Source of the DNA: Patescibacteria group bacterium
GTDB taxonomy: Bacteria; Patescibacteriota; Minisyncoccia; Phycocordibacterales; DATDWN01
DNA length: 64,000 nt
Assembly: GCA_040384485.1 (NCBI GenBank)
Contig: JAZKJH010000003.1
Location: 71,556-135,555 of the forward strand
Direction of reading: 5' to 3'
Position 1 is the first letter of the stretch. Each line of letters begins with the position of its first letter. Shown in pieces: positions 1-64,000 of this stretch. The notes beneath the pieces were generated by a model. That model saw only the letters and a program-made list of their open reading frames with translations, was not told the DNA's origin and searched no databases. The position numbers and the translations under genes were made by a program.

Positions 1-313
1 CTTTTACAATGGGTATTTTGGCAGTAAAAAGATATGCACTTTCTTCTGGTAAAGACATTTTTACATACTCCAGACTCAATTCATTTTTAAGCTCCAGTAG
101 TAACTTTACAACAGAGGGCTTGTTCTTTATTTGACCGCCCACCACACTACCTTTTTCCAAAAACTTCTCAGAGTATTTGTCTATATATACCGTATCACCC
201 TTTTTTTTAAACAAAATACAGCGTATAGAAGCGTCTGTTATGGACACACCAGCAAAAGGTATTTCCAAAAAAAGAGGTGGAGGAAAATGATTTAAAATTT
301 TACTAAAAGTCAT
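1..313 (-). CDS. Type IV pilus assembly protein PilM-like, N-terminal part (gene continues beyond window start)
   Basis: Reverse translation from ATG (complement of 311-313) gives MTFSKILNHFPPPLFLEIPFAGVSITDASIRCILFKKKGDTVYIDKYSEK..., typical of the PilM/actin-like ATPase N-terminus. No stop before the window edge. Not in the ORF track because it is incomplete. Confidence 0.55.
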   Translation of the reverse strand, partial: MTFSKILNHFPPPLFLEIPFAGVSITDASIRCILFKKKGDTVYIDKYSEKFLEKGSVVGGQIKNKPSVVKLLLELKNELSLEYVKMSLPEESAYLFTAKIPIVK

Positions 314-357
314 TCCCTAAATTATACAACAAAGGATTTCTTACACCTAGGGAAAAA

Positions 358-693
358 CTAAACTGCAGAGCTTCCTGGTGACACCTTAGAACTTACCTCA
401 AGCAAAGAAAAGAAATTTTTATCACCTTCCCCACTTACTGCTAGGATCATTGCCTGACTTTCAAGTCCCATCATTTTTCTAGGCTCTAGATTTGTGGCAA
501 AAGCGCATTTTTTACTCACCAGATTTTCAGGATTTTCGAAATGTTTTGCGATTCCTGACAAAACTTGTCTTGGCGCCTCTTCCCCAAAATCCACAGACAA
601 CCTTAAAAGCTTTTCAGAGCCTTCAATTTTTTCTGCACTGAGTATGTGACCTATTTTTATTTCTATTTTTTTAAAATCCTCTATTGAAATCAT
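358..693 (-). CDS. tRNA-binding domain protein (CsaA/Trbp111/EMAP-like)
   Basis: 111 aa; conserved tRNA_bind-type OB-fold sequence (KIEIKIGHILSAEKIEGSEKLLRLSVDFGEE...GIAKHF). Confidence 0.6.
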   Translation of the reverse strand: MISIEDFKKIEIKIGHILSAEKIEGSEKLLRLSVDFGEEAPRQVLSGIAKHFENPENLVSKKCAFATNLEPRKMMGLESQAMILAVSGEGDKNFFSLLEVSSKVSPGSSAV

Positions 694-697
694 GGTT

Positions 698-1078
698 TTA
701 TTTTTGTTTGTTTAAAAAGCTTGTAAGTATTATAGCTGCAGCAGAAGCATCATTCATGTCGTTGGAACCTTGCAAATGCTGGGCCTCAATCGACGTAAGA
801 AGTTCTGGATACAGGTGCACATCTACTCCAATTTCTGTTTTTATCTTTTCCAGGAACGGGTGAACTTGCTTCATTATCTCATTTTCTTTTTGAGAAAAGT
901 CTTTAGATTCCCCCACCACAACATCTGTAATCTCTTTTTCCTTACAAATGGCCTTTATTTTATCGAACAAACTGTCATCGTTGTCTAAAACAGCCAGCGG
1001 AAATGCCATAGAATGCGTCAAATCACTTATCGCAATCCCGAGCCTTTTACTGCCATAATCAATGCCTAAATATCTCAT
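698..1078 (-). CDS. ruvX: Putative pre-16S rRNA nuclease / Holliday junction resolvase-like YqgF (RuvX)
   Basis: MRYLGIDYGSKRLGIAISD N-terminal RNase H-like motif typical of YqgF/RuvX; 126 aa. Confidence 0.8.
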   Translation of the reverse strand: MRYLGIDYGSKRLGIAISDLTHSMAFPLAVLDNDDSLFDKIKAICKEKEITDVVVGESKDFSQKENEIMKQVHPFLEKIKTEIGVDVHLYPELLTSIEAQHLQGSNDMNDASAAAIILTSFLNKQK

Positions 1079-1125
1079 TTCCTCTAGTGTATATTAAAAT
1101 TGCTTTTTAACCAATTTTTGCTATT

Positions 1126-1359
1126 ATGACCTGCATGAACCCTTTGTTTATTGAAGGTTTTCCAATATGGTTGCTGATAGTAATTCTTATTTGGTCATTA
1201 TTTTGGAAAGGAATGGCTTTATGGAAAGCTGCCCAACTCTCACATAAAAATTGGTTCATAATAATTCTACTGATTAATACATTGGGAATATTGGATATAA
1301 TATACATCCGATTCATTGCCACAAAATATACTGTAGAAACAATAGAAGAGACTAAGTAA
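1126..1359 (+). CDS. Small hypothetical membrane protein (2 TM)
   Basis: 77-aa ORF with two hydrophobic segments; immediately upstream of tRNA-Ser. Confidence 0.35.
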   Translation: MTCMNPLFIEGFPIWLLIVILIWSLFWKGMALWKAAQLSHKNWFIIILLINTLGILDIIYIRFIATKYTVETIEETK

Positions 1360-1362
1360 CAC

Positions 1363-1449
1363 GGATGGATGGCTGAGTGGTCTAAAGCAACAGTCTTGAA
1401 AACTGTCACCTGGGCAACTGGGTCGTGAGTTCGAATCTCACTCCATCCG
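1363..1449 (+). tRNA. tRNA-Ser (anticodon TGA), long variable arm
   Basis: Acceptor GGATGGA/TCCATCC with discriminator G. Anticodon loop CTTGAAA (U33, TGA, A37). Long variable arm; T-loop GGGTCGTGAGTTCGAATCTCAC. Confidence 0.85.
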
Positions 1450-1456
1450 CAAACAG

Positions 1457-1478
1457 AAACCGCGAAAGCGGTTTTTTG
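1457..1478 (+). terminator. Rho-independent terminator after tRNA-Ser
   Basis: aaaccgcgaaagcggtttttt hairpin plus T-run. Confidence 0.7.
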
Positions 1479-1716
1479 TTTGGATTGGAAGCAAAGTGTG
1501 GGACACTTTGCGTGTGGATTCGAAAGACGGAGCGGTTTACAGTCTCAACAGAGACTGTCGCGAGTCAGGGTCGTGGAATTTTTCTTGTGACGACAAGAAA
1601 AATCTCCCTGACCGAATCTCACTCCATCTTTGAGCAACTAAATTATCCCTGACCGCATCTCACTTAATCCGTACTCCTCTTTCTCATCCCCACCACTCCT
1701 GTAATAAAATCTTGTT

Positions 1717-2154
1717 TTGTACGTTATAATAAAACATATGAATAAAAATATTATATCAACCATTATTGTGGTTTTAATTATTATAGGTGGAGTTTATTGG
1801 TTTAACTCAAGCAAAAAAGTAGTAGATACAACAAATGAATCCCCTGTTGTTAATTCCGGTGAGAACACTAGTCAACCTGGGGCAACGATGCCAGGTTTAC
1901 CGGCGGAACCTGCTGCTACTGAGGCCAGAAAAGATCTTGCTTTAAAACTCAATACTGATGAAAACAATATTCTAATTATGCAGGTTGTGGAAGTTACATG
2001 GAACGACGGATGTTTAGGCCTGGGCAGAGCTGACGAAGGATGTATGCAAGCACTTGTTCCAGGATTCAAGGTTGAGTTATTTGCAAAAGGAAAACTCTAT
2101 ATATACAGAACAGACAAAACTGGTTCTAGCTTAAGAGCTGAAACCGCGATATAG
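1717..2154 (+). CDS. Hypothetical membrane-anchored/secreted protein
   Basis: 145 aa (alternative start MNKNI at 1738); N-terminal hydrophobic helix IISTIIVVLIIIGGVYW, Pro/Ala-rich linker, Cys-containing C-terminal domain; followed by a strong terminator. Confidence 0.5.
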   Translation: MYVIIKHMNKNIISTIIVVLIIIGGVYWFNSSKKVVDTTNESPVVNSGENTSQPGATMPGLPAEPAATEARKDLALKLNTDENNILIMQVVEVTWNDGCLGLGRADEGCMQALVPGFKVELFAKGKLYIYRTDKTGSSLRAETAI

Positions 2155-2168
2155 AAAATCAAATAAAA

Positions 2169-2243
2169 ACCACTCAACAAATTGTTGAGTGGTTTTTTAT
2201 ATAAAATAAAACCCCTGCGTCACAGTTAAGTGCGCAGAGGTTG
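2169..2243. terminator. Back-to-back terminators between convergent genes
   Basis: ccactcaacaaattgttgagtgg + T-run terminates the plus gene. cccctgcgtcac..gtgcgcagagg hairpin followed by a T-run on the minus strand terminates the Ubl operon. Confidence 0.6.
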
Positions 2244-2263
2244 TTGAAAAAACAAAGAACTAG

Positions 2264-2515
2264 TTAGTTACCTCGAACCTTGGAGAAGACCAGGATCTGG
2301 TCGCCATCCTCCATGCTGCCGGTGAGGCTGCTGATCTTGGTGCCGTTAACTCGGACATCGAGGGAATCGCCTCGACCCGAACCACTGAGTCCGGCCTTTT
2401 CGAGACCGTCCTGGTAGGTACTTCCGGCGCTCATGGTGTAAGACGTGATCTTTCCACCAGGGAATGCGCCGATTTTCACAGTGATTGCCTTTTCAGTTGT
2501 ACGCGGTGCTGCCAT
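2264..2515 (-). CDS. Ubiquitin-like beta-grasp protein (ThiS/MoaD/Ub-like), C-terminus ...KVRGN
   Basis: 83 aa from ATG at 2515, preceded by AAGGAGAAGAG SD. The track ORF extends to a TTG at 2569, which I consider less likely. Sequence MAAPRTTEKAITVKIGAFPGG...DGDQILVFSKVRGN has beta-grasp-like spacing; last residues Gly-Asn. Higher GC than the flanking genome. Confidence 0.6.
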   Translation of the reverse strand: MAAPRTTEKAITVKIGAFPGGKITSYTMSAGSTYQDGLEKAGLSGSGRGDSLDVRVNGTKISSLTGSMEDGDQILVFSKVRGN

Positions 2516-2572
2516 TACTCTCTTCTCCTTGGGTTGACGGACATTCGTTAACGTACTGCATTCGAACAATGA

Positions 2573-3271
2573 CTAGAAGTTAGAGGTGTTAACCATCATG
2601 GGCTGAAGTGAAAAAATAATTTCATTCTCCACTTCATCCACAACAGCTTTGCCAACCTTTAACTCTTCTTGACCTTGATGCCAGCGAATTAGCTGCCAAA
2701 CAGCAAGACCTGAAACCACTTCAGCAGTGGACCCAACACTAATGCTGGTTCCACATGCGGAGACCTCGGCCACATCATCGGAATAAAGAGTTTCCTCCCA
2801 TCCCCTGACTTGTCCTGGGTTTGATGGATTCAGAGTATAAATACGTCCACTGTTCTTCCCCATGCGAGTCTCAATCATGAGCTTCACATAGGTTTTGTAT
2901 TTTAGTCCCGTCTTCCAGATCTCCTGGCGAGATGCCATGGTATCGGTCAGAAGGAAAACTACGTCACCAAGACGTTGTGATCCGTCTACTTTTTCTGGAT
3001 GAACAGAAACTTCTGTTCCAGTCTGCTCCCTGATGATATTCATCAAGGCATCGACCTTGGACATGCCGACATGGTTGTTGCCAAAGATTTGATTCGGCAC
3101 GTTGTGTGCCTCAACCTTGTCATAATCCCAAATATGAATATTCGGGATACCAAGCTTGGCGAGTCCCAAAGCGATACGCGAACCGGTCGCTCCAACTCCC
3201 ACTACATCAACCCTTTGATCCCCAAATGTCTCTGGGGAAAAAACTTCGATGTGTCGCATTGTGTCTAGCAA
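2573..3271 (-). CDS. E1-like adenylyltransferase (ThiF/MoeB/E1 superfamily), short form
   Basis: Rossmann VDVVGVGATGSRIALGLAKLG; E1 signature DYDKVEAHNVPNQ; candidate catalytic Cys in EVSACGTSISVG. TTG start with GGAGG SD 5-6 nt upstream; stop is 4 nt from the Ubl ORF. Confidence 0.7.
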   Translation of the reverse strand: MLDTMRHIEVFSPETFGDQRVDVVGVGATGSRIALGLAKLGIPNIHIWDYDKVEAHNVPNQIFGNNHVGMSKVDALMNIIREQTGTEVSVHPEKVDGSQRLGDVVFLLTDTMASRQEIWKTGLKYKTYVKLMIETRMGKNSGRIYTLNPSNPGQVRGWEETLYSDDVAEVSACGTSISVGSTAEVVSGLAVWQLIRWHQGQEELKVGKAVVDEVENEIIFSLQPMMVNTSNF

Positions 3272-3283
3272 TTAACCCTCCTT

Positions 3284-4045
3284 TTATTGTCGTGGTCCAA
3301 AGACACCAGTAAAAAACCATGGTTTGTGCTTGTACTTGTAACCTTTGCCGATCTTCATCGGCATTGGGCGCAAATACTTCACCTTAGCCTGCATTTCAGC
3401 TAGAAGATCTTGCTTCAGTTGTTGATAAACTGCGTTACTGACCCTGGGTCCTTTGACTTTCCACGGCAACTTATCGAACTGAACATTGTTCTTCCAGTCA
3501 TAGAGACTGAAGCTAACTTCTCCTCTGCGGTTAAAAATACCGCGAAGGAAAAAATCAGATCCAAAATCCCGAAACGTATTCATGGTCATATCATCCTGAC
3601 CAGATGGTTCAGTACCACCTGTACCGTGTGAATGACCCCAAAAACGAATGTTGTTAAAAATATCTTCGCCGTTTGGACGTGTGAGCACGTCTTGCATGAC
3701 ACTTGCCATGCTATCCGTATTCAGTTCTGTTTGACCATAGTTAACACTCTGGTCAAACAAAAAGATATCGTCAACAAGAACGTGTTTTCCTAATTTTTTG
3801 GCAGTGCCAAGCCATCCAACTTCCATCTCGATGGCACTGATGATTATGTAAATCTTCAGAATGGCCAGATGACTCAAACTAACAACAGGTATCACGTCGG
3901 GAAGACGCAACATCCTTGCTGAAGTAGGAAACTGTCTCGGCAAAAGAAAACTGTCGGCTTGGGTCCTTGAAATATCCCAACCTGGACCTTGGTCTTCCTT
4001 AGCTATCTCGTCTTTTTCCTCTAGTTCTGGAGCGGCATGATCCAC
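3284..4045 (-). CDS. JAB/JAMM (MPN+) metalloprotease-like deubiquitinase/desulfurase candidate with ~110-aa N-terminal extension
   Basis: EMEVGW ... FWGHSHGTGGTEPSGQD fits E-x(n)-HxHx7Sx2D exactly. GTG start with AAGGAG SD; its stop overlaps the SD of the E1 gene (translational coupling). Confidence 0.7.
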   Translation of the reverse strand: MDHAAPELEEKDEIAKEDQGPGWDISRTQADSFLLPRQFPTSARMLRLPDVIPVVSLSHLAILKIYIIISAIEMEVGWLGTAKKLGKHVLVDDIFLFDQSVNYGQTELNTDSMASVMQDVLTRPNGEDIFNNIRFWGHSHGTGGTEPSGQDDMTMNTFRDFGSDFFLRGIFNRRGEVSFSLYDWKNNVQFDKLPWKVKGPRVSNAVYQQLKQDLLAEMQAKVKYLRPMPMKIGKGYKYKHKPWFFTGVFGPRQ

Positions 4046-4165
4046 AGACTAACTCCTTGTTTTGATGTAAATGTTCACTTCCTACAAAACAGACTACATA
4101 ACTATGCCTATTCTGTCAAGTCCAATTTTGGAGCATGTCGGTAACCCTTGTTATATTTATTAATA

Positions 4166-4208
4166 TGTGTTATGGTATAAAAGGAAAGTCACCCGTGGGT
4201 TAACCCAC
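4166..4208 (+). promoter_or_regulatory. Promoter-like TGGTATAAA (-10) followed by perfect 14-bp palindrome GTGGGTTAACCCAC (candidate operator) just upstream of the RBS
   Basis: tatggtataaaagg (extended -10-like). GTGGGTTAACCCAC at 4195-4208 is its own reverse complement. AAGGAG RBS and ATG at 4221. Confidence 0.45.
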
Positions 4209-4220
4209 AAGGAGCACTGA

Positions 4221-4787
4221 ATGAACACTGCGACGATTGAAATCCCCCGATATGGAAGTCTCAAACTGCACTATGCGACTATGTGCATAGTGGTGTTGGG
4301 CACAATGTTTCAAGTGGGACATTTTGCTGAACATGCTGTGCAGTTTGGAATGTGGCTATTCAGTGACAGGTCAATGCCCTGGATGTCAACGTGGGCAATG
4401 TATCTCGTCCACCAGATTGGTCATTGGGCTGTGCCCGATGCATCTGGTGCAAGGCAGATGGCTGTCGGGATGGAACTGCTTCATCTCGTCGGCAATGGTA
4501 TCTTCTTGGTGACCATTGCTGCTTTTTACAAACATTCACCAACCAAACTTGTACGACAGGCATTTTACGTTGAGGGTTTTCATCTAATTGAGCACTTGTT
4601 GCTCACCTTCTCTGTAATCTATCTGGGAAAACCAATCGGGTTCAGTACTCTATTTGGTAACAGTTCACTTGTTTGGGACAAAGAAGGAGTTGTTGGTTAC
4701 AGGGTGTTTTGGCACTTCGCCATGAATCTCGTACCTTCAATTCTCATCATGAAAGCCATGATGAACATGAGGTCAAAAACTCAATAA
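4221..4787 (+). CDS. Hypothetical His/Trp-rich polytopic membrane protein
   Basis: 188 aa, ~5 hydrophobic helices, repeated HxxxH / H-W motifs (GHFAEHAVQFGMW, HQIGHWAVP, HLIEHLLL); strong terminator downstream (ggtccatgctttcgcatggacc + T-run). Confidence 0.55.
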   Translation: MNTATIEIPRYGSLKLHYATMCIVVLGTMFQVGHFAEHAVQFGMWLFSDRSMPWMSTWAMYLVHQIGHWAVPDASGARQMAVGMELLHLVGNGIFLVTIAAFYKHSPTKLVRQAFYVEGFHLIEHLLLTFSVIYLGKPIGFSTLFGNSSLVWDKEGVVGYRVFWHFAMNLVPSILIMKAMMNMRSKTQ

Positions 4788-4807
4788 AGTTTTCCTGTTT
4801 CAATACT

Positions 4808-4876
4808 CGGTCCATGCTTTCGCATGGACCGATTTTTTTATAAAAAAACAACCCCGTTTATAAGCGGGGTTGGTAA
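4808..4876. terminator. Two face-to-face rho-independent terminators
   Basis: ggtccatgc-tttc-gcatggacc + Ts (plus strand). caaccccg-tttataa-gcggggttg with A-run upstream (serves the minus strand 579-aa gene). Confidence 0.7.
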
Positions 4877-4884
4877 GCCTAATC

Positions 4885-6624
4885 TTAACGGGCGCTGCGT
4901 AACTTAGTTACTATTGCTTCGCCAGTTTGTCGGCTATCAAAACTTCTCAAAAAATCCAAAGACATAGTCACAACAGTCTCTAGTTCAAGTCCGCCCAATA
5001 ACTCTGGAAAGGTGGACGTAAGTTGACCTAATGGCAACTCCCCACTTTCTCCACGCAATTGTGGTGACTGAAACACGCTACCGTCTGCAAACCATATCGG
5101 TAGAAGGTTTTTGAACGTGTTAACTCCGGTGGAGAAATTATACTCGAGTGTAAAATCTCCAATCCAGTAAGAAAGACCGGTAGCAACGTCAGTTGCCTTC
5201 AGTTTTTTTGTCTCAACCTTCAAGACGTCGTCCTTGATTGAAACTTTCTTAACACCATCAAGCTTTTGAACCTCAGCAACTCGTTTCTGGATTAGAGTTG
5301 TGATGCTGTAAACCAGAACTGGAGGCTTTCCTCTTCCAACCAGCTGTTCTTTGGTCTCGAGGTGTTCTCCAAGAGTCTCTGCAAGAGTTCCTTTAAGGAT
5401 AGCCGCCTGGTCAGGTCTTACTCCCTTTCTGGCCTCCAAAAGATCTCTCTCGATTTTAACCCTATTACTTCCGTGGGTTTCTTTAAAGACGCTGATGAAT
5501 CCTGCTTTCACCGTCCTGTCCAAAGCATCCTTCTTTACTGGATACACCATTCTCTTTTCAACAACTGGAAACAGTTCCAGAATTTTCTGATAAGAAATGT
5601 TCTCATTAACTGACTCTACTGCCTTAAGTGAAAAGAGTAGAGCAGCTTCGAACTCAAAATCTCTCAAAAGAGTGAGGATGCCTCTACCCTCTCCATGGCA
5701 CCACTCTCCACCCAAACGGTCTACGTGTGGATGTCCATACTTACCAGAATACCCACCATATTCATGATATGGTCGGCGTGACTTGTTGACAAAGACCGCC
5801 TGACCCCCGTCCCCAAAAGTAAGTTTGATTTCGAATTCACCAAACTCATGAATCTTCTTGGTTTGCGAGTGTTCACAATACATTGGGTGTGTGGTAATTA
5901 ACAGTTGAGTCCCGTCAACTCTGATGTCTTTCACTTCGGGGATTTTGTAGAGGTTATCGATGACTCGATCCGACTCTAATGTATCACCCCCAAGTTTTTT
6001 AAGTTGTGCCTCTAAGGCAACAGCTTGAGTGACTGAACCCACCATTTTTTTTCGATGCACCACCACCAAAGACTTCAAGGGTTGAAGAATCTTGGTGTTT
6101 GGAGCAACGAAGTTACCTTCATACATCTCTTCCAAAGTGGGAAATGCTCCCCACCCAAGAAGTATTAACGTCTCACGCAAAATCTTTCTGTAAATATCGA
6201 GACGTGCCTCAGTAACTGTTCCACCAACAACAGGAAACAGCACATACAACTCATTCTTGTTGATGAGCTCTGCGACTGCATATCCACTTGTCGGATCAAC
6301 AATCACCATGCCTTTTCCAGAAGGTTCAAACAAATAGCCTAACTCGATGTTCGCCTGTCCAGCTACTGATAAACCCCACATCTTTGAGGGAATATCCTGA
6401 AATCCGGCTTCGTTACGAGCCCTGCTATAAAGATGGATTATGAAAGAGGACCTGTCTCTCCTGCCCGGTGGATTATGTTCACCCTGGACATCCCACAGAT
6501 ACAAATCCTCAACTCCATTAACTTCAAACGGTCGACCGACAGTACTTCTGGTGACTTCCAGAAACCTATCCTTCGTCTCGTACCCATGTCCCCAATTGTG
6601 TGGTCTGATATTCATCCCCAACAC
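4885..6624 (-). CDS. Large hypothetical protein with candidate E2/UBC-like active-site motif (YGHPHVDRLGGEWCHGEG)
   Basis: 579 aa. The central segment has HP[NH]-V-D-x6-C spacing similar to the UBC HPN-loop/catalytic Cys (HPNIDSNGSICLDIL). No other recognisable domain from sequence alone. Confidence 0.4.
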   Translation of the reverse strand: MLGMNIRPHNWGHGYETKDRFLEVTRSTVGRPFEVNGVEDLYLWDVQGEHNPPGRRDRSSFIIHLYSRARNEAGFQDIPSKMWGLSVAGQANIELGYLFEPSGKGMVIVDPTSGYAVAELINKNELYVLFPVVGGTVTEARLDIYRKILRETLILLGWGAFPTLEEMYEGNFVAPNTKILQPLKSLVVVHRKKMVGSVTQAVALEAQLKKLGGDTLESDRVIDNLYKIPEVKDIRVDGTQLLITTHPMYCEHSQTKKIHEFGEFEIKLTFGDGGQAVFVNKSRRPYHEYGGYSGKYGHPHVDRLGGEWCHGEGRGILTLLRDFEFEAALLFSLKAVESVNENISYQKILELFPVVEKRMVYPVKKDALDRTVKAGFISVFKETHGSNRVKIERDLLEARKGVRPDQAAILKGTLAETLGEHLETKEQLVGRGKPPVLVYSITTLIQKRVAEVQKLDGVKKVSIKDDVLKVETKKLKATDVATGLSYWIGDFTLEYNFSTGVNTFKNLLPIWFADGSVFQSPQLRGESGELPLGQLTSTFPELLGGLELETVVTMSLDFLRSFDSRQTGEAIVTKLRSAR

Positions 6625-6704
6625 TGTCTCCTTTTGATAAGATTACAAGGTTCGAATCCTTCAATACTAAATCATGTACTGAATAAAAAGTCAAATCCAT
6701 GGAC

Positions 6705-6740
6705 TTGACAAAGCACCACTTTTAGTATTCTATTATTAGG
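6705..6740 (+). promoter_or_regulatory. Sigma70-like promoter for the FAD-oxidoreductase gene
   Basis: TTGACA-n17-TTCTAT/TATTAT upstream of AAAAGGAG RBS and ATG at 6811. Confidence 0.4.
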
Positions 6741-6810
6741 CAATACCCTAGGTAAGACTCGGGTACACAAGTTCTTTGAAAATCACACTGCCAAAAGGAG
6801 ACTCTCGTCA

Positions 6811-8343
6811 ATGAACACGAACCGTCAAGCAACTGCACCCGTGATAGTGAAAACTTTCGCTCCGCAAGGTCTACAGTTCTTGGACTTGGGCGCCTTGCGT
6901 GGATATATGGAGGCCAAGGACTATGACTTGGATGTGGTCTCAAAGTTTGCAGAACGTGGAGTATTTGCTCCCCTGTTTGCAGACTTGGTACTCAGAACAG
7001 GCGGCTTGGATAACGAACTGTTGAATCAGTTCGGCCAAGCACTACAGCATGTTCCCCCAACAAAACTGGAATCATACACAGGTTCTGACACCCAGAACAG
7101 TCGTATCGATTCAGCGATTGCCAACAGTGGAATCGCTCGTGATGTAAAGCGGTATGGTGAAGGGTCAGCAAGTTTCTTTGAAACGAAGTCTGTTATTCCG
7201 ACATCAATCAGAAACGTTCCTATTGCCATCGTTGGCTATGGAGCAGCTGGTATTATCGCTGGATACGCCCTGAGCAAATTGGGGTTCCAAAGAATCACAG
7301 TGTATGAAAAAGGGAAAAATCTCGGAATTTGGAGCTACAAGAACGTTTTTGAACTTTCTCGTAACAATCCTTTGAGATTGCAATTTTTCAACAGTGTTCT
7401 TGATCCGGCACCAGGAGGAGGAATCGAGGTTCGAGACTTCCTATCCAGGCTGGCAATTCTGAACACAGTCGACGCAAGGGTTGTTAAGATCCAGCCAGGC
7501 AAAATGAAGCACAAGCTGGTCTTCTCCGACAAAAGCACGGCCGAATATCCAATCGTGGTTAATGCGGTCGGCTTGGGAAAACCAAGACCAGTTTCTGACC
7601 CCGCACGAATGGTTACGGAAACTGGACAGGCACATGCTGGTGCCAGATGGCAACAGCAATTGAGAGTGGAGGATGTTGCTGGACAACAGATTGTTTTGAT
7701 CGGCTTAGGAAATTCAACAGCCGAAATGCTCCAGCAAATCCACACCCTCATCGACGACGGCTACTATGTCGACTACCGTGTGCTTACACATTACCCAGAA
7801 GAAGCTGTCTACAATCCCTCAACTTACGTTGAGGAAGATGGGCGAACATTCCGGGTGTTTCGAGACACATCAAAACCAAATCTCGTTGACTACCAAGGAG
7901 ATTTGGCACGTTCCAGATATGATTACTTTCGTGCACTACACGAAGGTAAAATCATTTCGGGAGTTAAACGCTGGGAAGTAAAAACGCCAGGAGTCATGGC
8001 AATTTACGGGAAAAACAGAAAAAATCTCGGTAAGTTGCCGTTCGACAAAGTAATGACTCTTATTGGTTATCATCAAGGAAAGGACGAGATGCAAAATCTC
8101 GGATGTTCCTATGATGAAAAGCAGGGCAGTGGAGTGTTCGACTATGATGGCGAAGTCGCCGGCATGCCAGGAAACTCCGATCCAAAGAAACGCCTTCACA
8201 AGGGATACTTTGGGTTTGGTTCTATCCTGGAAACACCCCTTAACCCGAATGCGATCGTAATTCCTGGAATGCTTCACCGCATCGGGGACCTGGCATTCAG
8301 TGTGATTATGCGAGCAGCAGAATTTCGAAATAAAGATCTGTAG
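6811..8343 (+). CDS. FAD/NAD(P)-binding oxidoreductase (flavin monooxygenase / pyridine-nucleotide-disulfide oxidoreductase-like)
   Basis: 510 aa; first dinucleotide-binding motif IAIVGYGAAGIIAGYAL, second VLIGLGNSTAEM; GC-richer than the host genes. Confidence 0.6.
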   Translation: MNTNRQATAPVIVKTFAPQGLQFLDLGALRGYMEAKDYDLDVVSKFAERGVFAPLFADLVLRTGGLDNELLNQFGQALQHVPPTKLESYTGSDTQNSRIDSAIANSGIARDVKRYGEGSASFFETKSVIPTSIRNVPIAIVGYGAAGIIAGYALSKLGFQRITVYEKGKNLGIWSYKNVFELSRNNPLRLQFFNSVLDPAPGGGIEVRDFLSRLAILNTVDARVVKIQPGKMKHKLVFSDKSTAEYPIVVNAVGLGKPRPVSDPARMVTETGQAHAGARWQQQLRVEDVAGQQIVLIGLGNSTAEMLQQIHTLIDDGYYVDYRVLTHYPEEAVYNPSTYVEEDGRTFRVFRDTSKPNLVDYQGDLARSRYDYFRALHEGKIISGVKRWEVKTPGVMAIYGKNRKNLGKLPFDKVMTLIGYHQGKDEMQNLGCSYDEKQGSGVFDYDGEVAGMPGNSDPKKRLHKGYFGFGSILETPLNPNAIVIPGMLHRIGDLAFSVIMRAAEFRNKDL

Positions 8344-8462
8344 TTTGTGATAACAGATTACCAACCAAATCTTCAGCAAGTCCGTTAAGGCATTGTTGAA
8401 GATTTTTTCTTTACTTATAACCTACTCTACTTTTATATTGTTAAGTTTAGTATAATTAATTT

Positions 8463-8918
8463 ATGGAAAAAATTTCTTGGAAAACAATAGAATACTTACA
8501 TCAAGAAAAAACAACTGATTGGTATTGGATTGTAGGCATAATTACAGTCTCTATAGCAATAATATCTATTCTTCTTAATAATCTGATATTTGCAATACTT
8601 ATACTCGTAGCGTCTTTCACACTGACACTTTTTGCATCAAAAAAACCTGAGATAATGCTAGTCGAGCTAAACGACAAACATATCATGTTTGGAAAAACTA
8701 AATTTCCATACAAAGAACTTGACGCTTTTTGGATTGAAACTAAGGATGGAATGCCGAGAATTATACTGAAATCAAAAAAGCTTTTCATGCCATATATCTC
8801 TATTTTCCTAGAAGAAACTGATCCTGAAAAAGTGCAAGAGTTTTTAATTACAAAACTAGAATCAGAAGAAATGTCAGAGCCTTTGTTTGAAAAAGTGCTT
8901 GTGTACCTAGGTTTCTAA
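8463..8918 (+). CDS. Hypothetical membrane protein
   Basis: 151 aa, two adjacent TM helices near the N-terminus, AT-rich host-like composition. Confidence 0.45.
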   Translation: MEKISWKTIEYLHQEKTTDWYWIVGIITVSIAIISILLNNLIFAILILVASFTLTLFASKKPEIMLVELNDKHIMFGKTKFPYKELDAFWIETKDGMPRIILKSKKLFMPYISIFLEETDPEKVQEFLITKLESEEMSEPLFEKVLVYLGF

Positions 8919-8958
8919 TTCTGGAAATGGATAAGCTTGTGTGTTAGTCTCTTTAAAC

Positions 8959-9030
8959 GCTCCCGTAGTTTAATGGATAGAATGTTGGCCTGCGAAGCTG
9001 GCGATCCAGGTTCGATTCCTGGCGGGAGCA
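8959..9030 (+). tRNA. tRNA, 72 nt, anticodon loop CTGCGAA (reads as Arg-GCG); anticodon stem has 3 G-U pairs, so it is possibly a variant/pseudo-tRNA
   Basis: Acceptor GCTCCCG/CGGGAGC; perfect T-arm CCAGG-TTCGATT-CCTGG; D-arm GTTT-AATGGATA-GAAT. The anticodon stem TTGGC/GCTGG is mostly wobble pairs. Confidence 0.55.
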
Positions 9031-9076
9031 CAAATAAAAAAACCACTAACAGTGGTTTTTTTATTTGTGCTCCCGC
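9022..9076. repeat. Perfect 26-bp inverted repeat (55 bp with 3-nt loop) that includes the last 9 nt of the tRNA; functions at least as a terminator
   Basis: GCGGGAGCACAAATAAAAAAACCACT-aac-AGTGGTTTTTTTATTTGTGCTCCCGC, arms exactly complementary. Confidence 0.8.
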
Positions 9077-9149
9077 AGAAAGCCGTGGGTACGGCTTTAG
9101 TCAGGAATCGAAAACTTGTGATAGTTTTTGTGAACAATGTGAAACAAAA

Positions 9150-9345
9150 ACGGAACAAGTGTACCGTTCATGTAATGAAAGATTCCGGCGGCAAATATCC
9201 CTGACCACAGATGTCTTCATGTACCATTCACATAATGAAAAATTCCTGTTGGTGAAATTTTTTCCAAGAAGTGAGATATCCTGGCAACAAATATCCCTGA
9301 CCACAGATGCCTGCATGTACCATTTATGTAACGAAATGTCCCCAA
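9150..9345. repeat. Tandem direct repeat, unit ~93 bp, ~2.5 copies
   Basis: caaatatccctgaccacagatg(t/c)ct(t/g)catgtaccatt.a..taa.gaaa occurs at ~9193 and ~9286, with a partial third copy at ~9160. Confidence 0.7.
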
Positions 9346-9351
9346 CCCCAC

Positions 9352-9762
9352 CTACCCCCTCTTCTTAGACAAATAATTTGCCTTAGACCTTTTAGTTATT
9401 GCCAACACACCTATAACAACAATGTATGTTGTATATATTTCGCTTGGCATTTTATAAATATCGCTATAAAATATTTGTAGTATAAAAAGACCTACCACAA
9501 GAATAGTCCAAAAAAATACATAAAATTCGCCAGGATGTCGCCCGACATTTGTATCATGCCATCTTTCAAACTCTTTCTGGGCACTATAAATAGCCAGAAC
9601 TGCCATATAAATAGAAGAGACTGGGCCGATAAGATTTATCATTGAGTTGTGCCCTATAAAATCTAAGATAATAAGTGTATATAGAGCAAGGGTCCAGAAA
9701 TTAACCAAATGTCTCCAGACTCCAACACTTAACAAGGAATCTTTTTTATTTTTTGGGCTCAT
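9352..9762 (-). CDS. Hypothetical membrane protein (4 TM)
   Basis: 136-aa ORF, multiple hydrophobic helices. Confidence 0.45.
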   Translation of the reverse strand: MSPKNKKDSLLSVGVWRHLVNFWTLALYTLIILDFIGHNSMINLIGPVSSIYMAVLAIYSAQKEFERWHDTNVGRHPGEFYVFFWTILVVGLFILQIFYSDIYKMPSEIYTTYIVVIGVLAITKRSKANYLSKKRG

Positions 9763-9807
9763 GTTGTCTTCAAGTATACCAAAAAACCGCTTTCGCGGTC
9801 TTTTGTT

Positions 9808-10068
9808 TTATCCCCTCTTTATCATTGCGTTGATTCTTGATTTCTTTCTTCCGGCTGTATTTGCTTTAAGCAATCCTGTCTTTACTGATTTATCTAGAAT
9901 TTTTTGAACCTTTGGCATTAGTGCTCTGGCTTCATCTAGTTTTTTGTCTGCAACAAGTTTTTTTACTTGTTTAACTGCTTTGTTTATTTGCTCTTTTTTT
10001 GCAGTATTGAAACCTCTTTTTGTTTTAGAGGATCTAAGAGCTTTTTTAGCTGATGTTGTTATTGGCAT
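9808..10068 (-). CDS. rpsT: 30S ribosomal protein S20
   Basis: 86 aa, basic, MPITTSAKKALRSSKTKRGFN...; matches the S20 pattern (SAKKR...K...N) and length. Confidence 0.7.
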   Translation of the reverse strand: MPITTSAKKALRSSKTKRGFNTAKKEQINKAVKQVKKLVADKKLDEARALMPKVQKILDKSVKTGLLKANTAGRKKSRINAMIKRG

Positions 10069-10156
10069 ATCGGCAATACTATACCATAGTATGAATTTTG
10101 TCTACCCCTATAAACCCATACTTCTACTACCAATACAAATAAGGTAATATATACCT

Positions 10157-10708
10157 ATGATTGGCTACCTAAAGGGCACTATTCTTCACACAGACGACAG
10201 ATTCATTATCTTGGATGTGTCAGGGGTTGGATATAAGGTTTTTACCAATACCGCCTTCGTAAATACAGCCAAGGAGGTATCTTTTTGGACATATCTGGCT
10301 GTTAGGGAAACGGCTTTAGACCTATACGGTTTTCAAACCAAGGAAGAAATGGATTTTTTTGAGCTTCTTATAACAGTATCTGGAATAGGGCCGAAATCAG
10401 CGTTAAGTATCATGGGACTCGCGACTCTAAAAAACCTACGTCAGGCTATTAAAACTGGTGACGTGGGACATTTGGTAAAAGTATCGGGGGTTGGAAAGAA
10501 GAATGCTGAAAAAATTGTTGTTGAACTTAAAGACAAGATTGGAGATATTGAGTTCGGTGTAGGAGAAGGAGTATCGGACATGGATGCGCTAGAAGCCCTG
10601 AAGTCTCTAGGCTACAACGAAAAAGATGCTCGGGAAGTTTTGAAAAAAGTTTCTGATGTGTCTGATACTGGGGAAAAGGTTCGTAAAGCCTTGAAACTCT
10701 TGAGTTAA
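10157..10708 (+). CDS. ruvA: Holliday junction DNA helicase RuvA
   Basis: MIGYLKGTI... N-terminal OB domain, HhH motifs (ITVSGIGPKSAL, VSGVGKKNAEKIV), C-terminal domain III. Confidence 0.85.
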   Translation: MIGYLKGTILHTDDRFIILDVSGVGYKVFTNTAFVNTAKEVSFWTYLAVRETALDLYGFQTKEEMDFFELLITVSGIGPKSALSIMGLATLKNLRQAIKTGDVGHLVKVSGVGKKNAEKIVVELKDKIGDIEFGVGEGVSDMDALEALKSLGYNEKDAREVLKKVSDVSDTGEKVRKALKLLS

Positions 10709-10725
10709 TTTGTATATTTAATTTT

Positions 10726-11625
10726 ATGCCAGAACTACCAGAAGTTGAGAATTTACGACTTGGCTTGGAGAAACACATACTTGGTCAAAAAATACTTTCG
10801 ATAAAAATATCTAAACCAAAACTTGTTTCGGGAAAAGGAACTCTTCGTTCCCCTTCCAAGAAAAAGGTGGATGAGTTTATAAACAACCTTACCAACGAAA
10901 AATTTTTAGGTGTGGACAGGCGTGCCAAAAATTTAATATTTAAGCTAAGTCATGACAAAATTATTTTAGCTCATTTGAAAATGACTGGGCAATTTATATA
11001 CAAAAGTAAGTCTGGGAATAAGACTGTTGTAGGTGGTCACCCGATAGAACTTTCCGAGTCTACCCTACCTAACAAGCACAGCCACATAATATTCGAACTA
11101 GAGAAAGGAACCTTGTACTACAATGACACTCGAATGTTCGGGTATGTAATCTACTACCCAAACATGTCGGCACTTGAAACAGAGAAACATTTTGACAAAC
11201 TGGGTGTGGAACCGACTACTCCCGAATTTACTTTAAAATATTTTGAAGACGCCCTTAAAAACAAAAAAGGTAAAATAAAAACAGTATTGATGAACCAGGA
11301 AGTGGTGACTGGAGTCGGAAACATCTACGCTGATGAAAGCCTTTTTGAAGCAGGTATAAACCCGAGTAGAAGCGCGCTGAGTCTTACCCATGAAGAGCTG
11401 GCTAAACTTCATAAAGCAATAAAGAGAATAATAACGAAGGCCATAAAAGTTGGAGGATCTTCTGTGGCAACCTACAGACTAATAGATGACTCGCAAGGAA
11501 ACTATGCTCGTGAACATAAAGTTTATGGAAAACATGGCAAGGAATGTGTAGTGTGCAAAAAAATCCTAGAAAAGACTACCATCAACACTCGTACAACGGT
11601 ATTCTGTTTACAGTGCCAGAAATAA
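10726..11625 (+). CDS. mutM: Formamidopyrimidine-DNA glycosylase (Fpg/MutM/Nei family)
   Basis: MPELPEVE catalytic N-terminus, H2TH region, C-terminal zinc finger CVVCKK...CLQCQK. Confidence 0.85.
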   Translation: MPELPEVENLRLGLEKHILGQKILSIKISKPKLVSGKGTLRSPSKKKVDEFINNLTNEKFLGVDRRAKNLIFKLSHDKIILAHLKMTGQFIYKSKSGNKTVVGGHPIELSESTLPNKHSHIIFELEKGTLYYNDTRMFGYVIYYPNMSALETEKHFDKLGVEPTTPEFTLKYFEDALKNKKGKIKTVLMNQEVVTGVGNIYADESLFEAGINPSRSALSLTHEELAKLHKAIKRIITKAIKVGGSSVATYRLIDDSQGNYAREHKVYGKHGKECVVCKKILEKTTINTRTTVFCLQCQK

Positions 11626-11668
11626 TACTCAGATACTTTTATTAAGTTTTCATTGTATAATACAAAGC

Positions 11669-12538
11669 ATGAAGGATGATATGTTGGGATTACTTATTAT
11701 ATTGGGGATAATCGCCATAGCTTTATATGGTGGTATAAACAATAGTAAAGAAAACTTAGCTGCAAGTGACAATACAAATTCCCCAAAGACCACCCAAAAA
11801 ACTATTCGGGAGACTGAGAATCAGATCACTGAACTCAAAAAACAATTGAAAGCTGAGGAAGCGAAAGTGACCCAAAGCAAGTATAAGGATGTAGTAATTC
11901 TTGCCCTACTTTCACGTTCAAGTAATCCCAGTAAAGAATACGTGGCTATCCGAGTAAACAGTAGAGCTACGACTACAATCCCAGTTACGGGTTGGACCAT
12001 AAAAACTAACTACGGAGACACGGTTGTTATTCCAAAAGCTTCATATTTATTCTTTTCAGGAATGCCCAATTCAGAAGAAAATGTTTTTCTGAACAGCAAA
12101 GATGTTCTTTATATAGTTACTGGTCACTCCCCTATAGGAGTTGGGTTCCGAACTAACAAATGCACAGGATACTTGGACCAGTTCCAATCGTTTACACCAT
12201 ATCTAAAAGATAACTGTCCGCTGGCTGAAAAAGAAGCTCCTTTATATATACCAAACAACACCGGCAACACTGCTTGCCTCAAATACATTGATTCGTTGCG
12301 ACAATGTCAAATCAATACAAAAAACATACCGGTGAGTTGGACTGGAGAATGTAAAAACTTTATTGATCAAAAAATAGGATACCCAGCTTGTATACAAACT
12401 TATAAGAACGATCCTGATTTTTATGAAAACGAGTGGCGAGTATACCTAAAAAGAAGTTCTAGTATATGGACTGCCAGAAACCTGACATTAACTCTTTATG
12501 ACAACGAGGGTAAAATAGTGGATATCCTAGAAAGATAG
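11669..12538 (+). CDS. Secreted/anchored hypothetical protein with coiled coil and lamin-tail-domain-like segment
   Basis: N-terminal TM; heptad-like ENQITELKKQLKAEEAKV; EYVAIRVNS...TIPVTGWTIKTNYGDTVVIP resembles LTD beta-sandwich motifs; several Cys. Confidence 0.45.
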   Translation: MKDDMLGLLIILGIIAIALYGGINNSKENLAASDNTNSPKTTQKTIRETENQITELKKQLKAEEAKVTQSKYKDVVILALLSRSSNPSKEYVAIRVNSRATTTIPVTGWTIKTNYGDTVVIPKASYLFFSGMPNSEENVFLNSKDVLYIVTGHSPIGVGFRTNKCTGYLDQFQSFTPYLKDNCPLAEKEAPLYIPNNTGNTACLKYIDSLRQCQINTKNIPVSWTGECKNFIDQKIGYPACIQTYKNDPDFYENEWRVYLKRSSSIWTARNLTLTLYDNEGKIVDILER

Positions 12539-12540
12539 AC

Positions 12541-13026
12541 CTAGATTCCGAGCATCCTAAACAACGCTACACCAAAAGCAACAGACACATTGAGGGATTC
12601 TTTTTCACCGCGCATTGGTATTTCAACGACCTCGTCGCACAAAGATATAGTTTTTTTATCTATCCCCTCCACCTCGTTTCCAACAATAAACAGAACTGGG
12701 GATTTTATTTTTATTTTTTTATAGTCCACTGATTTTTTGTCTTGCTCTATTCCCACAACAAACACCCCATCTTTTTTTAATTTCTTGATGACTTTTGCTG
12801 GGTTCTCAATGTATTCCCAAGGAATAGTTTTTTCAGCCCCAAGAGCAACTTTAGCAATATCCTTTCTTGGTTTGTTGAACTTATCTATAGGAGTTGGTGT
12901 GTAACCAGATAGATATATTTTGGACACACCCAAAGCGTCCGCGGTTCTAAAAATAGATCCGACGTTATGAGTGCTTCGTATGTCGTGTAGTAAAACAAAA
13001 ACTTCTTTCATGTCTTGAATATACAT
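12541..13026 (-). CDS. SpoU/TrmH-family RNA 2'-O-methyltransferase (minimal form)
   Basis: 161 aa; SPOUT motifs HNVGSIFRTADALGV, IVGNEVEGI, ESLNVSVAFGVALF. Confidence 0.75.
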   Translation of the reverse strand: MYIQDMKEVFVLLHDIRSTHNVGSIFRTADALGVSKIYLSGYTPTPIDKFNKPRKDIAKVALGAEKTIPWEYIENPAKVIKKLKKDGVFVVGIEQDKKSVDYKKIKIKSPVLFIVGNEVEGIDKKTISLCDEVVEIPMRGEKESLNVSVAFGVALFRMLGI

Positions 13027-13105
13027 TAAACTGTGAAATTTGAAAGATGTAACATTTTAGGGGGCTAATGCATTATACTTAGTATAGCTATATATTAATT
13101 AGAAT

Positions 13106-13600
13106 ATGACATTGGACAAAAACCACATAAGTGAGCTGTGGGACAAGATAACCCCTAAATTGTATGGGTATTTGGTCCGCACTCTGGGAGACAAGGATTT
13201 GGCACAGGATATCCTACAGACAACATGGCTAAAAGCCATGCAGAGTCTTCCGACCTTTGGAAACAAGGGTGAAGTAAACTTCTCTGCCTGGTTATTTGCT
13301 ATAGCCAGAAACGAATGCAAGCAACACTGGCGAAAAGGAGAAAGAGAAATACCTTTTGATGAATCCCTGCACGACAGAACTGAAATTTCAACAAAAACTC
13401 AAGACAAAATATTTATAGAGCAAATACTTTCGCAGTTATCTAAAAATGACCAGGAATTAATTAAACTGCGCTACATCTCTGACTTACCACTAAACAATAT
13501 TGCGAAAATTCTTAAAATAAATCCTGTAGCTGTACGAGTAAGAATGCACCGAGCATTAACCGAAGCAAAACTTATACTTAAAAACCAATACCATGTTTAA
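13106..13600 (+). CDS. ECF-type RNA polymerase sigma factor (sigma-70 regions 2 and 4)
   Basis: Region 2 (DLAQDILQTTWLKAMQ...FSAWLFAIARN) and region 4 HTH (LNNIAKILKINPVAVRVRMHRAL). Confidence 0.8.
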   Translation: MTLDKNHISELWDKITPKLYGYLVRTLGDKDLAQDILQTTWLKAMQSLPTFGNKGEVNFSAWLFAIARNECKQHWRKGEREIPFDESLHDRTEISTKTQDKIFIEQILSQLSKNDQELIKLRYISDLPLNNIAKILKINPVAVRVRMHRALTEAKLILKNQYHV

Positions 13601-14786
13601 TAAAAAAATACATAATACATTTAAAAAATGGGGTGAAAAACAAGTGGAGTTTCCTCCTAACAACGAGGTCTTAAAATCGCTCATCCTTGAACAAGTTCCA
13701 AACAGAACAAGTGCCCTTGTTTCCACCACAAAACATAGACAACCTTGGTTTTTCTATGCATTTACAGCAATGGCTGTGCTGACTTTTGTTATAAACTCGC
13801 AACCTTCTTTTTTGAGCAAGATGGACTTGGGAGACGAATTTGTTGTAGCTCCTATGGCGCCACAGGATGCAAGTATGGCTCCTGAATACGCCTACCCAAC
13901 TGTCACCACTGGAAGCACGGCTGGTAGAGACTCGGTCATATATGACCCTTACTATCCCTACCCATACCCCCAGAACCCAAACATTACTGACACCAGAGAA
14001 TTCTCTAAAATTTATTACAACCCCACCCTACAAACGCGGGAGGTAAATGATGTGCGCGGTGAAGTCGAAAGAGTGGTTAGAAATTCTGATGGACGAGTGG
14101 ATTCATCTACCAGTGGAGAAAAATCTGGATACGTAAGTTTTGTTGTACCGAAAGACCGACTAGAATCATTTAAAGATGAGATAGAGAGTTTGGTAGGAAG
14201 TCGGTTCTACATAGAACAGACAAATACCCAAAACATGTTACCGCAGAAGCAAGCTATCGAACAAAGCTTGGAACAACTCGATACAACACTTAAGTCCTTG
14301 ATCAAAGATAGAGATGGAATTGTTAAAAACCACAATCAAAATATTTCGGCTTATAACAAAAGACTTGAATACATAAATTCAGAGATTGCTCGACTTAACA
14401 ATGAAAAGGTATTCTACCCTGCACTGGAGGAGGAAAACACAAAAAGAATATCCGCACTACAGAATGAGATTTTCGCAATTCAAAAAGAGATTTCAAGTGA
14501 AAATCATACTTATCAAACAAACAAAAACAATATTGATAACAGCATAAAATACACCGAGCAAAGTTTGGATTACACAAAAACACAAGACAAGAATCTGATG
14601 CTGGATGTAGAAACAGTAACTGGAAGTGTTTCTATTCAATGGATAAGTCTGTGGGACTACGTTGACACCTACTTCCCCGGAGCACTCTTGGGTTGGGTGT
14701 TTATGGCACTTGCTGTTGTTGCCTACTTCTGGAATAGAAATAGAAAAGATACAGCTACTGATTACTATGCCGAATTAAAATTGTAA
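13593..14786 (+). CDS. Putative anti-sigma factor / DUF4349-like bitopic membrane protein
   Basis: Overlaps sigma gene by 8 nt; N-terminal segment, TM (WFFYAFTAMAVLTFVI), coiled-coil-rich extracytoplasmic region, C-terminal TM (LLGWVFMALAVVAYFW). Confidence 0.55.
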   Translation: MFNKKIHNTFKKWGEKQVEFPPNNEVLKSLILEQVPNRTSALVSTTKHRQPWFFYAFTAMAVLTFVINSQPSFLSKMDLGDEFVVAPMAPQDASMAPEYAYPTVTTGSTAGRDSVIYDPYYPYPYPQNPNITDTREFSKIYYNPTLQTREVNDVRGEVERVVRNSDGRVDSSTSGEKSGYVSFVVPKDRLESFKDEIESLVGSRFYIEQTNTQNMLPQKQAIEQSLEQLDTTLKSLIKDRDGIVKNHNQNISAYNKRLEYINSEIARLNNEKVFYPALEEENTKRISALQNEIFAIQKEISSENHTYQTNKNNIDNSIKYTEQSLDYTKTQDKNLMLDVETVTGSVSIQWISLWDYVDTYFPGALLGWVFMALAVVAYFWNRNRKDTATDYYAELKL

Positions 14787-14816
14787 ATTTGTCTGCATTA
14801 TATATAATGTACACAT

Positions 14817-15170
14817 ATGAACACATTATCTTTTTTCCCAGACCTGCTTACATTTAGTATGGTCGGACCCTTACTTATCAGACTTTCAGTTGGTTTTTTT
14901 ATTCTTTATTTAGGTAGAGAAAGGTTACAGAAACCTGTGGGGTTTGTTTCTATTTTTTATTTTGCTTGTGCATTGTTTTTAATGGTTGGCTTGTATACTC
15001 AGCTGGCGGCAATACTTGGGATTATCATTTTGAAAATTGATTTTTATTCCAAACGAATAGGCGTGTTCAGTGACATGAATATGTTTTTCCTTTACGCCGT
15101 CTCTATAACGGTTCTACTTTCCCTACTCTTCACTGGACCTGGATTTATGGCTTTTGATTTGCCACTGTAG
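14817..15170 (+). CDS. DoxX-like small membrane protein
   Basis: 117 aa, 4 TM, LIRLSVGFFILYLGRERL resembles the DoxX family motif. Confidence 0.45.
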   Translation: MNTLSFFPDLLTFSMVGPLLIRLSVGFFILYLGRERLQKPVGFVSIFYFACALFLMVGLYTQLAAILGIIILKIDFYSKRIGVFSDMNMFFLYAVSITVLLSLLFTGPGFMAFDLPL

Positions 15171-15229
15171 GATATATCTAGTTTTTATTGCTGTCGGTAA
15201 AAATACTGACTGCATGAAAATGTTAAGGG

Positions 15230-16123
15230 TTATAAGTTCTGGGTGAACAAAATATCTTGTTGATAGTCATCAATACTGGAAAGCTTTGTAACCATATCCA
15301 GAGTTTTACCATCCTGTTTCCAGTCGTTATTTTTTGGCATTTTTCTGACGATTACATGAATAAAACGCAACAGGATTAATGTTTGAATATCCCTCATTAT
15401 TTCTTCCAAACTGCCTTCTTCTAGACCGTACCCGCGGAGAAAATGTGCAATATTTTCTTTACCAGTTTTCCATGTGTAAATTTCTGCCAACTCAGCGTAT
15501 GGAGCCCTGTTCCCTGTTGCAGTTTCCCAATCAATAACATGTATTGTTCCAGCTCCATCAATGATGACATTATTCTGAGAGAGGTTTCCATGACAAAGTG
15601 TTGGGAAAAACTTCCAGACATAGGTTTCTTCTAATCTTTTTTGAATTTTTTGTGACAACTCTTTTGAAAAAACTTCTCTTGTGACAAAGTAATCCCTGGC
15701 AAACAAACGAGTAACAAACTCTTTGTAATCTAATTGAATTTCTGGAGCGGGTATTTTATCTATAATATTTGCATATCTTCCGAGAGTAAACCAAATATTA
15801 GCCAGTTCTTGTGGTGCATCATTTCCTGGGACCCCTTCTACGTATTCTTGAAACGAGAAGGCGTACTCACCACACTGGTCTGTATCTAAAATTTTTGGAG
15901 TTGGAATTCCAGCGTCTCTAGCAACCAAGGCACACCACTTTTCCTTTTGATACGACTGAAGTGTTTCCTCACGATTACTCATCCTAAGAATCAAAGGGTT
16001 GTTGTTTATAACTACCTTAAATACCAAATTATTTTTACCTTTTCCTTTAATCTCATCAATCGAGCTTGGGATTACGCTATATACCTGTTCAACAATTTTC
16101 TTTACGAGTTCATCCATAATCAA
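15230..16123 (-). CDS. Phosphotransferase-family kinase (APH/choline-kinase-like)
   Basis: Catalytic loop LCHGNLSQNNVII and IHVIDWETA (Brenner HxDxxxxN / DWE motifs); nucleotide-binding lysine region NNLVFKVV. Confidence 0.75.
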   Translation of the reverse strand: MIMDELVKKIVEQVYSVIPSSIDEIKGKGKNNLVFKVVINNNPLILRMSNREETLQSYQKEKWCALVARDAGIPTPKILDTDQCGEYAFSFQEYVEGVPGNDAPQELANIWFTLGRYANIIDKIPAPEIQLDYKEFVTRLFARDYFVTREVFSKELSQKIQKRLEETYVWKFFPTLCHGNLSQNNVIIDGAGTIHVIDWETATGNRAPYAELAEIYTWKTGKENIAHFLRGYGLEEGSLEEIMRDIQTLILLRFIHVIVRKMPKNNDWKQDGKTLDMVTKLSSIDDYQQDILFTQNL

Positions 16124-16335
16124 AGTATAGCAAGGGAAAATGGAAAAATCTCAAGGATTTAGCCCGGTAGGAATCTTTCATTACATGAACAGTACACTAG
16201 CTCAGTCTCATTAGGTAAAACCTGGGCGCACTTGTGTCTTGGATAATACTGTTTTAGTCAAAACTGTATTTCCTCCGGCCCAGACCTCGACCGTTTTGTT
16301 TGGTAACAAAACATGTCTCCGGTCCGCACCAGTAT

Positions 16336-16366
16336 CAAAAAATCCCAAACTGATGGGATTTTTTGT
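16336..16366. terminator. Bidirectional terminator downstream of tRNA-Lys
   Basis: aaaaa-aatccca-aactga-tgggatt-ttttt. Confidence 0.65.
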
Positions 16367-16367
16367 C

Positions 16368-16443
16368 TGGTGCGCCCGGTAGGAATCGAACCTACGACCA
16401 TCTCCTTAAAAGGGAGCTGCTCTACCGACTGAGCTACGGGCGC
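16368..16443 (-). tRNA. tRNA-Lys (anticodon TTT), CCA encoded
   Basis: Reverse complement GCGCCCGTAGCTCAGTCGGTAGAGCAGCTCCCTTTTAAGGAGATGGTCGTAGGTTCGATTCCTACCGGGCGCACCA; anticodon loop CTTTTAA. Confidence 0.85.
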
Positions 16444-16496
16444 ATATTTAGAACGGTAATTCAAAATATATCAGAAAAATACAAAAAGTCCAACTC

Positions 16497-17207
16497 CTAT
16501 CTCTCTAAAATCCACTTCTCCAGCATTACTTCCATATCCCCCGCTCCCGTTCTAACTTTGTGTGTCATGTTTACCAAATCAGCTGACATATTCTGAAGCT
16601 CTTCTGTTTTATATTTCCTGCTACCTCTCAAAGCATTTTTATACGGAAATGGCGCCAGTCCTGTTTCTGTCTGACTTGAGGAGCGACTTGCTAGAATCAT
16701 GTTTTTCACCTGCCAGAAAAATATTCCGTGGATTTCCTCTGGCTCTATACCCATAGACAAAGCTTTTAAATAAGAAACCCAGAGCTCTTTTTTGTCTCTT
16801 TCCAGAATTCCGTCTGTTACAAAAAAGGGGTTTATGTTTTGCTTCTTTTCTGTTTTTTCGAACTTCTGTACTTTTTCACTATACTTCTCAAACTTCTTAA
16901 CTGTATCTGCTGTAGCCCCACCTTCCAAAACTAAAAATATTTGTTCTGATTTTTGAAAGCTTTCCAGCATGCCAAGAACAACCTCTTTTAATTCCTTATT
17001 CTCAAAAACATTATCTAAAACCACTGTATATTTCTTTTCGAACAATCCCTGAGAGTTAGCTAATTCTTGTAAGGTTACTTCATTACAGTTCTCTGAAGTT
17101 AGTTTAAACAGTTCTGCAGATGGTCTCTTTTTCTCAGCTAAAAGTAAAAGCTCGTGGAGCTTTTCTCTGGACTTGTGTGTATCTGTACCGTAAAGAAAAT
17201 AAATCAT
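16497..17207 (-). CDS. holA: DNA polymerase III delta subunit-like (HolA)
   Basis: MIYFLYGTDTHKSREKLHELL... N-terminal pattern and length (~236 aa) typical of reduced HolA; start chosen at MIYF (track ORF extends to 17273 and overlaps polA). Confidence 0.5.
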   Translation of the reverse strand: MIYFLYGTDTHKSREKLHELLLLAEKKRPSAELFKLTSENCNEVTLQELANSQGLFEKKYTVVLDNVFENKELKEVVLGMLESFQKSEQIFLVLEGGATADTVKKFEKYSEKVQKFEKTEKKQNINPFFVTDGILERDKKELWVSYLKALSMGIEPEEIHGIFFWQVKNMILASRSSSQTETGLAPFPYKNALRGSRKYKTEELQNMSADLVNMTHKVRTGAGDMEVMLEKWILER

Positions 17208-17220
17208 TGAATTTAATGAG

Positions 17221-19575
17221 TTACACCTTAGTTTGTTCTGCCCAGTTATCCCCGACTGCAGCCTCTGCCACACACACTATCCCACTTATTTTCTTTGGAT
17301 CTATAATTCCTTCCATGATTTTTTTTACCTCAGGAACAATACTGTCTACCAAGTTTTCTTTTATCTCAAACACTAATTCATCATGTATCTGTAGAAGGAG
17401 TCTTGCATCATTAAGCAAGCCTTTGCTTACAAGAAACTTGTTCACTTCTATCATCGCCAGCTTTACTATATCTGCCTCAGTTCCTTGTATCGGCGCGTTT
17501 ACCGCCATTCTTTCAGCCTGGGCTTTCATAAAAGGGAGTCTTGAGTTTATGTCTGGGAAGTATCTTCTTCTGCCAAAAAATGTTTCGGTATAACCTTTTT
17601 GGGAAGTTTCTCTCTTTATTTTTTCCAGGTACTCCGCTAATCCAGAAAATGATTTGAAGTATTCATCTAAAAAAGTTTGAGCTTCTTCTCTGTTTGTCCC
17701 AATATTTTTCTGGAGAGCTGTGACCCCCATACCATACATAACGCCGAAGTTTATCACCTTGGCACGACTTCGCATTTCTTTAGTAACATCTTTGGCTTCT
17801 ACCCCGAACACTTCTCTGGCAACCGCTGTGTGAATATCCTCACCTTTTTTAAAAATATCTATCATCTTTTCATCCCCTGACAGAAAAGCTGCTATTCGTA
17901 GTTCTATTTGAGAATAGTCAAAAGAAACTAGCTTCCACCCTTTCTCAGCCACAAAAGACTTCCTAATTTCCCTACCTAATTCTGTCTTGTTTGGAATATT
18001 TTGCAGGTTTGGATTTTCACACCCCATTCTTCCTGTAGTTGTCCCTGTCTGCAAAAAGTCGGCATGTAGACGGTTATCTGTGTCCACCTGAGTAGGAATA
18101 GTATCTATATATGTACCCAAAAGCTTGGCCAGTTCTCTGTAATCCAAAACAAGTCCCGTCACGGGATGCTCATCCTTTAGTTTTTCTAGTTCTGATTCTT
18201 TTGTGGAAAATCCTCCACTCGCTGTTTTCTTTTGGTTTTTTGGTTTGAGTCCCATCTTTACAAACAGCATTTCTCCGAGTTGTTTAGGTGATGCAACATT
18301 GAACTCCTCCCCCACTATCTTCCAGATTTTCTTTTCTATCACTGTTAGTTCTTTATGATAGTCTTTGGAAAGTTTCAGCAGTCTTTCTTTATCTATTTTT
18401 ACACCAAACTCCTTCATTTTTTTAACAATCGGTATGAGTGGCATTTCTATTTCATCTACCACAAAAGACAGGTTCTGATCTCTGATTGTTTTTTCTAAGA
18501 CCTTCTTTGCATCCTCTAGAGTATGAGTTCTGGTGTAGGCCAAGATATCGTCCAGACTTGGGTTAGTTTTGTTAGAATCAATAACCCACAACAAAATGCC
18601 GGTTTTAAAAACTTCTTCTGGATCCTCGTCAAACAATACACTCTGGGGTATCTCGATAGAAAGCACTTCTCTAAACTTATTTGCTAAGGACCTAAACTCA
18701 AACTCCAAAAATAAGTCTTCAACTTTTTTCATATCTATTGCTTCTGTAAAGTTTTTTTCTGGAACAGAGAAATGTATAGGGGCGTCTCGCCTGATAGTTG
18801 CGAGCATTTTGGAAAACATTGCTTCTTCCTCCCCTTCTTTTAGGAGCTCTATAATTCTTTTTTTAATACCTGCCTTTAGAAAACTCTCTTCATCCTTTTT
18901 TAATTTTTTGTATATGTTTTCAATAGAACCAAAATTTACAATAAGCTCCTCTGCAGTCTTCTCTCCTATACCTTTAATTCCAATAATGTTGTCCGAAGGG
19001 TCACCTCGCAAACCTTTGTAGTCCGGCAAAAGTTCTGGTCCGAATTTAAATCTTTCTAACACAGCTTGCTCGTCGTAAATAATTGTATCCTTAATACCTT
19101 TTTTCAGAGTATAAACTCGAACCTTGGTGCCATCAATAAGCTGCATGGTATCCATATCTCCCGAGGCAATAACAACGTCTATATTTTTATCTGATTTTAA
19201 ATTATCTACGATAGTTCCCAACATATCATCTGCTTCAAAACCAGGAGAAGAATACATTGGAATATTTAGACCAGAAAAAACATCTTTAGAACGTTCAAGT
19301 TGAGTTATAAGAGCGCTGTCTATTTCCTTTCTACCAGCTTTATATGCCCCATATGCTTCGTGGCGCAGTGTTGGTTCAGGTAAGTCGTAACACGCAACAA
19401 TATAGTCAGGATGAACATCTTTTATGAGCTTTATGAGCATGGTACACAAGCCGTACAGAGCGCCTGTTGGCTCACCTTTACTTGAAGCGAACTCAGGAAG
19501 TGCATGATATGCCCTGTGCAAAATCGCATGAACGTCGAGAAGAGCTAAGGTTTTTTTGTTATTATTTTTTTTCAT
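17221..19575 (-). CDS. polA: DNA polymerase I (5'-3' exonuclease + polymerase domains; 3'-5' exonuclease region reduced)
   Basis: N-terminal 5' nuclease (LALLDVHAILHRAYHALP), polymerase motifs RSRAKVINFGVMYGMG and LLLQIHDELVFE; 784 aa. Confidence 0.9.
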   Translation of the reverse strand: MKKNNNKKTLALLDVHAILHRAYHALPEFASSKGEPTGALYGLCTMLIKLIKDVHPDYIVACYDLPEPTLRHEAYGAYKAGRKEIDSALITQLERSKDVFSGLNIPMYSSPGFEADDMLGTIVDNLKSDKNIDVVIASGDMDTMQLIDGTKVRVYTLKKGIKDTIIYDEQAVLERFKFGPELLPDYKGLRGDPSDNIIGIKGIGEKTAEELIVNFGSIENIYKKLKKDEESFLKAGIKKRIIELLKEGEEEAMFSKMLATIRRDAPIHFSVPEKNFTEAIDMKKVEDLFLEFEFRSLANKFREVLSIEIPQSVLFDEDPEEVFKTGILLWVIDSNKTNPSLDDILAYTRTHTLEDAKKVLEKTIRDQNLSFVVDEIEMPLIPIVKKMKEFGVKIDKERLLKLSKDYHKELTVIEKKIWKIVGEEFNVASPKQLGEMLFVKMGLKPKNQKKTASGGFSTKESELEKLKDEHPVTGLVLDYRELAKLLGTYIDTIPTQVDTDNRLHADFLQTGTTTGRMGCENPNLQNIPNKTELGREIRKSFVAEKGWKLVSFDYSQIELRIAAFLSGDEKMIDIFKKGEDIHTAVAREVFGVEAKDVTKEMRSRAKVINFGVMYGMGVTALQKNIGTNREEAQTFLDEYFKSFSGLAEYLEKIKRETSQKGYTETFFGRRRYFPDINSRLPFMKAQAERMAVNAPIQGTEADIVKLAMIEVNKFLVSKGLLNDARLLLQIHDELVFEIKENLVDSIVPEVKKIMEGIIDPKKISGIVCVAEAAVGDNWAEQTKV

Positions 19576-20015
19576 TATATTGAAAGTATCTCGATATTTC
19601 GTGAATCCTCGGAATCACCCGCTTGGATACGCACCTGTATATGTTCAGGCATAGCGTCAAGCACTATCTCTGGCCATTCTATAAGAATTAAATTATTTTT
19701 GTCTTTCAAGATTTCATTCCAGCCCAGATGTAATAGCTCTCCCGAATCTTTCAAACGATAGGCATCTATATGAATCAGATGTGTAAATTTTTGCTTTTCT
19801 AGTTCGTATATTTTTTCAATAACAAAAGTTGGGCTGGTGATGGTTTCATAAATTCCCAACACACTTGCTACGTATTTGGTAAATGCTGTTTTGCCGGCCC
19901 CAAGGTTTCCATATAGTCCCACTACAGTGGCAGTGCTTTCTTTCGGAACAAGAGAATTAACGAAGCTTTCTGCAACCTTTCTTGTTTCTTCTAGATTTTT
20001 AGCCTGGTATTGCAT
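19575..20015 (-). CDS. tsaE: tRNA threonylcarbamoyladenosine biosynthesis ATPase TsaE (YjeE)
   Basis: 146 aa; Walker A GNLGAGKTAFTK, SPTF motif, IHIDAYRL. Confidence 0.8.
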   Translation of the reverse strand: MQYQAKNLEETRKVAESFVNSLVPKESTATVVGLYGNLGAGKTAFTKYVASVLGIYETITSPTFVIEKIYELEKQKFTHLIHIDAYRLKDSGELLHLGWNEILKDKNNLILIEWPEIVLDAMPEHIQVRIQAGDSEDSRNIEILSI

Positions 20016-20085
20016 AAGCAGATTTTAACATATTTTAGGTAAGAAAAATGGCCGAGGGATTGTATCCCCCGACCGGTATAAATCT

Positions 20086-20430
20086 CTATCTCAGTCTGCC
20101 ACTAAACCCTCGAATGGACCAGGATTGATTCCTGTATCCATATCTCCCAGAACGGCGGGCGTAAAACTCGTTCTCTGTGAAGCCCGCAAGCTTCCCAGAT
20201 TTGAAGACCTTACAGGAAAGCAACATGTTCTGCCGCCCTGACCAGAAATGTATCCTGGCATCCTTTCCACTCTGAAGAGGGCCTACTTCCTCTCCGTTTC
20301 GAAACAAAACGCAGTCTTGTTGGGTATTGTTGGAAACCAACACATAACCAGCCGAAACGGCGAGTTGCATTGTGGCGCAGGCATTAGTGCTGGCCACAAT
20401 CACCACACTCAAAATGAGTTTTTTCATCAA
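20086..20430 (-). CDS. Small secreted hypothetical protein (signal peptide, 3 Cys), GC-richer than neighbours
   Basis: MMKKLILSVVIVASTNACA signal-like N-terminus; 114 aa. Confidence 0.4.
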   Translation of the reverse strand: MMKKLILSVVIVASTNACATMQLAVSAGYVLVSNNTQQDCVLFRNGEEVGPLQSGKDARIHFWSGRQNMLLSCKVFKSGKLAGFTENEFYARRSGRYGYRNQSWSIRGFSGRLR

Positions 20431-20495
20431 TTCACCTCTGTTTATATTATACTTCTATATAGCTTAGTTGTCAAATATGTTCAAAAGAAAGCTTA

Positions 20496-22202
20496 TTGCA
20501 GCGGCTGTTGTGTTATTATTATTGCTATATGATCATTTTTGATGAAGAGAATCAGCAGAAAAAAATTGGTGAGCTTCGAAAACGAGAAGAGGAAGAGCTC
20601 GCTCAAACACTTTCTGGAAAATATGGCCTCCCCTATCTCGACCTAACCTCTGTTCCTATCAACATTGACGCACTTCGAGTTATTGGTGAGATAGAAGCAC
20701 GAGAGTCTCAACTCGCTGTATTCAACGAAATAAACAAAATACTTAGCATTGGTGTTCTGTCTCCGAACAATCCAAAAACCTTGGAGTCTCTCAACAAAAT
20801 GAAAGAGAGTGGTTATGAAATAGAGCTTTTTATGGTTTCTCATTTAAGTTTAAATAAAGTATGGGACCGTTACAAAGACTTGTCTTACTCTTTTGAAACA
20901 AAGTCTGGAGCATTGGATATTTCAAACGAGCAGATAACTGAGTTTTTGTCCCAAGTTCAAGCCATTCCTGATGTGCAAAAACTTATTGGTGATGTTTTGC
21001 ATATGAAAAAAAGTTATAGAATCTCACGAATCATGGAAATTATACTGGCTGGAGCTATGGCAACAGGTTCTTCGGATATCCACCTTGAACCGGAAGAAGA
21101 TTATGTTCGTCTGAGATACCGTTTAGATGGAATACTGACTGAGATTCTACAGTTTGACTTGGAGACATATAAACTCCTTTTGTCACGTCTAAAACTTATT
21201 TCAAACATGAAACTAAACGTCACTGGTGCCCAAGACGGAAGGTTTAGTATCAAAGTAAAAGATGATGAAATAGAAATAAGAAGTTCTATTCTTCCTGGTG
21301 CTTATAGTGAGTCAGTAGTTCTGAGAGTACTTAACCCAAACTCAATCTCTGTTCCCTTAGAAGAACTAGGAATTCATCCAAAATTACTAGAGAAAATATT
21401 TCGAGAAATCCGAAAGCCGAATGGAATGATACTTATTACTGGACCTACGGGAAGTGGTAAAACAACCACCCTGTATGCCTTCTTGAAAAAAATACACACT
21501 CCGGAAGTAAAAATAATTACAATAGAAAACCCTATTGAGTACCACCTTCCTGGTGTTGTACAAACCCAGACCGACGACAAAAAAGGTTATGGCTTTGCCG
21601 AAGGATTGCGAAGTGCTCTAAGACAGGACCCAGACATAATCATGGTGGGAGAGATTAGAGACGGCGAGACTGCTGAGATAGCGATAAACTCTGCGCTTAC
21701 TGGGCACTTGGTGTTCTCTACCCTACACACCAACAATGCAGCTGGAACATTTCCACGACTAATAGACCTTGGAATAAATTCCAAAGTTCTTTCTTCGTCT
21801 ATAAACATGGCGATGGCTCAGAGACTTGTTAGAAAACTTTGCTCAGTCTGTAAAAAAGAAGTGTTGATTGAAGAAAAAGATAAAGAAATAGTTTCAGCTA
21901 TAGCTGGAACAATAGTAGATAAAACTTATCTAGAAGGAATTAGTTTAGATAAAATGTTTGTAGGAGTAGGATGTGAAAAATGTAACATGACCGGGTACAA
22001 AGGTAGGCTTGGAGTTCACGAGGCTATTCTGATGGATGAAAACATAGAAAACATTGTAAAAGACAACCCAAGTGAACGTGAGATACGACAAGCCTCCCTA
22101 TCTCAAAACTTGTTGGATTTAGCCCAAGACGGAATTGTAAAAGTTCTACAAGGAAAAACAACCTTGAGTGAGCTTGGAAGAATCATAGATATTGAAAAAT
22201 AG
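20496..22202 (+). CDS. pilB: Type IV pilus assembly / type II secretion ATPase (PilB/GspE family)
   Basis: Walker A ILITGPTGSGKTTTLYAFL, Asp box, Walker B IIMVGEIRD, His box, C-terminal Cys4 (CSVCKK...CEKCN); alternative ATG at 20529. Confidence 0.85.
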   Translation: MQRLLCYYYCYMIIFDEENQQKKIGELRKREEEELAQTLSGKYGLPYLDLTSVPINIDALRVIGEIEARESQLAVFNEINKILSIGVLSPNNPKTLESLNKMKESGYEIELFMVSHLSLNKVWDRYKDLSYSFETKSGALDISNEQITEFLSQVQAIPDVQKLIGDVLHMKKSYRISRIMEIILAGAMATGSSDIHLEPEEDYVRLRYRLDGILTEILQFDLETYKLLLSRLKLISNMKLNVTGAQDGRFSIKVKDDEIEIRSSILPGAYSESVVLRVLNPNSISVPLEELGIHPKLLEKIFREIRKPNGMILITGPTGSGKTTTLYAFLKKIHTPEVKIITIENPIEYHLPGVVQTQTDDKKGYGFAEGLRSALRQDPDIIMVGEIRDGETAEIAINSALTGHLVFSTLHTNNAAGTFPRLIDLGINSKVLSSSINMAMAQRLVRKLCSVCKKEVLIEEKDKEIVSAIAGTIVDKTYLEGISLDKMFVGVGCEKCNMTGYKGRLGVHEAILMDENIENIVKDNPSEREIRQASLSQNLLDLAQDGIVKVLQGKTTLSELGRIIDIEK

Positions 22203-22610
22203 AGTTTTTAAAAAATCAAGGTAAAACTTATTTGCCACACCTTTTTCCTTAGGTTGTAGTGGAAAAATCTCTTGCCTAATCTAGCCCTATATGAATAATT
22301 AGTAGTAGGAGTCTGATGGAGACTCTGGAGAATACAAAAGCTCCAAACCATAAATCTCTAAGCAACACTTTTAATATTGATACCAAAAGCTAAGTGTTTG
22401 ACAAAGGATAATTCCAGAGTATTACACAAGGTAATATCCAGAATGTCCTCGTGGAAAGACTCTTAAACACCGGAATGTTTAGTTGCTTAGAGATTTATTT
22501 TTTGGAGCCCGTAAGAAGATCGTAGAAACAAAAAAGGCTCGTCTTTTGAGAACAGTAGCCATTCGAATATCAGCTTAGCACGAAAGATTTTTTCTGTCAA
22601 CCCCCTCCCC

Positions 22611-22663
22611 TTTGACACATTTGCCTCCAAAATACCTATTATTTTTTGTGATATAATTTTCAT
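22611..22663 (+). promoter_or_regulatory. Promoter for ruvB producing a leaderless or near-leaderless mRNA
   Basis: TTTGACA ... TGtgATATAAT with only ~6 nt between the -10 and ATG 22664; no SD. Confidence 0.4.
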
Positions 22664-23668
22664 ATGATGAAGAAAAATACTGAGGAATCCGTGAGTCCTG
22701 ACAATTTGTTTTTAGACACAACTTTGCGTCCCTCCAAATGGGACGATTATGTGGGTCAAACAAACATAAAGAAAAACCTCCACATCCTACTCACTGCTGC
22801 AAAAGAGCGAGAGCACCCTCCTGAGCACATTTTGTTCTACGGTCCTCCAGGTTTGGGAAAAACCACCCTGGCCCATCTGGTGGCAAAAGAGCTAAATGCC
22901 CAAATGAAAGTCACTAGTGGACCTGCTATAGAAAAAGTAGGTGACCTTGCTTCCATACTTACTAACCTATCCCCTGGAGATATTTTGTTTATAGATGAGA
23001 TTCATAGGTTAAATAAATCGATTGAAGAGGTTCTCTATCCTGCCATGGAATCCGGTTCTTTAGATATCATCATAGGAAAAGGGCCGTCTGCCAGAACAAT
23101 TCAACTAGAACTTCCTCCCTTTACTCTGATTGGTGCTACCACTCGCATAGCCATGATCAGCTCCCCTCTTCGCTCAAGATTCTCAGGTGGAATTTTCAAG
23201 CTAGAGTTTTATACTAATGACGAAATAAAGAAAATAATCACTCGTTCAGCAAAAATACTGGGTATAGATTTGGAGGACAGTGCCAGTGAAGAAATAGCGA
23301 AGCGAAGCAGGTTCACCCCAAGAACTGCAAACTACTTTCTAAAAAGATGTAGGGACTTTGCCCAGGTCAACAAAACTGAGTTAACCAAAAAGTCTGTAGA
23401 CGAAGCTCTTAAAATGTTAGGTATTGACTCAGTAGGACTTTCTCCTTCTGACCGGGACTTGTTGCACACCATTATAAATAAATTCTCTGGTGGCCCTGTG
23501 GGACTCAACACACTAGGAGCAGCCATGTCTGAAGAGCAGGCCACGATAGAAGAGTTTAACGAGCCGTATTTAATACAACTTGGTTTCCTTGATCGAACTC
23601 CTCGCGGAAGGGTGGTCACATCTTCAGGTTACGAACATTTGGGTCTCACTCCCCCAACATTGCTTTAA
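22664..23668 (+). CDS. ruvB: Holliday junction branch migration helicase RuvB
   Basis: LRPSKWDDYVGQ...HILFYGPPGLGKTTLA Walker A, sensor motifs, winged-helix C-terminus. Confidence 0.9.
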   Translation: MMKKNTEESVSPDNLFLDTTLRPSKWDDYVGQTNIKKNLHILLTAAKEREHPPEHILFYGPPGLGKTTLAHLVAKELNAQMKVTSGPAIEKVGDLASILTNLSPGDILFIDEIHRLNKSIEEVLYPAMESGSLDIIIGKGPSARTIQLELPPFTLIGATTRIAMISSPLRSRFSGGIFKLEFYTNDEIKKIITRSAKILGIDLEDSASEEIAKRSRFTPRTANYFLKRCRDFAQVNKTELTKKSVDEALKMLGIDSVGLSPSDRDLLHTIINKFSGGPVGLNTLGAAMSEEQATIEEFNEPYLIQLGFLDRTPRGRVVTSSGYEHLGLTPPTLL

Positions 23669-23690
23669 TTATTAATTTTAAATCAACATC

Positions 23691-24221
23691 ATGGCAGGTC
23701 ATAACAAATGGTCAAAAATAAAAAGACAGAAAGAAAAAACTGACGGACAGAAAAGTAAAATCTATGGAAAATTTGTGCGCCTTATTTCTGCTGAAGCTAG
23801 AAGATGTGGAGGTGACATAACATCTCCTGGACTAAAAGCAGTTATAGATAGAGCAAAAGCCGCCAATGTCCCGGCAGACAATATAGAAAGAGCAGTGAAA
23901 AAGTTTGCCGATGGAGGTGCTGAAATGGAATCTATTGTGTATGAAGCATATGGACCAGGTGGTTGCGCTATGGTTATCGAAACACTGACTGACAGTAGAA
24001 ATAGAGTATCGAATGAAATAAAACACATCCTGTCCCTCCATGGTTTCAGTTTGGCTGGCATTGGTTCTGCAACGTGGGCTTTTACTCATAACCCAGGAGA
24101 AGAATGGATTCCCACAATGACTGTTCCTTTGTCAGATGAGGATGCAGAAAAACTTGGAAAGTTGATTGATGATTTGGAAGAAAACGACGACGTGCAGGAT
24201 GTTTATACTAACGCAGAATAA
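23691..24221 (+). CDS. YebC/PmpR-family DNA-binding regulator (short form)
   Basis: MAGHNKWSKIKRQK... hallmark N-terminus of the YebC family; 176 aa (shorter than typical ~245). Confidence 0.75.
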   Translation: MAGHNKWSKIKRQKEKTDGQKSKIYGKFVRLISAEARRCGGDITSPGLKAVIDRAKAANVPADNIERAVKKFADGGAEMESIVYEAYGPGGCAMVIETLTDSRNRVSNEIKHILSLHGFSLAGIGSATWAFTHNPGEEWIPTMTVPLSDEDAEKLGKLIDDLEENDDVQDVYTNAE

Positions 24222-24222
24222 T

Positions 24223-24528
24223 ATGAAAAAATTTACCGTCATAATCAGTGTGCTGATAATCCTTTTACTGGGCGGTTACTATTTTTACCAATCGGCAGCC
24301 AAAGAAATATCTGAGTACCACTGGACGTTTTGTGAAAATGGTTATAGTACATACTACAAAGGTGTAGTAGATGGTGGAAGTACCTCATATGATTTGGATG
24401 GGAAAGAGTTAGGATCATGCACTTTTTGGACAGAAATTGAAGGTGGAAAGTGTCCGAATATTGGTAGTAAATGTAAAACAGAGACTAGTGTTTATAAAAT
24501 TTTTCTTAAAACTAAGCTTAATTTTTAA
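24223..24528 (+). CDS. Small secreted Cys-containing hypothetical protein
   Basis: ATG 1 nt after yebC stop; MKKFTVIISVLIILLLGGYYF signal/anchor, 4 Cys. Confidence 0.45.
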   Translation: MKKFTVIISVLIILLLGGYYFYQSAAKEISEYHWTFCENGYSTYYKGVVDGGSTSYDLDGKELGSCTFWTEIEGGKCPNIGSKCKTETSVYKIFLKTKLNF

Positions 24529-24531
24529 CGC

Positions 24532-25236
24532 ATGAAAAAACCTATCATACTGTGTGCGCGCGCCTTAGTAGACAAAAGATTGGTCGTAAATGAAGCCTAT
24601 GCAAAAGCTATAGAGAACTCTGGTGGAATACTATTAATGCTTGCTAGTGAGGTTGAGGATTTTGAGTTAGATGATGTTCTGCAAAATGTAGATGGCTTGT
24701 TGCTTACAGGTGGAACAGATGTAAATCCGAGTCTATATGAAGAAGAAAAGAAAGAATACACTGGGGACTCTGACAACTACAGAGATATTGTCGAATCTAT
24801 GCTTATAGAAAAAGCTATTGAAAAAAAGATGCCTATTCTGGGAATATGTAGGGGTATGCAAATGCTAAATGTAAAACTAGGTGGAAGTTTATACCAAGAT
24901 ATTTTAAAAGAAATGCCTGGCTCCCTTCAGCACGACAGGCATCACGACGGACCACGCTCTATGCCAGCTCACAAAGTGACTGTAAAAGAAAATTCTCTTA
25001 TGCATTCTGTGCTGGGAACTACAGAGATAGAAGTAAATAGTCTGCACCACCAAGGTATAAAAACTTTGAGCCCTGAGCTGAAAGCTACTTGTGTTACGCC
25101 TGACGGTCTCGTGGAGGGAGCGGAAATGTCAGACTACCCTTTCTTGTTATGTATGCAGTGGCATCCTGAGGAACTTTTAGAAACTCCTGTTTGGAAAAAT
25201 ATATTTGATGCTTTTATAAATGCTTGTAAAAAATAA
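24532..25236 (+). CDS. Class I glutamine amidotransferase-like hydrolase (peptidase C26 / PuuD-like gamma-glutamyl hydrolase)
   Basis: Nucleophile elbow PILGICRGMQ; His-containing C-terminal motif HHQG; 234 aa. Confidence 0.75.
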   Translation: MKKPIILCARALVDKRLVVNEAYAKAIENSGGILLMLASEVEDFELDDVLQNVDGLLLTGGTDVNPSLYEEEKKEYTGDSDNYRDIVESMLIEKAIEKKMPILGICRGMQMLNVKLGGSLYQDILKEMPGSLQHDRHHDGPRSMPAHKVTVKENSLMHSVLGTTEIEVNSLHHQGIKTLSPELKATCVTPDGLVEGAEMSDYPFLLCMQWHPEELLETPVWKNIFDAFINACKK

Positions 25237-25709
25237 TGAAGATAATCTCTATAGATCCAGGATATGAAAGGCTGGGAATAGCAGTTATAGAAAAAGAACT
25301 CAAGGGCAAAGAGGTTTTGCTGTTTTCAGAGTGTTTCAAAACCTCAGCCAAACTCCCCCACCACGAGCGTCTTACTCTTATCGGAAACAGAATTAAAGAA
25401 GTGATAAAAAAATGGAAACCGCAGGCGTTAGCTACAGAAAAACTTTTCTTCAGTGCCAACCAGAAAACTGCTTTGTTTGTAGCCGAGGCTAGGGGTGTCA
25501 TACTTTACGCCGGAAGCTCAGAGAGTCTTCCAGTTTTTGAGTATCGACCTAACGAAATAAAAATAGCCATCACAGGCTATGGCAGAAGCGAAAAAAAACA
25601 GATGATGGATATGACTCGCAAACTGATAAAAATTGATTCAAAAACAAAAAGTGATGATGAGTTTGATGCGATTGCCATTGGTCTTACTCACTTTGCAATA
25701 AGTAGATGA
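25236..25709 (+). CDS. ruvC: Crossover junction endodeoxyribonuclease RuvC
   Basis: MKIISIDPGYERLGIAVIE (catalytic Asp7), 157 aa, RNase H-like fold signature. Confidence 0.85.
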   Translation: MKIISIDPGYERLGIAVIEKELKGKEVLLFSECFKTSAKLPHHERLTLIGNRIKEVIKKWKPQALATEKLFFSANQKTALFVAEARGVILYAGSSESLPVFEYRPNEIKIAITGYGRSEKKQMMDMTRKLIKIDSKTKSDDEFDAIAIGLTHFAISR

Positions 25710-25741
25710 TTGTGCTTTAATTCGAGTCAGAAGGAGTATAT

Positions 25742-25930
25742 ATGGCTGAGTACACTGCTCAATTCCAGCTTGGAAACAAAGGACTTGAATCAAGTTTCCA
25801 AGCAGTTGATGATAAAGAAGCAAGAGATATTGCCGATAAATATGCAGAGGGTCTCGCTTCAATAAAAAAAGGTTACACCTGCAAAGTGCTTGCTGTCTGG
25901 CAAGGTGATAGAATGCTTATTTTGAAGTAA
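25742..25930 (+). CDS. Small hypothetical protein (62 aa)
   Basis: Good SD (AGAAGGAG) 8 nt upstream of ATG. Confidence 0.4.
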   Translation: MAEYTAQFQLGNKGLESSFQAVDDKEARDIADKYAEGLASIKKGYTCKVLAVWQGDRMLILK

Positions 25931-25978
25931 AACGGTATAGCAAAAAACTGCCTTTGCCGTTTTTTGTTATAAAAATCC

Positions 25979-27793
25979 TTAATTTCTGAGCATCTTCAAA
26001 AATACGTCATGAGGAATATCCACTGAGCCTCTGCCTCTCTCCTTCATTTTCTTCTTACCTTTCTTTTGTTTCTCACGGAGCTTCATTTTACGAGTTATAT
26101 CCCCTCCGTACATATGCTGAGTAACGTCTTTACTAAAAGCAGACACTGTTCTACTAGATATTATTCTACCTAGTGCTTTTCCTTGAATTTTCATTACGAA
26201 CATCTGTCTTGGTAGAATGCCGTGGAGTTTCTCCACTGTCGTCTCACACTCCTCCTCCACTCTTCTTTTTGATACCACCCTAGAAAATGCTGGTAAAACC
26301 TCGTCAGCAACTAGTATGTCCATACGTACAACATCTGCGTCTCTCATGCCAACTATTTCATACGATATAGAAGCAAACCCACTGGATGCACTCTTTAGTT
26401 TATCGAAAAAGTTTCGCATAAGTTCACGTAGTGGCATCTGTAGTGTAAGTCTCGTTCGATCGTCTCCAAAGTTTTCTGAGTTGCCCAGTTCTGCTTCATG
26501 GTCGTAAAGCAAAGTCATGATATTACTCAAATATGTAGCGGGTAGAATAATTACACATTCTACCCAAGGCTCTCGTATATTTGAAAGTAGTCCCTCATCT
26601 GGAAAATAAGATGGAGAGTAAATTATTTCACTTTTACCTTGTTTTGGTCCTGTTTTGTAAGTAACTTCGTAGGTAATAGTAGGCATAGTCACCACTAGTT
26701 CTAGATCAAACTCTCTATGAAGTCTTTCTGAAATAATTTCAAGGTGAAGCATCCCCAAGAACCCACAACGAAATCCTCGTCCTAATGCCCCAGAAGATTC
26801 CTCTTCGTATGTGTATGATGAATCCGAAAGTTTTAGCTTACCCAAAGCTTGTTTAAGTTCATTGAAATCATCCTGACTTTCAGGATAGATAGATGCCCAT
26901 ACCACAGGTTTAGGTGACATGTACCCGGGCAGAGCCTCTCTAGTGTCGCTCAGTGATGCTAAAGTATCTCCCACAGATGCAATACCTGGTTCTTTGATAC
27001 CTGTAACAACATAACCTATTTCCCCAGCCGAAAGTGATTCTACTGGAGTATCGTCTGGTGCAAAAATTCCAACCTCTATTCCTGTAAATGTTTTCTTTGA
27101 AATCTTGAAACTGAGAGGTGTGTTTCGACTTACCTTTCCATCCATAACTCGGATAAAAACAATAACCCCTTTATGTGTGGAATATTTGAAATCAAAAATA
27201 AGGGAGCGGAAATTTTTTGGATCCAAATTACTTTCTTGATTGTGTTCTGGTGGAGAAACTTTCTTTATCACCTCTTGGAGTAACTTATCCACCCCTTCCC
27301 CTGTTCTACCAGATGTTTCTATAATATCCTCCGGGTTACAGTCCAAAAGTTTTACAACTTCTTTTTTAATATCTTCTACTCTAGCCAACGGTGAATCAAC
27401 TTTAGACAGCACAGGAATTATAGTAAGTCCTGCTTCCCTAGCCATACCTAACGTAGTAAGAGTTTGTGCCTGCACGCCTTGAGTTGCATCAACTAGAAGT
27501 ATTGAGCCTTCTACAGCCTTTAATGCCCGAGAGACTTCATATGAAAAGTCTATGTGTCCCGGGGTGTCGATAAGGTTCAATACATAGTCTGCACCTTCGT
27601 ATTTATAATTCATACGAACTGGCTGCATTTTAATAGTTATTCCTCTTTCTCTTTCTAGTTCCATAGAATCCAGAACTTGGTCCTGCATTTTACGTGCTTC
27701 TATAGTTCCTGTAATCTCCAACATCCTGTCAGCCAAGGTTGATTTACCGTGGTCTATGTGAGCTATGATACTGAAGTTTCGAATATTCTGCAT
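25979..27793 (-). CDS. lepA: Elongation factor 4 (LepA)
   Basis: NFSIIAHIDHGKSTLADR G1 motif, DTPGHIDF, NLID; 604 aa with LepA C-terminal domain. Confidence 0.95.
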   Translation of the reverse strand: MQNIRNFSIIAHIDHGKSTLADRMLEITGTIEARKMQDQVLDSMELERERGITIKMQPVRMNYKYEGADYVLNLIDTPGHIDFSYEVSRALKAVEGSILLVDATQGVQAQTLTTLGMAREAGLTIIPVLSKVDSPLARVEDIKKEVVKLLDCNPEDIIETSGRTGEGVDKLLQEVIKKVSPPEHNQESNLDPKNFRSLIFDFKYSTHKGVIVFIRVMDGKVSRNTPLSFKISKKTFTGIEVGIFAPDDTPVESLSAGEIGYVVTGIKEPGIASVGDTLASLSDTREALPGYMSPKPVVWASIYPESQDDFNELKQALGKLKLSDSSYTYEEESSGALGRGFRCGFLGMLHLEIISERLHREFDLELVVTMPTITYEVTYKTGPKQGKSEIIYSPSYFPDEGLLSNIREPWVECVIILPATYLSNIMTLLYDHEAELGNSENFGDDRTRLTLQMPLRELMRNFFDKLKSASSGFASISYEIVGMRDADVVRMDILVADEVLPAFSRVVSKRRVEEECETTVEKLHGILPRQMFVMKIQGKALGRIISSRTVSAFSKDVTQHMYGGDITRKMKLREKQKKGKKKMKERGRGSVDIPHDVFLKMLRN

Positions 27794-27837
27794 AGAGTAT
27801 AGTTAAGCACAAAAAATCAAAATATTCTAATATATGT

Positions 27838-29517
27838 TTATTGTGGGTCGCTTCCAGGAACAACAACTTTTGCCTTCCAAATCTTTTTATGAAGAGCCTT
27901 CCAAACTTCCATAAGCTCTCTATTTTTCAACAAATACAGGACTATAATTGCTGAGATGATACCCATCACACCCGATAAAAATCCTTGTAAGAATATACCA
28001 AGCAATGTGTCCACATTAAACACATTATCAAAAACATCTAGGAATTTGTATGCGACAAAACCCATTATTATAGATGAACTGAACGTATGGAAAAATGTTT
28101 TAAAAAGTAACCCTGAGAAGTTTTTGAAATCCTTTTCAAAAGCAAACCAATGAATACAAAGGTTGAACAAAGCTCCGATAGAAAAACCTAGTGGGAGCAT
28201 CAACACTACAGTCCCCTCTAGATCCGTCACTTTTAACAACGACTCCCAAAAGCTTCTGAAAAACTCGTTGCTATTAAAAAGCATAACGAGGTAATAAGTA
28301 GTTACTATGGTAACGATCGCTGAAAATAGATTCATGAACAAAGGAGTTTTTGTTCTGCCCTGAGAATAATACGACCTGATAAAAAGAGTTATTAGGTTTT
28401 GGGCAATAAGAGATACCACGAACAAAGCTAGTGCCGCAGCAGTTAGACGCGTAGCGTCCCAGTTAAAACCACCTGCCCCGAGGATAGTTCTAACTATCTG
28501 GGCTCGCAATACTATAAACAGTACTGTGACGGGTATAGACCAGAATACAATGTGTCTAACTGAAGAAACCATTTGTTCCAAAAATTGTTGCTTATTTCCG
28601 GTGGAAAATATCCGTGACAATGTCGGAAATGCAGCTATAGAATAGCTCACTCCTATAATACTGAGAGGTACAGATTGTAAGTTAAGTGAGAAGTTAAATA
28701 CAGAAACCGAACCAGGAATAAAAAACGAAGCGAACGAAACCATAAACAACTTCGTTATTTCAACCGAAGAAACAGTTATGGTTCTAGGTAGTGATATAAA
28801 GATAATGTTTTTTATATCCTTCCATTTTATATAAAACCGAATAGAAGGAAGCATTTTTTCGCTCGCAACAAATGGAGCTTGGATTGCAAAGTGGAAAAAG
28901 GCTCCAAGTATAACCCCGAACCCCAACCCAGTCAGTCCCCATATCGGGTAGAAGAATATAATACCTATTATTATTCCGACGTTATAAACCACCGGCGACA
29001 TTGCGTACACAAAAAACCTTTTATACACCTGAGTTATGCTTGCAAGTAGGTTAGAAAAACCTAGAAAAATCGGAGATAGTAGTAAAACTCTGGTAAGACT
29101 GACGAGCTCGCCAAACGTAGGTAACACGGCAAAATTTGGGAAAATAAGTGCCATAAGTTGCGGTGTAAAAATGAACGCCAAAACTGCAGAAAAACCTATA
29201 GCAAAAAAGAAAAACGAGAAGACATTGTTTATAAACTCTTTTGCCTCTGGTTTTCCCTTGTCTAATCTTTCAATAATAAGCGGTATCAAAACAGAAATAG
29301 ACACAATAGAAGCCAAAGTTACAAACAAAATATCTGGTATTCTAAATGCAGAGTAGTACAAATCCAATGTCGTCCCAGCTCCGAAATGGGATGCAAGCAT
29401 TCTGTCCCTCCACAGTGCCAGAATCTGTGAACATAAAGCGAAGAAACCCAAAAGATAAGCGGCCTCGTGAAGGCCGGCTATCTCTCTGTTGAATATGTTC
29501 AATAGATTCTTAACCAT
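27838..29517 (-). CDS. murJ: Lipid II flippase MurJ (MviN family)
   Basis: 559 aa polytopic membrane protein with MurJ-type N-terminus (..LGFFALCSQILALWRDRMLASHFGAG..). Confidence 0.8.
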   Translation of the reverse strand: MVKNLLNIFNREIAGLHEAAYLLGFFALCSQILALWRDRMLASHFGAGTTLDLYYSAFRIPDILFVTLASIVSISVLIPLIIERLDKGKPEAKEFINNVFSFFFFAIGFSAVLAFIFTPQLMALIFPNFAVLPTFGELVSLTRVLLLSPIFLGFSNLLASITQVYKRFFVYAMSPVVYNVGIIIGIIFFYPIWGLTGLGFGVILGAFFHFAIQAPFVASEKMLPSIRFYIKWKDIKNIIFISLPRTITVSSVEITKLFMVSFASFFIPGSVSVFNFSLNLQSVPLSIIGVSYSIAAFPTLSRIFSTGNKQQFLEQMVSSVRHIVFWSIPVTVLFIVLRAQIVRTILGAGGFNWDATRLTAAALALFVVSLIAQNLITLFIRSYYSQGRTKTPLFMNLFSAIVTIVTTYYLVMLFNSNEFFRSFWESLLKVTDLEGTVVLMLPLGFSIGALFNLCIHWFAFEKDFKNFSGLLFKTFFHTFSSSIIMGFVAYKFLDVFDNVFNVDTLLGIFLQGFLSGVMGIISAIIVLYLLKNRELMEVWKALHKKIWKAKVVVPGSDPQ

Positions 29518-29519
29518 AA

Positions 29520-31898
29520 TTATTCTGTATCCTCTACAGGCAGACCCTCAGCAGATTCTGGATTTGTTTCTTCTAGTCCAGTAAGCGCCTTTTGCCCAGA
29601 TTTAATATTTTCAATTATTTTCACCAAATCTTGATTATCAGGGTTAGTTTTTGCAATGTCCTCAAATTCCTTCAGTGCTTTTTCTGTTTCCCCCACCTCA
29701 TCGTACGACAAACCTAGGAAATACTTAGCGTTAGCATAGTCGGGAGATATTTCAACTGCTTTTAACAAACTCTCTATTGCCCCCGCAAAATCTTTGTCGT
29801 TATACTTCAAAAGACCGAGTTGGAAAAATATTCCTGCGTTTGTTGGGTCTATCACAGACGCTGCTGTAACAGACTCAATGGCTCTCTTTAGGTTTTTGTC
29901 AGCAACTTCTATCTGAGACAACAGGAAGTACGCATCAACATAATTATTTTTTGTTTTTATAGCTTCTTCTGCATATCTTCTAGCTTCGGCAATATCGTTC
30001 TTTACCATAGCCAGCCTAGAGAACAAAATCAAAATACCAGGGTTAGTTGGGTTTCTTTTTAGAGCCTCTCCGTAAGCAAACTGAGCACTTTCGTAAGCTC
30101 CTTCTATTTTAAGTTCTGGAAGTGACACTGACTCATACACTTTTCCTAGAGCTATCCAGTTAAGGTAGTTTTTGTCGTCTGCGTTCTTGGCAGAAAGTCC
30201 GTGGATAATAGTTGCGGACAGTGTATCACTAAACTGTTTTTGTATTTCCTCCGGCTTTACGTTTGTATCAGTAGTGTTAAGTAAGTTAGTCATTTTCGCC
30301 ACTCCGATCTCTGACATAACTCTGTAATATATATCGTGTGGAACGTTCTCAATGGCCTTATTCATATACTCCTCCCCTAGAGCAATGTCGGTTGAGTTAT
30401 TCAGAGTTTGTAATCCCTTGTCAAAATACCACAATGATTTTGCATTTTTTAATACACCAAAACCTAGAACAACAACCCCTAACAATGTAGCGACAAGCAA
30501 GAGTGTTGCGACAAATCCAGTTTTTGGATGGTCTCCAAAAACCTTGTTTTCTATTTTTATAATTCCTGACAAGTAAACTGAAGAGAAGAACACTCCGGTA
30601 AAGAACAATGTCATTATGAACACCGAGGTGCTTGGTATATACACAAAGGCCATAATCCACAAATATAGCGAAACGAAAAATGATGAGGTGAGTAGATATT
30701 TAACAAACCCATCCTCAATTCTGGCAAAAATAGATTTTACTCCTAGATATATATAAAATCCTAGAAACAAAATCCAAGACAAAATACCCAATATTCCAGT
30801 GGTCACAGCGAATGTTGGTAGTAGCCCCATACCAGAAGAAAAATCAGTATTCCAAAAAACAGTACTAACAATGTCTGTTGGTCTCCAAGTTAACCATTGA
30901 AATGTGAAAGTTGTAGGACCAGAACCAAACAGTGGTTTCTCAGCTATGGTATGTTTAGCGATATCCATAGTTACAGATAGAGAAGGACGAACATCTACAT
31001 TTACCACATTAAACTTTTCGTTAAGATAGCCGGCTATACTACTCCCCCATATAACAAACACTAGAGAAACAACAAAAATAAATGCTGAAAATTTTGGTGC
31101 ATTCTTTAATTTTGCAAAAAAAGAAAGCTCGTGGTGTGAATGTGTAAATGCTACATAGAGAACAAAAACCAAAGAACAAACTGCCATTGCCCACCACACA
31201 AAAGAAAATCCGACCAAAGCCAAGAAAAATAGAGATAAAATAGTAGAAAGAACAAGTAGCCATTTTACTATCTTACTAACGTGTACCATTTCGTAAGTCA
31301 GGACTGAAAGAAGTAACCCTATACCAAAAAATATACCTACGTTATTCCAACTTCCCACAGGAGTAGACGTTATATCATTAAAAATTCCGAAAGAAAGGGT
31401 CTCTACCCCAAACACTAGACGCACCAACAAAAACAAAGCTAGCAAAATGGAAGAAAACACAACTGCAATGTATGAATAAAAAATGTTTTTTCTGTTTATA
31501 AACAGAACAGAAACCAAAAAAAGATAGATGAACCCTAGCAACATAAAACCCACAGTGTTTATATCAAACGTATATCCAAAGAAAGACATTCTTGAAAAGC
31601 CGTTTGAGATACCGGCCATAAGATAAACAAGTGGAACAAGTGAGGTGAAGCCTAAGATATATCTTGCAGGCTTAGGCAAATCAATGTTTCCAGATGACAA
31701 AACTGAAGCTCCATACACAATTAGAGCCAAAATCACACCAAAAGCGAACAAAAGACTTGTGGCGAATTGAGTAGATAAAAAAGATACTGGTGCAAAAAAT
31801 ATTGGTGCTAAAAACGTAATTCCTAATAAAATTCCGAAGGCAAGCCTTGCTCCGAAGCTTCTATTGTTTATACTGTGCGTTAAATAATGTTCGTTCAT
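29520..31898 (-). CDS. O-antigen ligase/polymerase-like polytopic membrane protein with C-terminal TPR repeats
   Basis: ~12 TM N-terminal half (Wzy_C-like), large C-terminal soluble region with tandem TPR-like repeats (AYESAQFAYGEALKRNP..., AYFLLSQIEV...). Confidence 0.6.
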   Translation of the reverse strand: MNEHYLTHSINNRSFGARLAFGILLGITFLAPIFFAPVSFLSTQFATSLLFAFGVILALIVYGASVLSSGNIDLPKPARYILGFTSLVPLVYLMAGISNGFSRMSFFGYTFDINTVGFMLLGFIYLFLVSVLFINRKNIFYSYIAVVFSSILLALFLLVRLVFGVETLSFGIFNDITSTPVGSWNNVGIFFGIGLLLSVLTYEMVHVSKIVKWLLVLSTILSLFFLALVGFSFVWWAMAVCSLVFVLYVAFTHSHHELSFFAKLKNAPKFSAFIFVVSLVFVIWGSSIAGYLNEKFNVVNVDVRPSLSVTMDIAKHTIAEKPLFGSGPTTFTFQWLTWRPTDIVSTVFWNTDFSSGMGLLPTFAVTTGILGILSWILFLGFYIYLGVKSIFARIEDGFVKYLLTSSFFVSLYLWIMAFVYIPSTSVFIMTLFFTGVFFSSVYLSGIIKIENKVFGDHPKTGFVATLLLVATLLGVVVLGFGVLKNAKSLWYFDKGLQTLNNSTDIALGEEYMNKAIENVPHDIYYRVMSEIGVAKMTNLLNTTDTNVKPEEIQKQFSDTLSATIIHGLSAKNADDKNYLNWIALGKVYESVSLPELKIEGAYESAQFAYGEALKRNPTNPGILILFSRLAMVKNDIAEARRYAEEAIKTKNNYVDAYFLLSQIEVADKNLKRAIESVTAASVIDPTNAGIFFQLGLLKYNDKDFAGAIESLLKAVEISPDYANAKYFLGLSYDEVGETEKALKEFEDIAKTNPDNQDLVKIIENIKSGQKALTGLEETNPESAEGLPVEDTE

Positions 31899-32040
31899 TT
31901 TTTTATAAATTATCTATTATTGATTGCCTAATTATATAGAAAATACACCCTATATTCAATTGTGAACAAGGCAAAAAACCCATATTTTAGGCACTACTTT
32001 TCAAAACATAGAGTTTGTGCTATAATATAGGCTGTTATGT

Positions 32041-32324
32041 TGGATAAGTGCTCTGCATAATATTTATATTTTGTAGGGAGGAAAGTCCGAACATCAAGTT
32101 TAGAGCAATCTGAACAGGGGTAGCGGGTAACGCCCGTCGGGAGTAATCCTAGAGGTGCGAGCAGTGACGCTGGAGGCGAAAGCTGAAGGATTCCGCAAGG
32201 AATAATTTCATAGAAATATGAAAGTGAAACGGCAAAATCCTTACTTTGATGCAAGGCCGTGTCCGAGCAATCGGAAGTGCCGCTCGAGGTTGTAGGTAAC
32301 TACAATCCCAGATAAATACTTATC
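32041..32324 (+). ncRNA. rnpB: RNase P RNA (bacterial type A, reduced)
   Basis: Conserved GGAGGAAAGUCCGAACA (P4), AGGGGUAGCGGGUAACGCCCG, GUGAAACGGCAAAAUCC. The P1 pairing of GGAUAAGUG with ACUUAUC sets approximate ends. Overlapping antisense ORF 31994-32254 is spurious. Confidence 0.7.
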
Positions 32325-32499
32325 GTTTAATATCAATTAGATATTAAATACAGAATTCGGCTTATAAACATAACCAAAATGAAAAGACACACCTAAACAG
32401 TGTGTTTTTTCTTAACCGATATCATTTTATTGCAACCATTGAACCTTCACCTACCTAGTGCTACCATTATATATAGAACGTACACAGTAGGAGGTCGTA

Positions 32500-33236
32500 T
32501 GGAGAGAAAAGACTTGTTCGGCTCAGTATCGACTGATAGGCCGAAAAGCAAAGCCAGGAGTGCTGTTGCTTTTTCTGTTGCCGTGCTGGTCAACTTTGTT
32601 GCTGTCGCAACACTGGTGATCAGTCCCCTTCTTGCTACAAACGAGCTGCCTCTGATTCACAGAGACAGCCCTTATGTAATGAGAGCAGACATTGTTCTGC
32701 CAACAGAACCGTCGGCACCCAAGAAAACTGAAAGTGTGCCGAAGGACCCAAATGCACCAAATCCAAAAGGTGCACCGCCAGAGTCTCCGGACAAAATATC
32801 TCCAGAACCTCCGAGGGTTCCCGAGTGGACACCACCAACAGCACCATGCCCGGGTTGTCTTCCGCCAACCGGTGGACCGGAAGGACCGCCAACACTTGGC
32901 CCCCCACCGCCACCAACTCCTCCGAAACCTGAACCCCCACCGCCACCAACAAAGCCGGTGAGAATTAGTTCCTCGGAGATGCCGAGACAGGTTGTGCGTG
33001 TAAACCCAACTTACCCAACAATCGCACAGTCAGCGAGAGTTGAAGGTGTTGTGATCATTGAAGCGATCATCGACAGATTTGGGAACGTAGTCAACGCCAA
33101 CATCTTGCGGGGACAAGCACTACTCAACGAAGCGGCTCTCTCTGCCGTTCGTCAATGGAAATATGAACCTCACAAACTCAATGGTGAACCAGTCCCTATC
33201 ATTATGACAGTGACAGTCACCTTCAGTTTGAAGTAG
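32500..33236 (+). CDS. TonB C-terminal-domain protein with TM anchor and proline-rich linker
   Basis: AGGAGG SD before ATG 32500; TM AVAFSVAVLVNFVAVATLVI; Pro-rich PPTLGPPPPPTPPKPEPPPPP; C-terminal TonB-like PTYPTIAQSARVEGVVIIEAIIDRFGNVVNANILRGQALLNEAALSAVRQWKYEP. GC-rich segment. Confidence 0.6.
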
Positions 33237-33244
33237 ACACACTC

Positions 33245-33280
33245 AGCCAAGGAACCTCACGGATCCTTGGCTGTTTTTTA
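33245..33280 (+). terminator. Rho-independent terminator
   Basis: agccaagga-acctcacgga-tccttggct + TTTTTT. Confidence 0.7.
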
Positions 33281-33284
33281 TTAT

Positions 33285-36200
33285 TTATTCAATTACTTCC
33301 TCAATAACTTCTACAGTTCGTGTCGCATAACTCCAGTTACCCCCTTCATCCATAGCTGAGTAAACTATTGTATGTGTAGCTGTTGCATTGGTAGATATAG
33401 ATACTGAAAGCATATCTACTCCGTTTACGTTGAAGTAGATTCCCAGGTTGTTGTTTGCATTGTTTTCATCATCTAGGTCTGTGACTGTTGCTCCTAGGTC
33501 TGAGTAGTTAGAGTTTAGTGGTATTTGTAGGTTAGCACTTCCGGTTATTGTGATGACTGGTGGGATTGAATCGGTTGGGCCTTCTTCTATAGTTTCAGGT
33601 TCTGGCTCAGGATCTCCTCCCCCTTCTTCTGGTGCCTGTGTTCCACAAATTCCTGCAACAGAAACCATTGCCCCGTTTCGCATCTTCATACAATATGGGT
33701 CATTTGTCACTTCGTCGTATATTGTAATACCTGTTGGGTTTGAACTACTTCCTACAGTTAGTCTGTCTGCAATAATATTTTTAAAGTAAGCAATACCATC
33801 GACGAACTTAGCCCCTACAGTTTCAAACTGATTTACAAATCCATCCAAAACATCGTTGAAATTTATTCCAGTACTTTCTGGTGTACTACTTGCAACAATT
33901 TGTTCTAGATTTGTTAGTCGAGAACCAGTATTTAAATCTAATTCTTGAATAGCATTTATTGCGGCTGCCAGTATGGTAGTTGTATTTACTTGCAAAGTTC
34001 CACTTGGGTTTGTGTTTACTGCATCAGGAATAGCTTGTTGGATGTTCTGAGCAATGAATCCAGAGTATAGAACTCCATTATCATACAAACCAGAATCTGT
34101 TTTCCATGAGTATGTTTGTGGGTTGATTTGATTTATTGCAGACAATCCTGATGTAAACTCGCTTTGTATGTCTTTTAGTCTTTCGTCTGAGGTACAACTC
34201 ATAGTACCGGAACCATTTGTCTGAATACCTCCACAAGAAACAAGGTTTGTGACAGCGAATGTTCCTCCCCCTATTACTGACGGACCATCACTTTGGAAAT
34301 AGTTAGTTAGACCATTTGCAGCGTTATACATATATAGAGAAGTGTCTCCGTCTGACTGTATTTCAAGACTGAGCTTGTTAGAACTGCCAACTTTTACAGC
34401 AAAAGGTACAGTACTTACAGCACCTGCTACTGTTAGTTTATTAGTTGCGTCAGTAGTTCCAATACCAACATTACCCGCAGAATCTAATGTAAACGACTTA
34501 GTAAACACACCTCCTGCTCGACTTAAAAGATGCAGTTTTGTGCCACTATTTTGCATTCCAATTACACCGTCGGTCCCGTCATTACCGAGCATAACCGCGT
34601 TCACATCAACACCGAAAGCTCCTGAGATTGTAGCTATACTGTTGGTTACACCACCGGATACAGCTAGTTTTGCATAACTAGAAGGGATACTTGTTCCCAC
34701 ACCAACTCCCCCATTTGCCAAAACAGTTAGCAAATTTGCACTGGCATTATTATCTACAACCAAGGCGTATTTGGCAGAATTCACTCCTCCTGCTTTTATA
34801 TATACACCATTTCCGTCGTTTGCCTCTGTGTTATAGAAAGTCGCGATACTTCCAGCTACCGAACCAGAGACACTTAGTTTGCTGTCTGGTGACGCGGTTC
34901 CAATACCAACATCTCCACCTTGCTCAATAGCCACTCTTATATCTCCTCCAGAACTCGCAAACTCCAAGTTTGGTGTAGCATTGTTTGAAGAATACACGTT
35001 CCATTTTTGTGTCCCAGCCTGACTATATATTAGCTGTGCATAGTTAGATGTTGTTCCAGCATTTATATATGTGGACTGATTCCCAGAAGCAGAAAACCTA
35101 ACACTGTCTCCGAGTATATCTAGTTTATGAGCCGGATCAGCTGTTCCAATACCAATATCCCCTGTAGATTCAATGACCATCTCATCATTTCCTGCGTTGT
35201 TGTAATTAAGCCTAAAGGTGTTGTCTGTATGGTTATACATTCCCCAGAAGTTTGTTGAGTTTGTTGCCTGCAAACCGACAATTCCTTTTACTTCCAATGT
35301 TTGAGTTGGACTAGAAAGTCCTATTCCCACCCCACCTGTAGCAAATATTCCCAACTTGGTACCGTTTGATTGTAAGTATGCCTGCGTTGTTGAATTATCG
35401 TTATCCAAGAAAGTAAGTGTTCCTTCGTCCACACTTCCGTTACTTCTACCTATGATACTGATTCCATTTGCGCCACTGTTTGATTGTACTGAAAGTGGAA
35501 ATGTAGGGTTTGTTGTTCCAATTCCAACATTTCCACCAGCCTTAATTCTCATCGCTTCAGAAATTGCTGTGACAGCAGTGCTAGCCTTTACACCAAACAC
35601 CAAATCACTAGATGTATTTACCGCACCACTAGTCAAAACAGCCCCGATGTATGCCTGGTTTGTGTTTGCATTGTTAGCAATCCATCTATATACAGTTCCT
35701 GTCCAATCACCCACTGTACCTGCAGTTGGGTTTACTATTTCTTGTTGGAATGCAGTTCCTATTGCACCACCTGTTATTGCATTGGAAATAGTTAATCTCG
35801 CACCTGGGTCAGTCGTGCCAATACCAACATTGCCACCTCCAACTTGTAACGAAAGGTTAGCTGTAGCAAAAGTTCCTGTATATCCTTGAATTTGAGCTCC
35901 GGCCGATCCTCCACCTAATCCGACAGCGTATGAACCTGAACCTTGGAAAAATCCTGAGTAGGTATTACTTGTATCTGCAACAGTCAGTCTTGCTGCTGTT
36001 GGTGTTGTTGTTCCGATCCCAACGTTGCCCGTACTTGCAACTCTCATCCTTTCGTTGTTGCCATTAGTATAAAATCTAATAACACCACTAGCATCTGTAG
36101 CGGCCAAAGAAAGTCCTCCCACAAGATTTGCCTCGAGTAACATACTGTCTTGTATGTATCTTCCACTGGTTGTGTACCCGGATCCAAATGTATACAAATA

Positions 36201-39200
36201 AGAAGTCCCGTTATTTGTTGTTTGACCCAAAGCTGTGTATGCACCAGTTCCCGTACTTTGGTTAAGTATGTTTATAGAAGTTACAGCGTCTTGTGTTTTT
36301 GCAACTTGCAAAAGTTGTGTTGGTCCTGATGTTCCTACTCCCACACGACCTGTATTGTCGATAGTAAAATAATCCGAAGTTCCTAATGTTCCACTTCCTG
36401 AAATTTTCAACTTATCACTATCAGAATTATCTATACCCATTGAATATTGTTGCCCACCAGTTAGGTACCATGAAATACTAGTGTCCCCTGTACTGTTTTG
36501 TTCCAACATTGCCAATGGGTTTGTTCCGGAAGTATTTTTATAAACTGTTAGTGGCCACTGTGGACTTTCTGTTCCAATGCCAACCTCACCATCTCCATCA
36601 ATAGTAAGTCTTGCTGTTCCTGCAGTTGCGAAAGCAATTGAAGTTGCAGCAGGTCTGTACATACCAGCTGATGCGTCATTTGAAAAACCGTAAGCAACAC
36701 TTGAAGCAGAACCATCTGACGTTCTTAGTGCGCCCGCAACACCTATTTGTCCAGAACCTACTTTGTAAAAACCAGTTGAAGTTTGCGAACTAAATGCTAT
36801 GGAGGGTGTTCCAACTAAACCATCTGCCACATAAACTGCAGTTGAAGAAGCTGTTCCTTGTACATCTAGTTTTGTTTGAGGATTAGTTGTTCCAATACCT
36901 ACATTTCCATTTGTACCCTCAATAGTTAAGTCAGGATATGTGTTTGATGTGCCTAAATTTAAACTAGTTGAACCTGGAGAACGCACTGTTCCACTACCAA
37001 GAAACAGTCCGTTTACTGACAAAGCATCGTTAGCAGAATCCCAAGTTAGTTGAGTTGTGTCTGTGGTTAGAGCACCCGCACTGTTATACAAAACTAGTTG
37101 ACCTGTATTAGCACCAAGAGCTGGAAGAGTCGCCCTAATCCCTCCGTTTACATCAAGGGTTGTGCTTGGACTGGTTGTTCCAAGCCCCACAAAACCACTA
37201 CTTCCCAATATACTTAGAGCGGAAGTTGTGGTCGTTGCAGTACCTGCAACAGTTGTTGTTGCTAAATAGAAGTTTCCTCCTGCATTTCTCATTACCCATT
37301 GTGAAATACCTCCTCCTGCAGAGAGAGCTAGTTGTGGTGCTGTAGCTGAGGTTGGGTTAAGTATCCATTGTGGGGTTGTTGTTCCGATACCAACGTTTCC
37401 TGTTGAACTAATAACCATTCTTTCGTTGGTAGGTAATGTTGCCACGTTTCCTATAGTGCTTCCAGCGAAAAATCTAATATTTGCAGTTGACGCAGTTATA
37501 AGATCTTCTGAGCCCCCGTTATTAACTGCTATAGTAGCCCGAAGGCCGCCACTTGGTTCCATAAGTGCTATCTGAGCATTTACACCACCGTTGATACCTT
37601 GAATCTCTAACTTTCTTGCGGTAGGTACTCTTCCAATACCTAACCATGCAGAAGATGCATCTACAACTAAAGCATTTGTACTCCCTGCTTCACCGACTCT
37701 AAAGTCTCCGTCAATATCAAGAAGATATGAAGGTGTACTGGTTCCAATACCCACATTACCAGCGTTTGTTATTCTCATCTTTTCAGTAGTCACGTCAGAT
37801 GTGTATGATCCCCCAAATGCACCTGCTGTGTAAAAAGACAACCCTGTCTCACCAGAAGCACCTTCACTTATACCAGACAATTTTGCACGAACACCTGAAG
37901 CAGCAAACGTTTGACCAGATGAAGCATCACCACCAAAAAATTGGACAGACCCCAGAACATCATCAGCAACAATTGCAGAAAAAACATTACTTAGTCTAAG
38001 TATTGATGTGTTTGAAGTTGCAGAAGAAACTTCAAGTTTTACTTGAGGGGTGCTGGTTCCAACTCCAACATTACCTTGAACAAGTAGTCCGTTTGAAGGA
38101 GCAGCTGTCGTATCATATCCAGCACCAATTGTAGCTCCTCCGGAAACAGAAAGACGAGAACCTGGTAGCAGCTCACCTACCCCCAAAGAACCATCGTCCC
38201 TAAGAGCAAGAAGGGTTGTCTGATCAGAGTTCTCAACATACATCGCATATGAAGCATTTGTATTGCCTCCACCTCTAGTAATAAACTTATATCCGGTAAG
38301 CGGGACACTTCCTATACCAACACTACCAGATGCATCGATGATAAATGGTGTGGAATCCGGGGAACTCGAGTCCTCAACAACAAAAGAAGGTGCTGACCCT
38401 GTGTTCGTTACCGAGAGTTTGCCCCACGGTGTTGTTGTTGCTATTCCAACATTTCCTGAAGAGCTAACAACTAACCTATAAGCATCACTAACATGTCCTA
38501 AACCTATGCTTTGCCCATCAGCTGCTTGCATTATTATTGGGTAGTTTGGTGCGTAAATTTGGAAAGCGGAAATATCTCCGCGAGATTGCATTACTGCTTG
38601 TTGAGTTGACCCGTTGTAAAAGGAAACTCCTGAATAACCCCCTGAAGAGCCGTAAAATCTTGAGGTGTCGGAAACAGATGTGTCTCCGATATATGCTAAA
38701 CCATTAACTTGAAGCTTTGCCACTGGACTTGCAGTCCCAATACCAACATTGTTGGTTGAATAGTCATATACCAAACCTGATGTTTCGATTGCTAACCCCC
38801 CAGCGATTGTTGATGTCGCATTTGTGGATGTGGCATTGAAGTTTCCAAAAGTTGGTGTTGAGGTTGCGACTAATGCACCAGATGAATTGGTAGAGAGTAA
38901 TGAGTTGATTGCTGTGCCCGATAAAGTAATAGCCGGAGTAACCACACTTGTTCCTACATACAACGTTCTTGGTCTAGTTGCTCCTGAGGCACCGATATCG
39001 AGAGTATTGTCTGTTGCAGCAAGAAAATGTCCCGTAGCATTTATTCTCCATTTTTGAGCACTGCCCGTCATAAACAGCAAATCTCCTGTGCTGTGTTGTC
39101 CGTATATTTCTTGAGCATTTGCAAATCTAATAGATGAACTATCACTATCAGTTCGCAACTCTCCTGTTCGGTCTCCAGCTCCGGTGCTCAACCTCCTCCA

Positions 39201-42200
39201 CTCCATAACAACACCGGAGCTTTCTCGATCTATTTGCAAAATCTGATCTTCAGTAGCAACACCTGCAGCACCAGATATGTGGGTCCGGTAACTTGGAGTC
39301 GTTCCAATACCCACATTGGCAGATGTTGTCATTCTTAATACTTCAGCAAGCGTGCCCGCTCCATTTGAAGTTTTAAAAATTAAATCTGACTTATTGTCAT
39401 TGCTTGCATAATTGTTTGCATAAATTCCACCTAGCGAGGTTGCCCCTGACCCATAAGTAAGCAAAGCTTCTTCTTGTGGGTTTCCGTTAGTTACAATTAG
39501 CCTTCTTATTTCCCCTGATACGGCTAATTTTTGAAGAGGGTTGGTTGTTCCGATACCCAGGTTCCCAGCTGTAGATAATGTCATTTTTGTAAGACCGTCT
39601 CCAGTCAAGAAACCTAAGTTGCTAGCTCCAGTAAAATCATATAACCCAGTGCCCACCATCCAGTCATTTGTTCCGGCAGTTTGGAATTGAACAGCAGAAG
39701 AGTTCCCAGAAGAGCTGCTTCTGTTTAACAAGGCGAACGCGCCGCCGTTATCCGCAGTAGCATTTAGAGTTACATTTCCATTAGTTGCCTGGAAACGAGC
39801 CTGGTTACTTATACCAGACATATGAAACTGTGCTGCTGGAGTCGCGGTGCCCAACCCAACTCTTCCGCTATTCTGCTGAACCACAAACTGACTTGTTCCT
39901 ACAGCCAGTCCTCCTGTTGCGATAGTTGACGTTGCTGTTGTCGATGTTGCATTGAAATTTCCAAATGTTGGAGTTGACGTTGCCACTATCGCACCTGATG
40001 AGTTTGTGGAAAGCAGTGAGTTGATTGCTGTGCCGGATAAAGTCAGAGACGGAGTTGAAATAGATGTTGTTGCCGTAAATATATTTGCAATAACAGTTCC
40101 ACCGTCAAAAAATCCTGAACCGGCAACTGATAGTTTATAACCTGGAGTTGTTGAGCCGATTCCAACATTTCCCGCAGAACTAAGGAACATTCCTCCTGCC
40201 CCACCACTACCATTTCCATAGAAAGCCAGGCCTCCGCCTCCACCAATATTAGTGATCTGTCCATCAATAGTCCCAGATCTCTTGATCAAAATTCCAGGAA
40301 AAGAACCACTGACTGAATCCAGGACAAGAGTCGCATTTGTTCCGGAAACGTAAAGATTATTTTGGCTTACGTTTTGAAAAGCCATTGTTCCTGACCCATC
40401 AGCAACTGAGAATTTTGTGTAAGGTGATGTAGTTCCTACTCCGACATTACCAGTTGCAGATGTTAGGTTAAGTCCACCACCTGAAGTGCTTATGGTTGGA
40501 GCGGAACCGTTTGATCCAGCAAGTGTAAGATAGTTTGTAACACCAGCAGTACTCAAAACACGAACTTGTTCCACACCACCAGCTCTCATATGAATACCTA
40601 AAGAAGAAGGACCGCTATCAAGATAAAGCTCTCCGGTAGGACTAACGGCCAAATACCCGTCAGGGTTTGTGATGTTTGCAGCTGCGCCAGATCCCTGAAT
40701 AATGTTAGAGTTTCCAAAAATAGTCCAACTCCCAGCCGTTAGGGTTTTTCCACCCGTTATTGAAACACTACCCCCACTTACTGTTCCCGTTAAAGCAATA
40801 TTACCGTCAACAGAAAACTTTTCGTAAGGACTTGTAGTTCCAACTCCAACATTTCCTCCAGCCAAAACTGTCAATCTGTTTAAACCATTTGTCTGCAAGT
40901 TCAAATCAAAAAAACCTGTGTGTCCAAAGTTGGCCGCAGTTGGTCCTGTCACCAAGTACGAAGAACCTGAACCCGAAAGAGCCACATTTCCATCAGCAAC
41001 TTGTAGTTTATAAAACGGATTACTTGTCCCAATACCAACATTCCCACTATTCTGTTGCACCACAAACTGACTTGTTCCAACTGCGAGACCTCCTGTTGAA
41101 ATAGTTGAAGTAGCAGTAGTAGATGTCGCATTAAAGTTTCCGAATGTAGGAGTTGAGGTTGCAACTATTGCTCCTGATGAATTTGTAGAAAGTAGTGAAT
41201 TAATTGATGTGCCAGAAAGTGAAATGGATGGAGTAACAACAGAGGTTCCGAAGTATCCTGTTCTCCATGTATTACCTACTGCTCCTATGTCTGCATTATT
41301 ATCTGTAGTGGGAACAATATTTATTCCATTTCCAAGAGTTAGATTTCCAGTTGAGAGTCTCATTCCCAAAGTTCCATTTACTGCCCATCTCAATGCACTT
41401 GATTCTAGATACATTCCGTATCCAGAGTTGCTTGCAAAAGTATATGATGGTGTTGTCACAGAACCAACACTTGCTGTAATTGTAGAAGTTGCAGTAAGAT
41501 TACTTGCAACAACTGTTCCTCCGTCAAAATATCCACTACCAGCAACTGATAGTTTATAACCAGGAGTTGTTGAACCTACACCGACATTTCCGCCGCTCGT
41601 TATCCTCAATCTTTCTGAGTACGTGCCCGCATCTCTAGTTGCGAATGAAAGCTCAGCACTAACAGCACTTGGGGTATGGCTTGTAAAAATAGCGTTAATA
41701 CTAGCTCCAGTCCCAAGAACTCCATTCGTATCCATTGTCAGAAACCTATTTTGAGCAAAATTATTATTTGTGGTATCAGTGTTTATTAAATTCGATGACG
41801 TGTCGTTAGAAAGTCCGCTAACGGTGTATGTAGAATCAGAACTACCCGAAACAACGAGTTTTGCACCTGGAGCTGTCGTCCCAATTCCCACACGGCCCGA
41901 TGAAGTCACGTTGAAAGTGGACCCCCCAATTGATGCCACAGAAGAGAAAAGATTGGTGGATGAAGCTGTTGTTGAAAATAGATTTGTTGTGGTTGCTGAT
42001 ACTCCAGTTGAATTAACAAAGCTAAAGTTTTGTAGAGTTGTAGAACCTGTTAGCAACAAGTTTCCAAAATTTCCTGTTCCTGTTGTTGTTATGTTTCCTG
42101 ATCCGGCGTTGATAGTGTTGTTGTTTGTAACAATTCCATTTGTCCAAGTTCCGGCAATTTCTAGCGCAGTTGTCCCTGTTCCTGTGTTACTTATATACAA

Positions 42201-44921
42201 ACCATTTTCTGTTGTTCCTGTTCCGGTATTAATCACTGAGAGCAATCTTTGTATTCCGCCTGTGGTGTTGTTGGTTAGTAACCCTGAGTACAAGTTCGCC
42301 GCGGTAGAAATAGAAGCATCGTTTACTGTGTATGTTGCGTTGAAAGGATAGTTAACAGACAAATATCGCAAATCATTTACTCCTGAGTTCCATTGGAAAG
42401 TTGCATTTCCAGAACCAGAGTTTCGTTGGAATATAACTGCTTTCAAATTATCTCCTGCCTCAGATGAACCGATAGTCCAAGTGTCGCTACTTGTATCTCC
42501 TGTAACCACAGTACCAGACAGGTTGTTCGCGGTGATGGTGTTAAAGTAACCATTTTTCCAATAGAAAGATGGTGAACCGATAGAGTTGTTGTTGGAAGCA
42601 AAGTCCGCTGTTGGTCGCAAAGCTCCGGTTGAGTCGAAAACTATTTCATTACTCCCGCCTGGATTAAGCGACAGAAGTGTTTTGTCTCCAGAGCCAACCC
42701 CTGCGCCAGTTACGTTTATTTCTAATGCACTATATCCTCCACCTGCAACAGTAGAGTCAATAAGATCTATTACTTGTCCTCGACTTATTTGTCCGTTACC
42801 TGCGTTTGCGGTTATTTCTTGTTTTATTAAATTTCCAGAAGTTATTGCGTTGTCACGAACAGTAAAGATATCACCTGTTGCAATAGTTGAGTTGATAAGA
42901 AATGTTCCGTCATTTTGCTGATAATCGTTTACATATAAACTATCAAAAACTCCAATGCTTGAAAAAAAGTTGGTGGTGGTTGCATTTGTTCCAGTGGCAT
43001 TGGTGAAAATTAGGTTTGTTAGATCTATGTTTCCAAATGTTCCGTTGTCTGTGCTCAAGTTTGCAATGTAAGAATTTGTGGTGGTCGCATTGGTGGTTGT
43101 TGAGTTGGTTACATTCAATCCTGTGATTGTAGAAAGAATAGAACTCAAATTATCAATAGACCCTGTACTTGATCTGAACAAGCTTGAAAACAAACTTGTG
43201 GTTGTCGCATTTGTTCCAGTAGCATTAGTAAATAAAAGATTTGTTAAGTCCGAAGATACAGAAGTTAGATTGGCTATATTTGCGTTGGTGGCAAACATGT
43301 TGGTACTGGTTGCATTTGTTGTTGTGGAATTTGTAATGTTCAATCCGGTGATTGTGGCGATAGCAGAAGTAAGTGAATCCACTGATCCTGTGGTTGCATT
43401 CAGTAGTGAAGTAAAAAAGTTTGTTGTGGTGGCGTTTGTAACTGTAGCAAAACTGCCCAGAATGTTTGTCCCTGTAAAGTTAGTTACAAAAGAGTTGGTG
43501 GTAGTTGAATTTGTTACATTAAGCCCTGTGATTGTTGCCAATGCGGAAGATAAAGAATCTATTGAGCCTGTGCTTGCATTAAAAATACTAGTGAACAAGT
43601 TAGTGGTTGTGGCACTAGTAAAAAGACTGTTTGTTCCTGTAAGGTTGGTTATAAAAAAGTTCGTGGATGTGGCATTTGTCAGGGTAGACCCATTTAAAGT
43701 ACTGTTATTTATTACTGCATTTGATATCGTTCCTCCTGTGATAGTTGGGTTACCGACAGTAACATTGGTTAAATTATCGATTTTATTTGTATGAGCTATT
43801 TGCTGATATACATTTGTTATTGCATTGCTACTTCCAGTAGAAAGACTAGCGAACCTTCGTGCTAAATCAGAGTTTAGAGCGATTGAGAATTCTTGTATTT
43901 TTCTATCGACATCCATACTTGTTAAGGCAAGAGTTGGTGCTGGTTGAATAAGTCTTTCTACAATTCTTTCCACGACAGGGTTATTTATTACGGTGGTGTT
44001 GGTTACTTGTTGTGGCTGTTGGACGGGTAGTCTAGGAGTTGAGGGTTGCTGGGTAGGTGTTGGATTAACTACTGCTACTGTAGTAGGAGTTTTATTTTCA
44101 ACCAAAACTGTACCAGTCGGAACTATGCCGTCCTCAAACCAACCATTGATTGTGTTGTAAACAAAAGTACCTCCAGCATTTAAAGGTTTTAGAAGAGCGT
44201 CTGTTATTGCACCAAAAACACCCGCAGTCATTGATCCCAAATCCTGTGAAAAAACTTGCTGTCCAAGTTCCATAGCTACCTCAGGAATATTCTTGGAGTT
44301 TCGAGCAAGAGATCTCAAGTCATCATTTTTTACCATTAAGACTGTGGCGAGCATTGCAAGAGAAACTGCACCAACAACAAAAAACTTTCCTTTGTTATTT
44401 TTTACTACTGCATTTATGTTAGGGATCTCAGATTTAACCTCGGGAATAGTGACCAACATTGGTGCGCTAACTATTACCTCTGGACCTGCAACTGGAACAA
44501 AAACTATTTCGTCCTTTTTTTGCACCCCAAGATTTTTTGAAAAATCGAAAGTAGTTGGAGTATTTTTGTATTCCAAAAGAGACTTCTCTTCTACATACCA
44601 TACCTGCCCTATTCTTCTTGACTCCACCTTTCCTTCACGGCAAAGTTTTCCAATATAGTCACGTGAGTAGCCAGTCAAGAAACTTGCTTGCTTAACAGGA
44701 AGATAGTTTTTCTCACTTTTTGGTGCGGGTGCATTCGCTGACAAACTCCTGTATTTCAAGATGGACTCCTCTCCTACGTACCAACTCTTCCCTATTCTTT
44801 TAGAAAGGATTTTGTTGTCACGACAAAGTTCGCCAATATGCTCTGTTGAATAAGAAGTTAAAGTGCTAGCTTCTTTTACTGAAATGTATTTTTTATTTCC
44901 GAAAATTAGATCAGAACTCAT
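33285..44921 (-). CDS. Giant surface protein 1 (3878 aa), Gly/Thr/Ser/Asn-rich with tail-fibre-like repeats. Contains two N-terminal MerR-like HTH motifs, one TM, a C-terminal intramolecular chaperone (peptidase S74-like) and a DUF5011-like Ig domain.
   Basis: Single uninterrupted ORF. N-terminal repeats KYISVKEASTLTSYSTEHIGELCRDNKILSKRIGKSWYV / NYLPVKQASFLTGYSRDYIGKLCREGKVESRRIGQVWYV; TM FFVVGAVSLAMLATVLMV. Repeated modules SLLSTNSSGAIVATSTPTFGNFNATSTTATSTI and ...SGNVGIGTT.P..KL.V. Near the C-terminus SDERLKDIQ...YSWK...GFIAQNIQQAIPDAV. C-terminal domain IPPVITITGSANLQIPLNSNYSDLGATVTDLDDENN... Confidence 0.85.
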   Translation of the reverse strand: MSSDLIFGNKKYISVKEASTLTSYSTEHIGELCRDNKILSKRIGKSWYVGEESILKYRSLSANAPAPKSEKNYLPVKQASFLTGYSRDYIGKLCREGKVESRRIGQVWYVEEKSLLEYKNTPTTFDFSKNLGVQKKDEIVFVPVAGPEVIVSAPMLVTIPEVKSEIPNINAVVKNNKGKFFVVGAVSLAMLATVLMVKNDDLRSLARNSKNIPEVAMELGQQVFSQDLGSMTAGVFGAITDALLKPLNAGGTFVYNTINGWFEDGIVPTGTVLVENKTPTTVAVVNPTPTQQPSTPRLPVQQPQQVTNTTVINNPVVERIVERLIQPAPTLALTSMDVDRKIQEFSIALNSDLARRFASLSTGSSNAITNVYQQIAHTNKIDNLTNVTVGNPTITGGTISNAVINNSTLNGSTLTNATSTNFFITNLTGTNSLFTSATTTNLFTSIFNASTGSIDSLSSALATITGLNVTNSTTTNSFVTNFTGTNILGSFATVTNATTTNFFTSLLNATTGSVDSLTSAIATITGLNITNSTTTNATSTNMFATNANIANLTSVSSDLTNLLFTNATGTNATTTSLFSSLFRSSTGSIDNLSSILSTITGLNVTNSTTTNATTTNSYIANLSTDNGTFGNIDLTNLIFTNATGTNATTTNFFSSIGVFDSLYVNDYQQNDGTFLINSTIATGDIFTVRDNAITSGNLIKQEITANAGNGQISRGQVIDLIDSTVAGGGYSALEINVTGAGVGSGDKTLLSLNPGGSNEIVFDSTGALRPTADFASNNNSIGSPSFYWKNGYFNTITANNLSGTVVTGDTSSDTWTIGSSEAGDNLKAVIFQRNSGSGNATFQWNSGVNDLRYLSVNYPFNATYTVNDASISTAANLYSGLLTNNTTGGIQRLLSVINTGTGTTENGLYISNTGTGTTALEIAGTWTNGIVTNNNTINAGSGNITTTGTGNFGNLLLTGSTTLQNFSFVNSTGVSATTTNLFSTTASSTNLFSSVASIGGSTFNVTSSGRVGIGTTAPGAKLVVSGSSDSTYTVSGLSNDTSSNLINTDTTNNNFAQNRFLTMDTNGVLGTGASINAIFTSHTPSAVSAELSFATRDAGTYSERLRITSGGNVGVGSTTPGYKLSVAGSGYFDGGTVVASNLTATSTITASVGSVTTPSYTFASNSGYGMYLESSALRWAVNGTLGMRLSTGNLTLGNGINIVPTTDNNADIGAVGNTWRTGYFGTSVVTPSISLSGTSINSLLSTNSSGAIVATSTPTFGNFNATSTTATSTISTGGLAVGTSQFVVQQNSGNVGIGTSNPFYKLQVADGNVALSGSGSSYLVTGPTAANFGHTGFFDLNLQTNGLNRLTVLAGGNVGVGTTSPYEKFSVDGNIALTGTVSGGSVSITGGKTLTAGSWTIFGNSNIIQGSGAAANITNPDGYLAVSPTGELYLDSGPSSLGIHMRAGGVEQVRVLSTAGVTNYLTLAGSNGSAPTISTSGGGLNLTSATGNVGVGTTSPYTKFSVADGSGTMAFQNVSQNNLYVSGTNATLVLDSVSGSFPGILIKRSGTIDGQITNIGGGGGLAFYGNGSGGAGGMFLSSAGNVGIGSTTPGYKLSVAGSGFFDGGTVIANIFTATTSISTPSLTLSGTAINSLLSTNSSGAIVATSTPTFGNFNATSTTATSTIATGGLAVGTSQFVVQQNSGRVGLGTATPAAQFHMSGISNQARFQATNGNVTLNATADNGGAFALLNRSSSSGNSSAVQFQTAGTNDWMVGTGLYDFTGASNLGFLTGDGLTKMTLSTAGNLGIGTTNPLQKLAVSGEIRRLIVTNGNPQEEALLTYGSGATSLGGIYANNYASNDNKSDLIFKTSNGAGTLAEVLRMTTSANVGIGTTPSYRTHISGAAGVATEDQILQIDRESSGVVMEWRRLSTGAGDRTGELRTDSDSSSIRFANAQEIYGQHSTGDLLFMTGSAQKWRINATGHFLAATDNTLDIGASGATRPRTLYVGTSVVTPAITLSGTAINSLLSTNSSGALVATSTPTFGNFNATSTNATSTIAGGLAIETSGLVYDYSTNNVGIGTASPVAKLQVNGLAYIGDTSVSDTSRFYGSSGGYSGVSFYNGSTQQAVMQSRGDISAFQIYAPNYPIIMQAADGQSIGLGHVSDAYRLVVSSSGNVGIATTTPWGKLSVTNTGSAPSFVVEDSSSPDSTPFIIDASGSVGIGSVPLTGYKFITRGGGNTNASYAMYVENSDQTTLLALRDDGSLGVGELLPGSRLSVSGGATIGAGYDTTAAPSNGLLVQGNVGVGTSTPQVKLEVSSATSNTSILRLSNVFSAIVADDVLGSVQFFGGDASSGQTFAASGVRAKLSGISEGASGETGLSFYTAGAFGGSYTSDVTTEKMRITNAGNVGIGTSTPSYLLDIDGDFRVGEAGSTNALVVDASSAWLGIGRVPTARKLEIQGINGGVNAQIALMEPSGGLRATIAVNNGGSEDLITASTANIRFFAGSTIGNVATLPTNERMVISSTGNVGIGTTTPQWILNPTSATAPQLALSAGGGISQWVMRNAGGNFYLATTTVAGTATTTTSALSILGSSGFVGLGTTSPSTTLDVNGGIRATLPALGANTGQLVLYNSAGALTTDTTQLTWDSANDALSVNGLFLGSGTVRSPGSTSLNLGTSNTYPDLTIEGTNGNVGIGTTNPQTKLDVQGTASSTAVYVADGLVGTPSIAFSSQTSTGFYKVGSGQIGVAGALRTSDGSASSVAYGFSNDASAGMYRPAATSIAFATAGTARLTIDGDGEVGIGTESPQWPLTVYKNTSGTNPLAMLEQNSTGDTSISWYLTGGQQYSMGIDNSDSDKLKISGSGTLGTSDYFTIDNTGRVGVGTSGPTQLLQVAKTQDAVTSINILNQSTGTGAYTALGQTTNNGTSYLYTFGSGYTTSGRYIQDSMLLEANLVGGLSLAATDASGVIRFYTNGNNERMRVASTGNVGIGTTTPTAARLTVADTSNTYSGFFQGSGSYAVGLGGGSAGAQIQGYTGTFATANLSLQVGGGNVGIGTTDPGARLTISNAITGGAIGTAFQQEIVNPTAGTVGDWTGTVYRWIANNANTNQAYIGAVLTSGAVNTSSDLVFGVKASTAVTAISEAMRIKAGGNVGIGTTNPTFPLSVQSNSGANGISIIGRSNGSVDEGTLTFLDNDNSTTQAYLQSNGTKLGIFATGGVGIGLSSPTQTLEVKGIVGLQATNSTNFWGMYNHTDNTFRLNYNNAGNDEMVIESTGDIGIGTADPAHKLDILGDSVRFSASGNQSTYINAGTTSNYAQLIYSQAGTQKWNVYSSNNATPNLEFASSGGDIRVAIEQGGDVGIGTASPDSKLSVSGSVAGSIATFYNTEANDGNGVYIKAGGVNSAKYALVVDNNASANLLTVLANGGVGVGTSIPSSYAKLAVSGGVTNSIATISGAFGVDVNAVMLGNDGTDGVIGMQNSGTKLHLLSRAGGVFTKSFTLDSAGNVGIGTTDATNKLTVAGAVSTVPFAVKVGSSNKLSLEIQSDGDTSLYMYNAANGLTNYFQSDGPSVIGGGTFAVTNLVSCGGIQTNGSGTMSCTSDERLKDIQSEFTSGLSAINQINPQTYSWKTDSGLYDNGVLYSGFIAQNIQQAIPDAVNTNPSGTLQVNTTTILAAAINAIQELDLNTGSRLTNLEQIVASSTPESTGINFNDVLDGFVNQFETVGAKFVDGIAYFKNIIADRLTVGSSSNPTGITIYDEVTNDPYCMKMRNGAMVSVAGICGTQAPEEGGGDPEPEPETIEEGPTDSIPPVITITGSANLQIPLNSNYSDLGATVTDLDDENNANNNLGIYFNVNGVDMLSVSISTNATATHTIVYSAMDEGGNWSYATRTVEVIEEVIE

Positions 44922-45540
44922 TAACCTAATTATATATTTCTTGTAAACAATAAAGTTTCAAAATATGTTGATAATTAGCTAAATAACGGCCATCCGGGGT
45001 TACAAAACAGGACGATATTTTGGAAAAATTTAGCCAACTTTTACATCCACAAATGCTAATTATTTTAAGCAAAAAGAATGCCGAGCAAATTAGTCTAATT
45101 ACTAACCTAAATAGCTGCGCTTTTCCCTGTAAAGCTAGGGGTATGGAGATATTGGAAGGATGGGGTTCTTATGAAGGACTAAAAATTTGATTGGTATGTC
45201 ACAAACGCCAAATTTATATATAAAAGTTGATAAATTTTATTAAATTTCATTGCATCTTTATCAAGGTTTATTCTGGTTTGCAGTATTTATAGCTTGTATT
45301 TGATACTGAGCTTCTGACTATTGGTCCCCACTTGTTTGAGTTGATGAGACTAGCATGGTGCCGACAACCTAAGCTAGGGGGCGACTTCTTTGTTCCCTTC
45401 TCATGTACCTCAATGACCGAGTAAGGTAATTTATTTTTGGCAACTAATGAATTTCAAATATCCAGAATTACAAAAAGTCCTATTTTTCATAGAATAGTTA
45501 CAAATTATTTATAAAAAATGTCAATGCCCGATTTATAAAT

Positions 45541-48500
45541 CTATTCTTCTATCACTTCCACACTTCTCGTCGCATAACTCCAGTTCCCTCCTTCATCAAC
45601 AGCTGAGTAAACTACTGTATGGATAGTTTCCGTAGCTGTATCTAGTTGAATACTTTGTACATCTACTCCGTTTACATTGAAGTAAATTCCTAAGTTGTTG
45701 TTTGCATTGTTTTCATCATCTAGGTCTGTGACTGTTGCTCCTAGGTCAGAGTAGTTAGAGTTTAGTGGTATTTGAAGTATTGCACTTCCGGTTATACTTA
45801 TTACCGGTGGGATTGAATCGGTTGGGCCTTCAGGTTGTTCTTCTGGTTCATGTGACGGTTGGTTGTTTCCAGAGTTTGCGAGAAGTGAATCTAGTTGAGA
45901 TTTAGTTATACAAGTCTCCCCACTTTCGTCACTTACACAGACTTCTTTCGTTCTAATTCTGTTTGCGAAGAAATCCCCAATTCCGTTACTAGCATCTGCA
46001 AACCAAGATTTCAATTTGTCAGTTAGTGAAGTAAAGTGTGTTTCTATTGCACTGACAAAACTAGATACATAACCCTCTTCAGGTTCGACGAATTGGTATC
46101 CCAACTTTACAAAAGTTAGTATTTTATCTTTTTCAGAACTAGAGTCTTCCATGGCAACACCGATACTTTGTCCTGACTCTGTCATTTTCATGGCGTAACC
46201 AGTACGAGTCATAGAAGTAGTCAGGTAGTCCCCTACTTTTATAATTCCGTTCTCTTCTGAAATTTTTACAGGAACTCGTCCAGCTAGTGCCAAAGGATAA
46301 TCATTGTTATTCTTTTGTCCGAACTTTAACCCGCCTATTCCCAACGAAGTACCGATACCATCACCCAGTGTAATACCTGGTGCAGTGGATACAATACCAG
46401 CAAGAGTTGATGATGCGTTTCCTGCTTTCATGATTTTTTTGTCTCCACTCGGGTCAAACACCACCACATCTCCTGGTTCTAATATTTCATCACTTGGATA
46501 ATTTTCGGCTATATCGGCAGAACCATTGATTTTATAGACCATAATGCGCCAAGAATAACTAGGGCTTGTTAATGATGAAGCACTTTTATTAAGTCTCATG
46601 CTCCAAGATCCAGTCCAAGGTGTAGTAGCAGTAACTTGGGCACCAAACATCACTGGAATTGTAGCTGCTACATATGCAGGCTTACCCCATCCATTTACAC
46701 TAATTTGTGTGCTGGAGGTTGGGTCTGGTGACATATAAAATTCAGCGGAGCTGTACCATCTCACCCCCGTACTTTCAGACCATGCTCCTGGTTTTAATTC
46801 CCCAGAGTTAACTAGTGCCACACCATCTGAGTGATTAAGGCTAATCGTTGGAGTGCTTGCTGGAGAACGATCATCGTTAGTAGCAAAACTGTGTTCCACC
46901 ACAACAAATAATTTATCGTCGGAAGTAAGCCCTGTAATTGGGATATCTGCCACGTTCACTGAGGAGTTAGAGGTGCTTGTGCCCTCACTTATGGCGACGA
47001 GTTCCATTCCACCATGAGAAGTCACTGTTCCTGTAACATTCACATTGCCGTTTACATTTAATTTATAAGTCCCAGGGTCAGTAGTTCCAATACCAACATT
47101 TCCGGCAAAGTAATTATAAGCATTCGCATCAGAAGCATAGAAAGAATACTTGTTTGTTTGGGTTCCAGTTGTTATGTCTCCTATATATGCCCCGTAGGTA
47201 TTTGTTATGTTTCCAGTTGCATTTGTAAAGTCATCCACCCTCAAACCATACAAGTTTGTTATGGCTGCTGCATTAGCTGTTAAGTCCGCATCAAGTAAGG
47301 CAACATTTGTTGCCGTAAAATTTGCTGCAAATTGAGCGGCCCCATAAAGCCCTCTAGTTGTTGTGACTGTTGAACCTGCTCCACCTGATGACATTGAAAC
47401 AAACCCTAAGGCACCTGTAGCATTAGTAATAGTTGTAGATGCAGTTAAACTAACTTGGTTATATGAACCATATGTACTTGTGAGAATAGCCTCAGCATTA
47501 ATATTACTTAGACTCTCTGAACCAGTTATCCCGAAAAGTCTACCTGTGCCTTGATGGGCCACACTTGAATGTGTGCCTACCAATGTCATAGAACTGTGTC
47601 CAAAAGTACTACCAACTGGAGTAGAAATGTAGTTTTCTATTCCTCTATAAGTTCTTGCCCCGGAAGGATCCCCAGTTAGACTAACTTGAGTCTCAAACCA
47701 ATTTGATCTATAAGGAGACGATGCCGATGCTGGATTTGGATCTGTAATTATTTGTGTAGACAGTAACGCACCAACCCCTCCTGTAGCTCCTGTTATTTGT
47801 CCGGTGTATGTTTGCCAACTATCTAAGTTGTTTAGTGATAGTTTAGCTCCAGGAGTTGTTGTTCCAATACCAACATTTCCAGAACTATCTATTATCATTC
47901 GTTGGTTAACATCAGCCGAACCACCCGTGTAAAATCTCATATCTCCTCCAGCGTTGGTCGCAGATAAAGATAGACCACCTATACGTGAGCTGTTGATACG
48001 GATACTGTCTGCGATGGCTGCTCCTGTAGTGTTATAACCGGTTGAATACACACTTATTCCTCCAGCAGCGGCAGCTCCGTCGTTACCGAATTGTAGATTT
48101 GTTATAGCTGCACTACCTGAACTAGTATTGCGTGCTCTAAAAAATACATTATTACCGTCACTAGAATTCAAAAGACTAAGAAAAGCTGATGTGCTGTCAT
48201 ATGTTAGTGTCCCACCTATATCTAAAGTTGCTGTGGGGTTTGTTGTGCCAACTCCAATTCTTCCACTACCTTGTTGAACAACAAACTGATTTGTTCCAAC
48301 TGAAAATCCACCAGTCGAGATGGTTGAGGTTGCTATTGTAGATGTAGAAGTAAAATATGAGTTGATTATATTGTTACCAAGTATATCCCCTGCTACAGAA
48401 AGTTTTTGTCCTGGTGTTGTAGTGCCAATACCAACGTTACCGGCAAAGTAGTTTCTAAGGGCTGTAGATGCTTGATACAAACCAAATGCGTTTGTCCCCG

Positions 48501-49932
48501 CAATACTGTCTATATATACACCATATCCGTTAGTTATAGTTCCTCCTGTGTTTAGACCTTGAACATGCAGACCGTATGCAGATGTCACGTTTGCGCCTGC
48601 GTTGAAAGTTTGAGTGTATGCTTTAAGTCCTGCCATAGTAGATATGTCAGATGCTCCATCTACATACACTATTCCGTTAGCACCTACAGCTTGAGTTACA
48701 TCGCCTGTATTTTCTATATCCGCCAAAAACATTCCTCCAGTAATTGAGGATATTGTTCCCGTTCCCCAATAATCAGCTACCCCATACACGCCTCTTATGT
48801 CAGAGTTTGAGTTTTGAGAGTTTGTTGAAGGAACCTCTACAACACCTTGAAGTCCTGTTTTGATGTTTGAATTAGTTCCAGAATAATCAGCGACTAGTTT
48901 TGCATATGCACCAACTGTTCTATCACTAGCACTAGTAGTATTACCGTCTATATACATTATTGGAGCGACATTAGTCAAACCTTCAAACATAGTTGCCAAG
49001 CCTCCGGTTCCACTTCCTCTCAAATGAAATTGTGATGCTGGAGCCAATGTTCCCAAACCAATCCTTCCACTGTTCTGTTGAACAAGAAAATTATTTGTCC
49101 CGACCAATAATCCGCCAGTTGAAATGGTTGTGGTAGCTGTTGTAGATGTGGCGTTGAAACTTCCAAAAGTTGGGGTTGTTGTGGCCGATATGGTGCCAGA
49201 ACTATCGGTAGATAGCAGTGAGTTAGCAGATAATCCAGACAAAGTAAGACTAGCTACCGAAAAACTGTCAGCTGAAAGTGTTGTGGCATTAACCGAAACG
49301 CCGCTTATAGTTCCTCCGGAAATAGCTGTATTTGATATTGTTCCGTTTGATATTGTGGGATTACTAAATGTAACATTGGCTAAGTAATCTATCTTGTTGG
49401 TGTGAGCTATTTGTTGATACACGTTCGAGATAGGAGTATTAGAGCCAGAAGAAAAATTGTTTATTTTTTGTGACAATTCCGAAGCAAACTTGTTGTTTGT
49501 TTGGTTTAATGCAGACTGTAGATGTTCTGTGGTAACAAAATTATTTGATACAACCAACTTCTCAACCACTCTCTCAACAACAGGGTTAGTTATGTTTTGA
49601 GTTATATGTGTAGTGGTGGCTATTGAAGTAGGGATTGTTGGTGAAGTTGGGTTGTTTGAAGTCGGTTCGGAAGTGCTATATATAGTATTAGCAGTTTGAG
49701 CTCTATTGCTAGAGCCGATACTTGTTTCTATTTTTTGGGCAAATTTCGCACCAAAACTCTCGACGCTACTAAAAATACTTTTAATAAAACTTGTAACCTT
49801 TGCTCCGGATTCAAATACAGAGTTGATTGAAAAAGCTGCTGTTGGAGTTGGAGCGAAAATAATACAAAGAACTATCAACCCTGAGATGAGTTTGGTTGTT
49901 GCTCTATTCTTTTGTGTTTTAAATGTTTTCAT
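45541..49932 (-). CDS. Giant surface protein 2 (1463 aa), paralog of proteins 1 and 3; signal peptide, same conserved N-proximal and C-terminal DUF5011-like modules
   Basis: MKTFKTQKNRATTKLISGLIVLCIIFAPTPTAAFS signal; shares NPVVERVVEKLV, VYQQIAHTNKIDYLANVT, SLLSTDSSGTISATTTPTFGSFNATSTTATTTISTGGLLVGTNNFLVQQNSGRIGLGT and C-terminal IPPVISITGSAILQIPLNSNYSDLGATVTDLDDENN... with the other two. Confidence 0.85.
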   Translation of the reverse strand: MKTFKTQKNRATTKLISGLIVLCIIFAPTPTAAFSINSVFESGAKVTSFIKSIFSSVESFGAKFAQKIETSIGSSNRAQTANTIYSTSEPTSNNPTSPTIPTSIATTTHITQNITNPVVERVVEKLVVSNNFVTTEHLQSALNQTNNKFASELSQKINNFSSGSNTPISNVYQQIAHTNKIDYLANVTFSNPTISNGTISNTAISGGTISGVSVNATTLSADSFSVASLTLSGLSANSLLSTDSSGTISATTTPTFGSFNATSTTATTTISTGGLLVGTNNFLVQQNSGRIGLGTLAPASQFHLRGSGTGGLATMFEGLTNVAPIMYIDGNTTSASDRTVGAYAKLVADYSGTNSNIKTGLQGVVEVPSTNSQNSNSDIRGVYGVADYWGTGTISSITGGMFLADIENTGDVTQAVGANGIVYVDGASDISTMAGLKAYTQTFNAGANVTSAYGLHVQGLNTGGTITNGYGVYIDSIAGTNAFGLYQASTALRNYFAGNVGIGTTTPGQKLSVAGDILGNNIINSYFTSTSTIATSTISTGGFSVGTNQFVVQQGSGRIGVGTTNPTATLDIGGTLTYDSTSAFLSLLNSSDGNNVFFRARNTSSGSAAITNLQFGNDGAAAAGGISVYSTGYNTTGAAIADSIRINSSRIGGLSLSATNAGGDMRFYTGGSADVNQRMIIDSSGNVGIGTTTPGAKLSLNNLDSWQTYTGQITGATGGVGALLSTQIITDPNPASASSPYRSNWFETQVSLTGDPSGARTYRGIENYISTPVGSTFGHSSMTLVGTHSSVAHQGTGRLFGITGSESLSNINAEAILTSTYGSYNQVSLTASTTITNATGALGFVSMSSGGAGSTVTTTRGLYGAAQFAANFTATNVALLDADLTANAAAITNLYGLRVDDFTNATGNITNTYGAYIGDITTGTQTNKYSFYASDANAYNYFAGNVGIGTTDPGTYKLNVNGNVNVTGTVTSHGGMELVAISEGTSTSNSSVNVADIPITGLTSDDKLFVVVEHSFATNDDRSPASTPTISLNHSDGVALVNSGELKPGAWSESTGVRWYSSAEFYMSPDPTSSTQISVNGWGKPAYVAATIPVMFGAQVTATTPWTGSWSMRLNKSASSLTSPSYSWRIMVYKINGSADIAENYPSDEILEPGDVVVFDPSGDKKIMKAGNASSTLAGIVSTAPGITLGDGIGTSLGIGGLKFGQKNNNDYPLALAGRVPVKISEENGIIKVGDYLTTSMTRTGYAMKMTESGQSIGVAMEDSSSEKDKILTFVKLGYQFVEPEEGYVSSFVSAIETHFTSLTDKLKSWFADASNGIGDFFANRIRTKEVCVSDESGETCITKSQLDSLLANSGNNQPSHEPEEQPEGPTDSIPPVISITGSAILQIPLNSNYSDLGATVTDLDDENNANNNLGIYFNVNGVDVQSIQLDTATETIHTVVYSAVDEGGNWSYATRSVEVIEE

Positions 49933-49953
49933 GTTTTTGTTTGTGCTTATTTC

Positions 49954-52900
49954 CTACTCTCCACCTTCACCACCCTCTTCTGGTAATTCCTCTGGTGGAC
50001 CTTCGACCGTTTCTTCTATAACCTCCACCGTCCTAGTTGCATAACTCCAATTCCCTCCTTCATCCATAGCTGAGTAAACTATTGTATGGGTAGTTGTTGC
50101 ATTGGTAGATATAGATACTGAAAGCATATCTACTCCGTTTACATTGAAGTATATTCCTAGGTTATTGTTTGCATTGTTTTCATCATCTAGATCTGTGACG
50201 GTTGCTCCTAGATCTGAGTAATTAGAGTTTAGTGGGATTTGTAGGTTAGCACTTCCGGTTATGGTGATTACTGGTGGGATTGAGTCTCCTGATTCTGGGG
50301 TTTCTTCTTCCTCAGGTTCGTTGTTTTGTTCTTGCACCAAATCCAGCAAGGCTCTGATATCATCTTTTGTTAGACATTCGTCATCCACACAGATTTTCTC
50401 GTTTGCAGTAAACACGTTTGCAAACATATTCCCTATTCCGTTTGTTGTCTCACTAAACCATGCGACTAGTTTTGTTTTTATTCCTGTCCAGAAAGCGCTT
50501 GCAAAACCATCTGCCTCAGTTGTATTGGTTGTATTTATTCCAGCAATAGTTTCTAGGTTTAAATTCATCTCTTGAATTGATTTAACAATTAGCGGCGTTA
50601 TCCTTCCGTAATCAACTGCCCACATATCATCTGGATTTGCTGGAACACTAACTGCGGTTGGGTAAATATCATGTAGTTCTTGCGCAACAAAACCTGTTTG
50701 AGGAGTGTTGTTCAAGTCAGATGTCATTGTATAATCACGCACCTTTATTGCCATTAGATCGGAAAGTTTGTAATGCGTATCTACAATTCCTGATTTTGCT
50801 CTAACATCTGAAGTTGTGTTATATGTCGTAGCACTTCCAGTGTATGTGACAGAGCCCACTAGCTCACTGCCATCACCATCGTAGAAATACAGCAAGTTAC
50901 CTGCGCCACCGTTCGCGTGCTGTCCTGCGGCTATACCAACACCTCTAGCATCAGAATTATTTCCATCATTGTGAAAAAATGCTGCCCAGTTCGCAACCTC
51001 AGAAATTTTTACTTGTAATTGTCCTGCACCCACTGTTGGGGTTCCGACAGTAACATTGCCAGTGCTCAAAACAGTCATTAGTTCAGTAGATCCATCAAGA
51101 AAAGCCAGCCCTGCGATATCATCAGTAGCAGCTTCTCTTATAGTTGCCAAATTAAATGAATCGGTTCCACTAGTGTGAGTGAATCTTAGTTGAGTATTTC
51201 TCGCATTCGCAGCCCCACCACCAACCTCAACAGAAAGTTTTGCTCCTGGGGTGGTTGTTCCGATACCAACATTTCCGGCAAAATAGTTGTAAGCTCCCGT
51301 GTCAGAAGCGTAAAAAGAATAGGGGGTGTTGGTTTGAGTGCCAGTAGTTAAATCCCCCGCATAGTATGCGTAAGTATTGGTTATAGTACCGGAATTAGAT
51401 AGGACGCTGGCTTCGAAAAGATTCAGGGTAGTAACTGTTGATGCACTGGCGAACGTTGCTCTTGATCTTACACCTATCGCTGAGGTCACGGTACTACCTG
51501 TACTTGTTGGATTCAAAACTACTCCTGAGTCTAATCCTTGGAGAGTTGTTACTGTACCGGTGCCCGCAATAGATGCAGAAAATAAACCAGCTGAAACCAG
51601 AGATGCTGTTGCAGATCCTGCAAGTTGAGCGCTGGAATCTAAAGCTCTTATTGCGTTAACCTGCCCAGTACCTTGATGATAGGCGCCTATATGATTTCCT
51701 GTTAATGACAAGTTTGAATGACCAAAAGTACTCCCAACTGGTGTAGAAATATAAGTTTGAACACCTCTATATAGTCTGGATGATGAAGGATTCCCTGTTA
51801 AATTAATTTCAGTTTCAAACCAGTTTGATCTGTATGGACTTGCAACTACAGGGTCTGGGTCAGTTATAGTCTGAACAGATTTGAAAGCTCCAACACCACC
51901 ACTTACTGAAGCGGAAGTTATTTGGTTTGTGTAAGAACTCCAATTGTTCGTATTTGCGATATCTAATTTTGCACCAGGAGTAGTTGTTCCAATACCAACA
52001 CTTCCAGCAAAATAGTTTAATGTGTTATTGTCTGAAGCATATATTGAATACTCACTGCCAGATTGTGTTCCGTTTGTGATGTCTCCTATATACAGACCAT
52101 ATGTGTTACCTGCAATGGTTCCGAGGTTTGATAGATCCGCTACCTCAAAATGTTTGACGTCAGTAAGTAGGTTTGCACCTGCAGAACTCTGATAAAAAGT
52201 TGCTTTTACAACCGTGCTCGTTCCCATTGTTCCAATATTCGCACTAATAGCATTTAATGCCATTGAGGTTGTTGCAAAACCCAAACTTAAAGACCTGGCT
52301 CTGACACCATCCATATCTTTGTTGTAACCAGAGTTTATAAAAGTGAAGTCCCCTGCTCTTCCTGTGGTAATAGTTCCTCCAGCAGAGTTTGATACCCAAC
52401 CATAGGTACCGACAGCATCAGTTATTGTTCCTCCACCTGTGTTCAGAACTTCTCCGTAATTGGTCCATGCGCCACCAATAGTTCCAGTTCCTGCGTGTTT
52501 AACTGTGTTATACAAACCGTACATATATCCTCCATTTTGACTATTGCCACTGACAGTGCTCAATGCCAAACTTTGATTGAACACCGTGTTTGACCATGAA
52601 CTTGTTGGGTTAATGCTTGTGTATACCGCTGAGTTTGCAATACGAGTCACCCCGGAAGCGTATGACGGATCAGTTATTGTGGATGAGCTGATATTTCCAA
52701 TATTATACAAACTTCCGGAAGCTGGATTTGTGAAGGTAATATTTGTAGACGGTAAAACTGTGTTTACTATTGTTCCTCCAGTTGGTGCAACAGTTAGATT
52801 TCCATTTGTAGAAACTGTTAGTGATGTATAGTTGCTTGCATCGTAACCAAGACGAAGTTGTTCAGTGGTAGAAAGGGTGTGGAGTTTAGCCGCTGGTGTT

Positions 52901-55900
52901 GTTGTTCCGATACCAATCAACCCATTTGAAACCGGAGTAGAAGACATGCTACTTCCGTTATATATCCCTGTTGCATAAAGAACATTTCCTATGTTTAACT
53001 GCCTGCTTCCTGCCACAACAGGAACATCAACATTTGAACCGATAATTATATTGTTTGCGCCGGTGGTGTTTGAGTAACCAGACCTATATCCTAAAAAAAT
53101 ATTGTAATCAGACCCAGTTTGAACACTGTATCCGGATGCAGTTCCCATATATATTCCACCTTGATTTGTGTAATTGGCTCCATTGCCTGCTGCAGCTGAC
53201 ACTCCTATAGCAATATTTGATGTAGATTGTGTGTTTAATCCTAGTGACCCTTGGCCTATACCGATACTGTCTGATCCTGCAATGTTAGTGTTTAAGGAAA
53301 ACAAACCAATTGCGATGTTGGAATTTCCAGTTGTAACACCGAGGGTGCTGGGACCTATTGCAACGTTGTATGCACCGTTTGCTGATACCATAGAACTGTA
53401 TCCAATAGCGACATTCTCTCCGCCGCTTGTATTGCCTGCTAGTGCATTTACTCCCATAGATACGTTTCTACCTCCACTAACATTACTTATCAACGAACGG
53501 TATCCGACAGCTGTGTTATCGCTCGCCCCACTTGTAGAACCTCCTCCATATAGTCCAGCTTGATAACCAACAAAAGTGTTCCCTGTGGCTGCAGAGACAT
53601 TGTTTTTGCCCGCTTGATATCCCAGCTTTGTACTGAAAGTGGTGTTGCTAAAATCTATCAAATCGTAGACACTAATTAAGTTGTTTGGGGTTGTGGTTCC
53701 AATACCAACCCTACCCCCATTCGTCACTACAAAATTCGTCGCTGTAGACGAACCTATAGCAAAAGCCGGACCTGTGATTCCGTTTGGATTTATTGAGAGT
53801 TGGGCCCATGGAGTTGTGGTTCCAAACCCTGTAAAGCCTGTTAGGGATTTGGTTGTAAATACGGGGTTTGCAACATTCAGCAAAACAGATGCTGTGGTTG
53901 TGTTGTTGTTTGTGGTCACTATATCCAACTTTCCATTTCCGTCAAAATCCCCTAAAGCAACATAGAATGGGCCGTCACCTGTCGCATAATCAACTTTTGT
54001 AGCAAATGTTCCGTTTCCGTTGTTTATCAAAACCGAAACTGTATCTGAGCCATGGTTTGTTGAAACAATATCTACAAAACCATCTCCGTTTACGTCACCC
54101 AGGGCTATCCCAACACTTCCTGCGTTTGTATAGTCTACCCTAGCGGCAAATGTTCCGTTTCCGTTGTTTATAAAAACCGACACCCCACCACTTCGCATTA
54201 CCACAATATCCGCCTTTCCATCACCACTCAAATCAGCCGCTTTTACACTGTATTGCTCTCCTGGTACAGCGTATTCCACATCTGCTCCAAAAGTTCCATC
54301 GCCGTTATTCATCATTACTGCCATAGTAGCAGTGGTCCAGTCGTCAGTGGCAATATCCACGTATCCGTCTCCATTAAAATCTGCTGCTGCAAGACCTTGT
54401 GGTCTACCGGTAGCGGTGGTGTACTTTACTCTTGTTGCTAGAGTTCCATTCCCATTGTTCATATACACAGACACACCTGTGTCAAAATAACTTGCACTTG
54501 CCACATCAAGTTTTCCGTCTGCATTAAAGTCTGCTAAAGATAAGTTTTCTTCATAGGCTCCGCCTCCGTAATTAACTCTCGTAGCAAATGTTCCGTTGCC
54601 ATTGTTTAAATAAATAGCAACTCCGCTAGCACCACCTAGGGTAACTACCATATCCAACTTACCATCACCATTCATGTCCCCCAATGCCACAGCCGTTGGA
54701 ACACTACCTGTTGCTGCATAATCAACTTTTGTGGCGAATGTTCCGTTGCCATTGTTTATAAAAACTGACACAGTCTCACTCCCTCTGTTAACCACCACCA
54801 CATCATCTTTCCCATCACCGTTAACATCACCTGTTGTTACACCTAATGGACTGGTCCCGGTTGTGTAGTCAACTTTTGTGGCGAATGTTCCGCCTGAAGT
54901 TAGACTTATCTCCCCTGCTTTTATTGAGCCGATATTTACCAAGTTTCCAGATGAGGTTATTCTTTGAGAAATCGGCAACATTTCTGTCCCCCCTGTTCCT
55001 AACCCGCCAGATAGATTTAAATAACTATTAAACCCAACAGGTCCTGGAGAAATTGTTGAGCCGAAGGCTTTTGAAAGTATTATAGATTCTGCACCAACCC
55101 CTCCTCCAGCCACAGTAAGTTTTGATCTTGGGGTTGTTGTTCCTACGCCAATATTTCCAGTCGTGCCTTTTATGGTTAAACGTTCAGTCCCTTCTGTTTT
55201 AAACGCGTAGTCTGGACCGATTCCAAAACCAAGGGGTGGTGTGTCAAATGCACTCCAAACTCTTATTGTGTTTGTTGGAAAATCGAATTGTGTTAATCCG
55301 TCCTGCCTAATCTCACCTGGGGTACCGTCGAAATTTATTTTCCCAGCAACAACACCTCCTTTACCTAGAGTGAAAACTGCGGAGGAAGGATTAAAACTAA
55401 ATATAGTATCGTCTGATGAGTTTAGTATTGAAGCTGTGCCCTTTACTGTAAGTAGCCCTGTTGGGTTTACGGTTCCAATTCCAACATTTCCAGAGCTTGT
55501 TACAGAAAGGAAGGTTGATGCTGTGGAACCTATTGCAAAAGCTGGATCAGTAAGTCCTGTAGTATCTACTGAAAATTTTGCCCATGGGGTTGTTGTTCCA
55601 ACACCAACCTTTCCTGAAGTTGGATTCAAAACAACATTTCCTGCACTACCCTCTATAGAGATTCTAGTTGTTCCATTTGTGCCTATAGCTATTTGTTGTC
55701 CGGCTGAGTGGTCACTGATAGTAAAGTTATCAAAACCCAACCTTTCGTTTCTAACAAGAAATCCGTTGTTTGCATTGTTGTATCCAACTGACCAACCACT
55801 AGTAGCTCCTGTAAAAAATCTAACTTTTGCGTCATCTGTCTCAAGTGTTCTATTTATATATAAATTATTTTTAATTCCTACTGTTCCCTCTACAGCGAGT

Positions 55901-58320
55901 TTATATCCAGGTGATGTTGTTCCTATTCCAACATTTCCTCCATTGGTCACAATAAAATTTGTTGCTGTTGATGAACCGACAGCAAAAGCTGGACCTGCTA
56001 TTCCATTTGGGTTTATAGACAATTTTGCCCAAGGTGTAGTTGTGCCTATGCCGACATTGCCAGTTGATCCATTTATCACCATTCTAGTTTCTTGGCTACC
56101 TAAAAACGCCCCACTTGTGTTGAAAGCGATACCCGACCAGGCACCAAGATTCAAATATCCACCACCAACTGTTGATCCTAAATCTCCACGAAAAATACCG
56201 TTGGTGTAGTTTCCACTTCCTGTATCAATATCACCAAGATTAATGGTTCCAGAATCATCTGCTGTGCCAACTCGCAAAACCCCATTTATTTCCAGTTTTT
56301 CTGTTGGGTTTGAAACCCCCAATCCCAATCTTCCGTTGAGTGTATCTATATTGAGCACAGATGTCCCTGCAGCATTTTGAAAATTAAAAGCATTTATTTG
56401 ATCATTCTCTGGAACAAAGTTTAGAGATGAATTAGCTCCGTTCACTGCTACGGTTGTAGAGCCGTTTGCGGTTGTAGAAAATGTTGCCTCGTTACTCGCA
56501 TCGTATTGGAGTCTGAATTGAGGAGTTGATATTGAAGTTATTGTCTGACTACCTGAGTTAATAATTCCTCCTGCGTATAAGTTTCCAGAGTTATCTACTC
56601 GAAACAAATCTGTTGCTCCGTTCGCAGTTTTAAAAGTTATAAAGTCACCACTTGGAGCAAGGTCTGTTGCACGTCTTGAGGCAAATAAGGTTAGTCCGTT
56701 TTGTGATTGAACTAAATCTAGGGTCGCGGCGGGCATAGTGGTCCCAATACCTATCCTTCCGGAATTCTGTTGAACAACAAATTGACTCCCCCCTACAGCC
56801 AAACCTCCGGTTGAAATAGTAGAGGTAGCAACAGTACTAGTTGCGTTAAAATTCCCAAAGGTGGGAGTTGAGGTCGCCACAACTACCCCATCAGAACCTA
56901 TTGATAGCAACGAGTTTATTGCAACTCCTGAGAATGTTATGGTGGGAACTGAAAACGTTGTCGCGGAAAGATTGGTTGCTGTTATGGATGTGTTTGTGAT
57001 AGTTCCCCCGCTAATAGTTGGTGTCGTGATGCTAGGATTTTGGATTGTGGTATTTACAAGATTATCTATTTTTCCAGTGTGAGCTATTTGCTGGTATATG
57101 TTTGTAACTGCGTTGTTACTACCAGTTGAAAGACTTGAAAGTTGAATCGATAGTTCACTCGCAAATTTATTACTTGTTTCAGAAAGTCTTTGTTCTAAGT
57201 ATTCTCGGGTTACCCCAGTTACTGTGGTTGGAACAACTCTTTCAATAATTCTTTCAATTACAGGGTTAGTAACTATATTTTGCACAACAGGTGTATTTGT
57301 TGAAACAATAGTTTTTGTCGGAGCAACAGCTATTGGTTTTGCTTCATCCGAAACATATGTCTTTTCTGGAATTTGAATTGATGGTGTTTCTGCTTCTAAA
57401 GAATCGTCGGTGCCAAATAGTCCGCTAATAAAATTATAAATACCAACACTAGCTTTATCAAAAATATTTAACTCTTCGACAGAAGATGACACTTGCGCAC
57501 CAAACCTTCTAGCTTCATTTTTTGCAAGCGAGTTTGCTATAGATACTCCGTCTAATGATTCTGAGATAAAAGCTAGTGCACTGTAATAGTTACTTGCAAC
57601 TATTTTTTGTGTTTCAGAAAAACCAACATCGATAACTTTTTTATTTTTAAGTGCAAGTTCTTCTGTTGCTCCCCTTATGTAAAGTGATGGGTTTTTAAAA
57701 AACTTATAAGAATGTTGCGCGAAAAGTGAGCTCGCATTATCAATTTTATTTCCCAATGAAATATATGTGGGTGTTGCCAACTTTGAATACAAGTCAATTG
57801 TTTCATCTACTGATTCAAAAAAGTGGTGCGGGGCACTAGATATGTTTTTGGAAAGTTTTGGATAATCTACTTGAGTTATGGTGTGCCCAACAAAAACCAG
57901 CATCAAACCGAACGCCAAAGGCATCAGGTGTCTAGTAAAATAAACCAAAGATAGTGACCCTCTCATCATTGGAAACTTTGGGGAGGAAAGAATGTCGCCA
58001 ACATGAGCCTGAATCTTGCTTGCACTTTTTTGAGACAATTCCTCAATTTTCTTTACCGCAATACTTGCCGAGATATCGTTATTTTTAGATGTTTCAAAAA
58101 TCTCGGAGTGACGAGAAGTTTTTATTTCTAGGTCTTTTTTTTCAGTTCCGTAGTTAAGTATTGAGCTCTCAGCCACATACCACAAGTCCCCTACTTTTTT
58201 AGAATCTATTTTCCCAGAACGTGAAAGTTGACCGATGTAGTCGCGTGTATAGCCAGTAATCCTACTAGCATCTTTAACGGAAATATACTTCTTCTGATCA
58301 AAATAGAGCTCAGTTATCAT
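49954..58320 (-). CDS. Giant surface protein 3 (2788 aa). Contains an N-terminal MerR-like HTH, a TM, FG-GAP/VCBS beta-propeller repeats, Gly-rich fibre repeats, an S74-like intramolecular chaperone and a C-terminal DUF5011-like domain.
   Basis: N-terminus KYISVKDASRITGYTRDYIGQLSRSGKIDSKKVGDLWYV; TM LMPLAFGLMLVFVGHTI. About 7 FG-GAP units (GDVNGDGKDDVVVVNRGSETVSVFINNGNGTFATKVDY...). SDVRAKSGIVDTHYKL...GFVAQELHDIYPTAV. C-terminal IPPVITITGSANLQIPLNSNYSDLGATV.... Confidence 0.85.
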   Translation of the reverse strand: MITELYFDQKKYISVKDASRITGYTRDYIGQLSRSGKIDSKKVGDLWYVAESSILNYGTEKKDLEIKTSRHSEIFETSKNNDISASIAVKKIEELSQKSASKIQAHVGDILSSPKFPMMRGSLSLVYFTRHLMPLAFGLMLVFVGHTITQVDYPKLSKNISSAPHHFFESVDETIDLYSKLATPTYISLGNKIDNASSLFAQHSYKFFKNPSLYIRGATEELALKNKKVIDVGFSETQKIVASNYYSALAFISESLDGVSIANSLAKNEARRFGAQVSSSVEELNIFDKASVGIYNFISGLFGTDDSLEAETPSIQIPEKTYVSDEAKPIAVAPTKTIVSTNTPVVQNIVTNPVIERIIERVVPTTVTGVTREYLEQRLSETSNKFASELSIQLSSLSTGSNNAVTNIYQQIAHTGKIDNLVNTTIQNPSITTPTISGGTITNTSITATNLSATTFSVPTITFSGVAINSLLSIGSDGVVVATSTPTFGNFNATSTVATSTISTGGLAVGGSQFVVQQNSGRIGIGTTMPAATLDLVQSQNGLTLFASRRATDLAPSGDFITFKTANGATDLFRVDNSGNLYAGGIINSGSQTITSISTPQFRLQYDASNEATFSTTANGSTTVAVNGANSSLNFVPENDQINAFNFQNAAGTSVLNIDTLNGRLGLGVSNPTEKLEINGVLRVGTADDSGTINLGDIDTGSGNYTNGIFRGDLGSTVGGGYLNLGAWSGIAFNTSGAFLGSQETRMVINGSTGNVGIGTTTPWAKLSINPNGIAGPAFAVGSSTATNFIVTNGGNVGIGTTSPGYKLAVEGTVGIKNNLYINRTLETDDAKVRFFTGATSGWSVGYNNANNGFLVRNERLGFDNFTISDHSAGQQIAIGTNGTTRISIEGSAGNVVLNPTSGKVGVGTTTPWAKFSVDTTGLTDPAFAIGSTASTFLSVTSSGNVGIGTVNPTGLLTVKGTASILNSSDDTIFSFNPSSAVFTLGKGGVVAGKINFDGTPGEIRQDGLTQFDFPTNTIRVWSAFDTPPLGFGIGPDYAFKTEGTERLTIKGTTGNIGVGTTTPRSKLTVAGGGVGAESIILSKAFGSTISPGPVGFNSYLNLSGGLGTGGTEMLPISQRITSSGNLVNIGSIKAGEISLTSGGTFATKVDYTTGTSPLGVTTGDVNGDGKDDVVVVNRGSETVSVFINNGNGTFATKVDYAATGSVPTAVALGDMNGDGKLDMVVTLGGASGVAIYLNNGNGTFATRVNYGGGAYEENLSLADFNADGKLDVASASYFDTGVSVYMNNGNGTLATRVKYTTATGRPQGLAAADFNGDGYVDIATDDWTTATMAVMMNNGDGTFGADVEYAVPGEQYSVKAADLSGDGKADIVVMRSGGVSVFINNGNGTFAARVDYTNAGSVGIALGDVNGDGFVDIVSTNHGSDTVSVLINNGNGTFATKVDYATGDGPFYVALGDFDGNGKLDIVTTNNNTTTASVLLNVANPVFTTKSLTGFTGFGTTTPWAQLSINPNGITGPAFAIGSSTATNFVVTNGGRVGIGTTTPNNLISVYDLIDFSNTTFSTKLGYQAGKNNVSAATGNTFVGYQAGLYGGGSTSGASDNTAVGYRSLISNVSGGRNVSMGVNALAGNTSGGENVAIGYSSMVSANGAYNVAIGPSTLGVTTGNSNIAIGLFSLNTNIAGSDSIGIGQGSLGLNTQSTSNIAIGVSAAAGNGANYTNQGGIYMGTASGYSVQTGSDYNIFLGYRSGYSNTTGANNIIIGSNVDVPVVAGSRQLNIGNVLYATGIYNGSSMSSTPVSNGLIGIGTTTPAAKLHTLSTTEQLRLGYDASNYTSLTVSTNGNLTVAPTGGTIVNTVLPSTNITFTNPASGSLYNIGNISSSTITDPSYASGVTRIANSAVYTSINPTSSWSNTVFNQSLALSTVSGNSQNGGYMYGLYNTVKHAGTGTIGGAWTNYGEVLNTGGGTITDAVGTYGWVSNSAGGTITTGRAGDFTFINSGYNKDMDGVRARSLSLGFATTSMALNAISANIGTMGTSTVVKATFYQSSAGANLLTDVKHFEVADLSNLGTIAGNTYGLYIGDITNGTQSGSEYSIYASDNNTLNYFAGSVGIGTTTPGAKLDIANTNNWSSYTNQITSASVSGGVGAFKSVQTITDPDPVVASPYRSNWFETEINLTGNPSSSRLYRGVQTYISTPVGSTFGHSNLSLTGNHIGAYHQGTGQVNAIRALDSSAQLAGSATASLVSAGLFSASIAGTGTVTTLQGLDSGVVLNPTSTGSTVTSAIGVRSRATFASASTVTTLNLFEASVLSNSGTITNTYAYYAGDLTTGTQTNTPYSFYASDTGAYNYFAGNVGIGTTTPGAKLSVEVGGGAANARNTQLRFTHTSGTDSFNLATIREAATDDIAGLAFLDGSTELMTVLSTGNVTVGTPTVGAGQLQVKISEVANWAAFFHNDGNNSDARGVGIAAGQHANGGAGNLLYFYDGDGSELVGSVTYTGSATTYNTTSDVRAKSGIVDTHYKLSDLMAIKVRDYTMTSDLNNTPQTGFVAQELHDIYPTAVSVPANPDDMWAVDYGRITPLIVKSIQEMNLNLETIAGINTTNTTEADGFASAFWTGIKTKLVAWFSETTNGIGNMFANVFTANEKICVDDECLTKDDIRALLDLVQEQNNEPEEEETPESGDSIPPVITITGSANLQIPLNSNYSDLGATVTDLDDENNANNNLGIYFNVNGVDMLSVSISTNATTTHTIVYSAMDEGGNWSYATRTVEVIEETVEGPPEELPEEGGEGGE

Positions 58321-58673
58321 TACTAATATTTTATCTATCTAATCAACTGTGTAGTGGAATTCATTGGGGAAAAGTGAAAGATTAAAAACAAGCCTAATTA
58401 CATAGGTAATTACATGATGTTGGTATGGATTCCTAATCAAATACTTCTACAATAAAGTCGTAAATTTTTTATGTTACTGTTCCACATGGTCATGCGACCA
58501 CTGCTCGGCTTCGCACGGTTGCAATCAATAATCAAAACTTACAACCATGGCTTCATACTAGAAATTTTCGTGTTAGCTCACCGACAACTTATCCACTTTT
58601 GTAACATTGCTAATAGATATTAAAGGATATAATATTGGTATATACCTTTATCAATGTTTTTATAAGTACAACT

Positions 58674-58916
58674 ATGGCAAATCTCTATATAACAATAAAA
58701 CAGGCAGGAAAAATACTTGGAGTGACTCCTCTCACCTTGAGAAACTGGGACAAGAACGGTAAGCTAAAAGCCCATAGACACCCGATGAATAACTATCGTG
58801 TTTACAAGATCGAGGACTTGGAGAAAGTGATTCATGAGATAGAAACACACGCAGGACTTCGCAAGAGTACAAAAAAAGAAGTTCACAAATTGATTGTTAA
58901 GCATTTGGAGGAATAG
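58674..58916 (+). CDS. Small MerR-family HTH DNA-binding protein
   Basis: ANLYITIKQAGKILGVTPLTLRNWDKNGKLKAHRHPMNNYRVYKIEDLEKV matches the MerR-type HTH (..tigelA...gvs..tLR.We..GLl.p.r...gyR.Y...dl). ATG at 58674 is preferred over the TTG at 58635. A TATAAT box lies at 58629-58634. Confidence 0.65.
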   Translation: MANLYITIKQAGKILGVTPLTLRNWDKNGKLKAHRHPMNNYRVYKIEDLEKVIHEIETHAGLRKSTKKEVHKLIVKHLEE

Positions 58917-58925
58917 CAATACAAA

Positions 58926-58960
58926 ATAAAAAAATCACTCTGTCTAGAGTGATTTTTTTA
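58926..58960. terminator. Bidirectional rho-independent terminator
   Basis: aaaaa-tcactct-gtct-agagtga-ttttttt. Confidence 0.7.
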
Positions 58961-58975
58961 TTTTGTGTTCTGTTC

Positions 58976-60391
58976 TTACTGACTCAATAGCCCTAGTAAA
59001 ACATTCTTGAGCATTTCTGGATTCACACTCCCCTTCGATATTTTCATTCCTTGTCCAATAAAAAATTGAAACAGTGCAACTTTTCCTCCTTTGTATTCTG
59101 CTACAACATTTGGGTTGTCATTTAATATTTGCTCTGCAAGTTTTTTTACTTCCTCCGGATTACTTTTTTGTATTAGTCCTTTTTCATTTGCAATAACTTC
59201 TGGATCCCCTCCAACTTCAAACATAACGAGCAGTGTGTCTTTCGCTCCACGGGAAGACAAGTCACCTTTCTTGATCATTTGAATCAGTTTTATAAAACTA
59301 TCAGATGTTATTTTGCCTAATGAAAAGTCTAGGTTTATTTTTTTAGCAAAACCTACCAAATCAGAAGCAATATAGTTGGATGCCAACTGTAGAGTTTCTC
59401 CAGATTCAAGTTGTTTTGTTACAGCGTCGAAAAATTGACCTGCTTCTATATTTCCAACATACACCTCAACATCCGTTGGTTTTATTCCAAAACTTAAAAG
59501 TCTTTCTCTTTTTTGAGTTGGTGTTTCTGGTAGCTGGCTTTGTAGCACTTCCCTACTTAGCTCAGGGATTTCACTTAAAATGATTTTAGGCAAATCAGGA
59601 TCTGGGAAATATCTGTAATCATGTGCTGATTCTTTTGCGCGCTGACTAAACGTTGCTTGTTTGTTTTCATCCCAACCTCGAGTTTCTTGTATCACCTTCT
59701 CACCCTTATCCAAAAGAGTTGTTTGTCTTTTGAATTCATACTCAATTGCTTTTCCTGCTGCTCTAAATGAGTTGATATTTTTTACTTCTACTTTTGTGCC
59801 AAACTCTTCTGTTTTCGATACAGACATATTTACTTCTACACGCATCTCGCCTTTTTCCATATTTGCGTCCGACACATTTAAATACTGTAATAGTAGTTGA
59901 AATTCTTTTCCGAAGTTCATAGCTTCTTCAGCGCTGTGTATTACTGGTTCGGTAACAAGCTCCATCAAAGGCACTCCGGCTCGGTTGTAGTCGATCAAAC
60001 TAACATCTCCAGTGTCGTGTGATGATTTGGCTGTATCTTCCTCCAGATGAATTCTGGTTAATGTCACCCCTGCAAGTGAGCCTCCACTAACTAATGGATA
60101 TTTATATTGGCTTATTTGATAACCTTTTGGTATGTCTGGGTAGAAATAGTTTTTTCTATCAAACTCTGTAAAGTCTGCTAGTGTACTGTTTAAGGCTGTG
60201 CCTACCATCAAAACTTTTTTGACTGCCTCTTTGTTTATAACTGGTAGGGTTCCTGGGTGGCCCATACATATTGGACAAACGTTGGTGTTGGGAGCATCCC
60301 CCTCTCCATTTTTACAACCACAAAACATCTTACTTTTTGTTTTTAGCTCGGCGTGTATTTCTAAACCGATTGTTGTTTTGTATTCACTCAT
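58976..60391 (-). CDS. gatB: Aspartyl/glutamyl-tRNA(Asn/Gln) amidotransferase subunit B
   Basis: MSEYKTTIGLEIHAELKTKSKMFCGC... canonical GatB N-terminus; 471 aa; C-terminal YqeY-like domain. Confidence 0.9.
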   Translation of the reverse strand: MSEYKTTIGLEIHAELKTKSKMFCGCKNGEGDAPNTNVCPICMGHPGTLPVINKEAVKKVLMVGTALNSTLADFTEFDRKNYFYPDIPKGYQISQYKYPLVSGGSLAGVTLTRIHLEEDTAKSSHDTGDVSLIDYNRAGVPLMELVTEPVIHSAEEAMNFGKEFQLLLQYLNVSDANMEKGEMRVEVNMSVSKTEEFGTKVEVKNINSFRAAGKAIEYEFKRQTTLLDKGEKVIQETRGWDENKQATFSQRAKESAHDYRYFPDPDLPKIILSEIPELSREVLQSQLPETPTQKRERLLSFGIKPTDVEVYVGNIEAGQFFDAVTKQLESGETLQLASNYIASDLVGFAKKINLDFSLGKITSDSFIKLIQMIKKGDLSSRGAKDTLLVMFEVGGDPEVIANEKGLIQKSNPEEVKKLAEQILNDNPNVVAEYKGGKVALFQFFIGQGMKISKGSVNPEMLKNVLLGLLSQ

Positions 60392-60393
60392 GT

Positions 60394-61401
60394 CTATTTT
60401 GCTATCTTTCTAAGTATTTTAACAATTTCGTCACTGAAGTTCTTTACTGATGCGTCATCTATAATGGACAGGTCAAGAATATGTTCGTGAGTCTTACTGA
60501 ATAATTTCTTAATGGAATTGAGTTTTTTACTATCTACCATGTCTGTTTTTGTAAGTAATATAATTTCTGGTTTTTGTATCAAAGCAGGATCATAGTTCTT
60601 GAGCTCGTCTCTTATTATGTTGTACGTAGCCAAAACATCCTCGTTTTCGCAAGAGATACAGTGTAAGATAGCTTTTGTTCTAGAAACATGTCTCAAAAAT
60701 TTGTGCCCCAAACCTTTTCCTTCACTTGCTCCACTAATAAGTCCTGGTATGTCAGCTATAATAAAACCGTATAAGTCTCCTAGGTTTGGAACAAGAGTTG
60801 TAAATTGGTAATTTCCTATTTTTGCTTTTGCATTCGTTATGGAGTTGAGCAAACTAGACTTTCCTGCATTTGGCAATCCAACCAACCCCAGATCAACTAC
60901 TAGTTTTAATTCTACAAAAAACTGTCCTCCTTCTCCTGGTTTTCCAGGAGTGGACTCTTGCGGCCTTATGTTTTTTGAACCTTTAAAGTGAGTGTTTCCT
61001 CGTCCACCAAAACCACCTTTTAAAAAGAAAATTGGCTCTTCAGTAAGTACTTCTACAAACTCGCCTGTTTCAGTGTTAGTAACAATGCTTCCGATAGGTA
61101 GCTCGAGAATAGTGTCTTCCCCTCTTTTGCCGTGCATACAGTTACCCATCCCGTTTTGACCATCTTCTGCTTTTATATCTTTAATGAATTTATACTCTGA
61201 CAGTTTTCCTATGTCTCGTGCTCCTTTTAGATATACGCTGCCTCCCCTGCCACCATCTCCTCCTCCTGGCCCGGCATGATCAATACCCTTCTCATGCATC
61301 CATGAGACTATCCCATCACCTCCTTTTCCTGCCCAAATATTCAATGTGAGTTCGTCGATAAACATATATGGTACTCTAGCAGAAAAACCCTTAAAATCCA
61401 A
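60394..61401 (-). CDS. obg: GTPase Obg/CgtA
   Basis: Gly-rich Obg fold (GGDGGRGGSVYL, GGFGGRGN), G-domain LVGLPNAGKSSLLN, DIPGLI, TKTD. Confidence 0.9.
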   Translation of the reverse strand: MDFKGFSARVPYMFIDELTLNIWAGKGGDGIVSWMHEKGIDHAGPGGGDGGRGGSVYLKGARDIGKLSEYKFIKDIKAEDGQNGMGNCMHGKRGEDTILELPIGSIVTNTETGEFVEVLTEEPIFFLKGGFGGRGNTHFKGSKNIRPQESTPGKPGEGGQFFVELKLVVDLGLVGLPNAGKSSLLNSITNAKAKIGNYQFTTLVPNLGDLYGFIIADIPGLISGASEGKGLGHKFLRHVSRTKAILHCISCENEDVLATYNIIRDELKNYDPALIQKPEIILLTKTDMVDSKKLNSIKKLFSKTHEHILDLSIIDDASVKNFSDEIVKILRKIAK

Positions 61402-61432
61402 TAACTACTAAGTAATTACGGTTATCCACACT

Positions 61433-61798
61433 ATGTCTGCAATAACAGATTTGCAAAATAATCATAATCTGGTACAAATATTGAAAATACTTATTAATTG
61501 TTTTTATAATATTTATATACATATGGACGAACCATTGAAAGATGATGACAAAGAGAAAGATGAGATAGACCTTCCGATAGGAGATATCGACCCAGAAGCG
61601 GCTGCGCCAATAATAGAACCTGAGGAGGAAGCTGACCTTCCTGCAGATGATTTAGGTTTTGGTGGCGAAGATGAGTTCGGTGATCCATTGATAGTTCCGA
61701 CAAAAAAGCCTAGTGATGATGTTTCTGCTGAGGAGGAGGCTGAAGCAGAGGAAGAAGAGTTGCCTGAGGATGGGTATGACGATGTAGATTTACTATAA
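61433..61798 (+). CDS. Highly acidic hypothetical protein
   Basis: 121-aa ORF (possible internal start MDEPLKDDD at ~61523), Asp/Glu-rich low-complexity; followed by clear terminator accgccg-atac-cggcggt + Ts at 61803-61828. Confidence 0.4.
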   Translation: MSAITDLQNNHNLVQILKILINCFYNIYIHMDEPLKDDDKEKDEIDLPIGDIDPEAAAPIIEPEEEADLPADDLGFGGEDEFGDPLIVPTKKPSDDVSAEEEAEAEEEELPEDGYDDVDLL

Positions 61799-61829
61799 TA
61801 ACAAAAACCGCCGATACCGGCGGTTTTTG

Positions 61830-63041
61830 TTATTTAATTTTAATGAATCGTTTTTTACCTATTCTATATACTCCCTCTTTTATAAAACTTTCATCTTTTA
61901 TCTTTTCACCGTTCTCCACACTAGTTACTGCACCATCTTGAAGTAATCTTCGCCACTCTGTTTTAGATGAGACAATCTCTTTTTTTATCAACTCCTCTAC
62001 TAACCCAGAACCTTCGATAGAAATTTCTTCTATATTCTCTGGCACCCCTCCTTTTGAAAATGTGTTTTCAAAAGCTTCTTCTGCTTTTTTTGCCTCCCCT
62101 TCTCCGTGATAAGTTGCTACTATTTCCCTTGCTAAAACTAGTTTAAATTCTTTCGGGTTGCCGCCTACAAGGATTGAGTTTTTTATTTTATTTATTTGTG
62201 ATGATGGAATTGTAGTAATAAGTTCCAAAGCAGGGATAATTAATTCGTCGCCCCAACTCATTATTTTACCAAACATATCTTCAGGGGTTTGATCCAACGA
62301 AACCATATTGTTTTCAGTTTTTCCCATTTTCTTTCCTGTTGGGTCAACAAGTAACTTGCAAGCTATGACGAACTTCTCTTTGTTTTTAAGTGTTTTAAGC
62401 AAATCCCTTCCAACTAGCATGTTAAAGGTTTGGTCATTCCCACCTATTTCCCCATCGACGTTCATGGCTACAGAATCGTAACCCTGCATTAGTGGATACA
62501 TGAATTCGTGAATGTAAATCGGCTTACCTTCTTTGCTTCGATTTTCAAACATATCTCTTTCCATCATCTGTCCAACTGTCATGTTGGAAGCTAAGTCCAA
62601 AACATCTGCAAAGCCCATCTCTCCTAGCCATTCTGAGTTGAATTTGAATAAAGCTTTGTTGGAACCAGAAAATGAAATATATTTTGAAGCTTGGTTTTTA
62701 TATTCCTTTAAGTTTGCCATTACCTCCTCAGAAGAAAGCTTTTTTCTGGCGGAAGTTTTATCTGTTGGGTCTCCGATCATCGCAGTAAAGTCTCCCATAA
62801 GTAGAATGATTTGGTGGCCTAACTCTTGGAACTTAGCCATCTTTAAAAGAGGAATAACGTGCCCCATGTGTAGGGTTGGACCTGTTGGGTCAACGCCTAA
62901 ATACAGAGTTACTCTTTCCCCTCGCATCATTTTTGCCTTCACAAACTCCTTGTTCGGGAAAACATTCTCTATACCCCTAGAAAGCAGCTCATCTATTTTT
63001 ACTTCATCTGTTATTGTTTTTTGTTGGGTGAATCCGAACAT
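61830..63041 (-). CDS. tyrS: Tyrosine--tRNA ligase
   Basis: Class I HIGH motif (GVDPTGPTLHMGHVIPL), KMSKS-like KMGKTE, C-terminal S4-like domain; 403 aa. Confidence 0.85.
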   Translation of the reverse strand: MFGFTQQKTITDEVKIDELLSRGIENVFPNKEFVKAKMMRGERVTLYLGVDPTGPTLHMGHVIPLLKMAKFQELGHQIILLMGDFTAMIGDPTDKTSARKKLSSEEVMANLKEYKNQASKYISFSGSNKALFKFNSEWLGEMGFADVLDLASNMTVGQMMERDMFENRSKEGKPIYIHEFMYPLMQGYDSVAMNVDGEIGGNDQTFNMLVGRDLLKTLKNKEKFVIACKLLVDPTGKKMGKTENNMVSLDQTPEDMFGKIMSWGDELIIPALELITTIPSSQINKIKNSILVGGNPKEFKLVLAREIVATYHGEGEAKKAEEAFENTFSKGGVPENIEEISIEGSGLVEELIKKEIVSSKTEWRRLLQDGAVTSVENGEKIKDESFIKEGVYRIGKKRFIKIK

Positions 63042-63085
63042 AGTACTGTTTATTTGTGATTTAACTTTACCACAAATATGTTAGA

Positions 63086-64000
63086 ATGCTAGGAATGAGA
63101 AGCTCTCTAAAAAAAGCCTGGAAACAAGCTCTTTCTTTAAAAAAGCATGGTTTTCGAAATATATCTATATTTATAATATCCTGTGGCATGGTTTTGGCTG
63201 GATTGGCTTTTGTTTGGGTTTCTACCTTTAAAATACCTTCTGTTGATACTATTGAAGCTAGAAAAGTTAGTCAGTCTACAAAAATATATGATAATACAGG
63301 GGAAATTTTGCTTTTTGATGTGTTCCAAGACACCAGACGAACGGTGGTTCCTTTTGACCAAATATCTAAATATATAAAAGACGCTACTATTTCTATTGAA
63401 GACAAGGAATTTTATGAACATAAAGGTTTTAAACCGACATCATTTTTGAGAGCGGTTTTTGTAAACACTTTAACCCAAGAATTCTCTCAGGGTGGGTCAA
63501 CTATTACTCAACAAGTTGTCAAAAACTCTATTTTGGTTGGAGATAAGACGATAACAAGAAAGTTGAAGGAAATTGTGCTTGCCTTAAAACTTGAAAAGAT
63601 AATATCTAAAGAAGAGATTTTGAATATGTATTTAAATGAAAACCCATATGGTGGAAGTATATATGGTGCGGAAGAAGCTAGTCAGTCTTTTTTTGGTAAA
63701 AGCGCTAATGAGGTCACTCTTGCCGAAGCTGCTTATCTAGCTGCCCTTCCCCAAGCCCCTTCTTTTTATTCACCTTATGGTAAAAACAAGAGCAGACTTG
63801 ATGACAGAAAAAATCTTGTGTTAAGGGAGATGTTGTCTGATGGAAAAATAAGTCAAGGTGAATATGATGCTGCTACAAAAGAAGAGGTGGTGTTTCTACC
63901 TAAATCAAGTCGTGGAATCAAAGCTCCACATTTTGTAATGTTTGTTCGGGATTATTTGGAAAAGAAATATGGAGCAGATGTTATTGAGCAAGGAGGTTTG
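63086..64000 (+). CDS. Penicillin-binding protein 1A-like (glycosyltransferase GT51 domain), N-terminal part; continues past window end
   Basis: Open frame from ATG 63086: cytoplasmic tail, TM ISIFIISCGMVLAGLAFVWV, then GT51 motifs EDKEFYEHKGF, QGGSTITQQVVKN, RKLKEIVLALKLE. Not in the ORF track because there is no stop within the window. Confidence 0.8.
   Translation, partial: MLGMRSSLKKAWKQALSLKKHGFRNISIFIISCGMVLAGLAFVWVSTFKIPSVDTIEARKVSQSTKIYDNTGEILLFDVFQDTRRTVVPFDQISKYIKDATISIEDKEFYEHKGFKPTSFLRAVFVNTLTQEFSQGGSTITQQVVKNSILVGDKTITRKLKEIVLALKLEKIISKEEILNMYLNENPYGGSIYGAEEASQSFFGKSANEVTLAEAAYLAALPQAPSFYSPYGKNKSRLDDRKNLVLREMLSDGKISQGEYDAATKEEVVFLPKSSRGIKAPHFVMFVRDYLEKKYGADVIEQGGL

What the first reader, a model, noticed from the sequence alone, without database searches (positions are those of the whole stretch)
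33285..58320. Three paralogous giant surface-protein genes with near-identical 5'/3' modules and divergent cores (cassette-like family)
Genes of 11.6, 4.4 and 8.4 kb lie head-to-tail on the minus strand, ~25 kb of the 64-kb window. Their last ~280 bp are ~90% identical at DNA level (compare 33290-33590, 45545-45850, 49990-50290). They share N-proximal blocks (NPVVERIVERL; VYQQIAHTNKID.L.NVT; SLLSTNSSGAIVATSTPTFGNFNATSTTATSTI). Their centres differ: fibre-like Gly repeats, FG-GAP propeller, NxT-rich repeats. The conserved ends plus variable middles suggest gene conversion, or antigenic or host-range variation of adhesins or fibres. In a CPR-like episymbiont these are prime candidates for host-cell attachment. 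Amino-acid composition is extreme, with many NxT/NxS sequons, so possible glycosylation.
Basis: partly seen in the sequence, partly recalled or inferred. Interest (0 to 1): 0.6.

Follow-up and report, generated by a model that had tools for sequence, protein, structure and literature searches.

The report
Cell-anchored phage-like fibre genes, tandem
Three neighbouring giant genes of an ultra-small (Patescibacteria/CPR) bacterium encode membrane-anchored proteins built like phage tail fibres, each ending in a predicted self-cleaving folding domain plus a shared small terminal domain that recombination has kept almost identical among the three copies; they are good but untested candidates for host attachment.

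Summary
The three ORFs are real and intact: A 33285-44921, B 45541-49932, C 49954-58320, all on the minus strand. The window is a chromosomal contig of an NCBI 'Patescibacteria group bacterium' MAG.

Only the last ~92 codons are near-identical at DNA level (A/C 90.6%, A/B 83.6%, B/C 82.5%). The "5' modules" are protein-level blocks with saturated synonymous divergence.

All three proteins are phage-tail-fibre-like:
- A and C carry a Peptidase_S74 intramolecular-chaperone domain with the Ser/Lys dyad (TSDERLK, TSDVRAK).
- B carries instead the non-homologous phi29-gp12-type Peptidase_G2 chaperone (D-I-A-E).
- In all three, a Cys hairpin and the shared Ig-like domain follow. The conserved 3' module would therefore be cut off with the chaperone and is not part of the mature fibre.
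- A and C start with a cytoplasmic HTH_17 plus a transmembrane helix. B starts with a signal peptide or anchor.

Gene conversion is supported for the Ig module only: lower dS, phylogenetic incongruence, and no such homogenisation in seven other multi-copy genomes. A cassette or antigenic-variation system and sequon enrichment are not supported.

The family is large (over 2,000 cluster representatives). The chaperone-plus-terminal-Ig ending was found almost only in Patescibacteria. Function in host attachment is inferred.

The parts
33285..44921 (-). Gene A, 3878 aa (NCBI MES3005008.1, 'tail fiber domain-containing protein')
   Evidence: Intact ORF. Name. Hits phage tail-fibre PHROGs 9942 (2.9e-53) and 18345 (6.9e-28).
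44562..44894 (-). A: two N-terminal HTH_17 (MerR/excisionase-type) domains, aa 10-58 and 73-120, predicted cytoplasmic
   Evidence: Pfam PF12728, 42.8 bits on the N-terminal fragment, two stretches. TIGR01764 below threshold.
44325..44390 (-). A: single transmembrane helix, aa 178-199
   Evidence: Kyte-Doolittle window 2.18, preceded by a 25%-charged segment.
43692..43982 (-). A: N-proximal conserved block (NPVVERIVERL ... VYQQIAHTNKID), aa 314-410
   Evidence: Alignment. 47-49% aa identity to B and C with dS above 2.
38715..41237 (-). A: three copies of the 'junction' block (SLLSTNSSG..TSTPTFGNFNATSTTATSTI) at aa 1242, 1635, 2007. They mark about 380-aa repeated fibre units.
33825..34241 (-). 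A: Peptidase_S74 intramolecular chaperone domain, aa 3561-3699. Predicted cleavage T3577|S3578, with K3583 (TSDERLK at 34173-34193).
   Evidence: Pfam 1.1e-13, 51.7 bits on the fragment. Ser and Lys invariant in 17 homologues. AF2 pLDDT above 90 in the core; Foldseek top PDB hit is the MyRF ICA domain 7dc3; 146 viral hits at E<=1e-3, top hits IMC/S74 tail-fibre proteins.
33573..33824 (-). A: helices, a Cys-Cys beta-hairpin (GITIYDEVTNDPYCMKMRNGAMVSVAGIC) and an acidic/Pro linker
33297..33572 (-). A: terminal Ig-like module (92 aa), homogenised among A, B and C
   Evidence: PF16403 at 26.9 bits, just under the gathering score of 27. pLDDT about 95 with Ig-like fold hits. dS and incongruence tests.
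45541..49932 (-). Gene B, 1463 aa (MES3005009.1, hypothetical protein)
49822..49890 (-). B: N-terminal signal peptide or signal anchor (aa 15-37). B has no HTH.
49033..49587 (-). B: N-proximal block (aa 116-212) and junction block (aa 225-300)
46078..46557 (-). B: Peptidase_G2-type (phi29 gp12) intramolecular chaperone domain, aa 1126-1285. Predicted cleavage A1139|D1140, with E1143 (SADIAENY at 46498-46521).
   Evidence: Profile of 16 homologues against PDB: 6qz9 at 3.1e-6 and 3gqh at 9.7e-5, aligned at the gp12 S691|D692 site. D, A and E are invariant. 11 of 16 members hit PF11962.
45544..46077 (-). B: helical 'NGIGDFFAN' segment with a C-x-C hairpin (aa 1286-1371), then the terminal Ig-like module (aa 1372-1463)
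49954..58320 (-). Gene C, 2788 aa (MES3005010.1, 'FG-GAP-like repeat-containing protein')
57871..58299 (-). C: one N-terminal HTH (aa 8-57) and a hydrophobic helix (aa ~128-150)
   Evidence: HTH_17 at 18.4 bits, below threshold, but 55% identical to A's HTH. The helix was read from the sequence; it did not pass the KD>1.8 cut-off used.
56725..57267 (-). C: N-proximal block (aa 352-448) and junction block (aa 457-532)
53821..54939 (-). C: seven FG-GAP repeats (aa 1128-1467, plus a partial repeat to aa 1500), a predicted beta-propeller inserted in the shaft
   Evidence: PF13517 at 2e-57. Repeat map. This region is absent from the shorter orthologue-like proteins P0017 and the L009 gene.
50491..50859 (-). 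C: Peptidase_S74 chaperone domain, aa 2488-2610. Predicted cleavage T2503|S2504, with K2509 (TSDVRAK at 50794-50814).
   Evidence: Pfam 2.7e-7, 31.2 bits on the fragment.
49957..50490 (-). C: pre-Ig helical/Cys segment (aa 2611-2678), terminal Ig-like module (aa 2679-2770, window 50011-50286), and an 18-aa acidic tail
58674..58916 (+). Small stand-alone MerR-type HTH gene (80 aa), divergent from gene C; a possible regulator of the locus
   Evidence: Pfam MerR 2e-10. The same divergent pairing (77% aa) sits next to the C-like gene in relative L009.

Best explanation
A, B and C are chromosomal genes of a Patescibacteria bacterium. They encode very long surface fibres, probably trimeric, built on the plan of phage tail fibres and tailspikes.

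Proposed mechanism:
1. Each protein is held in the cell's own membrane by its N-terminus. A and C have a cytoplasmic MerR/excisionase-type HTH followed by one transmembrane helix. B has a signal peptide or signal anchor.
2. The rest is exported. It is a modular shaft of Gly/Thr/Ser/Asn-rich repeats punctuated by conserved 'junction' blocks. Gene-specific inserts sit in the shaft, such as the seven-bladed FG-GAP propeller in C.
3. At the C-terminus each protein carries an intramolecular chaperone of a type known from phage fibres. A and C have Peptidase_S74 with a Ser/Lys dyad. B has the unrelated Peptidase_G2 type of phi29 gp12 with a D-x-A-E motif.
4. By analogy with K1F endosialidase, T5 pb1 and phi29 gp12, this domain nucleates trimerisation and folding from the C-terminal end. 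It then cuts itself off and exposes the distal tip of the mature fibre.
5. It therefore belongs to the discarded pro-piece, not to the adhesive part.
6. In this genome the Ig module has been homogenised among the three tandem paralogues by short-tract gene conversion and is under very strong purifying selection. This suggests it works with one shared cellular partner in export, assembly or anchoring.
7. The divergent cores give three fibres of different length and specificity, most plausibly for contact with host cells.

Shown: ORFs, domain identities, motifs, fold of A's S74 and Ig domains, dS pattern, incongruence, family distribution, synteny.
Inferred: trimerisation, self-cleavage, membrane topology, the role of the Ig module, and host attachment.
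For: DOMAINS
- S74 is above the Pfam gathering score in A and C.
- The catalytic Ser and the Lys five residues later are invariant in 17 diverse homologues. This matches T5 pb1, where Ser1264 is activated by Lys1269 (PMC4690869).
- The AF2 model of A aa 3547-3878 has pLDDT 78, above 90 in the S74 core and the Ig domain. The Foldseek top PDB hit is the MyRF ICA domain. There are 146 viral hits at E<=1e-3; the best-ranked are phage tail-fibre, neck-appendage and S74/IMC proteins.
- B's domain profile hits phi29 gp12 (6qz9 at 3e-6, 3gqh at 1e-4), aligned exactly at the S691|D692 cleavage site. D, A and E are invariant, and 11 of 16 members hit PF11962. Mature gp12* ends at residue 691 (PMC6542822).
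- A hits tail-fibre PHROGs.

CHROMOSOMAL, NOT PROPHAGE
- The flanks are LepA, MurJ, RNase P RNA, GatB, Obg and TyrRS. These flanks are syntenic in relatives L002 and L009.

FAMILY
- 2077 cluster representatives at E<1e-3. Of the top 150, 67 have an N-terminal HTH, 35 have S74, 15 have G2 and 36 have a C-terminal Ig.
- The Ig modules most similar to the window's (40-58% identity) are almost all in Patescibacteria, where a terminal Ig preceded by S74 or G2 recurs. In the non-CPR hits the Ig is an internal tandem repeat.

GENE CONVERSION
-.
Against: - There is no experimental evidence for trimerisation, cleavage, surface location or host binding.
- B itself does not hit Pfam Peptidase_G2. The assignment rests on a family profile, and the single-sequence AF2 model of B's C-terminus failed (pLDDT 34).
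- The residue before B's predicted scissile Asp is Ala, not Ser as in phi29.
- In the phage proteins cited here the chaperone is the extreme C-terminus. Here another ~180-240 residues follow it, so behaviour after cleavage may differ. The pro-piece could stay bound, for example.
- The HTH of C is below the Pfam threshold, and the topology is predicted from hydrophobicity only.
- dS of the Ig module is about 0.5, so homogenisation is not very recent. With only three sequences the recombination test has limited power.
Confidence: 0.68

Rival explanations
1. The genes are an antigenic- or phase-variation cassette system. Conserved 5' and 3' ends guide recombination that swaps variable cores between an expressed gene and donor copies.
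For: - The 3' modules are 83-91% identical at DNA level and show a mosaic of shared sites.
- The syntenic locus of a relative carries two 5'-truncated 3' remnants (283 aa and 140 aa).
- Orthologue-like proteins share their ends with C but lack about 1350 aa of its middle.
Against: - No DNA-level identity exists on the 5' side of the cores. The shared protein blocks have saturated dS.
- All three genes are complete, each with its own start and anchor. The window holds no silent or partial cassettes.
- The remnants in L002 carry the conserved end, not variable cores, and lie beside Bro-N and toxin-antitoxin genes. They look like debris of disruption.
- The homogenised segment encodes a domain predicted to be cleaved off.
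Confidence: 0.1
2. The identity of the 3' module reflects only strong purifying selection on an essential domain, or a recent triplication, without any gene conversion.
For: dN/dS for A versus C in the module is about 0.01. The domain is conserved across the family.
Against: - Synonymous divergence drops from saturated (1.2 to above 2) to 0.53-0.64 exactly at the module boundary.
- The adjoining S74 and pre-Ig parts of A and C belong to different sub-lineages with closer relatives in other genomes, yet their Ig modules are 99% identical.
- In seven other genomes paralogous terminal Ig modules are only 45-75% identical, and in all but three of the 15 copies compared that is no higher than to the closest module of another genome.
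- Site patterns switch between AB, AC and BC groupings.
Confidence: 0.12
3. The genes are tail-fibre genes of a prophage, tailocin or other phage-derived particle, not cellular surface proteins.
For: Tail-fibre PHROG hits, S74 and G2 chaperones, and NCBI's name for A.
Against: - The ORFs scanned on both flanks (17221-33236 and 58976-63041) are housekeeping genes, with no capsid, portal, terminase, sheath or baseplate gene among them. Those flanks are syntenic in relatives. ORFs in 1-17200 were not annotated.
- The N-termini are a cytoplasmic HTH plus transmembrane helix, or a signal peptide. They are not phage baseplate-attachment domains.
- Sizes of 1463-3878 aa and the recurrence of the HTH-to-Ig architecture in chromosomes of many Patescibacteria point the same way.
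Confidence: 0.05
4. The proteins are structural envelope components (an S-layer-like coat or cell-cell cohesion fibres) with no role in host recognition.
For: - The composition is Thr/Ser/Gly/Asn-rich and repetitive.
- Ig-like fold neighbours include S-layer proteins Sap and SlpX.
- No receptor is known.
Against: - The locus content varies greatly between close relatives: 1721 aa against 2788 aa for the C-like gene, and remnants in L002. That is more typical of interaction proteins under diversifying pressure than of a core coat.
- The FG-GAP propeller and phage receptor-binding-type architecture suggest ligand binding.
- Neither point is decisive.
Confidence: 0.15

Closest known systems
Phage tail fibres and tailspikes with a C-terminal intramolecular chaperone (K1F endosialidase, T5 pb1 L-shaped fibre; Peptidase_S74 / CIMCD)
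   Same: - S74 domain with the Ser/Lys dyad directly after a long fibre region.
- Predicted fold matches ICA domains and phage S74 tail-fibre proteins.
- A matches tail-fibre PHROGs.
- Expected mechanism: C-terminal trimer nucleation, self-cleavage, unmasking of the tip (PMC4690869).
   Different: - Encoded in a cellular chromosome.
- N-terminus is a membrane anchor, with or without a cytoplasmic HTH, instead of a virion-attachment domain.
- About three to ten times longer.
- The chaperone is not the extreme C-terminus. A Cys hairpin and an Ig-like domain follow it.
phi29 gp12 pre-neck appendage (Peptidase_G2 auto-chaperone)
   Same: B's penultimate domain aligns with gp12 at the S691|D692 site and keeps Asp and Glu (D-x-A-E).
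   Different: - B itself is below Pfam detection.
- Ala, not Ser, precedes the Asp.
- The domain is followed by the Cys hairpin and Ig module.
- The fold is not verified.
Eukaryotic MYRF (membrane-bound transcription factor with an ICA domain)
   Same: A DNA-binding domain, a transmembrane helix and an S74/ICA self-cleaving trimerisation domain occur in one polypeptide. The MyRF ICA crystal structure is the best PDB fold match.
   Different: - The domain order and topology differ. [quoted passage not shown]
- Here the transmembrane helix lies between the HTH and the ICA, so ICA cleavage cannot release the HTH.
ToxR/CadC-type membrane-tethered one-component regulators
   Same: Predicted topology: an N-terminal cytoplasmic DNA-binding domain, one transmembrane helix, and an extracytoplasmic domain.
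   Different: - The DNA-binding domain is MerR/excisionase-type HTH_17, not OmpR-type winged helix.
- The outside part is a fibre of 2,600-3,700 aa.
- No evidence of DNA binding or signalling.
Giant membrane proteins of CPR bacteria proposed to mediate host attachment (e.g. Vampirococcus lugosii, PMC8080830)
   Same: These are very large, membrane-associated proteins of a CPR bacterium, suggested to form surface fibres for host recognition.
   Different: That paper's passages on its giant proteins contain neither 'fiber' nor 'fibre'. I did not compare the sequences directly.
Concerted evolution of paralogous surface-protein genes (gene conversion among tandem paralogues)
   Same: Intragenomic homogenisation of one segment, with phylogenetic incongruence against the flanking segments.
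   Different: Only a ~276-nt terminal module is affected. It encodes a predicted pro-piece rather than an exposed variable region.

Membership tests
Peptidase_S74 / C-terminal intramolecular chaperone domain (A and C) | Pfam PF13884 match above the gathering score | tested here: met
   A 47.8 bits and C 26.8 bits against a cut-off of 22. On fragments, 51.7 and 31.2 bits.
Peptidase_S74 / C-terminal intramolecular chaperone domain (A and C) | Catalytic Ser with Lys five residues downstream (S-D-x-R-x-K) | tested here: met
   A has T3577-S3578...K3583. C has T2503-S2504...K2509. Ser and Lys are invariant in 17 homologues. Compare T5 pb1 Ser1264/Lys1269.
Peptidase_S74 / C-terminal intramolecular chaperone domain (A and C) | ICA fold | tested here: met
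   Tested for A only. pLDDT is above 90 in the core. Foldseek gives 7dc3_A at E 3e-4 with TM(target) 0.60, plus 146 viral hits at E<=1e-3 whose best-ranked members are S74/IMC tail-fibre proteins.
Peptidase_S74 / C-terminal intramolecular chaperone domain (A and C) | Trimerisation-dependent self-cleavage and release | not testable with these tools
   Needs protein expression or proteomics.
Peptidase_G2 (phi29 gp12 auto-chaperone) (B) | Sequence match to PF11962 or gp12 | tested here: inconclusive
   B alone has no Pfam hit at E<=1. A profile of 16 homologues hits gp12 structures at 3.1e-6 and 9.7e-5, and 11 of 16 members hit PF11962 (best 1.8e-5).
Peptidase_G2 (phi29 gp12 auto-chaperone) (B) | Asp at the scissile bond and Glu three residues later (D692/E695 in gp12) | tested here: met
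   B has D1140 and E1143. D, A and E are invariant in alignment A4 and aligned to 'SDFAEYF'.
Peptidase_G2 (phi29 gp12 auto-chaperone) (B) | Fold | tested here: inconclusive
   The single-sequence AF2 model failed (pLDDT 34). No further prediction jobs were available.
Bact_surface_Ig-like (PF16403) terminal module | Pfam match and Ig-like beta-sandwich fold | tested here: met
   Scores of 22.7-26.9 bits are just under the gathering score of 27. Homologues carry precomputed PF16403. The model has pLDDT about 95 with Ig/PKD/Big_3 neighbours.
HTH_17 / MerR-excisionase DNA-binding domain (N-termini of A and C) | Pfam PF12728 above the gathering score | tested here: met
   A scores 32.6-42.8 bits against a cut-off of 27, with two copies. 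C scores only 18.4 bits but is 55% identical to A's copies. DNA binding was not tested.
FG-GAP beta-propeller (C) | Seven FG-GAP repeats | tested here: met
   PF13517 at 2e-57 with seven stretches. Repeats are mapped to aa 1128-1467.
Antigenic-variation cassette systems (expression site plus silent cassettes, e.g. pilE/pilS, vls) | Silent, partial donor cassettes near an expressed gene | tested here: not met
   No further copies of any module exist in the 64-kb window. All three genes are full-length.
Antigenic-variation cassette systems (expression site plus silent cassettes, e.g. pilE/pilS, vls) | Conserved DNA on both sides of the variable segment | tested here: not met
   Extended DNA identity exists only at the 3' end. 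The 5' blocks reach at most 80% over at most 100 nt, with saturated dS.
Diversity-generating retroelement target | Template/variable repeat pair with adenine-specific differences | tested here: not met
   The only long repeats are the three 3' modules. Their differences are mostly synonymous transitions and transversions at all four bases.
Diversity-generating retroelement target | A reverse transcriptase gene nearby | tested here: inconclusive
   No reverse transcriptase was found among the ten flanking ORFs scanned. Not every ORF of the window was scanned.

The most novel reading that the evidence does not exclude
The HTH-TM-fibre-chaperone-Ig architecture could be a contact sensor. In this reading, a phage-like fibre that binds the host cell is physically joined, through one transmembrane helix, to a cytoplasmic MerR/excisionase-type DNA-binding domain. 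Engagement of the fibre, or its proteolysis, would then change gene expression directly in an episymbiont that has few conventional signalling systems.

Two further elements would fit this picture. The divergently transcribed small MerR gene could be part of the same circuit. The homogenised terminal Ig pro-domain could be a lineage-specific export or assembly handle shared by all fibres of a cell.
Probability: 0.12. Interest if true: 0.8.

Novelty: new variant of a known kind. Interest (0 to 1): 0.5.

Why it matters
How ultra-small Patescibacteria recognise and hold on to their hosts is largely unknown. Type IV pili are the only apparatus tested so far in the papers I found.

This locus suggests a second, widespread apparatus: cell-anchored fibres built and matured like phage receptor-binding proteins. 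Two interchangeable self-cleaving chaperone types are used, and the middle of the fibre changes quickly between relatives.

It gives concrete, testable predictions:
- exact cleavage sites;
- catalytic residues to mutate;
- a released Ig-containing pro-piece.

It also corrects where the functionally exposed tip should be, namely just upstream of the chaperone and not in the conserved end. Finally, it provides a clean small example of concerted evolution confined to one domain of tandem paralogues.

Tried and rejected
- Exact look-up of B among gene positions found nothing. The proteins were later found in the larger collection, with NCBI names.
- The first genome scan, with the three-paralogue alignment, found no confirmed relatives because the patterns were too specific. 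A 17-sequence alignment was too diverse to give patterns. An 8-sequence Ig alignment worked.
- A word-indexed homologue search with B's N-proximal and junction region gave only one hit. The exhaustive profile search was needed.
- The single-sequence AF2 model of B's C-terminus was useless (pLDDT 34).
- Pfam on fragments found nothing for the N-proximal or junction blocks, nor for B's chaperone domain alone.
- NCBIfam added only a sub-threshold excisionase HTH.
- Rfam found nothing in the 619-nt A-B spacer. The promoter and terminator scans there were no better than shuffles.
- Literature searches found no paper linking S74 or G2 chaperones, or 'tail fiber domain-containing protein', with CPR/Patescibacteria in the held library. 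That is absence in this library only.
- Considered and rejected: prophage tail-fibre genes, a DGR target, a silent-cassette system, sequon enrichment, and MYRF-like release of the HTH (the topology is wrong).


Full report
**1. The observation**

The window has three uninterrupted minus-strand ORFs at exactly the stated coordinates:

| Gene | Window coordinates | Length |
|---|---|---|
| A | 33285-44921 | 3878 aa |
| B | 45541-49932 | 1463 aa |
| C | 49954-58320 | 2788 aa |

Transcription order is C, then B after a 21-nt gap, then A after a 619-nt gap. Together they fill 24.4 kb of the 64 kb.

A blastn of the genes against each other serves as the requested dot-plot:

| Pair | Identity in the 3' module | Length |
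|---|---|---|
| A/C | 90.6% | 276 nt |
| A/B | 83.6% | 292 nt |
| B/C | 82.5% | 280 nt |

Everything else is short and weak, at most 82% over at most 200 nt. That includes the N-proximal blocks, which reach 75-80% over 75-100 nt. So the 3' claim holds, though only A/C reaches about 90%. The "near-identical 5' modules" claim does not hold at DNA level.

However, the 'SLLSTNSSG...TSTPTFGNFNATSTTATSTI' block is N-proximal only in B (aa 238) and C (aa 470). In A it is internal and present three times (aa 1242, 1635, 2007), about 380 aa apart. It marks repeated fibre units.

Sequons are not enriched. A has 2.24 per 100 aa. From A's N, S+T and P frequencies in the same call I calculate about 2.0 expected.

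**2. Where the window comes from**

The three proteins are exact matches to NCBI entries:
- MES3005008.1, [quoted passage not shown] (A);
- MES3005009.1, hypothetical protein (B);
- MES3005010.1, FG-GAP-like repeat-containing protein (C).

They sit on a 225-kb contig. The flanks are housekeeping genes:
- on one side RuvB, LepA, MurJ, a TPR protein, RNase P RNA and a TonB_C-domain protein;
- on the other side GatB, Obg and TyrRS.

No phage structural genes are nearby.

**3. What the proteins are**

Pfam finds the following:
- Peptidase_S74 ("chaperone of endosialidase") near the C-terminus of A (aa 3578-3635) and C (aa 2504-2557);
- HTH_17 at the N-terminus of A (two copies) and, more weakly, of C;
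- seven FG-GAP repeats in C, mapped to aa 1128-1467;
- a Bact_surface_Ig-like domain as the last ~90 residues of all three, at 23-27 bits, just under the gathering score.

A also matches phage tail-fibre PHROGs at 2.9e-53 and 6.9e-28.

The S74 motif is intact: A has C-T-S-D-E-R-L-K and C has T-T-S-D-V-R-A-K. In an alignment of 17 diverse family C-termini the Ser and the Lys five residues later are invariant. This is the dyad described for phage T5 pb1. There the Thr1263-Ser1264 bond is cut, Ser1264 is activated by Lys1269, and release of the chaperone unmasks the receptor-binding tip (PMC4690869).

An AlphaFold2 model of A aa 3547-3878, built with a 47-sequence alignment, has mean pLDDT 78. 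The S74 core and the Ig domain are above 90. Foldseek results:
- the best PDB match is the MyRF ICA domain (7dc3_A, E 3e-4, TM 0.60 on the target);
- next come Ig-like, PKD, Big_3 and S-layer domains;
- against viral models there are 146 hits at E<=1e-3; the best-ranked are mostly phage and giant-virus tail-fibre, neck-appendage or S74/IMC proteins, aligned over the chaperone only.

B has no S74. In the corresponding place (aa ~1126-1285) it has a domain found in 15 of the top 150 family members. A profile of 16 such domains matches the phi29 pre-neck appendage gp12 at E 3.1e-6 (6qz9) and the isolated gp12 auto-chaperone fragment at 9.7e-5 (3gqh). The alignment is in register with the gp12 cleavage site. 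Chain 3gqh begins at 'DFAEYF', and the family consensus is 'aaDlAEny'.

Further support for this assignment:
- Asp, Ala and Glu of this motif are invariant in the 16 sequences.
- 11 of the 16 hit Pfam Peptidase_G2.
- Mature gp12* ends at residue 691 (PMC6542822).

B therefore has the other, non-homologous kind of phage intramolecular chaperone. Its predicted cleavage is before D1140, with E1143 as the catalytic residue. B alone is below Pfam detection, and my single-sequence model of this region failed. This assignment is weaker than the S74 one.

Downstream of either chaperone come helices, a short two-Cys beta-hairpin and an acidic or proline-rich linker. The hairpin occurs in two sequence types. 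A has 'GITIYDEVTNDPYC...C'. B and C have 'NGIG..FAN...C..C.TK..L..LL'. The Ig-like module follows.

The consequence is that the conserved 3' module lies after the predicted self-cleavage point. If the chaperones work as in phages, the module leaves with the pro-piece, and the exposed distal tip of the mature fibre is the sequence just upstream of the chaperone.

At the other end the arrangement is as follows:
- A and C begin with the HTH domain(s) in a highly charged segment, followed by one hydrophobic helix. A's passes the hydropathy cut-off. C's (aa ~128-150) was read from the sequence and does not.
- B begins with a signal-peptide-like sequence.

The simplest topology has the HTH in the cytoplasm, one membrane pass, and the remaining 1,400-3,700 residues outside. 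The outside part is rich in Thr, Gly, Ser, Asn and Ala and carries many 'GxVGIGT' motifs (18, 5 and 10 in A, B and C).

**4. The family and its distribution**

An exhaustive profile search with the N-proximal plus junction region found 2077 cluster representatives at E<1e-3 and 267 at E<1e-10. Lengths reach 7214 aa, and the block is often repeated many times per protein. Among the best 150:

| Feature | Number of 150 |
|---|---|
| N-terminal HTH | 67 |
| S74 | 35 |
| G2-type domain | 15 |
| C-terminal Ig | 36 |

One protein has both chaperone types in series.

A scan of one genome per species found 88 confirmed Ig relatives. The best 80 were kept for analysis. Those most similar to the window's module (40-58% identity) are almost all Patescibacteria. 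They include Paceibacterota/Parcubacteria lineages such as Zambryski-, Kaiser-, Adler-, Giovannoni-, Harrison- and Vogelbacteria, and MAGs labelled Saccharibacteria.

In the fetched loci, an Ig was preceded within 260 aa by S74 in 27 cases and by G2 in 11. These are the Patescibacteria loci, where the Ig is terminal. A few G2 cases lie further upstream and were missed by my distance cut-off. In the non-CPR hits the Ig domain is an internal tandem repeat of unrelated surface proteins. The chaperone-plus-terminal-Ig ending thus looks characteristic of Patescibacteria.

**5. Gene conversion**

Five lines of evidence bear on this.

(a) Identity rises stepwise at the start of the Ig module.

(b) Nei-Gojobori dS and the share of identical residues that also use the same codon are lower and higher, respectively, in the Ig module than anywhere else:

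| Region | dS | Identical residues with the same codon |
|---|---|---|
| Ig module | 0.53-0.64 | 71-75% |
| All other shared blocks (N-proximal, junction, S74, pre-Ig, a B/C core block) | 1.2 to above 2 (saturated) | 34-62% |

dN/dS for A versus C in the Ig module is about 0.01.

(c) There is phylogenetic incongruence:

| Comparison | Upstream 225 aa | Ig module |
|---|---|---|
| A vs C | 31% | 99% |
| A vs L002 fragment | 49% | 43% |
| A vs P0022 | 43% | 60% |
| C vs P0017 | 51% | 70% |
| A vs B | 25% | 83% |
| B vs C | 49% | 84% |

Of 68 detected Ig modules, the three window copies are each other's closest relatives. The next best is about 70%.

(d) Within the module the informative sites are clustered into tracts favouring AB, then AC, then BC. 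There are 24 runs against 37.7 expected, p about 1e-4. The A/C tract (alignment columns ~239-300) is nearly identical between A and C. There B keeps a variant also seen in P0017.

(e) As a control, in seven other Patescibacteria genomes with two or more copies the terminal Ig modules are 45-75% identical within a genome. For all but three of the 15 copies compared, that is no higher than to the closest module of another genome.

Purifying selection alone therefore does not explain the window's 83-99%. I conclude that the Ig module, and only it, has undergone concerted evolution in this tandem array. It is not very recent overall (dS about 0.5), with a younger A/C tract. The other shared blocks are conserved by selection.

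**6. Locus dynamics in relatives**

Two relatives share the flanks.

L002/L003/L001 are groundwater contigs that share RuvB-YebC-RuvC-LepA-MurJ-TPR at 60-89% aa identity. Where A ends in the window, they carry:
- two 5'-truncated A-like remnants, one of 283 aa starting inside the S74 domain and one of 140 aa starting at 'DPYCLKMRNG';
- a Bro-N gene between the remnants;
- a nucleotidyltransferase/HepT pair after them;
- further upstream, another giant gene ending in S74 plus Ig.

L009 shares TyrRS-Obg-GatB at 77-80%. It also has a small divergent MerR gene (77% identical) next to a 1721-aa HTH...S74-Ig gene.

That gene and P0017 (1660 aa) align with C's first ~700-1050 residues and its last ~370-460 residues. 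They lack most of C's middle, about 1350 aa in the case of P0017, which includes the FG-GAP propeller.

So the site between conserved housekeeping flanks is a variable island. The fibres change mainly by gain, loss and exchange of shaft modules.

**7. Mechanism proposed, and its status**

Shown:
- intact ORFs;
- domain identities and catalytic motifs;
- the fold of A's C-terminus;
- chromosomal context;
- family distribution;
- dS pattern, incongruence and mosaic sites;
- synteny.

Inferred from established knowledge of S74 and G2 chaperones in phage fibres:
- the proteins trimerise from the C-terminus;
- they cut off the chaperone;
- the tip is thereby exposed.

Inferred from hydrophobicity and charge:
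- the N-terminus is in the cytoplasm;
- the fibre is outside, anchored in the producer's membrane.

Speculative:
- The Ig pro-module interacts with one shared partner in export, assembly or anchoring. That would explain both the extreme constraint and the tolerance of homogenisation.
- The fibres bind host cells.
- The cytoplasmic HTH gives the fibre a regulatory output.

**8. Comparison with what is known**

The chaperones are members of known families. S74 is tested and met for motif, score and fold. G2 is met for the motif and for the profile match, and is inconclusive for B alone and for the fold.

The whole architecture is a new variant as far as I could find:
- It is not a phage fibre, because it is cellular, membrane-anchored, and has extra domains after the chaperone.
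- It is not MYRF-like in logic, because the transmembrane helix lies between the HTH and the ICA.
- It resembles ToxR-type regulators only in topology.

Giant membrane proteins have been proposed as host-attachment fibres in CPR bacteria (PMC8080830). NCBI already names A a tail-fibre-domain protein. The general idea is therefore not new.

I did not find the following described in the held literature:
- two interchangeable phage-type chaperones in tandem paralogues;
- the shared cleaved-off Ig pro-module;
- the N-terminal HTH.

**9. Verdict**

This is a real and moderately interesting locus.

- Novelty: new variant of a known kind.
- Interest: 0.5.

Noticed in passing
window 58674-58916 (+): An 80-aa stand-alone MerR-type HTH gene lies in the 655-nt spacer upstream of gene C and is transcribed divergently from it. 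The same pairing (77% aa identity) sits next to the C-like gene in relative L009, at roughly L009:4594-4851 (-).
   Followed up: partly
window 32400-33236 (+): A 278-aa protein with a C-terminal TonB_C domain (6e-19) lies directly after the RNase P RNA and convergent with gene A. This is a domain usually linked to outer-membrane transport. Patescibacteria are generally considered to lack an outer membrane (my own knowledge, not tested here).
   Followed up: no
L002:8240-11108 (also L001 and L003): In the syntenic locus of a groundwater relative, two 5'-truncated A-like 3' remnants are separated by a Bro-N gene and followed by a nucleotidyltransferase/HepT toxin-antitoxin pair. A PemK toxin gene and a glycosyltransferase lie further upstream. 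The island looks like a target of mobile-element insertion.
   Followed up: partly
window 58921-58966: A 46-nt near-perfect palindrome, flanked by A/T runs on both strands, lies just downstream of gatB. It looks like a bidirectional terminator separating gatB from the MerR gene and gene C.
   Followed up: no
window 33285-58320 versus the flanks: The three giant genes have 40-44.5% G+C over most of their length, against 36-39% in the flanking housekeeping genes. This may reflect their Gly/Ala/Thr-rich composition or a different origin. A second higher-GC stretch (44-46%) at window 2001-8000 was not examined.
   Followed up: no
window 20496-22202 (+): A T2SSE/PilB-type ATPase (1.7e-115) lies 11 kb from the fibre genes, so type IV pilus or secretion machinery is present in the same region.
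   Followed up: no
window 44922-45540: The 619-nt spacer between B and A has no ORF above 56 aa, no Rfam match, and no promoter or terminator signal above shuffles. It contains a locally GC-rich stretch (about 45330-45400) of unknown meaning.
   Followed up: partly
protein P0053 (3930 aa) and P0022 (4336 aa): Some family members carry two chaperone domains in series: G2 then S74 in P0053, and two S74 domains in P0022 and in locus L022. This raises the question of whether they are cleaved twice.
   Followed up: no

Follow-up and report, generated by a model that had tools for sequence, protein, structure and literature searches.

The stretch of DNA analysed here, a 64-kb window from a Patescibacteria group MAG, carries three giant paralogous genes on the minus strand. 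The first, g1 (33285..44921, minus strand, ATG at 44921), encodes a protein of 3,878 aa that is deposited at NCBI as MES3005008.1, a ‘tail fiber domain-containing protein’. Upstream of it lie g2 (45541..49932, minus strand; 1,463 aa), which starts 21 nt past the g3 stop codon, and g3 (49954..58320, minus strand; 2,788 aa). Divergent from g3 is a gene for an 80-aa soluble MerR-type protein (58674..58916, plus strand) that matches both PF00376 and PF13411 in profile searches, and such a gene recurs as a conserved divergent neighbor of genes related to g1 and g3.

The N-terminus of g1 consists of two HTH_17-type winged-helix repeats, at residues 10–57 (44751..44894, minus strand) and 71–118 (44568..44711, minus strand). 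Pairwise alignment of the repeats gives 27 identities over 50 positions (54%), with a BLOSUM62 score of 156 versus 22.5 ± 4.5 over 1,000 shuffles (z ~30). Both were matched by the Pfam profile HTH_17 (PF12728; E = 4.1e-11, 43.4 bits versus a cut-off of 27), and g1 scored 30.5 bits against the TIGR01764 ‘excise’ model (cut-off 28.8). AlphaFold2 modeling of residues 1–135 (mean pLDDT 89.9) yielded the element order beta-alpha-alpha-beta-beta-alpha, twice. A pair of MerR/excisionase-type HTH repeats had been proposed from an initial sequence-only reading of this locus; profile homology in both repeats and the winged-helix model bear this out, and by profile score and fold the g1 HTHs are predicted members of the HTH_17/TIGR01764 excisionase class. 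The g3 protein possesses a single HTH of this type (residues 10–57, nt 58150–58293, minus strand), identical to g1 repeat 1 at 31 of 57 positions, followed by a weakly hydrophobic segment at about residues 126–144, FG-GAP repeats, a Peptidase_S74 domain and an Ig-like domain. No HTH was found in g2 by Pfam profile search; it has only an N-terminal signal anchor, then stalk and Ig-like modules.

Structural comparison with Foldseek placed one g1 repeat on the Pukovnik Xis (TM 0.72–0.74, rmsd 1.8–1.9) and on BldC (TM 0.73), with RacA and CbpM (3ucs) also among the fold matches. The best fold match for the tandem was TraN (E = 9e-4), which was also the sole PDB match by sequence profile, at a borderline E = 0.07. 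The Pfam search reported no match to the MerR and MerR_1 profiles (PF00376, PF13411) in g1 or g3, only to HTH_17. A classical MerR regulator was rejected as a description, since no long coiled-coil dimerisation helix and C-terminal effector domain follow the HTH; what comes after alpha3 in g1 is a second HTH or else the disordered linker that leads to the TM helix. Homology to ToxR was likewise ruled out by the absence of Trans_reg_C (PF00486, the OmpR/PhoB-type winged helix), which had no match in g1 at E ≤ 1, and homology to RodZ by the absence of XRE-type HTH_25 and DUF4115, neither of which matched g1, g3 or 56 relatives.

The cytoplasmic linker that follows the repeats (residues 119–176; 44394..44567, minus strand) is about 58 aa long, shorter than the ~100 aa first estimated, and mostly disordered. 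Its conserved TFDFSKNL motif has a short helix at residues 127–130, and residues 132–175 are modeled as disordered (pLDDT<50). A V/P-rich hydrophobic stretch at 139–157 was considered as a helix and rejected, as it too is modeled disordered at pLDDT<50. The N-terminal region has one TM helix, at residues 177–199 (44325..44393, minus strand), with KNNKGK on its N-side. Across 281 relatives, K+R residues flanking the TM helix average 3.40 on the N-side versus 1.34 on the C-side, and the N-side is the richer in 223 proteins versus the C-side in 23 (p=8e-36). Because of this charge bias we place the N-terminus inside the cell, and the inferred N-in, C-out topology of g1 is further supported by g2, in which the shared stalk module comes straight after a plain signal anchor. 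The cytoplasmic N-terminus and single TM helix of the sequence-only reading thus hold, as does its giant ectodomain, although this measures ~3,680 aa and not 3600.

Past the TM helix lies a stalk module, NPVVERIVERL ... NVYQQIAHTNKIDNL (43722..43982, minus strand), that is common to g1, g2, g3 and two giant relatives (P0025 and P0058). Near the far end of the ectodomain is a Peptidase_S74 intramolecular-chaperone domain (PF13884; residues 3578–3635, 34017..34190, minus strand), detected at 47.8 bits versus a cut-off of 22. This domain starts with an S-D-x-R-x-K motif, SDERLK at residue 3578 in g1 and SDVRAK at residue 2504 in g3, and we take SDERLK to fit the Ser-Lys dyad. Profile and motif together mark g1 as a putative Peptidase_S74 tail fibre for which self-cleavage and trimerisation are predicted. 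The C-terminal Bact_surface_Ig-like domain (residues 3790–3872; 33306..33554, minus strand) is near-identical across g1, g2 and g3.

The N-terminal module of g1 defines a large family: a threshold of E<1e-3 gives 3,898 cluster representatives, and E<1e-10 still gives 624. A hydrophobic segment follows the HTHs in 135 of the 150 best-scoring members and in 26 of the 27 proteins of ~250 aa that have a single HTH, and hundreds of Paceibacteria proteins share the order of one or two HTH copies, linker and TM helix. Beyond the tether comes either a short tail or a giant tail-fibre-like ectodomain. Many members have an extracellular tail of only ~50 aa; in small relatives the TM helix lies near residue 256, and Peptidase_S74 is absent from these small proteins. 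Sensing by a giant ectodomain therefore cannot be the module's general role. The g1 N-terminus recurs in other giant proteins (P0007, P0025, P0058), a point that the sequence-only reading had suggested checking. Furthermore, a ~320-aa gene encoding two HTHs and a TM helix lies directly upstream of an HTH-bearing gene, mostly a large or giant one, at 64 of the 71 related loci. The module is the signature of an extensive CPR (Paceibacteria/Parcubacteria) protein family, apparently not described before, whose members are almost always membrane-tethered. The architecture had been called atypical, which is true among bacteria generally but not within this lineage, where it is standard.

We then compared 493 unique family repeats, in which helix 2 is the most conserved element: D27, Y28 and R34, the last at the helix end, are each present in 98%, L32 in 97% and Q31 in 81%. 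A basic wing residue, R/K41, is found in 78%, and net charge per repeat is modest, at +1 to +4. Repeat 1 of g1 departs from the near-invariant positions (E27, H28, E31) and its face is acidic; the helix 2 of repeat 2 is canonical (D-Y-I-G-K-L-C-R). Near-invariance of this helix fits one common ligand. Helix 2 is the recognition helix of BldC (PMC5859096), and the family counterpart of its base-contacting K26 is the invariant Asp. An invariant helix 2 face would be expected equally with a conserved protein partner.

Upstream of the family genes examined we found no canonical −35/−10 promoter. Instead, they share the design TATCCACA-N31-TATAAT-N7-ATG. In g1 (44929..44974, minus strand), which lacks a −35 element, the box TTATCAACA (44966–44974) is followed by 31 nt, TATAAT (44929–44934), 7 nt and the ATG, and the transcript is probably leaderless. 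The g3 promoter (58328..58373, minus strand) has the box TTTTCCCCA, 31 nt, TAAAAT, 7 nt and ATG, and that of the MerR gene (plus strand) has the box TTATCCACT (58589–58597), 30 nt and TATAAT (58628–58633). A scan of the window for box-N28-44-TA[ATC]AAT returned only these three sites, with spacers of 30–31 nt; as the pattern was tuned on them, only its absence elsewhere is informative. The design is also found 5′ of family genes at further loci (L085, L086 and L078-L082). In Kaiserbacteria-type giant promoters, box-like 9-mers occur at +12, +23 and +34 in 28–45% of cases versus a 1.5% background, and at these loci the box lies 5′ of secA too, while only 6 of 80 small two-HTH genes have it. The 9-bp box matches the DnaA-box consensus, TTATCCACA, exactly, and its 11–12 bp phased arrays resemble DnaA oligomer sites. 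DnaA may read the box, and the soluble MerR-type protein is as good a candidate regulator as the tethered HTHs.

Taken as a whole, the explanation we favor, at a probability of about 45%, is a fibre anchored by HTHs that read DNA at the membrane. In this explanation, g1 would be a type-II (N-in) membrane-anchored, tail-fibre-like surface protein, probably trimeric, whose cytoplasmic end presents tandem excisionase/MerR-type winged helices of a Paceibacteria-specific HTH_17 subfamily, tethered through the disordered linker and TM helix. Each tethered domain would read ~9 bp of DNA, with the units arranged head-to-tail on direct repeats in the manner of BldC and Xis. A more tentative step takes the TATCCACA-type box or box array in front of the family genes themselves as the candidate target; the tethered HTHs would then control the fibre genes from the membrane, much like ToxR, either as an activator or through feedback. 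Such ToxR/CadC-like logic is compatible with the −35-less promoters, the 9-bp box and the Kaiserbacteria-type phased repeats. Of the activities considered, DNA binding at the membrane appears to be the best supported. As the family genes share a promoter box, the surface of this ultra-small bacterium may be wired straight to its DNA.

It is possible, although on balance rather unlikely, that the HTH fold was instead recruited for protein binding and serves in the cytoplasm as an anchor, an adaptor or a means of clustering. Such a module might keep the fibre in the membrane when it is pulled, link the small two-HTH TM protein to the giant one, or sequester the soluble MerR at the membrane in an Mlc/PtsG-like feedback. 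HTH folds do bind proteins: that of RodZ binds MreB, and the MerR-like CbpM binds CbpA. The nearly constant tethering of the module, often almost without an ectodomain, is consistent with this role, and one HTH type in both members of the gene pair fits homotypic or shared-partner contacts. The helix 2 face is invariant across paralogues, unlike that of typical transcription-factor paralogues, and it carries an invariant Asp and is acidic in g1 repeat 1. The presence of CbpM among the fold matches and the recurrence of the soluble MerR gene point the same way. However, to our knowledge DNA is the ligand of almost every HTH_17, Xis and MerR-type domain characterised so far, and the closest structural matches are DNA-bound. 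The basic residues conserved in the wing (R/K41) and at position 34, where helix 2 ends, and the lack of RodZ homology, also argue against a protein ligand.

A more doubtful alternative is that DNA binding by the tethered HTHs lacks operator specificity or extends to many sites. They would form a RacA- or Noc-like nucleoid-membrane tether that keeps the chromosome at the surface fibres, while DnaA or the soluble MerR reads the boxes. RacA is among the fold matches, several tethered HTH proteins occur per locus, the box and its arrays are DnaA-like, and the promoter of the conserved soluble MerR gene itself bears the box; the invariant recognition face argues for a defined ligand and against non-specific binding. 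Finally, a Notch- or MYRF-like release, in which contact with a host or assembly of the fibre sets off proteolysis and the tandem HTH leaves the membrane as a soluble regulator, could draw on the MYRF-like union of DNA-binding-fold domains, TM helix and self-cleaving Peptidase_S74 in one polypeptide (PMC3742443) and on a long juxtamembrane linker that is a plausible protease site, but it is very improbable given that the S74 domain lies ~3,380 residues past the TM helix, outside the cell, where cleavage would free only the C-terminal ~300 aa and not the HTH, that the neighborhood shows neither a site-2-protease signal nor a dedicated protease gene, and that small family members have no S74 domain.

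Returning to the favored reading of DNA at the membrane, a bolder form of it, which we consider a long shot, is that the giant fibres are host-contact receptors whose HTHs, like those of the small two-HTH TM paralogues, read TATCCACA box arrays 5′ of the fibre genes and of Kaiserbacteria secA. If true, a single polypeptide would lead from surface to promoter, and a giant adhesin would be its own membrane-bound transcription factor. This could let episymbiotic CPR bacteria couple attachment to expression with very few conventional signaling systems.

Several known systems share parts of this design. Similar to g1, TraN (ORF14/AM32) of the Enterococcus pIP501 type IV secretion system (PDB 4pm3, 4p0y, 6g1t) has two excisionase/MerR-like HTHs in one chain, and it binds double-stranded DNA. 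Unlike g1, it is soluble, without linker, TM helix or ectodomain, and its halves form a rigid internal dimer, whereas in g1 a flexible loop lies between the repeats (pTM 0.53; rmsd 17 Å over both units). BldC of Streptomyces, the lambda and Pukovnik Xis proteins and RdfS are single-domain winged HTHs with the layout of the g1 repeats; the elements of BldC (a1 14–21, a2 25–34, b 38–42 and 45–48, a3 51–60) correspond to those of g1 repeat 1 (a1 15–22, a2 26–34, b 40–43 and 46–50, a3 51–63). BldC and the excisionases occupy 9-bp direct repeats head-to-tail (PMC5859096), which the 9-bp boxes of the family promoters and the 11–12 bp phasing in Kaiserbacteria-type giant genes resemble. However, BldC and Xis are free monomers that oligomerise on DNA, whereas the family has one or two units covalently tethered to the membrane, with D27 and Q31 at the base-contact positions where BldC has K26 and R30.

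Transmembrane transcription regulators have been defined as proteins that unite a recognised DNA-binding domain with one or more TM regions (Demey et al., 2023; census in PMC10269533), and g1, with its HTH_17 repeats and TM helix, has this operational architecture and is a putative regulator of this kind. Like g1, ToxR, CadC and TcpP carry a domain of DNA-binding fold at a cytoplasmic N-terminus, which a single TM helix connects to an extracytoplasmic part; their target-type promoters, like those of the family, have upstream direct repeats and no good −35 element, and the family gene pair recalls the adjacent membrane proteins of ToxR/ToxS and VtrA/VtrC. In contrast, their DNA-binding domain is OmpR-type (Trans_reg_C) and not HTH_17, and their ectodomain is a small sensor domain and not a 3,680-aa fibre. 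RodZ is also bitopic, with a cytoplasmic N-terminal HTH, linker, TM helix and extracytoplasmic domain, but its HTH is XRE-type HTH_25 with DUF4115, and its TM helix lies near residue 110 versus ~256 in the small relatives. RacA, the Bacillus subtilis chromosome anchor, similarly couples DNA to a membrane-associated site through a MerR-like winged HTH, although it is soluble, polar via DivIVA and a symmetric dimer on DNA. MYRF, a type-II membrane protein, joins its DNA-binding domain and TM helix to a trimerising, self-cleaving Peptidase_S74/ICA domain of phage-tailspike type (PMC3742443). The same three elements occur in the g1 polypeptide, although its S74 domain is at the far extracellular C-terminus and the DNA-binding domains are unrelated, Ndt80-type in MYRF and HTH_17 in g1.

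The sequence-only reading placed tandem excisionase/MerR-like helix-turn-helix (HTH) motifs at the start of g1, the 3,878-aa giant protein encoded at 33285..44921 (-), and this assignment is borne out by profile matches, structure prediction and fold comparison. The ORF is identical to NCBI MES3005008.1, labelled 'tail fiber domain-containing protein', from a 225-kb contig of a Patescibacteria group MAG. Its tandem repeat spans residues 10–57 and 71–118, with 27/50 identities and a repeat-against-repeat alignment score of 156 versus 22.5 ± 4.5 for shuffles. Both repeats are matched by Pfam HTH_17 (E=4.1e-11, 43.4 bits, cut-off 27), and g1 also passes NCBIfam TIGR01764, 'excisionase family DNA-binding' (30.5 vs a cut-off of 28.8). 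The AlphaFold2 model of the HTH pair, built on a 24-sequence alignment, has a mean pLDDT of 89.9 and the order beta-alpha1-alpha2-beta-beta-alpha3 in each repeat, with a less confident inter-repeat joint (pTM 0.53).

As compared by Foldseek, single repeats resemble mycobacteriophage Pukovnik Xis (TM 0.72–0.74, rmsd 1.8–1.9 Å) and also match BldC (TM 0.73), RacA and RdfS, while the repeat pair matches TraN of pIP501 (E=9e-4). TraN is a dsDNA-binding protein with two such HTH units, as in the g1 pair, although the orientation of the units differs (rmsd 17 Å). A sequence search of the PDB with the g1 protein alone gave no match, and TraN was the sole match, at a borderline E-value, when a profile was used. 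By homology, g1 does not belong to the ToxR, MerR or RodZ families.

In the model of residues 1–260, a single helix at 177–199 follows a disordered region (residues 132–175, pLDDT<50) and is preceded by KNNKGK. The disordered region includes a V/P-rich hydrophobic stretch at 139–157, which we considered as a second transmembrane (TM) helix and dropped, given that it is Pro-rich, contains Glu, is disordered in the model and is missing from the relative P0001. Across 281 family proteins, the 15 residues flanking the TM segment contain 3.40 Lys+Arg on the N-side versus 1.34 on the C-side, and 223 proteins have more on the N-side as against 23 with more on the C-side (Wilcoxon p=8e-36). Furthermore, g2, the neighboring 1,463-aa giant protein, carries a stalk module common with g1 directly after an ordinary N-terminal signal anchor. 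Taken together, the TM helix, the charge bias and the g2 comparison indicate that the HTH pair is cytoplasmic and that some 3,680 residues lie outside, in agreement with the single-pass topology and cytoplasmic N-terminus first proposed; the linker, put there at ~100 aa, measures ~58 aa instead.

Gly, Ser, Thr and Asn abound in the g1 ectodomain, which starts with the stalk module common to g1, g2 and g3 (the latter a 2,788-aa giant protein) and ends with a Peptidase_S74 intramolecular-chaperone domain bearing an SDERLK motif and, after it, an Ig-like domain. On the model of phage tailspikes and MYRF (PMC3742443), we infer that g1 may be a trimeric fibre with a self-cleaved C-terminal piece. 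Neither the HTH nor the S74 motif is found in g2. The C-terminal Ig-like domains of g1 (33306–33554), g2 (~45544–45800) and g3 (~50020–50270) are near-identical in protein and the three proteins are diverged outside them, which suggests recent gene conversion or domain shuffling among these domains.

When the N-terminal 210 aa were used in a word-indexed search for homologues, only two proteins were returned; the family became visible only by an exhaustive HMMER search with g1 residues 1–210, which yielded 3,898 cluster representatives at E<1e-3, of which 624 reach E<1e-10. Two repeats are present in 141 of the 154 proteins retrieved after this search, and a hydrophobic segment follows the repeats in 135 of the best 150 relatives. 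The majority measure 300–350 aa; small two-repeat ORFs from related loci (n=84) have their TM segment near residue 256 and a tail of ~51 aa. Another class of ~250 aa combines one HTH, a long acidic linker, a TM segment (present in 26/27) and a short tail. The N-terminus of g1 also recurs on giant relatives, namely P0007 (1,699 aa, two repeats and S74), P0058 (1,995 aa, two repeats) and P0025 (at least 1,009 aa). Named sources of relatives are Zambryskibacteria, Kaiserbacteria, Parcubacteria, Paceibacterota, Nomurabacteria and Minisyncoccia; the 'Saccharibacteria' label on some relatives comes from auto-labelled TPA records. The viral collection IMG/VR, queried with the Kaiserbacteria-type alignment, contained no relatives of the module, and a full-text literature search gave no account of a CPR HTH_17-tethered family or of giant fibres bearing one. 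One protein, P0234, was considered as a family HTH joined to a Y1-transposase-like domain and was dropped when Pfam gave no support.

Outside the HTH repeats, further elements are conserved within subgroups. Within about residues 150–230, Kaiserbacteria-type giants (L006–L083) share a polar, strongly conserved TM segment (..EFxHKxVALxLAxMLTFGTYAxVDPxYA..) and a conserved helix after the HTH (FLVxQEYxKSxRxESLxxERxREY), which suggests specific oligomerisation or partner contacts in or near the membrane. In small proteins with two repeats and a TM helix (2xHTH-TM; e.g. P0042, P0051, P0124), KDALLAAVQAESVG lies right after repeat 2 in an otherwise disordered linker that also has a conserved [FY]xxDxGDL[LM]P, and the tail has a conserved PELxYxR at its end. 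Such motifs resemble docking sites for partners.

Genes of the family occur in conserved pairs. Among loci of species-representative genomes, a ~320-aa 2xHTH-TM gene is followed by a same-strand ORF starting with a family HTH in 64/71 evaluable loci, and the HTH begins at a median of residue 5 of this ORF. Complete downstream ORFs exceed 1,000 aa in 12/20 cases, and 22/44 of those cut by a contig end are already longer than this. In loci with Pfam data, the downstream ORF has Peptidase_S74 and an Ig-like domain. The gatB gene lies closely upstream in these loci and also in the window (58976..60391). No small 2xHTH gene is found in the window, where only g1 (two repeats) and g3 (one repeat) match the family HMM. 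An origin of g1 by joining of a small 2xHTH-TM gene to a giant gene was considered, and HMM scores do not distinguish it from internal duplication: HMMs of small-protein repeat 1, small-protein repeat 2 and the giant-protein repeat give similar scores for the repeats of g1 and g3.

Immediately 3' of the small 2xHTH gene (L009, L025, L029, L031 and others) lies an inverted repeat, CCGAGATAC...GTATCTCGG. This is probably a terminator, in which case the small gene and the giant gene would be transcribed separately. In the window, a near-perfect hairpin with a 20-bp stem and T-runs on both flanks and strands (58921–58966) likely serves as a terminator in both directions between gatB and the MerR gene, which converge; g3 would then require its own promoter. 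About 900 nt past the 3' end of g1, a class A bacterial RNase P RNA (32032–32380 (+), 122 bits) is located between a TPR-protein gene (29520..31898, -) and a 278-aa ORF (32400–33236 (+)) with a clear TonB_C domain (E=6e-19). The Patescibacteria lineage is generally thought to have no outer membrane, and TonB_C is unexpected there.

Genes of the family also have a distinctive promoter box in common. In 43/67 loci, Kaiserbacteria-type giant genes have TTATCC[AC]CA ~85 nt before the start codon, and box-like 9-mers (at least 6/9 matches) recur at +12, +23 and +34 in 28%, 45% and 35% of these promoters, compared to a background of 1.5%. They are followed by CTAGTAAAAT, present in 34/67 loci. The box equals the DnaA-box consensus. 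It is also found ~300 nt upstream of secA and within the secA coding sequence of Kaiserbacteria-type loci, and we therefore abandoned it as an operator specific to giant genes; the box is the mark of a small regulon rather than of a single gene. Only 6/80 small 2xHTH genes have the box. In L006–L083, the TTATCCACA box ~300 nt before secA (e.g. L001 3570) and the TGCAATAAT -10-like element after it are followed by a conserved ~250-nt leader with a hairpin. This leader has no Rfam match (L001 locus), and could represent a so far undescribed secA leader under common control with the fibre genes.

Counting both strands, the 64-kb window contains exactly three copies of a composite of the box, 28–44 nt and TA[ATC]AAT, upstream of g1 (44929–44974), g3 (58328–58373) and a small MerR gene (58589–58633). 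All three have a spacer of 30–31 nt, for which local shuffles gave a mean of 0.11; the pattern was tuned on these sites themselves, so that its absence elsewhere in the window is the only independent information. The same design, TATCCACA-N31-TATAAT-N7/8-ATG, also precedes P0001 (L085 9948–9993), P0007 (L086 9948–9992) and the 2xHTH genes of L078–L082. With the -10 element only 7–8 nt from the ATG, the mRNAs are probably leaderless. A canonical -35/-10 pair is lacking near both g1 and g3, which fits activator-dependent promoters, and the 620-nt (g1) and 350-nt (g3) upstream regions contain no obvious repeats or known RNAs.

The MerR gene (58674..58916, +), divergent from g3, encodes an 80-aa soluble protein that matches MerR, MerR_1 and HTH_17 and is not matched by the family HMM. 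A 75%-identical gene is divergent next to P0007 (L086 9383–9622, -) in otherwise different surroundings, and homologues (E ~1e-29) are divergent next to the 2xHTH-TM genes of L078–L082 (L078 9511–9873, -). This protein may be what truly regulates family genes, may partner the tethered HTHs, or may do both.

The architecture of g1 is secure; the activity of the tethered HTHs is inferred. Among 493 unique repeats, helix 2 is the most conserved element (D27 98%, Y28 98%, L32 97%, R34 98%, G30 86%, Q31 81%), alongside W47 (99%) and the wing residue G44 (90%). Repeat 1 of g1 is off consensus (E27, H28, E31) and repeat 2 is on it. Helix 2 is the recognition helix of BldC, where R30 and K26 contact bases and protomers bind head-to-tail, each on one 9-bp direct repeat (PMC5859096). 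A helix-2 face invariant across paralogues and species points to a single common ligand, which could be either DNA, in the form of a shared motif, or a shared protein. We favor DNA binding at the membrane, at a probability of roughly 45%, with the box arrays as a tentative target. The leading alternative, possible but less probable, is that the module binds protein or serves as an anchor. It is doubtful that the module is a non-specific nucleoid tether with the boxes read by DnaA or MerR, a scheme that accommodates the likeness to the DnaA box and the recurring MerR neighbor and against which the invariant helix-2 face speaks. Proteolytic release of the HTHs is very unlikely, since the S74 domain, g1's self-cleavage candidate, sits across the membrane from the HTHs.

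CPR/Patescibacteria account for much of bacterial diversity, and every cultivated member lives attached to other microbes. The family described here is lineage-wide and unannotated, and fixes a module with a DNA-binding fold to the inner face of the membrane, often at the cytoplasmic terminus of a giant surface protein that resembles tail fibres. If the module binds protein, it would be a new case of the HTH fold reused as a membrane scaffold; if it binds DNA, it would represent transmembrane regulation, or chromosome-to-surface coupling, in a new and very direct form. With membrane DNA binding as the favored reading, the ToxR-like logic proposed earlier is plausible, and g1 falls within the single-pass transmembrane transcription regulators as Demey et al., 2023 (PMC10269533) define them operationally.
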